Source of the DNA: Perkinsus chesapeaki ATCC PRA-425
Taxonomy: Eukaryota > Protista > Perkinsozoa
Length of the DNA: 34,093 nucleotides
Assembly: GCA_013115145.1 (NCBI GenBank)
Contig: JAAPAO010000386.1
Span: forward strand, 1-34,093
Direction of reading: 5' to 3'
Of the stretch, positions 1 to 34,093 are shown in pieces; the first letter of the stretch is position 1, and every line of letters begins with the position of its first letter. A program made the translations under genes and the position numbers. A model generated the notes under the pieces. It was not told the DNA's origin. It worked only from the letters and a program-made list of their open reading frames with translations, and searched no databases.

Positions 1-17
1 TGGTACGAAATATGTTT

Positions 18-700
18 ATAGCTTGGATCACATCGAACTTCATACCATGATGAAAGCACATTGTCACCCGACATGAAGCGATGCGCGATATGAGGTGCGT
101 GAGTTAAATGCGGCGAAGAAGTTCTTGGCGAGTGACACCTCTATTAATGTAAGACGAGGAATGGTTAGCAGTGTAGCTTTTTCGATGAGGAATTTCCGAC
201 ACTTTTTGTTCCCGTTCGTTGGGTGAAGGTGCGCGAATTTTGAACCCACCGATGTAGAGCTACGAATCATTAGATCGGGAATCTGATTCCCATCACGTTC
301 AAGCGGTAGTTTGAACTCGAAACTTTCATAAAGAAGATTTTCATTACCCGGCTGCTTTTTAGGTGAGACCTTCGTTTGCGCGTTTCCTGTATCTTCCAAA
401 GTCCACTGAGAATATCTCGAAAGAGGCGCGCATCGCGGAAGGATAGAATGCCATTGGGGTTGATCAAGGTGAGGTCGTTGGCCTACGGAAATATTTCTGA
501 CGCATCCTGGAGGAGAATTGGTTCAGCGTCGAAATATCTACCAGACTTTTGCAGAGACGGCCTGAAGTCTCCATTTTTGAACCGCAGTAGGAAACGAGAA
601 CCGACGAGAGTCTGCCGGAAATTTGCCAAGTCTTGTCGCATCCGTCTGCCGAGCATAAATAGAGCGTCGCCGAGTGCAGATGTCGTGGAGAGGTTTGTCT
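18..700 (-). pseudogene. Degenerate coding relic of an unknown gene family
   Basis: 18-103 aligns without gaps to 5200-5285. In one minus frame (LTHLISRIASCRVTMCFHHGMKFDVIQAI vs LTHVISRIASCRVTIHSRHGIEFDVIQAI) five differences are synonymous. Upstream sequence reads protein-like but needs frame changes and crosses stops. Confidence 0.3.
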
Positions 701-1658
701 ATAAATTATTTTTTAGTTGTGGATGATATGACAAGTTCACTCTGGACCCAAGACACTTGAGAATGGCAAAGTGAAGGTTGCTGACGAAAGCCGAGGAATG
801 TAAGTGAGGGGGGGCTATTATAAGCTCATAGATTTCAATGCTTTCGCGTATTCGTCTTGAATTAATTATTCCTCATCGCCTTACCCCTTTTACCAGGTTA
901 ATCGTAGGCATTATGGGGGGTCTCGCTCTCGCGGGTTAAGGAGGCCTCGGCGTGGATTTGGTAAATCATATGAAGTATATATTATGAATTATGCAGAAAA
1001 TTTCTCACTTGCGTATTCTTGTATTCTTGTACCGATGCGACTCGTGAGGCAAAATTCCCACAATATCAGATGAAAATTTGTTCATTCCGTGCGCGCCCTA
1101 TAGTAGAATATCTGATATGGATACCCTAAGCAAACCCAGAAAGTACTGGAGCTAGTTATATAAGTTCGAAGCGCCACTTGACCTGCCTCTAATTAATTAC
1201 AGTCTGGTAAAAAAATTGTCCAGCGCCGATCTGAATGTGATGTAGGTCGAGTCTGAGGATGAAAATGGTAGCACTAGATCAGAAATTTGTTGCTCTTTCC
1301 ATTGGTATACGATTCACCTGCGCACGGTCCCTATCCCCTGAGAGATTAGAATCTTAAAAAATTTCTGGCGGCCCAACGTAAATTTTCGAACCTTAATCTC
1401 GCATTTCTCCGCAACCTGATCGAATCTGACATCATCCAAGACACCGTTGTAATCAGGATGCCATGCACTTTCGATTGGTGCTTGAACCTCCCGGAGTTGG
1501 TGAAGTTTCAAAAAATCGCCTTTTTGGGTGCTTCAACCATCTAAAAATGAAGCGCAGCGCAAAGACTTCGTCTAGACTTCGTCAAAGACGTCTAGACTTC
1601 GGTGTCAGGAACCAACCAGCTCAGTTGATTCGAGTAAAAATGTCTGGCTGGAACAGGC

Positions 1659-1915
1659 AATGCATTTCCGTTGAATACAATAAAGCTTATCAGATAAACT
1701 GAAAAAGAGTAGTCAAGAACGGTTTTACTGTCCCTTGTTAAATGCGTGAGTGATCACCAGCTCAGGGCGATAGTATCCGAATCATAATTACAATAAATCG
1801 GCTTTTGTTTGTCCTGTCATCCAGGCTCGGCGGTCGGCGACCGCCGGTCGCGCGACCGCGGACTAGGGCGAACGAAGTGCCAATCATGGAAAATGGTTTT
1901 TCGAGCGCTGGTCGC
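1659..1915 (-). pseudogene. Truncated third copy of the tandem surface-protein gene: upstream region plus ATG CAT TGC only
   Basis: 1659-1910 aligns with 2966-3205 (aaagcttat.agataaactgaaaaagag.agtcaagaac ... agggcgaacgaa ... ttttcgagcgct). Similarity ends right after the codons for M-H-C, and the sequence below 1658 is unrelated. Confidence 0.7.
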
Positions 1916-2253
1916 AGCCGGCACATTGGCGCGGGGGACACGAACTGTGCTATTTAAAGTGTAACGCGCGGTTAAAGATACCTGTATATTCTATACCCAC
2001 TTCCTGGGACGGGTGGCCCGGGCAACCGGTTTAAGGGCAAGATTCGTTTTAGCCTGTCGAATTTCGGCTGGGCTTCTCGTGGTACAGATTCTTTACTAGA
2101 GAGAGTCCACTGAAGATTCCACGATTAAGTAATCTGTGCTGAGCGAGTCCAGCAATCGTTCAATGCAAGGAAAGACTCGGATTAAACATAGACGCGTGCC
2201 TTGCCTGGTCCGATACAGGATCGTAAAAGCAGGGAAGTAGGCTAATAATTATG

Positions 2254-2324
2254 CCTCAATAGGCCGGGTGTAAAATTTACACCCAGCCTATTGAGGGACT
2301 GAGGGATTTACACTGTAAATCCCT
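2254..2324. repeat. Two adjacent palindromes: 21-bp arms with 1 mismatch, and 11-bp arms, each with a 1-nt centre
   Basis: cctcaataggccgggtgtaaa-a-tttacacccagcctattgagg and agggatttaca-c-tgtaaatccct. Confidence 0.95.
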
Positions 2325-2429
2325 AACTCGGTAAACACTAAAATAAACTCAAGGCTGCTATAGGTTCAATGTCACTTCATTATCGGCAAATCAAATGCAA
2401 ATGTTACAACTATCAAAATCTAATTAAAT

Positions 2430-2455
2430 CTCGGCAGCCACGTGGACTTGCCGAG
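2430..2455 (-). promoter_or_regulatory. Conserved 3' UTR stem-loop (second copy at 3803-3828)
   Basis: mRNA sense CUCGGCA-A-GUC-cacgu-GGC-UGCCGAG, starting 14 nt after the stop in both paralogs. The internal difference between copies is in the loop. Confidence 0.5.
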
Positions 2456-2469
2456 GACATCCTTCGACT

Positions 2470-2973
2470 TTAATGGACGCCACCAGCAAGATGATACACC
2501 ACGACTCCTGCCCAAACAATCCAGCTTCCGGCGATAACTCCACTCTGGTTAGACCTGCTCACATCCCTCAGGTTGCCGCTTGGAGGACCAGTCGTGCTTG
2601 TCGTTGATGGCGAAAGCACTTCCTCCTCTAAGGGAATAGTCATGGACTGCAGGAACTCCATAAAAGTCGGAGTCCCTTCTGAACCGGGAGATGGTTCTAT
2701 GGTGTCAGACGAGTCGAAGCTATGCTGGAGATCTTCCCAAGCCTGTTCCATCGGTGAAGCCGTAGTAGGAGACAGAACCAATTCGCTGAGCCTGTCAGCT
2801 ATAGACTTGGTCGTCGTCGCCGGAAGGATGGCAGTAGTGTAAGGGCCGGGGGTGGTGTCATTGCTTGAAGGGTAGTCTTGAAGGTGGTCAGATAACCAGT
2901 CCATGTTCAGATCGTCGAACAATGTTGCAACAACTAGGCGGAGCATAGTTAACCAGAGCACGAAGCAATGCAT
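2470..2973 (-). CDS. Secreted S/T/P-rich (mucin-like) protein with a C-terminal hydrophobic tail, probable GPI-type surface protein, copy 1
   Basis: Intronless 167-aa ORF with an N-terminal signal-like segment (MHCFVLWLTMLRLVVA), an NDT sequon, T/S/P-rich tracts and a C-terminal WIVWAGVVVYHL. It is paralogous to 3843-4313. Confidence 0.8.
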   Translation of the reverse strand: MHCFVLWLTMLRLVVATLFDDLNMDWLSDHLQDYPSSNDTTPGPYTTAILPATTTKSIADRLSELVLSPTTASPMEQAWEDLQHSFDSSDTIEPSPGSEGTPTFMEFLQSMTIPLEEEVLSPSTTSTTGPPSGNLRDVSRSNQSGVIAGSWIVWAGVVVYHLAGGVH

Positions 2974-3127
2974 TTTGCTTGAATATGATAAAGCTTATAA
3001 GATAAACTGAAAAAGAGCAGTCAAGAACAGTTTTATTGTCCGTCATCGAATGCATGAGTGATCAAGTTCAGGGTCATACTATCCGAGTCATTATTACGAT
3101 AAAGCATTGCTCATCCTGTTATTTGAG

Positions 3128-3205
3128 GTCGGCGGTCGCGCGGTCGGGTGGTCGCGGGCCAGGGCGAACGAAATGTCAATCGTGGAAAACGGTTTTCGAG
3201 CGCTC
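3128..3205 (-). promoter_or_regulatory. Conserved GC-rich upstream block shared by all three tandem copies (1826-1910, 3128-3205, 4448-4517)
   Basis: Shared cggtcgcg..agggcga(a/g)cgaa..tggaaa..ttcgagcgc, about 135-230 nt upstream of each ATG, while flanking DNA has diverged. Confidence 0.5.
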
Positions 3206-3842
3206 TGGCGTTTCCCGTCGCAACGCTCCATGTGCGGCTGTCTGACAGCTGCTGTCGAAGTGGGGAATTGCAATGCAGGCCACCGGCCAGCGTTGCTGCT
3301 TGTTGCGGCCCACTCAGACGGTCTGGCTAAGAGAGGATCAACCTGACCGGTCGCTATCAGCGGTTTATATCTTATAGCGCTAGTTTATGTCTTGTGAAGC
3401 TTATAACGACTCGTTCTAAACTTTAACCGATGCCGATACCACTGTTGCAGTAACAGGGCTACTGTAGCACTGAAGAGCTGCTCTTCAAGAGCACATAATC
3501 AGTGATTATTGGTCATTCCTCTAATCGACAGGCCTAAGAGATCGTCTTTAGTTAGTTTCTCATCATCAGGGATTCGGGTTTCACGGGGGCGTGACGTCCC
3601 GGACGTCCATCCCAACGTGAAACCTCCAAGGTTAGCCTCGGGCTTCATCCCCCATAAAAACTAAACGGCTTGTATGTATTTTATACTATGAACTTGCGTG
3701 AGCACTAAAATAAACTCAAGAACATAACTCATATAAATCGTTTTATCCCGTCGACGAAAACTCATGGTGCAAAATGTGACAATAATCCAATCTTAATTAC
3801 TCTTCGGCAGCCTCGTGGACTTGCCGAGCACCCTCATCGACC

Positions 3843-4313
3843 TCAACGACGACCACCGTTGCCAAGGTGTACAACTGCTATTACCAACCACACCAGCCAG
3901 CTCCTCCCGACAGCTCCGGTAGCTTTAGCGTAGCTCACCCTCAAGTACCCGCTCGAAGGAGTAGTCGTACTTGTCGTTGAAGCTGATAGATCCTCTTCAG
4001 AGAGAATCGTGATTGACATCAGCTCTTCCTCAAAGGAAGGAGTCTCACTCTCCGACAAGTCCAGACGATCTTGAAGGTCCTTCCAAGCTTGCTCCATTGG
4101 GGAGGGAGTGGTTGCTGGTGATACCAATTCCGCGAGCCGTTCGGCAATAGACTTAGTAGTCGTCGCTAGCTCAGGCACTATGGTAGTCATTACGAAACCG
4201 GCAGTGGTGTCGTTGTCCAACCCGTAGCCGAAGGGCGGCTCCACCTCGATCCCGTCGAAGAATGAGCCGCCAACCACGTACACCATAGTTAGCCAAATCG
4301 CGATAGAGTACAT
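3843..4313 (-). CDS. Secreted S/T/P-rich protein with a C-terminal hydrophobic tail, copy 2
   Basis: Intronless 156-aa ORF with a signal-like N-terminus and C-terminal WLVWLVIAVVHL. It shares ATTTKSIA(D/E)RL(S/A)ELV and SPMEQAW(E/K)DLQ with copy 1. Confidence 0.8.
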   Translation of the reverse strand: MYSIAIWLTMVYVVGGSFFDGIEVEPPFGYGLDNDTTAGFVMTTIVPELATTTKSIAERLAELVSPATTPSPMEQAWKDLQDRLDLSESETPSFEEELMSITILSEEDLSASTTSTTTPSSGYLRVSYAKATGAVGRSWLVWLVIAVVHLGNGGRR

Positions 4314-5174
4314 TTAGATTTAGTCTAATGAACTGAAAACTGTACGAATAACATCCAGTGCCATCCTCAGTCACATTCAGGAAATCTAAATCCGCCGGCT
4401 CACAATAACGTCTAGTTAATGCACTAAAACGTTATTCATTTCCCAACCTCGACGGCTGCGGTCGCGGACAGGGGCGAGCGAAATATGATATCTGGAAATG
4501 GGCAAGTTTCGAGCGCCTCGGAAACACTCCTTTGGCCCCCGTCAATGAGTCTCAATGAGGGCTCATTGCAGATTAGTTAGAGCAAGCGCAATTAACGGGA
4601 GGTTCTAGCCCTGACGAGCGCTGTAGTGCCATTACAGGGGCAACCCATTGAACTGGGGCGATCTACTGAGATACAATCGGGCCCCTGCAGTAGCGGAGTA
4701 TCGAGCTCAATGAACGTTTTTTAAATTGTACATTGAGTCTAGTATTTTGTATTCGTTGAAGTCACAACGGTATCTAGGAGCAACTCCTACAGAAATGTCG
4801 CGACTCGCGAGTGATACTCGCGAATTTTATTCATATCAGTAGCTAAGATGTCGTATTACATATTGAGCATATCTGTGCAGTTTTCTATGTCTACCATCTC
4901 TAATGCTGTATAGATTATACAGTATAATACTCTCTTATTGCTCAGATACCTCCTCACTTCGCAGTGCTGCAAGTTGGATTGAAGACCCTTATTAAGGGTC
5001 CCTTGAGGGCTTTAACGTAATTGTTCTCTCCGTCTATACCAGACATACGTTTCTACTGCAAAATAGTAACCATCGAGTTGGTTAATAGCTTTACATTCGT
5101 CGAGTCGATCAGACTATGTTAGTCCGAATCGTGCTGCTCGATCGAGTAGAGCAAAAGGAGTTGAGAAGCTTAAG

Positions 5175-5285
5175 TTAAGGGGAGATGATACGAAGTTTGA
5201 TAGCTTGGATCACGTCGAACTCGATTCCATGACGAGAATGTATTGTCACGCGACAGGAAGCGATGCGCGATATGACGTGCGTGAG
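5175..5285 (-). pseudogene. C-terminal fragment paralogous to 18-103
   Basis: LTHVISRIASCRVTIHSRHGIEFDVIQAIKLRIISP*. Synonymous-biased divergence from 18-103. There is no room for a full gene before the syntaxin ATG at 5540. Confidence 0.3.
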
Positions 5286-5539
5286 AAAGAGATATGGTCT
5301 GGATTCCATATCTCTCTCTACCATGCGCTGTGTTGGAGAACAGTACTACATTGGCAAAAGCAATGTACCGCATTCGGCCCCCACTCGAATACCTCCTAGC
5401 TATTGCCTGGGAGCATATTACAGCGTTTACATAATTTTTTGACAATTAATATTTGCACAGACCGGTGTATCCTAGACACGCAATGCTTGTTGATGTGCAG
5501 CCTACTGGGCTTCACTAAGGCCCCTTATATAATGCAATA

Positions 5540-8500
5540 ATGAAAGACCATATTGACCGTCTACGCAATGAGTCACTCCGAATAAGCACAGGTTCAAATC
5601 CCGGTTATGGCAGCTTTGGTGAGTATGAGGATGTATCTAGGCCCTAGATACATCCTAGATTCTAGGGATATACTTTATCTTCAGATACTCGGAGGCCTCG
5701 ATCATCACGTTGGGCTACGGCGGAGATGGAAAACTTTCTAAGGCGAAAAGGTAACTTTGCAATTACGCCTTACGATAACCATCTATTGTCGTCCACACTG
5801 TGGAGTACTGTGCGGTTTTTTCCCATCCCAATGCTATTTCGATTTGAAATAGTCACCTCTTTTCGAAGGTTTACATATGACAAATGAGATTATGAGCTAT
5901 TTCATGCTCGCTCAATGTTCTTTGCGCAGGCTGAAGCTCTGCCTTGAAGATAGGAATACATACGAAAAAGGGATACATGAAGTCACTTTATTAAAGTGAC
6001 TTCATTACTGCGGAGTTTATATTCGCAGGGATTTTCGGTTCTCAGAAATTCGCCGTTTATTCTGAGTTACTTCAGGCGAGATTTTGTCGAGCCTCGAAGG
6101 GATCCGTAAAGAAATCGGGGCACTTGAACGATGTAGAGAGGCGCTTGCAAGCGAGACATCACGGGCTGGTGTTCAAGGTGGGTGAGGGAGTAAAAATGAT
6201 AATAATTTTCTCATTTATGAGAGTGCCATGTAAATTAGGCTTTAGAAGGAGTGTGCGACTCAGTGTCTATTGAATAGATAGTATGATACTATTAGTATCT
6301 CTGGAAACCCTCGCGGCATGTAAATCAGCTGATCGACTTGACAGTCGAAGTGCTACGATGCTGCCTACAAACGGTTCCAAGACACGTCACTTGTGAAATA
6401 ACCACTTTCGCGCAGAATGAGAAATGGTTGATAAGTGGAAGCGAACGGTTCTCGTTGGCTACTACTAAGCACATCATAGGCGTCCAGGGTAATGGTCTAT
6501 TGTTCGTAAATTACTACGAATTTCGTGGGTGGGTAAGCGCATTGCATCGAATGCCAGCAAGGGATGAATTTTACTGCAGCTTGCTGGGTTCGTTCGCACA
6601 AGTTTGCAATAGGCATACACCTTCTCGTGAGATTTACTGCTAAGTTATGTTGCCAGGTATTGTAGATGGATTCGAAGATGCTAGAGTATACATAACTAAC
6701 CAGTTACAAAGGATTAAAGTGCAGGTAGATTACTGCGTGATCGATTCAGGATTTCTGAATTCATAATAGAATACTCCATAACTTTCCTAAGAATCTATCG
6801 CTTTCTGAATCAGGAAGCTACGCTGGGCTTAGAGCGCCGATGCTGTGCGAGCATGTGTCGGACTCTTCATGCGAATGTTTTATCAGATAGAAGAAGAATC
6901 AGATGCCACGGAGGAATTCGGGCAGAAATACGGAACCCAGAGTAGCACGGATCTGCGAGCTCGACGAAGCGGCTGCCTCATGCTCTTGCATGAGATGAAG
7001 AAATTGGTGAGTGCCCCAAGATTCAGCCAAGATTACTTTGCCAAATTCTTCGTTCTGCGCACCGCTGCTGTGATGGCAGCAGGCTCCGCTGCCTTCACTA
7101 AAACTTCTAAACGGCTCACTAAAACTGCCTTCACTTAGGGACGGCAGGTTTAGGCTGCTAAGAAGTTGAAAAGTTGGAAAACTAGTTACAGTTAACAGCT
7201 ATCTAAGCTGTTATAAGTTATTAAGATAAGTCATGAAAATACTAACAGTTATAGCTTATAGCCGTTTGTATTTTTATGACGTTCCTACCTTAACGCTTAG
7301 TTGGAAAAAGTTGTTCGACTTGATCTGTTCAAGTTCAGATTGTTCAATCTGCTCCAGCCAGTGTCAGGTGTCAAATACAGTGTCCCTCTAATGTTCAGCA
7401 TTAGAGAGGCACTGTATCTGAATTAGATAATCTGGTGACGCTGGTGCATCTATTTGTCTCACTGCCTTGCCCCAGTGCGATAATCTCATATTTCTAAATG
7501 GAAGCGGCCGACTCTTTGCTTCATGTTGCTTGTGTTACAGATAGGACTGCTATATGGCGAAGTAGAAGAGTTTCGACGAGATTTGAGAATGCACTTGAAG
7601 AGCCAGTTGGCAATTGCGTTACCAAATGCAAATGATGAAGAGGTGAGCTTGCAAGCACTGGACCGATCTGCATTGCAGATTCTGCAAATATACTGCCGCT
7701 ACTGGTGTGTGTGCACTCCTCAGTATTTTAGTTTCTACTGTACTCTTTTAGCTTGAAGAGGCTCTTGATAAAGGCATTGACTTGAGGCAAGTGCTCAAAA
7801 AAAGAAGTTCCACCGGTCGCGTTATGAAACTGCAAGAATTACAAGATCAGTAAGATTCCACTTCTTGACTGTATATGACGTTCGTTATTCTCGGCACTGA
7901 GGGCTAAGCGAAATCCCGTCAGACGATTCTTACAATGTGGCTGTGTGAATGTGTACAGCAGCACGCAGATGCGTAAGGTCATTTCTCTTGCAGGCGATCG
8001 GCGGTCGTTCTTCTGGAGAAGTCAGTTGTGGAAACGCAAGAAATGATGTCCACGCTAGCCGTAGGATTCATTCTGACACCTCTAGCTGCTATTGGCTACT
8101 CTTTAGCTGCTTATAAACCATCAGGGAGGGCTTCTTGATAGTATCGAGTTTGATGTTGTGAATAGCAAATACAATGCAGGTAAGGAGGCTCTGACTGAGG
8201 CAGGCTGCCTCTATGGTGTAATAAGTCTTAAAGTTTAATAAGTTTACTCACGTGTACCTATTCGCAGCGAATTCGTGTCCATTGTGAATAATAGCTAGCA
8301 CTATCTGTCCAACTTTATCGCTAAATCCATGCTTGATAAGCTAGGGTGTTATGTCTCACGAATAGCGAGTGAACAGGTCCTCATGTGCCGTTGTTCCGTC
8401 TTCTACAGTGTGTTTACTACTCGAGGTTTCCTCCCATTGACTCGGGGATGAGGAAATATTGAATAGGAACTAATCAATTACAATCCACTTAACGTCGCAT

Positions 8501-8982
8501 TATACATGAACAGCTTTAATGAGTAAAACGTTACGACCTGAGAGATGTATAGACGCGGTGGTCCCGAATTATGCGCCTTATGGTCAGCGAAAGTGGTCCC
8601 CAGATACTAAGTAATAATTTCTCATTGTTTTAGATAAGACATACCGGTCTTTAGTCGATACCAGAAAGAACCAGAGGCGTACTCAGCTGTGTATGCTAGG
8701 CTGCGGCTGTTGCTGCGTGCTTGTCATTGCTCTTATTGTAAGTTGTCATCACACTATGGTATGCAATTGTACAATTGCAAGCATGCAATCACTATGATTT
8801 ACAAAAATCTCTGTAAGTTCTTTCCCATTGTGTATTGGCATAGTATGGGCAGCTGCCGGCATAGATTATATACAAAATACACTAAGTTGTCGAAGCAACC
8901 AGAACATCAACATGAAACAGTATTCAATAGTCCCTTTTTTCAGGTTTTAGTTCTCCTTTTGTTATTCGGTCGTCGCGCATGA
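5540..8982 (+). CDS. Syntaxin (Qa-SNARE), 11 exons, about 305 aa
   Basis: Phase-consistent GT-AG exons: 5540-5618, 5685-5750, 6076-6177, 6657-6724, 6887-7006, 7541-7642, 7752-7849, 7994-8060, 8107-8179, 8634-8737, 8944-8982. The protein has an N-peptide (MKDHIDRLR), Habc helices, a QLAIALPNANDEELEEAL linker, a SNARE motif (LLEKSVVETQEMMSTLALLINHQGGLLDSIEFDV) and a C-terminal TM segment (CMLGCGCCCVLVIALIVLVLLLLF). Confidence 0.92.
5628..5666. repeat. 14-bp-arm palindrome plus an overlapping 6-bp-arm palindrome in syntaxin intron 1
   Basis: aggatgtatctagg-c-cctagatacatcct; cctaga-t-tctagg. Confidence 0.95.
5977..6005. repeat. Perfect 14-bp-arm palindrome in syntaxin intron 2
   Basis: atgaagtcacttta-t-taaagtgacttcat. 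Confidence 0.95.
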
Positions 8983-9049
8983 CTCGCACACGAGCACGTT
9001 TTGTTGAGTTGGTTAATTAATATCAGCTTTGGAATATATCCAAAAAGAC

Positions 9050-12000
9050 ATGGGGAAATCGACATTGGATTTAACGCGAAACCAGCTCTTGTCGAAGTTT
9101 GGCGAATCGAAACGAGATATCATAGGTAAGCTTGGAGAAATGGCAAGGACCAGCAAGATTAACAAGATTTTTACCGGTGAGTTTGGACTTCTGCATCAGA
9201 TTCTGTGCTGAGAAGCTGCCATCGTAAACCAGTCGATTTGCAAGAATACCAAAAGGTCAGTTGAGCAGCTGGTTCGATTCGCCAGACTCGAGTGGGTTAC
9301 AATTCACATTTGTTTTACGCCGAAGGAGGGATTAATTTTGAAATGTCTCCAAGTACGTTACTTACGGTACGTATATAGGTGACCAGAGAGAATGGGGGGA
9401 TTCTGAGGGGGTTATCATTTGCGACTCAAAGGCAAATAATATCTAATATTTAATCGGAGTGAATTGCAAGCCAAGGTGCACTGTAAAGTTGAAGTGGGGG
9501 ACTTTGCTGAGAAATCTATTATTCCTTGGAAGCTGTTATCAGCTGCCATATCTTGGCCGATACATACAACAACTGGAACAAATCGCGACATGGTTCGGCG
9601 TGTAGATTCAGCGCATCGCTTCTAATCAGATTGAAGGTCTGGTTGCGAATGCGGTACGAGAAGCTCGACGAGCAAAGTCAAAAGCTGAGTCACGTCTCGA
9701 GGAGACTGTCCCTGAGAGTAGTCCTGCAATGTCCTGCTCCACCTACGCCTCTCTTTGATACAGGAAAAGCATCGATGAGATCGGATGTGAGCTCACGGAA
9801 CGACCCTAGATTGAAGCCAGTGGTCGATCTACCTAAACAGAGGCCATTCCATCTCCAACGTGCTCAAGTAGGCTGGAATTGGCTCGTTACTCCCCGTTCA
9901 ACAGTGGGCCCAATATAGTATACTTTCGTAGTAGTAGGGCACTAGTACTGCTACTAGAGTTGCTTGAGGGGCAGGCGGGCCTTCAGAATTCCGATACAAA
10001 AACGCACAGTTGAAACATTTGAGTCAGTATTCAGAACCAGGCAAAACAAAAGCAAACGCATTAGCTCTTAAATACATGGAAAGATGAACTTGCATGAATT
10101 GATTCATGAGCGTTCATTAAAATGATGGTTAATAACTTGCAATTAACAATTGAAATTAACTAGTACCATGCAACAATCACGTTCTTATGCCCTAAAACTT
10201 CGCCCGCCAACAACATCATCTCCTGGCACCTCCACGCCCCTCGGCTAAATTTAGAAATGTCGTAGCTATGCGGAGCGCTATGGTTCTGCATCGTGAACTA
10301 GGTGTTAAATACGGACTTACTTAGACTCACAGAAAGTATAGATTCAGCTCGCCAAAAATTATGAAATGGTTACATGCAGGAAATGGCGTTCGTTGTCCGT
10401 TATATCAAATAATATCTTCCAGGCGGCCAAAGCTGGTCTCGGTATTATACCTGTGGACCAATACGAGCTCATAGTTCAATACGATTCCCATATGCATAGC
10501 ATAGAAGAAAGGGAACGAATCAGGATGGAAAAGAAAAAGAAGGAAGTGGGTATCGTGCCTGTGTTACACGATGCAGAGCGCGGAGTTCTAATTGTCTGGG
10601 CTGTCAGGACTACAAGAATGCGCTTGATGCGCAGATGTCGGTGAAGCACGGCATCACGGCGAAGGAGACCGCGGCACGAGAAGGTGAAAGACTAGCTATG
10701 GTAAGTAGTATATTTCCTGGCGCGTGAGAAAGTTGGGGTTGGGTCCAGTTGGAAGCTCGAGAGCAATCGAGACGCGATGATGAGAAACGAGCGGCACTGA
10801 TGAAGCAGAAGAGGCTCGAGATGATACAGGCTGCTCAAGAGGTGTGCCAAGGGGATACGTAGCGCCTTTTTAACTATACGGCAATGTGTATATGGTGCGG
10901 GTGCAAATGTATTATTAAATATATGGTGAATAGATTGCATGCCACCTCCGATGCTGTGGAGACATTCTGTACCCAATGTGAGTATCCTGCTAGAACACCG
11001 AAGGGTGAAATGGGAACGCTCGTCACACATTGCATCATGAAGGCGTGCGGTACCGTTATGTTATCATCTATTCCTCGGCATAGAATGTTCGTCATCACGG
11101 ATATGCCGTACCATTACGATGATAGCATATGCTGCAGATGACATGCATTTCATAAGGTGCCAACAATATGTTTGTGCCTTACTCCCAAACAAGAGAGATA
11201 ATGCATCGTCCACGATTCTGGATTTCAGAAATCTGTTTACAGAATCTGGAAACTCATTTGAGTGACTTGAAATGGCTAGAGCACTCATCCGGCACAACTT
11301 GCGGCCCACAAGTGCTTTTTTCGTCGCAAGGTAAGAAAGCCACATCGCCACCCTCATAAAGCTCGAAAATAATTCTGCATTTCATGGATTCGCACCGTCA
11401 TGTAGTTGGGGGTGATCTCGCTATTAGGCTGAGCGATCGATACAGAGGAGGCAACGGCGTGAGATGGCTGAGAAAGAGGCGGAACGAAAAGAAGGATTAG
11501 AAAGGGTAAGGAAAGGGGGATTTAGCAACTCACTTTTGAAACCGTGTCTTTCAAGCGGTTTACATCTGCGAAATATATTGACTATTCGAGAAATATTGGT
11601 ATTACTATCATTGAATTCCTTAGAGAGCTTCTTATATGTCTATTACACAGTGAAATAGCTGCTGTACGAGCCGATGTGGTGCTCGGTCAACTTGGTAGGC
11701 GAGCACATTAAGCAAGCAGACTGCTTCAAACAGTGGCGGAAGAACCTCCCACCTCTATGAAAATATGCCCCTTTATGGTTCGAATTGCGAAGGAATAACT
11801 GGTTTCATTATAGAAAATACGCTTCTCGTGCTTCGCGAGTCGTGGAAAAGTAAACATGGTACCTGCTCCCACGGTTGCGGGCCCCACCAAAGCAACCCAT
11901 AGTTATTCTATGACTCCCTGTTATAAATCAGATGCAACGAGAGGCACGTGAGGCTGCAGTCGAGGAGAAGAGACGAGCTGCTGCTAACAGGAGACGTATT

Positions 12001-14175
12001 ATGGACATCAACCAGGATATTAAAGGTCGGTCTTATAACGTGGAGAGAATGGGAATTCTACTATTTCAGATGCAATTGACGCAAAACAGAAGGCGAAGAA
12101 GGAGGAAGCTGAACAAGCAGAGATCCTTATAAAACAGCAGGCAAGCGGTCGCCTTTGGTTTCCGACCTCCACACTTGGCCTGTTGGACAGTTGGCTGCGG
12201 CAGAGGCAAATGAGAAGGCCAAGATTGACGCTTTGAACAAACTGAAAGATAGGATAAAGCAAATCTCCAACACGATCGGGAAAGCTGTCGGTGACGAGAA
12301 CAAAGTAGGCTGTGCGTTGACATAAGATATTTGTACTCTTCATTTTATGTTGGATGCGACACGAAACCGACTGGCAGTCGGCGACTGCAACCTAGGCATT
12401 TTGCTTCGAAGCTTCCCATCGGCTTTGTCAGATAGGATTCGTTCGGAAAACCGAGACCTCAAGTCTATGTGTTGTGGAAAATGGATCACTTCACCGCTAT
12501 GGACTATCTAACCTCCTGTGCATCCACAATCTCCTAGTCGAATCGCTACAGAAAATATTCTCTCGATGCCGATTGAGGGGAAAATCGGCCGGAAATTCCG
12601 GTCGATGGTCCGGTCCGGTCGGTCGGGGTTTGAGGGAAATTTCACACAATTCCGGTCCGGAATTGTGTGAAATTTCCCCAACATTTTCTTTCCTAGGACC
12701 TGCACGCATTCATTGGGTGTTTTGAGCGATACTTATACATTTAGTACCAGTTGTCAGTGCAATTGCTCAGAAACGGGAAGAGGAAGAGGACCGCCGACTT
12801 GAGGCTCATTTGCGTGCAGCAGAAATTGCCTCCAGAAAAGTAAGGGCGGCCAATATGTGGCTGCGTCCCGTTTATGTTTAAAGTTTATGGCGAAAATGGC
12901 TATGTGAGCTCTCCTCCATTCAAGGCGAGAAGTGCTACGCTTATTTTTTCGGATGATCGTCGAAGATACAGAGCGTCGATCCTGGAAAGGGCTGTCCGTT
13001 TTCGAATAGTAGATTCCTGTATGTGTTAGGCCGATGCCGATAAGCGCTCAAGGCAAGAAAAGGCGAAAAAGGATATGCTAGACACGCTTGCACAACAGGT
13101 AAAATCTTCCGAGTGCGAAGCTTGGAGTTGCCTTTTAGGTTCAAGAGAAGGCGGAGCTGAGGAAGCTCGAAGCCAATAGCAATAAACTCCAAGTGAGCCG
13201 GCTAGCGAAGCTTCGCTAACATTGTGATAAATAACCGTTCATTAGAGTGGACGGTTTGCTGAGAGCTGATACATCGGCTAAGTCAATCCAGCAACCGAGT
13301 CTCGAAGTAGAATTCGTGTAGCTATGATACTAGCTTGTAGTTTGGTCATATCGATTCATTCGCTATCACAAATAGGCTGCCTATTTGATGTCATTGAAGC
13401 AACCGCAATGAGTGCCTATTATAGGCACTCATTGCGGTTGCTTCAATTATATAATATTACGCTCTGACTGATGGCCATGTGTGCTCGTTTCTCAGCGTCC
13501 TTACATTTGCTGAGCAAATTTTACTCATTAGCTTCCGTCGACGTGGTCAGGAAAGGATCCAGCCTTACGGTCAGTGTTCCCAACGCGGAAATATAACAGA
13601 ATTTTATGTGTGAAAATATGATCCTAGACCCGAAGTGCACTTCCTCTGGGAACATGTAATTGATGTATCTCAATTATTTCCTCGAGATGATATGTCATCA
13701 TTGATAGCGACTAGTGGGCTCTATGTAGGGTAAGGTGTCGAGAGAGATGGCATTGGAGGCGTTGCGAAAGGAAGCTGAGGAAGAGGAAGACAGGAAACGT
13801 ATGAGGGCAAATATGGACAAAGAGCTCGTAAAGGCGTTGTCAGCAGCGCACTCGACATGCCCTGCTCGATTCAGGAAAAGCAAATACGCTTTGTTAATTT
13901 GACTACCGAGGAAGACAGGATGGACGCCGATCTGCAACGTCGCGAGCTAGAGTTCAATCAACCTCTGTTCCGGTATTTTACTTGGTGTCTAGCCAATTAT
14001 CTTACGCTTCTGATTATCTATCAGCGCTCTATATATTAAAACTTTCAAAAGGTTTACCTCTTAGAATCTTGAATGTGCTACGCTTGGAGAGAGAGTTTGT
14101 CTATTACTGTGGTATGTCAGGCAAATGGCAAGTCGCAAGTTTAAAGAGGAAAAGACCAATAAGCTCCTATTGTAA
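9050..14175 (+). CDS. Multi-exon E/K/R-rich coiled-coil protein, similar in style to trichohyalin-plectin-homology (TPH) flagellar microtubule inner proteins
   Basis: Phase-consistent exons: 10423-10545, 10608-10700, 10749-10841, 11446-11505, 11932-12025, 12070-12140 (GC donor), 12191-12304, 12771-12839, 13030-13098, 13139-13192, 13729-13827, 13875-13972, 14121-14175 (stop). The repeated pattern is YKNALDAQ / DMLDTLAQQVQEK. The 5' exons (9050-9890) are less certain, and the family call rests on pattern only. Confidence 0.7.
12634..12678. repeat. Perfect 22-bp-arm palindrome (intronic)
   Basis: gggaaatttcacacaattccgg-t-ccggaattgtgtgaaatttccc. Confidence 0.95.
13393..13447. repeat. Perfect 27-bp-arm palindrome (intronic)
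   Basis: attgaagcaaccgcaatgagtgcctat-t-ataggcactcattgcggttgcttcaat. Confidence 0.97.
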
Positions 14176-14419
14176 TCACACGCTCATCCTACTGCACGTT
14201 GCTGAAGTAGATGAGATGAAGTTGTTATCTACCGGTAGTTGCGTTCGTAGCCACCTGTAACGCCGAGACAAAACACTTTCAGCGTTTATTCGGGAGTATT
14301 GAGAACCGCTCACTATCTTGCTATCGAGGTGTCAAACCGCAGATTCTAATCGGCCAACGGGAAGAAAATTTTATATTAGTTAACTCGTTAAAGCCGGTAA
14401 AACCGGAGAACACACCAAT

Positions 14420-15304
14420 TGGTTCTTTATCAAAATGGCGAAGCCATTGTGATGAATTTATTCCCCTCTTTTCCTGGCCAATGTCTACGAAGAAGTGATA
14501 AAGGTCAACAGTTAAGACTAGTAACTACGGACAGTCGTGGGCTCCGTTGCAGCATGCCAGCATATCCCCGGCGGACATCAAAGCCTTCTTCTGGCCCTTC
14601 GATTCCATGCACACTCTGTAGTTGAAGGCTTCGGTGACAGCAAGTGCCCAGCAGCTACCGCAGTCCGATTGGTCCCTGCAAATTGAGGCACAGCTGCGCA
14701 AGTGATCGATATTCGCCTACCTGACATGTCCAATAATATCTTTGCATTCATTGAACCCAACGCGAGCATCGAAGCTATCGGGCAAGGTCTGTAGATCGTC
14801 TCCTAAGTAGTCTTTCTGGGCAAGTGATCCTGACCTGTCTATGAAGGTACCGCACAGCCTCTTGGCGTCGCGAATGGTGAGCCCTGCAACACAATGGTGA
14901 GACTATCATGGTCAGAGTTGAGTGAGACTACCTTCAAATCTGCCCTGCTTGACAGAAGCTGTCCATCTGCTTTGTTTAGAGTTGATCTCATCAACGAGGC
15001 CCTGCAGGATTGCAGGCTTAGTCTCATCGAAAAGATCGGATATATCATCTCCTGAAATAGCCTTGGCTGGCGTTCCCAACTCCTCTGCGAAGCGGCCGAA
15101 GTGTTCAGCTTCTTCATCACTCGTATACGAATGCCCTGACCAAAAGTAGTCACGAGGGTGGTGCCCGCAAACGGCGACACCTTTGCGATGCCTGAGTTCA
15201 TCGAACATGAACTTGACAGACTTAAGTTCATCTACAACGATGCCTGACGCTAGATATAAAGAAAGGATGAGTGTCATGACGACTGTTGAAGGATAGGGGG
15301 TCAT
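14420..15304 (-). pseudogene. Cathepsin B-like (papain C1A) cysteine protease, C-terminally truncated or degenerate
   Basis: Exons 15304-14932, 14883-14721 and 14675-14529 give a signal peptide, a propeptide (LVDEINSKQSRWTAS..RFEGLTIRDAKRLCGT) and a mature N-terminus (LPDSFDAR..IGHVRDQSDCGSCWALAVTEAF..MSAGDMLACC). The next exon lacks a clean GCxGG frame. No catalytic His or NSW is found before the convergent gene end at 14175. Confidence 0.85.
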
Positions 15305-16478
15305 TGGATCCGAACGTCCGGCTTACTGTATGATATCAGTAAGAACAGTCCCAGGAATAACTTACACCCCATGGCTAACCACGGGCGCCGAAAACCCTAA
15401 CGACGTGTTGCTTGTTCCTCGTTCATATGGTCGAACACAAGGCGAGAAGGGAGTCTACAAAGGCTTCTACTTATTCAGCTTACATTCGCAGGAGGATTTA
15501 GCTGTGCGCGCATGTACAAGGGAGCGAGCGGCGCGCAATGAATAACACGAAGTTAGGCTAACGTATGCGTGCAACCGTGTAGATCACATAGCTAATGGCA
15601 AACTGTGCAACTATTTACGAAGGGCAGTGAAAAGATAACCATTCTCAGCTACCTACACTGACTAAGTTAAACTGAAATCCTAGCAGTGCTAGGCTAGCAC
15701 AGCTAATCTCAAGCTAGTGCGGTGCACTAAGTGCACATAGAGTGACATAGCCCATAATCTATTTCGTTCTGTGGCCATGTCGAGCCGCGCTTCTAAGTGA
15801 GGCGTGATATGCTACGAACTGACTCATATTTGATCAATAACTGACAGTTATTGCTGCGAGCAGTCGTTCGGCTTCCACCATCCCCACTTCGCTTGTGGCT
15901 TCAGTCGATGCGGCAAGTATCGGGGGCTGCGCTCAAGGAGACAAGCTTCAAAAGGCAAGGAGGGATATGAAGAACTTATCGTGCAGCACTACAGTATTCT
16001 GGTTCCTTTGTTGTGTTATCCTTAGGAGTTCATCAACTAATACCGCGCCACTCGCGCCTCATAGCGTAAGGCGTTTTAAGGTGAGGTGAGCGAGGTGCAC
16101 CTTATAGTCAAAATAGTAAGGTTGTGAAGGAGCCTTGCCGAAAAATTGTAAGGCGCCTTAAGGTTTTTGCACCTTGTGACGTCTAGTGAAATATGCCCCC
16201 GGACCTCCTCCAGTAATGCTTGACAGCACAGCTAATATCTCAGCTACAGGAGTATACGAGTTCATGAATACCTTCATTCATCTATGTCTAAGACATAATG
16301 TCTTCAGGTATGCAGCTACTGCGTGGCGCGTCACGCGCTCCCTGGAGCATTCCTGCGCTAAGTCAGTGTGACTTCATTGATACTTGGTTTTTCCCAAGCC
16401 TGCCTCTACCAGAATATGTCTGGGTGCCAAAGTCGGTCTCAAGGACCCGGGTGTAGTCATCGCTGTGTACTTCACTTC

Positions 16479-17657
16479 ATGCGGGTTGCTTCATTCATGT
16501 TTGGAATTTTGGGTTCAGTTAGCCTACCCGTTGGTGATGGACACTTGCTAGAACTCGACGCCGTACATGGAAATATACCTGGTTATGAAGGTCGGCCTGG
16601 CTTATATTGTCATATCAAGGATCTAGGGTTGTGGGCTGTGGTGGACACTGGCGCCCCGATATTCCACTTAATCTGGAGGGAATGGTTTGAGTCTGTCATG
16701 GGCCCCCATTCATGTGGTCTCTTACACGCTGGTTGTTATGTATGCAAGACTCCATGTGATCCTCGGCATGCCGTAACTCGTGTTGAAACTTTTTTAGATG
16801 GTACAAGCATAAATATCTTCGAGCATGAAGATGACTTGAAGATAGGGTCTGTGGACGTGGGCAAAATGAAGTTCCAGCTTACATTTGGCCAAGATCCCCC
16901 ACCTAGTGTATACCCGGTTTTCAATCTACTCGGTTTGAGACGACAACCCGAAGGCGGTTTCCCCCCGCTGCTCTACCAATTGATTGATAAGAAGCCCAAA
17001 ATGGTAAACAGCAAAACATTCGCTATTTAGCTTGATGAAAAAGCTCCTAACAGGGACTTATATTTTGGCAAGGTCCTATTGGGTGGTGGTGACCCAAACC
17101 GCTACAAGCACCCATTACTATACCTGACTTTTACAGATGCAACATATTATATGGTACCACTGAGTAGTATGCAAGTTGGTGATGGTCATCCACCTATAGG
17201 TATTTACTGGAACATATTGCTCGATAGTGGGAGCAACGCACTGGTTGTACCACCAATTCACTTTGACGCAATTATGGAAGATATCTCTGAAGCGGTTGGA
17301 CAGCCGCTTAGGTGGAATCCGGCAGCTAAGCTATGGTTAATTCCGTGTAGCTACTATAACTCAATGCCAAAGTTGATGCTTAACTTGGGCCCTAAAGGGG
17401 AGGTTCCCATCATTATGAGTAATGTTAATTATGTGCGTCCAGATAGCAAAGGCGAGAAATGCTCGATTATGATCTTAAAACGGGATATACCTTACTGGAT
17501 CCTTCCCGCTTCGGCTTTAATCGGGTATTACTTCGAGTTTCAAATAGATAATAGACGAGTGGGAATTGCTGAAACTGTTACTCAAAGTACTTCCCTCCGT
17601 CACTTCAACGGGTCGGTACTCGCCGGATCTCCGAGTGGTGCAAAGTTATCTATTTAG
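16479..17657 (+). pseudogene. Intronless pepsin-family (A1) aspartic protease with one in-frame TAG at 17028-17030
   Basis: The two supplied ORFs are in one frame: ...SKTFAI*LDEK..VLLGGGDP. There is a signal-like MRVASFMFGILGSVSL, catalytic motifs VVDTGA and LLDSGS, and a typical C-terminal YYFEFQIDNRRVGIA. Confidence 0.88.
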
Positions 17658-18746
17658 TCAACCTCCACTTGGGCAGGTAGATGCCTTAGCTGATATGATC
17701 TGACCATAGACTAAGGACTCGACCAGCTTCCAAGTCTTTGAACTATTCCACTCAGATGTATTATCAATCTTTGTCTCTTCATATGTCTGCGTGCTCAAGC
17801 GCACGAGTGCTTCGCTCGGGCCGAGCTATGGCAGTCGTTCATCAACACAAGTGTTACGGTCGTAGGCAGGCCCTTGTTAATAGGTTAAGGTGCTTCGGTT
17901 TGTTGAATCCTATAACCTATTGAATCAGAAGTATTGATAAGTCCTTTCCCTTTTTGAGACCTTAATGGCTCAGAGTTCAGTCCAGAGTGGCAATCAGGCA
18001 GATGCGTACAACTCCTACCCAAGTCTGATTCTGTTTTTGTAGACCGATCACAGTTCCTACCCAAAACCCATCAACCCGACTCGTCCGTGAGGGACGTATC
18101 AATCTGTCTATCTGTATCTTTATCTATAATTCTGTGATCCGATTTTCCAATACCTCCATAGCGTTCCATTTCCGAACAACTGTTCCAACTTGAACTTTCA
18201 AGTGAAACAAGAGGTACCCTGATCATGGCCTCCACCGATGAAGGAAAGCAACAGCCTTGCCAAGGCGTGGAACAATAACTATCATTTCCGAATTAAGTGA
18301 GTCGTACGGAGAAATGTTATCAAGTTGATAACGCGACAACATCGCAGGCACTCGTTCTTGCACGTTCGTTCGTTAAGGAAATGCAACTCTTGAAAGTCTT
18401 GTAACTCCCCTTACAGATGAGCCATATTTTATTGAGGGAGATTGTCGAGCAAAGAGAGAAGGGTATCCCGCACTCTGACGAGCCCGATGGCTGTGGTGAC
18501 CGTGGCCACTGGCTGTTCAAACTTCAACTCTGAGCTACCCATTCATGGGCTACCACTCAACATCGTTATGAAGCATTATTCTGATTTCAATACTCGTGAT
18601 TACATTATTCAGATTGAAGAAAGATTCGAGTGTTCTGTGGCGGATTCAAAATGTTATCATTTGTCTTCTAGCGATCGTTTCTAAAGCTTGAAAGTTTCTT
18701 GTTGTGAGTTATCTCAGAACGCAAGTACAACAAAAACAAAGACAAT

Positions 18747-21125
18747 TCAAATGCTATGGCCAGTGTTGATGCCAACTGCGCTCAAACTAGTGATCGGTTG
18801 CGGTGTAATAACAGAAGCTTCAACATCCGCCTTGCGCTTCTTAACCTGACATTGAAGATCATAAATGTTCCACGAGCTGCCACACTCACCAAATCTAACG
18901 CCGTATCCCCAGCTGCGATGACATACGGACAAGTACGAGAATCCGGACCATCTAGCTTGGAAGGCAGGAGGGGTAGGACCAACCGTAACTGTCAGAGTAA
19001 AGTTGAGCATCCGGTCCATTTGGGGGGGGGAGTTGCATGAAGCATACCCATGAGTTCGGTCCGAAAATCTCCTCAATGTTGGTTAATACTGAACCGGAGT
19101 CGTAGAATCGGGGACCTATTGGGCACCAAGTCTTCGGAGCAATCTCTAGAAATCTGAAAGAAACGACGGTACCGATATATTCCAAGTATCCGACTCTACA
19201 TGAAAGAAGAGAGATTCCATCGGGGACAATAACAAAAAATAACAACTGCAACGTCTGAGTATGCAAACGGCAAAGCCGAGCAAGGAGCTAACTGTTGAGG
19301 CGGTGAACGGTCTTGGACCATCTCGAAGTATCGCAGTTCCCTATTCTATATATCGCGTATTGAACCCCTCTGGGTCCTATAATCTCCTCAACACCCGCAT
19401 TAACACACTCTTTTTGATCTAGAGGACCCTATCGCAACCCTTTCCACATCGACACACATACATTTACTCGTAGCTTACTCTGCTTTATAGGGACGCTTCT
19501 CCAAATAGGTAACGTTCCTCATCATCTGCCCTAGCTGACCCCAAAACATGAATACCAAACCAATAAGAGAGCCAAACGTTGCAAACAACATCAACGTTGC
19601 GGCACCAGCACAGGACTGAGAAAATAACCAACGTTATTCGTGAAGGAAAAAAGTCGGAGAATTTGGTGAAAACCGATTGCTCCATATTTTGCCAAAGGCG
19701 CTGACTCTCAGGCTAAGACGCCAACCTGTACAGAGTTCGGTTAAACTGTGCATGGTTGCGGTAAAGTGGCACTAAATGATTGAGGCATTCGGGTGGAATC
19801 TAGAGGTAGCCGTTTGCCTTCTTCAGCTCTACAATATCGGGTGAAATTAATCAAAAACTCGCTTTTACTTTCCCTGTAGCCGACCACATGCATATAATCA
19901 AACACTTACTCCACAAGCCTAGTTTTATTAGAACTCCAAGCAACGGCCTTAATGTCTGAAATTCGACATCAACTTACCGGCATGATGGCCCTCAAATGTA
20001 CATATATCCCTATTGGTATAGATATGTGACCGTAAGTTATGTACTGCCAAGTATTAAGGCGAACAGCAAAAAGCAGCTGACTGAAATTCTCGCGCAGCAG
20101 AACAGTCGACCATATCATGAATCTGATCACGGTTGATAGGACTTAAACCGAAGGTGATGATTACTGCGCGTAGATGCATGCAGCGGAGCCGAAGACGAAA
20201 ACCAGCAGGAACGATCCTTGATTGCGAGCGCCGACACAGTTACCTTAACAAGGCTGGAGATTGCACCGCACATCGGATGCTTACCGGTGACTTCACAGTG
20301 GTGGTCCATTTTGTCCACACAGCGATTGCACTTCGAGCAATGGTGCGCTCGAGGCGGTTTGTAACTGTGCCGAAAATGCGTGTCGCTGAATTGACTTTGG
20401 GATATTACTTTTTGCACCATTCACAGTATCGCGGGGCGTATAGAAAGTTAGCTTCCTCTGTGTCGTGAGATCGCGGTGATTTCCGAACTCGTAATTCGTA
20501 TCTTTTGGATGATTTCGTTATTGTGTGCATGATCGAGTGCTACTGTCCTGTGGCCTCCATGTCGGGTTTGCGGTCTCCTTTTATAAAGCCCGGATCAGCT
20601 CTCACAGCGTGGTAGAAGTTGACGGCCAGCTGAGAGCAGGAGAAGGAGACATATCAATCCGATACGACGTGCTTGTTCGGAAGGAGATGATACCTATGGC
20701 CTCGGAAAACACATAGAGGTTGATTTTTCCCACACACCCTCGGCAGTCAAGCAGTGGAGATTCTTCGCTCTCCACTGTGAAGCCGCCTGCACTCAAGCGA
20801 TTCGTGTGGGGTCTATAATGAGCTAGCGTGTACGCATTATCAGTATTAAAATTGGAATATGAATTTGTTTTTTTTCTAAGTAAAGACCGACACAAACTCC
20901 CTCACCTGTAGACACAGCCACACAGCGAAGATACCGTGCAGTAGGCTCCAAACAGGGCCGGTGTTCCGGGCCACTAGTATGTTCTAAATAAGATAGTAAT
21001 TAGCATTCAAGGTATAAAGGGATGGTTACTGGTAATAACCAGGCCACTCCTATTGTTGGCACCACGGTTACAAGCCCTAATACGAGAGCTCTACCGACCT
21101 TTATCAGTACAGCCCAGGGGCTCAT
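18747..21125 (-). CDS. DHHC-CRD palmitoyl acyltransferase, multi-exon
   Basis: Spliced segments: [11 protein letters not shown].., [83 protein letters not shown] (core exon 20364-20285), TM4 plus NVTYLE (TTxE-like), [16 protein letters not shown] (PaCCT-like), ending ..GHSI* at 18747. Confidence 0.9.
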
Positions 21126-21517
21126 GGGAATGTGAACTAAATATATACCATAACCATTATAGTACTTGCAACGATAATAACAAGGTTGCGACCAAATATA
21201 AACGAGACATGACTCGGGTTCGAATCCTGCTGGCAGCAATTCTAATGATATTTATTTGCACGCATGAACAGCGCAAGATCACCCTAAGTATTTGTTGGGG
21301 TAATGGCGTTGACCTAAACTCGGTTTCGGGCTCCGAAATGCGTTGAATTCTACAATGGCAATATTTCCATTAGTATTTGAGATGGAAAATGTATTTGCAT
21401 GTTTCACATAATTATATTACTTCTTTCTAGTCGTATTATACACTTCATTACCACACACACGTCGAAGATTATCAAGAGCAATGTTGATTTATTTTATCAG
21501 CAGTTTGCAGCATAACC

Positions 21518-24500
21518 ATGGCTGCAGCTCACAGGAAACGTTCTAACGCACAACCATCTTCAATGACTATAGCACAGGCCTTGACGCGTCAGAGTAGTCA
21601 ACCTTAACAACCACTCATACCGCTCCATTGTTTAATCAGACTCGAAAGGGGCATCCCTCGGGGCGCATGGACCTGCTCAACACGAGCTAGTTAAATGCAT
21701 GCGAGACATCACTGGAGAAATCGCCAAGGCGGTCCTATTGGACGTGCAAGCATCTATAGGTCAGAACACACGTTGAAAGCATCGACAAAGGCATCGACTT
21801 CAGATGAACTGTCACAGAATTTAACGGCAAAGTTAGATGCCGTATTGGCCGGTATTGTACCTGTTGATGGAGCCAGCACTCCATCGACTGGGGGTAGAGG
21901 AGCAAAGGTCACCTTCGAGAACAACGGTGAGGAATGCTCGAATGGTAGGAGAGACAAATCTGCAGATATTGCTAAGGCGACTGCTGCCCTGTTGAGGGCT
22001 GATAGCCTCTCAGCCGGTCATAAGCAGGCTGCCACAGCTGAAGGTATTGTATTCCGGAAAAGAATGGTTAAGATACCGTAAGCGGAATTGGTGCTTGCCG
22101 CCTTGCTGTTTCAACTGAATATCCTCCATTATTGATAAGCTACCCTTCATTCACTGTGCATATCTTCACGGGGTTGAGTAAGCAAGCTCAACGTATCTTC
22201 TCACCAGCACGTCAGTCCTTACTGCCTTTCATTGGCCGTTCTCAAGCGAGTCAATACCACTGACTTGTTGCCAGGCGCTATTGCGATTGGTAGCATTGTG
22301 AGAGTCACCATTCAGATAAGCATCCGTAGTAAGTATCCCTCCTTCTTGTGCAGTAAAGTTATAAGCCCGACCCCGTCGACCCCCGTGCCTGATCTTCCTG
22401 GTACACCTCAAGATGCCCCACAACCCAGAACCGAGGCGAAATCTCCTGATGACAAAACCTCTTCTTCATCATCGGGCTCCTCTGGGGACTTGTCTGCTCA
22501 TGAGAGGGCGCGTCGCAGAGAGGCCAGACGGGTGAGAGCGTCCTTGCTAAAGTTCACGACAGACGGCAAGACGCCACATGGCGAGACGGGACCAACGGTC
22601 AAGCGTCGGGGCAGCTTTGATCGGGCCGAGTTGAGGGAGGCGAGAGGGCACAAAGGCATTGAGAGCGATGCCGGCGGCGGGGGCGGCGGCGGAGATGAGA
22701 AGGCATCACCAGTAGAGGAAAAAGAGATATCCACCCCTAAGGCTAGAGTCAGGAGGGACAGCCTGGTGTCAGTAAGCAGTCGATATCGACATCGAAGAGC
22801 TTCTGATCATGCTGGATACTTTACAGGAAGTTTCTGTACTTTATCATACAATTTTTATTTATATTCCTTATTTTCCATTATACTGCATTTAAATCGTCTC
22901 TAGTAACAGATATTATACCATATCTGACGTATAGTAGATATAGACGGTGATGGTAAAGGATGCGAAAAGTCCGCAGTTTCCTTGTCGAACCCGAGGTCTT
23001 TGTTTCCTTCTTTGTTTTTGCATCTCGAACCTTGCAGTGGTGGCAATCCCATCAACATCTAAGAAAACCACTGGTCTGAGAAACATGCTTCATATACGCA
23101 CATGTACACTAGCCTAAAACTAATACACCTTCATCAGCTTAGAGATGACAGCGACAGTGAGGACGACGGCAAAGCCCCTCCGCCCGACTTGCAGCACGGC
23201 CATCTGAAGGACCTCCTGCAAAGGTGAGCTCAAAGGTGAGTTAAATCGGTATCCAGCATGTTTGTAGATATAACGAAGAGGAGCTCGAAGATAAGGCTAT
23301 TGCGTGCGCTAGGGCAGCCACGGTGGCGGCGAGCAAGGTCTCGGATAGACAAAGTAGGTATAGAAGGACAGCCAGATCGAGACAAGGATTCATATAGCCA
23401 ATGTGTGCTGAATGATTATAGAGGCTTTGATAGGAAATATGTTACTAGTGATACGGAGTAGGAGATATAATAGAAAGGAGTTTGTTAATGCCCAAATCTT
23501 ACGCATCCATTGCTATATGCACTTACTCCACTTAGATGTTGCCAAGAAGGCAACCAGACGACACGGGGTGAATCTCCTATCATTATCTAGCAAATTAAAC
23601 TTACAAGGCATTATCACGGAAGAGTCTGTCGAGAACAGTAAGGCTGGTGAGCTAGATAATGCCTTAGTCCGCTCTAGTGGGGATCACCGAGCAACTGCGT
23701 GAGATGGTCACCTCTGCTGGCACCGCGGTCAAGGGATTTTTCAAGGAGCCGGTGAACCCATTATCAAGTAGGACTGGATGCTTGTCGGAGATATGCTCAT
23801 CTCTGGTTCGGTGCATTGCAAGTGCACGGTTAGTCGGGAGTTAGGTCCCCTGATGCTGATGAGTGTGCTTTACCGCAATCTTGTGGTTTGACTTTGTTCC
23901 GACGAGCATCTGTAGAGGGCAAAGAGGGTAGAAAAATGTGTTAGTGTTATTTTCATATGCTACTTTGTATGAAATGCGTAGATTGTTGTGATGGTGCTTG
24001 TACGGTGAGACACGTTATCCGAGCCGATAGGTGTGGAAGGGTTTGCTGTACTGCGTCTAAAATGAACTTGGACTATCCATTATTGTGCCAACTATATCGA
24101 ATGCAATAGTAACTGGTACAGAAGGCATGGTGTATCTTTAATAGAGGCTCGGGTATGTATAGTACTAGTAAAAAGTAATATAGACTTTCTGTACCGAAAA
24201 TAGCAACTCAAAAAACAGAAAACTGTAGACTAGAGTTCTTTGTCTTTTATTGTACAATCTATGATAGACTATTTACTAATGAGAATAACCAAGTAGATGA
24301 AGCTGAATCTCTGTTAGTCTATATGTAACTTACCACTCAGCCTTCTGTCATCAGGTGGTCGTATAATGTGGGATATGATCGTTGCTGCCGCCCTAGTGTA
24401 CGTCATTCTCGGTATACCCTTTGAAGCGGCCTTTGTGGTGAGCAAGCTACTGCTGCTCGTTGCCTTGCCACATTTCCGCCTCTCAGGCCAGAGAAGGATA

Positions 24501-27500
24501 CTATCCGTCCTCGCAGCTACTCCTCGACGCGTAAGCGAAAGGTCTCTGGTTCGATTCCTGGCTGATGCTTTTTTCTTGATAGAATCCTCCTTGTAGACGT
24601 TGCCCTGCAGTTTCATACCCAGTTCAGTGAGAATGGCGCATTGATATCGAGCCGGAAGCGGATTGCTAGACGGTAGGCTTCGTCTGGGGTTGCTATTCTT
24701 ACTCAACGTACACGAGTGCCAATGAAAGTGGAGTCTTCGTCAAATGTTAAGCCTTCATCCTCATGCTTGTTACCGATCGATGTCATCGGTTGGAGGTTGT
24801 TATGGAATGAACAACCCGAAACCCGAATTTGAAATACTCGACAAATCATTTATCAACCGTTCCTATCGAATAAGACTTTCACGGTTTTCAGTCGGTCAAT
24901 AAGTTGTCCTCCAAAACTATAGAGGTTGACGCGTGCATTCTGTGCGACAGAAAGATTCTTATCGAGTTTACTATAGCAGGAAGCCTTTGTTCTTCACCAT
25001 TACCTGGAATTTATCATTTGTGGATCGTCGCCTGATGGCTGTCCCCGGTCGTCAGGTACTTCAAGTCCTGGCTCTGGCCAGAACTGCTGACATCCATACC
25101 GTGGGGACTGGTGGGTCTGAGTAGCTATGATGAAGACCTAACCTCATCGTGCTCAGTTCATTCCAGCATACTCTCGTGAACTGTCTGCTATCAAATTGGG
25201 AAGGACGGTATCACTGTCGAGACTGGGCAACATGAGTATGACAATTATGGCTAAGGTGGAGCATCGAGTGCAGAGCGAGATCTGGTGGATTGTACTGGGA
25301 GTCTTGAAGCTGGTATGTCAGTGTACAGCGAGCTGCCATGGCATGACAATAGAGTCTATCTCCTCCACACTTCATCCCATCACCTCACACTCGTCCTACA
25401 CCTTATTAGCATTAGTCTGGTTTAAGGGCTACTGGGCCCAAAGGTTCGGGCACGAGTTTCAACGTTGGACACAGGCAACCTCATGGAAGCGCGCATCTTT
25501 CGGAGGAAATATAAAAGCAACTTTAGTGTTATCCTGTTTATTGGGGACTTATGACTTGGAACTGTCGTGATTCTGGCAATACCGAGTATCTCTTCGATAC
25601 TCGTTAGAGTCACCTTTAGGTATCTGCGTTGTTGGTCATGTGCCATTGGGGAGCATGCTTGTGGTGGCTTATCGGCAAGGTAGGTAAAGTAACTCAGCAC
25701 TGTTGCTGCTGCTGCTGCAGCTCCTAAGACTCCATCGGCTCCTTAAGCAACGGTCTCTTTCATAACATCAACTAACCGATGTTATGAAAGGGTAGGCCAG
25801 CGCCGGATGCTATCTTCAGCTAAACCCACCATACACGCTCTTCCTCTATGAGAAATTATATCTAGTGCGTTCTGCGATGTGTTAGTTAAGTCTCCGAGAT
25901 TACGAACTGTCTTGGATAACCGAACTGGACATGGCCGATGCCTCCCAAATCCATCAGTATGTCGCTGCACTGTAAAAGAGGGAGATAAGTTAACAATTCA
26001 TATAAGTCGGTCAGATACTTTATGACCACAACGCTGACCACTGTCGGTTATGGTGACGTTACACCTGAAACCCATGTTGAACGGGTTTTCTGCATTTTTG
26101 CCGAGATTGTCGCCGGCAACGTGAGGAGCGTTGTGCCCATTGCTTGTATTGTTTTTCTTGTTTTGTGCGTGCATGCCACGTGTGCGGAAATAAGTAGAGT
26201 AATCGTTTGTAAATATACTTGTTAAATGTTAAAGATATCTGGGTAATTGCTCGAGTGTCGATTATAATTCTCGTCGATACTTCTGATCGATTCGTAAGAA
26301 TCTATCACACCCGCCTGCGGGTCTTTGTGTCACAAGGGTATAGCGCTTGAAAGACTTCCCAGCACGCGAATGGTTGCTTCCGCTGCAGTGCGTTCATATT
26401 CGTCATGAAATTTATGCCCATTCATTCTCTTCTAATTGCAGAATGGAGGTCTCAGTCTAGTGCGGCCCTGCGCACGCGAAATATAAATTCTTGACCAGCT
26501 TGCCCAATAAATTCGAAGATACCGTATAATTATTAGCATGTATTATGACCTCCCATATGAGTATCTCTGGGAGCGTTGAACCAGTAACAATGATTTCAAT
26601 CATTCCATTCCCTGCTTGTTTTTATACCACATTTCTTCCACATGATGTGGGCCACATCCCTGTAGGTATTCGCGCTTTTCTCTGGTCTTCTATGTGCTCT
26701 TATGTTGACCTATGATGAGAGTGGCGCTCAATATCGAGCGAAGTTGAAAGATGCTATGAGGTCGGTATGAGGGAATATGCACCCATTGTCGGCTTTCTCA
26801 ACAACTTGTGCGTGAGAGGCGGCAATAAGTGGTTGATAGCATTTAGAAACTGTCTTACCTAATCATATGGCTCACCATTTCTTTCGATGATCATTTAAAA
26901 ATAATGAGTTTAATGATGATGTCAGGTCAGTTCAGTTTCCAAACTATCTGAGCTAGAATAGTCATGTCAGCAGTAATGCTTCATATCCGATACTAGTGAA
27001 CTGCCCTTTGATATGGTATAATATTACTCATGATTTTTATGCTTTACAGTATTAAATAATACTTATTAATAATGTTAGTTGAACTTATAGTACACGGTTC
27101 CGCAACACGTCCTCAGCAACTAGGTTTTTTGCTCATATTGCATATTTATTCGATATTAATGTCGTATGAGTATAAAGTATATATATTTTGTGCGTATTAT
27201 TACCAATAAAGATGTTGTGTATTATTGGTAATAATACGCACAAAATATATATACTTTATACTCATACGACATTAATTAAGATGTTGTGTAATCCTATATT
27301 TTTCCTAGTATACCCCGAGTAAGAGCTATCGATTAGTGCATAGCATCTTAACCCCTCTAGATCGTCGAGTTGCTGGATAAGTTGCAGTTCGCACGCACGT
27401 CCAAAGTGAGAGTATCGCAGTTATTGATTAATTTTGATATACTTTTTATTATGTGTCGTGAGGTGTGGGAATCGGTGACCTAGGGGTTCTAATCCGTGAA

Positions 27501-30155
27501 CGGCGTCTTAGCTTGAATACATATAGACCCGCACCGAAGTGAGAAATTGTGAGCAAAGATGCTAAGAAATATTGAGAGAAATGTAGGCGAAGTGAAACTC
27601 TGTCATCTGTAAAAAATCGACTGGGAAGCGAAAGAACTACCGTGCATGACAATTCCGCAAAATGGACATTTTGTATTTTTCGAACTACATATCGCGACAA
27701 ACATACGTGGCAGTATCAAAGACCTGAACTGTTAAAAAGTAGCTTGGACTCCGTGAAAGAATCCGACGGCTATCGGATATCTGCGGTGATTGCTGTTAGA
27801 TACATGAACAAGCATAAGCTCGAGTCGGGGCTTAGGATAAGAGTCAGGAACTTCCTTCATCAGTTATTTGAGAACCAAACCAATCTCGAGGTGAATTTCG
27901 TGGCGCGGTGACGCTTGATGAGCTGGGTGGTGCTGGTTCTATGAAACCAAATCAACCCTGGGAGTCGCTCATTTTTGATTATATTTTTCTGGGGATTTAT
28001 TTCAACAAAAAAAACCTCAAAACATTTTTTCATATTTTTCCGTTCAGTCTCGGCGAGCCTTGGTGGAGTTTTTGAGAACGAGTGAGAGCCTGCAGCGTGA
28101 CGTCTATGTTGGTTTGATGGGCAAGATGCTGAAAAGATACTCCTGGTTCCGGGGCCTCACTCACGAGATTCTCGGCAAGGTAAGTTGTAGTTTCTAGAGG
28201 CATGTGAGCGTGGGAAGAATCGATATTATTAAGAATATATCTAGTATAGGCTTATCTCATAATAAGAAGACCTTCTTCCTATCATCAGATGAGATACTGT
28301 TAAAGTGTATTGTTAATTGTTCTTCTTCTTCTGAATAATAATAATAATATCCGACTGATGAGATCGGGAGCTTGCTCACTCTAGTCAGCACTTTGCGCCA
28401 AGAACGATATAACCATCATCATGATGGTTATATCGTTCTATGTTGGCAACATATGGGCCAACATATGCGCCTATGGGCAAATGCCGGCCATGATGGCATC
28501 ATGGCCGGCATTTGCCCGATGAACCGTTTACACTATGCCACCACACAGCGGTCTTGACCTGCGAGATCTCCCGCGGTGGTGGGCACAATTGTTGACTGGC
28601 TTGGAACTTGCTCAGGTGTGCTCGGTATGTGAAGATATTTATTATGCACCTATGGATGTTATGATATATGCTAAAGAGAGCGCTGATGGTATGTACTTTG
28701 TTGTTAGAGGAGCCATTGAGCTGGGGTAAGGGATATGGTTAAAGTTTGGCCACTCACAATTGATTGGTAAATCTCCATTGTAAAAACTTGACCGATATGG
28801 GCAAAGATTTCTCAATCTCGAAGTGTCCCTTCTCGCGGTACCATAGGCATTGTCATTCTTTCAGGGAATCCCCAGACGCCCAATCTGTACTCAACACCAA
28901 TGCCTCTGGAGGATCTCCTCGAAGTCAGAGAACTGGTATGTTGGCAGCCGTCAGCTGGTTAGTCACTTAACAATCAGCTAGGTTGTAGCTCGCCTCATTA
29001 GCCTTGGTTCATTGCTCGATTCACGGTACTGTCATCGTTGGTGAACAACTTAAGCTATCTACTCCTACGTTTTGAACTTAGTTGGCTTTTCTGGATCTCA
29101 GAAGTAGCAATACCACTTCAAACCGTTTTAAAGAGGTGCTTCACTGGGGTCACGTACGGTGTCTATTCTGCACCTGCGTATGGATCAATGAAGACTAATC
29201 ATCAGGAAGCCTTCTTTATTTCTCTTTGCTTTTACCAACTTTGTCTAACTCTCCTTTTGTACTAGTTTTTTATTAAAGCTTCGGCTTCTATAGTTAAGGC
29301 GATCCGTGGACTAACAGGAGTATGTTAATTTATAGCACTTTTTTCTGGTAACTCATTTCAATCGAGGACCTCTGCCATCGGGAGTCAACGCACTTTATAA
29401 CTCTTTTCTGTTATATATCTCATTTTCGACCCTGTCGCGCTGGAAGGTCTACACCATCACCCATCCCTCATTAGACACCGATGCCGGCAGTGAAGTTGAT
29501 GGGTTGATGAGACGCCAAGTGACCTTTGCCAGGATTGCTAGCACCAGTCACCTTAATACTATCAGTAAGACGGCAGGCTCTTTCCATTTGGTGGAAGATC
29601 ATTTGGATGTATTTCAAGCGAGAGCATTGCATGATCGACTTTCCGATCAGTTTTGTCATCCTTGGTAAGCATAATAACAATATAAGCTAACAGACCAGTG
29701 TTATATCTATATAACACTCTATATAACACATATATCTATATATCTATATCTATATAGAGGCACCCGCGCTATATCTCCGCCCGAGTGCGGTAAATGTGCG
29801 CACAACTACTACACTTGTTGATGAAGGGTGTAGTAGTTCTGAGAGCTTAGGATAAAACGTTTTTATTTAATAGTATATTCTGCCTCAGACCATTTGCTTG
29901 GTGCGGCTACCAGGATGTACGGTGACTTCTACACAAGCTCTGGCCCCGTAGGGTCCTCATCTGACCTGCTAGCCATAGGCAAGTTCATCTTATGTCTCAC
30001 TGCCATGATCACTTACCAGGAAACCAGAATTCTAAAGACGCTGACGCAACGTTTAGGAAGACCAATATGGGTGCTGGTTCATACTGTGGACAGATGAGCT
30101 TGTTCGCTCCATACATCTGGCCACGTACGGCGATATGCACCTGCTTCTGTGAGGT
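21518..30155 (+). CDS. 6-TM potassium channel with C-linker and cyclic-nucleotide-binding domain (KCNH/HCN/CNG-superfamily architecture); 3' end unresolved
   Basis: Exons: S1 24355-24437 (WDMIVAAALVYVILGIPFEAAF); S2 24487-24530 and 24583-24672; S3 from 25056 (YFKSWLWPELLTSIPW); S4-S5 linker to about 25312; S5 25620-25679 (CHWGACLWW); 25886-25971 and 26015-26120 (QYVAALYFMTTTLTTVGYGDV); 26666-26760; 27800-27890; 28048-28179; CNBD 28616-28725 (GMYFVVRGAIEL), 28865-28935, 29475-29664 and 30057-30155 (GSYCGQMSLF..PRTA). Long low-complexity N-terminal exons lie at 21518-23760. Confidence 0.9.
23426..23484 (+). repeat. Single unit of a 58-bp repeat also found in tandem at 34004-34093
   Basis: tttgataggaaatatgttactagtgatacggag.aggagatataatagaaaggagtttg is nearly identical at both loci. 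Confidence 0.9.
24523..24574 (+). other. tRNA 3'-half-like sequence forming most of a 52-nt intron
   Basis: cgtaa-gcgaa-aggtc-tctgg-ttcgatt-cctgg-ctgatgc-tttttt resembles anticodon loop, variable loop, T-arm and a T-run. There is no 5' half, so it is not a functional tRNA. Confidence 0.35.
27155..27290. repeat. 55-bp perfect inverted duplication whose 12-nt spacer is directly repeated after the right arm
   Basis: Arms 27155-27209 and 27222-27276. The spacer agatgttgtgta (27210-27221) recurs at 27279-27290. Confidence 0.97.
28401..28517. repeat. Cluster of palindromes: 19-bp, 6-bp and 21-bp arms, each with a 1-nt centre (intronic)
   Basis: agaacgatataaccatcat-c-atgatggttatatcgttct; atgttg-g-caacat; gggcaaatgccggccatgatg-g-catcatggccggcatttgccc. 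Confidence 0.97.
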
Positions 30156-30689
30156 GTAAGTTGGTAGCATTCATCATAGCCTTACAAGTCGATTAACGGT
30201 TATGGCAAAAAATGAACTGGTTGTTAGATGATAGACAGTGCTTGCAAGGCTTTTGTGCTGTGGTCTAGGTTGGGTGAGACGCTTCGGGAATCCGGAGGAC
30301 AGTAGCAGAAAATTAGAGTCAAATTCATTCAAATATTGTGAGGCGCCAATGGTGTGCATTGAGCCTAATTGCGCGTCTCCCTCTGAAGGAGAATACTGCA
30401 ATCACCGCCGCATTACGGGGCCTCTCTAATCTAATGGTATGTCATCAAATCAGTTACCATATAGACACGGCGAGATTCAAAGAGAAGATGTATGAGTCAG
30501 AAGATTCAAAGTAGGTTGATTGGCATACCATCTATTGAGTGGCCTCATTAGAACTTTGTATAACGAGAAGGCTCTTTGTGTGGCAGCGAGAGAGGGTCTA
30601 GTGAGTATAGTAAGTCCGGGCGGAATATATAATGAAACCGAATACGCTTAGCAACTCTACTACATATGACTGTATGTTAAATTTAAAGG

Positions 30690-31060
30690 CTTTAACTATA
30701 TTGTTATACTCCTTCCACTGTTCCTTTAACTATATTGGTATACTCCTTCCACTGTTCCTTTAACTATATTGGTATACTCCTTTCACTGTTCCTTTAACTA
30801 TATTGGTATACTCCTTTCCCNNNNNNNNNNNNNNNNNNNNNNNNNNNNNNNNNNNNNNNNNNNNNNNNNNNNNNNNNNNNNNNNNNNNNNNNNNNNNNNN
30901 NNNNNNNNNNNNNNNNAGTTCCTTTAACTATATTGGTATACTCCCTTTCACTGTTCCTTTAACTATATTGGTATACTCCTTTCCCTGTTCCTTTAACTAT
31001 ATTGGTATACTCCCTTTCACTGTTCCTTTAACTATATTGGTATACTCCTTTCCCTGTTCC
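30690..31060. repeat. 34-35 bp minisatellite interrupted by a 96-N assembly gap (30821-30916)
   Basis: Unit ctttaactatattggtatactcc(c)tt(t/c)(c)(a/c)ctgttc, with about 4 copies on each side of the gap. Confidence 0.95.
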
Positions 31061-31145
31061 CTCAGTCATAGAGTAATATGGGATATTCCCTAACACTTTC
31101 TAGTCAAGTCTACACTACACCTTCGAATTGGGGAAACTCTTCGAT

Positions 31146-31169
31146 CTCGCAGGAATATATTCCTGCGAG
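31146..31169. repeat. Perfect 24-bp palindrome with no spacer
   Basis: ctcgcaggaata|tattcctgcgag. Confidence 0.95.
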
Positions 31170-31948
31170 GCCACCAGTGGATTCTCCGTCATTTAAGCTC
31201 TAAGATATTATGTGGACTAAATTTCACATAATGTTTAATATTAGTATTTTGTTATATTATCGTTCATTATAGCGAGCTTTTAAGTATACTAAATAAAGTA
31301 GTATAATAGTAAATTTGTATCATAAGTTATACTGTATTTAGTCGTTATTAGAAACTTCTCAGTTCCATATTATTATTATCAGTATAACAGAACTTTCTAA
31401 TCACAGCAGTGTCGGAATATTTGTTCGGCTTCCTCAACAGATGGGGACTTGTGAGCTGGATTTCCTCATCATTTTATACGGGACTTCTGGTCAAGAATCG
31501 CGTTCTTGGCTGGGTAATTTCCATATTTTCCTCAAATTTTTCCCAAGCTCGACTACACATGTAGCCAGCCACGTGCACATTTTTCCACACTGAATCACAG
31601 CACACTAAATAGTTCAACAATAGTCCCAACTATTACCTGTCTTCACACAATCCAAGTAACGGTATCTTGGTATCTTTCACGGATCATGTGAATTGCTACA
31701 ACCATTCCCGTATGAAAAATAATCTTCTTTCTTTCTCGACCATTGAGCGTTCCCCTCGGTAGCTTACTATCAAGCTCTTAATCACATTTCGGATACGCGT
31801 TAAAATCGATTAACCGTTTCGTTCCGGGGCCAAAAATATTACCCTGGTCTTGTAACCTTTATTCGGCGGATTGATCCGGACGAGGTGATAGGATCTGGTT
31901 CCATATCTCTAGACTTGATGAGCTATTCCGTTGAGCAGTGTATTTCAG

Positions 31949-33952
31949 ATAGATGATCTTGTTGAGAATGAGAGGGTTGATGTAGACTGTGTTGATGAGG
32001 ATGGTCTCAGGCCATTGTTCCACGCTTTAAGTAAGATAGCTTATATAAGCTATTACAAGATGGTCTATTATTCATCATCATCTGAATTTAATCGATAACT
32101 GATTCTGAGATCTTGTTAGGAGTGCACCCGTTTTGATCATTTACTTGATTTTCCGGTGATGCTCGACTTGCTCGCATTTCTACTATCTGTCGAAGGCGGG
32201 CTCGGTCTCGGACTCGGTTCATGGAATTGTGCGGAGCTTTAGGTAGAAAACACGCCGGGGCGGTGGCTGCGTTGCTGACTGCTGGAGCAGACGCTGACTC
32301 TCCTTTCCACTTGACACGGGATGACCCTATGTACGAAGGTATCGCCGATGCCCAGCAGGTGAGCGAATAGTTGATGAAATCCTTCAGAGGCGACATGGTG
32401 TATAGCCCAGGCAATAGATTGCACTATTGATAGACTCTCTAAATGGATTTAGTGGATTCGAAAGAAGAGCAACAGTGGACTCTTTTCTTTTGTGACTTCT
32501 CACAAGTTTCTGACTTCACTCGACACCTGAGTCGGTCTGTTCATTTTTGAGTATGAATTTGATTTCTACCATGAGTGTTTCCGATGCTGCTTGTCGGGGA
32601 AATTGTTAGCAGTTGAAGAGTTCACAGATATCATTGTGCAGCGGTCTGTCCCCTTCGACCAGGGTACTGATAAAATCCGGCATAGGGGCATTGTTGTGAC
32701 AGACTCGGGAGACTGTCATACACGGAGCCCTGTTCAAGCTCCCAGTGTGTATGTTGTCATGAGTTCCGACGGACAGGGCAGATGTGACAAATTTAAATAA
32801 TTATTATCTGCTCTGTTGTGCCTGGACATGCGGTCGTATGTCGCTCTTTCCAACACTGTCTCCGCTCCCTCGCCGGGGCCATTGTCGGTGTTGCTCAGGT
32901 TGCCAACCCTGCGGTGAGGAAGGGCCATTGCGACGGACGTAAAGCGTTGGTGTGTTTAATATTTCGATATTATTATTTTCAGATAACAATTTGTGCCCGT
33001 TAAGGCTGGCTATGTTCACGAAGAACATCAAGATAGTCAAAGACGTGTGTGACCATACGGACTTCACTTCGTTGCCGGTAAGACTGAGGAACTTGGTGAA
33101 TTTGTAATCCTTTTTCACGAAATTGGTTCCCGACCCCCTACTGTTGACGGCTCTCTATGGGAGAGTAATTTCACTACTCGCCAAATTGGTGGCCTTCAGC
33201 GCGATGAAGATTTATGAAAGGTTCCCGGAGGAGTGTGCATACGCTAATGTTGAGCATTATGATATTGATATAGGTGTTCTACGTAGAGCCTCAGTTAAAT
33301 TCAAATAATTGAACTAAAAGTTTCCAGAAACAGTGAGAATGTATTCTCCGATTTCAACATCCTGCAGACTGCTGGAGGAGACATGAAGATACGTGCATTC
33401 CTTCTAGTTGAGATTGACGCTTCGTTTATCGGAACATCATGGTTTGGATTAGGACACTTCGTCTGGAAGGGAAGCATGCAGGAAAAATTGGTCTCAGCAA
33501 AGTAGATCGAAACTATTACTGTTAGACTTCAACTGGTAGCCAAATCGAATGATCGTATTCACATTAACAAACCCACAGCAAGCGGCTGTCCTATTATATT
33601 CAATAACTACATATACTTATAATAATATATCAATGATGGAACGAATGTTCGAACATTTGCACTAGTGCTTGGTTGGAGGAGACAATCGTTGTGTCGTGGG
33701 GCTGTGAACGATCGTCAAGTGTTCCATTGATCGGGCAATGGAGACCTCTTATCAGGAGAGGGAGGTTAGTCGCATTCTGAGCTATGCGGCCATGACGGGT
33801 GCGGATAATGTCGTTGATGCAGCGCTCAAGGGTCTAGCACCCGACGGTCCTGGTAGGATGGAGGGGCTGCTTGTTTGGGGATGAATTATGTGGCGAATAG
33901 GTTCGGCAGAGGCACGGGAAGAGATAGTTAATAAGTTAGATGAAGGAAGCGG
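31949..33952 (+). CDS. Ankyrin-repeat protein, multi-exon, both ends unresolved
   Basis: Exons 31949-32030 and 32243-32358 join to VDVDCVDEDGLRPLFHALSRKHAGAVAALLTAGADAD. 32983-33077 gives NNLCPLRLAMFTKNIKIVKDV, and about 33750-33852 gives LSYAAMTGADNVVDAALK. A donor at 33953 shows the gene continues. Confidence 0.75.
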
Positions 33953-34003
33953 GTAAGGGGGCGTTACTGGCAAGCCGTTTTTGGCCCTCGCTAGCTCTAC
34001 GAA

Positions 34004-34093
34004 ATATAATAGAAAGGAGGTTGATAGGAAATATGTTACTAGTGATACGGAGGAGGAGGAGATATAATAGAAAGGAGTTTGATAGGAAATATG
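34004..34093 (+). repeat. 58-bp tandem repeat running off the window end, in an ankyrin-gene intron
   Basis: atataatagaaaggag(g/t)ttgataggaaatatg at 34004 and 34062. Confidence 0.9.

Follow-up and report, generated by a model that had tools for sequence, protein, structure and literature searches.

Cut-and-paste excision usually leaves little that is recognisable at the donor site, and past transposon activity is counted only from the elements that remain. Among the systems nearest to the one described here, RAG and Transib form hairpins without a 1-nt offset and generate a 5-bp duplication, and Mutator-like elements typically have long inverted ends. In published Ac/Ds footprints, the insertion is a palindrome whose centre complements the element-adjacent base and whose arms reach up to 20 nt in yeast (PMC5873905). 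The sequence analysed here, hereafter the window, is a complete contig of 34,093 nt from the oyster parasite Perkinsus chesapeaki, for which a first-pass annotation had reported an excess of unrelated palindromes and proposed a fold-back mutational system as their cause. These palindromes are best read as a record of past transposon visits and not as a new mutational system; with a probability of roughly 85 %, they are donor-site repair scars of hAT-type cut-and-paste transposons, which duplicate 8 bp at the target.

Every palindrome listed in the first-pass annotation, short ones included, was recovered at the same coordinates, with perfect arms around a 1-nt centre at 5628 (14 nt), 5977 (14 nt), 12634 (22 nt), 13393 (27 nt), 28401 (19 nt) and 28475 (21 nt), 12-nt arms with the centre base absent at 31146, and 21-nt arms with one mismatch at 2254. 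Odd and centre-less palindromes had not been told apart in that annotation. The null model consisted of 100 dinucleotide-preserving shuffles of the window, and palindrome density exceeded these controls: the window holds 35 palindromes with a 1-nt centre and arms of at least 7 nt against 2.3 in the shuffles (maximum 8), 11 against 0.16 for arms of at least 9 nt, and 6, with arms of 12-27 nt, against 0 for arms of at least 12 nt. Centre-less palindromes were far more weakly enriched (6 against 2.2 for arms of at least 7 nt; 3 against 0.13 for at least 9 nt), so the excess lies specifically in the odd palindromes. The longest string that the arms have in common is 7 nt or less, every arm is confined to its own palindrome, and read depth at 28401-28517 is single-copy; a MITE or foldback family, already doubted in the first-pass annotation, was therefore rejected as a candidate. 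The further claim that palindromes occur only in introns and intergenic DNA is plausible: there were none in the annotated single-exon gene 2470-2946, the gene 3797-4313 or the aspartyl-protease reading frames 16368-17657, and stop-free frames of at least 100 codons hold 3 of the 19 palindrome loci against 6.8 expected (P = 0.05), although this test, based on annotated genes and reading frames, is a weak one.

Most of the short palindromes are a 22-nt scar of the form N1-7 + revcomp(N1-8) + N2-8. With an 8-nt unit, the window contains 7 exact scars, 14 with at most one mismatch and 18 with at most two (0, 0 and 0.1 in the shuffles); a scan over unit lengths found no scars with units of 7 or 9-12 nt, and the offset-free geometry (X, revcomp X, X) gave no matches for 6-12 nt. 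Longer palindromes follow the same rule: in 11 pairs of adjoining odd palindromes, complementing the centres gives the outer arms an overlap that is exactly 8 nt and never 7 or 9-14 nt, and uncomplemented centres give no overlap. Four window pairs each rebuild one 8-bp target duplication, in line with the earlier suggestion that a pair may mark the two ends of a single break, and the base at each palindrome centre complements the outermost duplicated one. As in hAT footprints, remnants of the 8-bp duplication flank the scar on both sides and overlaps appear only with complemented centres, the control giving 0 (centre rule as in PMC5873905, PMC1978519). The statement in the first-pass annotation that there is no TSD architecture was thus mistaken, the target duplication being embedded in the palindromes themselves. 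The 20 inferred targets showed no hAT-like target consensus. The features are as follows, none being assigned to a strand; the second copy is a diverged duplicate (L001) of window 2318-5311 in the same assembly, at 82-85 % identity.

1830-1851: exact 22-nt scar, target GCGGTCGC, within an overlapping palindrome chain (1828-1858); the extra inverted copy is absent from paralogous upstream copies (window 2958-3225 and the second copy)
2254-2324: twin-palindrome footprint, left arms 21 nt (one mismatch), 5-nt filler, right arms 11 nt; both palindromes rebuild target GTGTAAAT
3236-3257: decayed 22-nt scar, two mismatches
3472-3509: exact 22-nt scar, target GAAGAGCA; a 7+1+7 palindrome comes next, and the second copy has both
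3586-3607: 22-nt scar, one mismatch, target GGGACGTC, specific to the window
4907-4928: 22-nt scar, one mismatch, common to the second copy
4985-5006: 22-nt scar, one mismatch, common to the second copy, which has uncompensated changes
5628-5667: twin footprint, 14-nt arms and a partner with 6-nt arms joined at a 3-nt CCT overlap, target ATCTAGGG
5977-6005: solo palindrome, 14-nt arms, 1-nt centre, partner not recognisable
6278-6299: exact 22-nt scar, target ATAGTATC
7666-7687: exact 22-nt scar, target ATCTGCAA, within the range of a 645-aa gene
8190-8211: decayed 22-nt scar, two mismatches
11713-11734: decayed 22-nt scar, two mismatches
12367-12388: exact 22-nt scar, target CCGACTGC
12634-12678: solo palindrome, 22-nt arms, 1-nt centre, no clean partner; a 10-nt copy of the palindrome centre lies immediately upstream
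13369-13447: twin footprint, 9-nt arms, 5-nt filler, 27-nt arms; both rebuild AATAGGCA
13505-13526: 22-nt scar, one mismatch
15679-15736: two 22-nt scars, one exact (15679-15700, target CCTAGCAC), the other with one mismatch (15715-15736)
16283-16304: exact 22-nt scar, target TATGTCTT, shortly upstream of an aspartyl-protease reading frame
26637-26658: 22-nt scar, one mismatch
28401-28517: twin footprint, 19-nt arms, 35-nt filler assembled from repeated CAACATA-type pieces, 21-nt arms; both rebuild CCATCATG
31146-31169: centre-less palindrome, 12-nt arms, outside the 1-nt-offset model (others at 8762, 13203 and 32036)

A geometry fixed at 8 nt, and absent at 7 and at 9-12 nt, requires a transposase-made staggered cut, and the geometry tests support the hairpin sealing and off-centre opening known from hAT-type footprints, one of the sources named in the first-pass annotation. 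In the proposed sequence of events, an element would insert and duplicate 8 bp (N1-8); at excision, the transposase, probably of hAT type, would nick one base into either flank, and the flank 3'-OH would attack the opposite strand, leaving the flank ends as hairpins with the complement of the outermost duplicated base at the tip. Host nucleases would open these hairpins far from the tip, giving ends that bear inverted copies of the flank. Where both tails were at least 8 nt long, the complementary duplication copies could anneal, and the product would be the invariant 22-nt N1-7 + revcomp(N1-8) + N2-8, which adds 14 nt net; filling in and joining of the tails, with or without filler or through other short overlaps, would produce the paired long palindromes with 1-nt centres. 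Counting against the hAT reading, along with the missing target consensus, are the long palindromes at 5977 and 12634, which stand without a recognisable partner, and the centre-less palindromes with arms of at least 9 nt (3 against 0.13), which do not fit a 1-nt offset.

A single resident element in the window combines short inverted ends with an 8-bp duplication.

31399-31600: 186-bp non-autonomous element in place, no strand assigned, flanked by the 8-bp duplication AATCACAG

Its ends, CAGTGT...ACACTG, match in inverted orientation at 11 of 14 positions, and it is multi-copy in the reads, with a depth of about 15-fold and contigs that fray at the element ends. There was no hAT transposase among the large reading frames of the window, a further point against the hAT reading. 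An origin of the scars in another superfamily with flank hairpins or 8-bp duplications (Mutator-like, Zisupton, Novosib or Merlin) draws on the lack of any identified transposase in the window, and geometry alone does not separate hAT from other 8-bp-duplication superfamilies without a known excision chemistry. Muta1, a Mutator-like element, also leaves flank hairpins and duplications of 8-10 bp, its hairpin of 43+43 nt suggesting no offset (PMC5499845). Such an origin is nevertheless unlikely, given that the duplication is strictly 8 bp, with none at 9-10, that the 1-nt hairpin offset is documented for hAT and the offset-free geometry is unmatched, and that the resident element has short CAG...CTG ends instead of long inverted ones. 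The Mutator-like footprint as such, usually a 9-10 bp duplication with an offset-free hairpin, was rejected as a candidate, with 0 scars at 9-10 nt and 0 offset-free matches.

One inverted duplication in the window is a separate event, of the template-switch type and not of the 1-nt-centre type.

27155-27290: inverted copy of 55 nt; the 12-nt spacer between the arms recurs immediately behind the second one; no strand assigned

The 55-nt arms reported for this locus are present, but they enclose a 12-nt spacer and not a 0-1 nt centre; the middle of the duplication is spanned by read contigs of 72-84 nt. This event has the form expected of a repair or replication route that works by fold-back or template switching, needs no transposon and makes an inverted copy of neighbouring DNA. 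Such a route was the main idea of the first-pass annotation, and the filler at 28440-28474 looks templated. As a general cause, such a route is contradicted by the fixed 8-nt geometry and is very improbable: it offers no reason for exactly 8 nt, for a complemented terminal base or for the retention of both duplication copies, and only 27155-27290 has the form of a template-switch inverted duplication, the remainder having the fixed 8-nt unit.

Comparison with the second copy identified the scars as the derived state. Exactly the 45 nt of the twin footprint (2269-2313) are missing from the second copy, whose site is unbroken and as long as predicted, and exactly 14 nt are missing at 3587-3600, where a single 8-mer takes the place of the window scar 3586-3607. 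The reverse also occurs, the second copy having scars of its own at points where the window has only a single 8-mer; one of these, an exact scar, lies beside the 3236-3257 region, which differs between the copies, where the window has CAGGCCAC. Selection for hairpins, such as intronic dsRNA or small-RNA precursors, could be read into one compensated pair of changes, in the common palindrome at 3495. However, the scars common to both copies contain 4 uncompensated changes against this one, presence and absence vary between the copies, the palindromes have no common sequence and no Rfam match, and scars decay through 7, 7, 4 and 11 cases with 0, 1, 2 and 3 mismatches; selection, which the first-pass annotation had raised as a second possibility, is therefore unsupported and highly improbable.

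Scars were also present at the comparison loci, which came from P. marinus ATCC 50983 (an older, separate assembly), P. olseni and another P. chesapeaki contig, with a chytrid as control. There were 14 exact scars in 21 kb of P. marinus, and 8-nt pair overlaps numbered 17 in P. marinus, 15 in P. olseni and 6 in the other P. chesapeaki contig; the chytrid control had neither scars nor 8-nt pair overlaps. Across the three Perkinsus species, 41 exact 22-nt scars were found in 92 kb against none expected, and recognisable 22-nt scars (at most one mismatch) occur at about 0.4-1.1 per kb. These separate P. marinus and P. olseni assemblies bear on whether the palindromes are fold-back artefacts of assembly or amplification, as does the read check, in which the palindromes of 27000-32500 were present in independent k-mer contigs of four runs with zero differences, from read sets that may derive from the assembly's own strain. 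Read contigs from two samples of two studies span 27247-30742 with zero differences, the twin footprint at 28401-28517 is spanned in two samples, again with zero differences, and 31146-31169 lies within a read contig (31041-31588) with none either. Common and copy-specific scars alike bear point substitutions. Support for an artefact was not found, and its probability is close to negligible. The one assembly gap (30821-30916) lies in a repeat, and no palindrome depends on it.

30690-31060: minisatellite with a 34/35-bp unit, holding the gap, no strand assigned (sequence and reads)

The minisatellite unit is identical to the left and right of the gap, where depth is about 35-fold and no read contig bridges, and the continuity of the contig there is unproven.

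The single 3-kb comparison of the window with its second copy shows 16 indels of at least 5 nt; no fewer than 7 of them are explained by scars, and 2 others contain palindromes. These counts suggest that transposon traffic is a major source from which the parasite gains non-coding sequence. It is quite possible, if somewhat doubtful, that most mid-size non-coding insertions in Perkinsus are excision scars made by a lineage-specific resolution of hairpins, with opening at least 8 nt from the tip and annealing through the inverted duplication copies. If so, every transposon visit would add at least 14 nt and thereby lengthen introns and spacers, and the scars, which are stereotyped and frequent enough for counting and open to polarisation against empty sites and to ageing by decay, would amount to a countable, datable fossil record of excisions throughout the genus. 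The classical short Ac-type footprint was not enriched (4 against 1.8 in 92 kb), which also counts against the hAT reading, so the repair outcome differs from that in plants and yeasts. What is unusual in the lineage may be this outcome, namely long palindromic tracts and one stereotyped 22-nt product. One full-inverted-duplication product predominates and tracts extend to 27 nt, a combination which suggests that the way Perkinsus resolves hairpin ends is not that of plants, yeasts or vertebrates.

Compared with known systems, MITEs and foldback elements similarly place short inverted repeats in non-coding DNA, and the window has one true element of 186 bp at 31399-31600, whereas the palindromes are single-copy, have no common sequence and are made of local flanking DNA. 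Template-switch (four-point) inverted duplications share with 27155 an inverted adjacent copy, a spacer and a repeated return point, but account for that locus alone and not for the 8-nt scars. V(D)J coding joints with long P-nucleotide tracts arise in the same manner, a hairpin-sealed flank being opened off-centre to give an inverted flank copy, but Perkinsus has a duplication of 8 bp and, at the centre, one complemented base. The experimental donor sites of the hAT elements Ac/Ds, Tam3 and Hermes in plants, yeasts and insects resemble the Perkinsus scars in keeping parts of an 8-bp target duplication, in having palindromic P-nucleotide insertions around the complemented element-adjacent base, and in being joined via short overlaps (PMC5873905, PMC1978519). 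In contrast to these, the short classical footprint is not enriched in Perkinsus, where the scars are natural, fixed and abundant, the arms reach 27 nt, and the predominant outcome is one stereotyped 22-nt product that includes a full inverted copy of the duplication.

All palindromes listed in the first-pass annotation were found in the window. When perfect palindromes were counted against 100 dinucleotide-preserving shuffles of the window, those with a 1-nt centre (odd palindromes) lay far above the control, at 35 versus 2.3 for arms of at least 7 nt, 11 versus 0.16 for at least 9 nt and 6 versus 0 for at least 12 nt. Palindromes with no centre base were mildly enriched (6 versus 2.2), and an arm length of 7 nt was by far the commonest, accounting for 23 of the 41 palindromes. 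The excess is thus specific to the odd class, in which one size is preferred, and this argues against a loose fold-back process. The small excess of centre-less palindromes, at 8762, 13203, 31146 and 32036, does not fit this pattern.

Most cases with 7-nt arms consist of two palindromes sharing 7 nt, which together form a single 22-nt string, N1-7 + revcomp(N1-8) + N2-8, referred to here as a scar. When this string was generalised to unit length k and the window scanned at k = 4–12, k = 8 alone was enriched, with 7 exact matches, 14 with at most one mismatch and 18 with at most two, versus 0, 0 and 0.1 in shuffles. There was no excess in the window at unit lengths of 4–7 or 9–12 nt, with no match at all at k = 7 or 9–12, and the geometry without an offset (X, revcomp X, X) gave 0 matches. 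Decayed copies were also in excess, with 11, 33 and 117 matches at 3, 4 and 5 mismatches versus 1.4, 11.5 and 67 expected, some of these matches being shifted registers of the same scars. No target consensus was apparent among 20 inferred targets.

The long palindromes follow the same 8-nt rule as the scars. Odd palindromes up to 200 nt apart were paired, and the left arm plus complemented centre of the first was compared with the complemented centre plus right arm of the second; in the window, 11 pairs overlapped by exactly 8 nt and not one by 7 or 9–14 nt, and with the centres left uncomplemented there was zero overlap. Four of the 11 pairs are long palindromes seen in the first pass:

2254 and 2302: pair of long palindromes, 8-nt overlap
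5628 and a small partner: pair, 8-nt overlap
13369 and 13393: pair, 8-nt overlap
28401 and 28475: pair, 8-nt overlap

Two of the long palindromes, 5977 and 12634, lack a recognisable partner.

A direct before-and-after comparison was provided by L001 (JAAPAO010001339.1), a 3,955-bp contig of the same assembly that is 82–85% identical to window 2318–5311 and is either a second haplotype or a duplicate. At the twin footprint at 2254–2324, in which two neighbouring odd palindromes rebuild one 8-bp duplication, L001 lacks exactly 45 nt and reads through a site of the predicted length, and at the scar at 3586–3607 it lacks exactly 14 nt and has a single 8-mer. Reverse cases also occur, in which L001 carries scars, some of them exact, where the window has one 8-mer, for example CAGGCCAC near 3277, with further L001-only scars near window positions 4387, 4604, 4631 and 5102. 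The scars at 3472, 4907 and 4985 are common to both copies, with later point changes. The matching gains, the reverse cases and the common scars together indicate that the palindromes are insertions that match the predicted size and differ in age. These 3 kb contain 16 indels of at least 5 nt, of which scars explain 7 or more; a further 2 contain palindromes. Separately, at window 3349–3434, L001 has a three-part string, a 9-mer followed by its inverse and a second copy of the 9-mer, with a single base separating the parts, which departs from the 8-nt scar and may reflect two successive events. For L003 and L008, two further P. chesapeaki contigs, alignment with the window is limited to a protease gene, and they gave zero additional before-and-after sites.

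The palindromes are neither an artefact nor confined to P. chesapeaki. Independent contigs from four public runs, which cover two samples and two studies and are perhaps of the same strain as the assembly, spanned 27247–30742 with 0 differences, so that the 28401/28475 pair is present in contigs derived from raw reads exactly as assembled. Scars were also found in the other Perkinsus loci compared:

P. marinus ATCC 50983, 21-kb locus: 14 exact scars, 19 with at most one mismatch
P. olseni, 21-kb locus: 23 scars with at most one mismatch
P. chesapeaki, another contig, 15.6 kb: 9 scars with at most one mismatch

The chytrid Chytriomyces hyalinus, used as a control, had 0 scars in a 17-kb locus. 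For each of the three Perkinsus loci the pair-overlap test gave 8 nt only, and for the chytrid control it gave nothing; exact 22-nt scars numbered 41 versus 0 expected in 92 kb of Perkinsus DNA. Among other features of these data, one read contig from sample S1 matches the window rightwards from 28431, a position within the right arm of palindrome 28401, but has a different sequence over more than 255 nt upstream; it may represent another allele or the origin of the filler described below. Read contigs fray at 27889/27913, with one joint skipping 27912–29074, and three linked base variants at 28648–28681, at about half depth and in sample S1 only, suggest heterozygosity or a second copy. The P. 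marinus locus contains CTA/TAG microsatellites whose orientation switches within the array (3325–3452 and 15949–16115), and the P. olseni locus contains two retroelement genes with reverse transcriptase and integrase domains (1795–4572 and 14732–17353), interleaved with aspartyl-protease genes.

The window, the complete contig of record JAAPAO010000386.1 in assembly GCA_013115145.1 (34,093 bp, 45% G+C), has a single run of 96 N at 30821–30916, enclosed by a repeat array:

30690–31060: minisatellite with a 34/35-bp unit, identical on either side of the gap (30690–30816 and 30918–31060)

Here read contigs end at 30734–30742 and restart at 31022–31041, and because read depth is about 35-fold the local level, the array is either longer than assembled or present elsewhere too. 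Contig continuity across the gap and the minisatellite copy number are unproven. This stretch is non-coding repeat of which the palindromes are independent, the nearest (31146) falling within a read contig at 31041–31588 with 0 differences.

The proposed restriction of palindromes to introns and intergenic DNA is plausible, given that an insertion of 14 nt causes a frameshift, and is weakly tested. No palindrome falls within either small annotated gene or within the aspartyl-protease frames at 16368–17657. Genes and frames noted in the window are:

2470–2946 and 3797–4313, minus strand: two small Perkinsus-specific genes in tandem (158 and 151 aa)
14525–15304, minus strand: papain-type cysteine protease-like frame, recognised by eye from the motif around the catalytic cysteine
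16368–17657, plus strand: aspartyl-protease gene (Pfam Asp, E = 3e-15)

In a low-power test, 3 of 19 palindrome loci fell in long stop-free frames versus 6.8 expected. The small genes have a signal-like start, a Ser/Thr-rich middle and a hydrophobic end, with no Pfam domain recorded, and L001 carries a second, 82%-identical pair. The aspartyl-protease gene adjoins the 14525–15304 frame, and several diverged copies of it are present on contigs L003, L006 and L008 of P. chesapeaki. A protein search with a 192-aa protease piece gave no match in the length range searched, and one with P0003 did not recover the protease of the window.

Selection for intronic double-stranded RNA hairpins, the annotation's alternative, is unlikely: the arms share no sequence, the scars decay, and those common to the window and L001 show four uncompensated changes against one compensated. 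Rfam and tRNA scans of the window likewise returned no matches. A single MITE family, already doubted in the first pass, is excluded by arms that are unique and read depth that is single-copy. One further structure is a template-switch-type event outside the 8-nt class:

27155–27290: inverted copy of 55 nt with a 12-nt spacer, the spacer repeated directly after the second arm

Its centre is crossed by short read contigs.

The 8-mer duplicated on either side of each scar implies that something entered by an 8-bp staggered cut and later departed. In the Hermes reaction, the first nick falls one nucleotide into the flank, which is then sealed as a hairpin. If both hairpins were opened at least 8 nt from the tip, each 3' tail would contain the duplication in inverted form, making the tails complementary to each other over 8 nt. 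Annealing over those 8 nt, followed by trimming and filling, would give the 22-nt scar regardless of the exact opening points, which would explain why the scar is so stereotyped. Alternatively, the tails may be filled in and then joined directly, by another short overlap or with filler, giving a pair of long palindromes. For such pairs, the candidate joints are at the following positions:

5654: short overlap, CCT
2297: 5 nt of filler
13388: 5 nt of filler
28440: 35 nt of filler

Inverted copies of the flank with the complement of the outermost duplicated base at their centre are the signature published for hAT excision, with arms of up to 20 nt in yeast (PMC5873905). Mutator-like elements, which also seal their flanks as hairpins (PMC5499845), could be considered as the source of the scars, but their duplications are mostly 9–10 bp, with a Muta1 hairpin of 43+43 nt, and the window has 0 scars at 9–10 nt and 0 forms without an offset. 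In keeping with the hAT reading, a search for resident elements bounded by duplications of 7, 8 or 9 bp gave one real match in the window:

31399–31600: non-autonomous element of 186 bp, ends CAGTGT...ACACTG, with the 8-bp duplication AATCACAG on either side

Its read depth of about 15-fold and the fraying of contigs at both ends indicate that it belongs to a multi-copy family; no copies of the element or of high-depth segments were found in the other loci compared. The P. marinus matches in the same search were microsatellite noise. No hAT transposase is present in the window, a Pfam scan of ten large reading frames returning the aspartyl protease only.

The classical short 16-nt Ac-type footprint of plants and yeasts was not enriched (4 versus 1.8 in the 92 kb), and its variants were not enriched or were uninformative, but exact 22-nt scars are abundant, so in the Perkinsus lineage hairpin opening seems to occur a long way from the tip. 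The unusual repair route suggested by the annotation may therefore hold as regards hairpin opening, although it would act on breaks made by transposons. Footprints of hAT elements are well documented at experimental donor sites, and the literature searched contained no account of scars of this kind, or of hAT elements, in Perkinsus. The excision mechanism is already known; the abundance of the scars across the genus and the predominance of a single product, with a full inverted duplication and very long tracts, look new.
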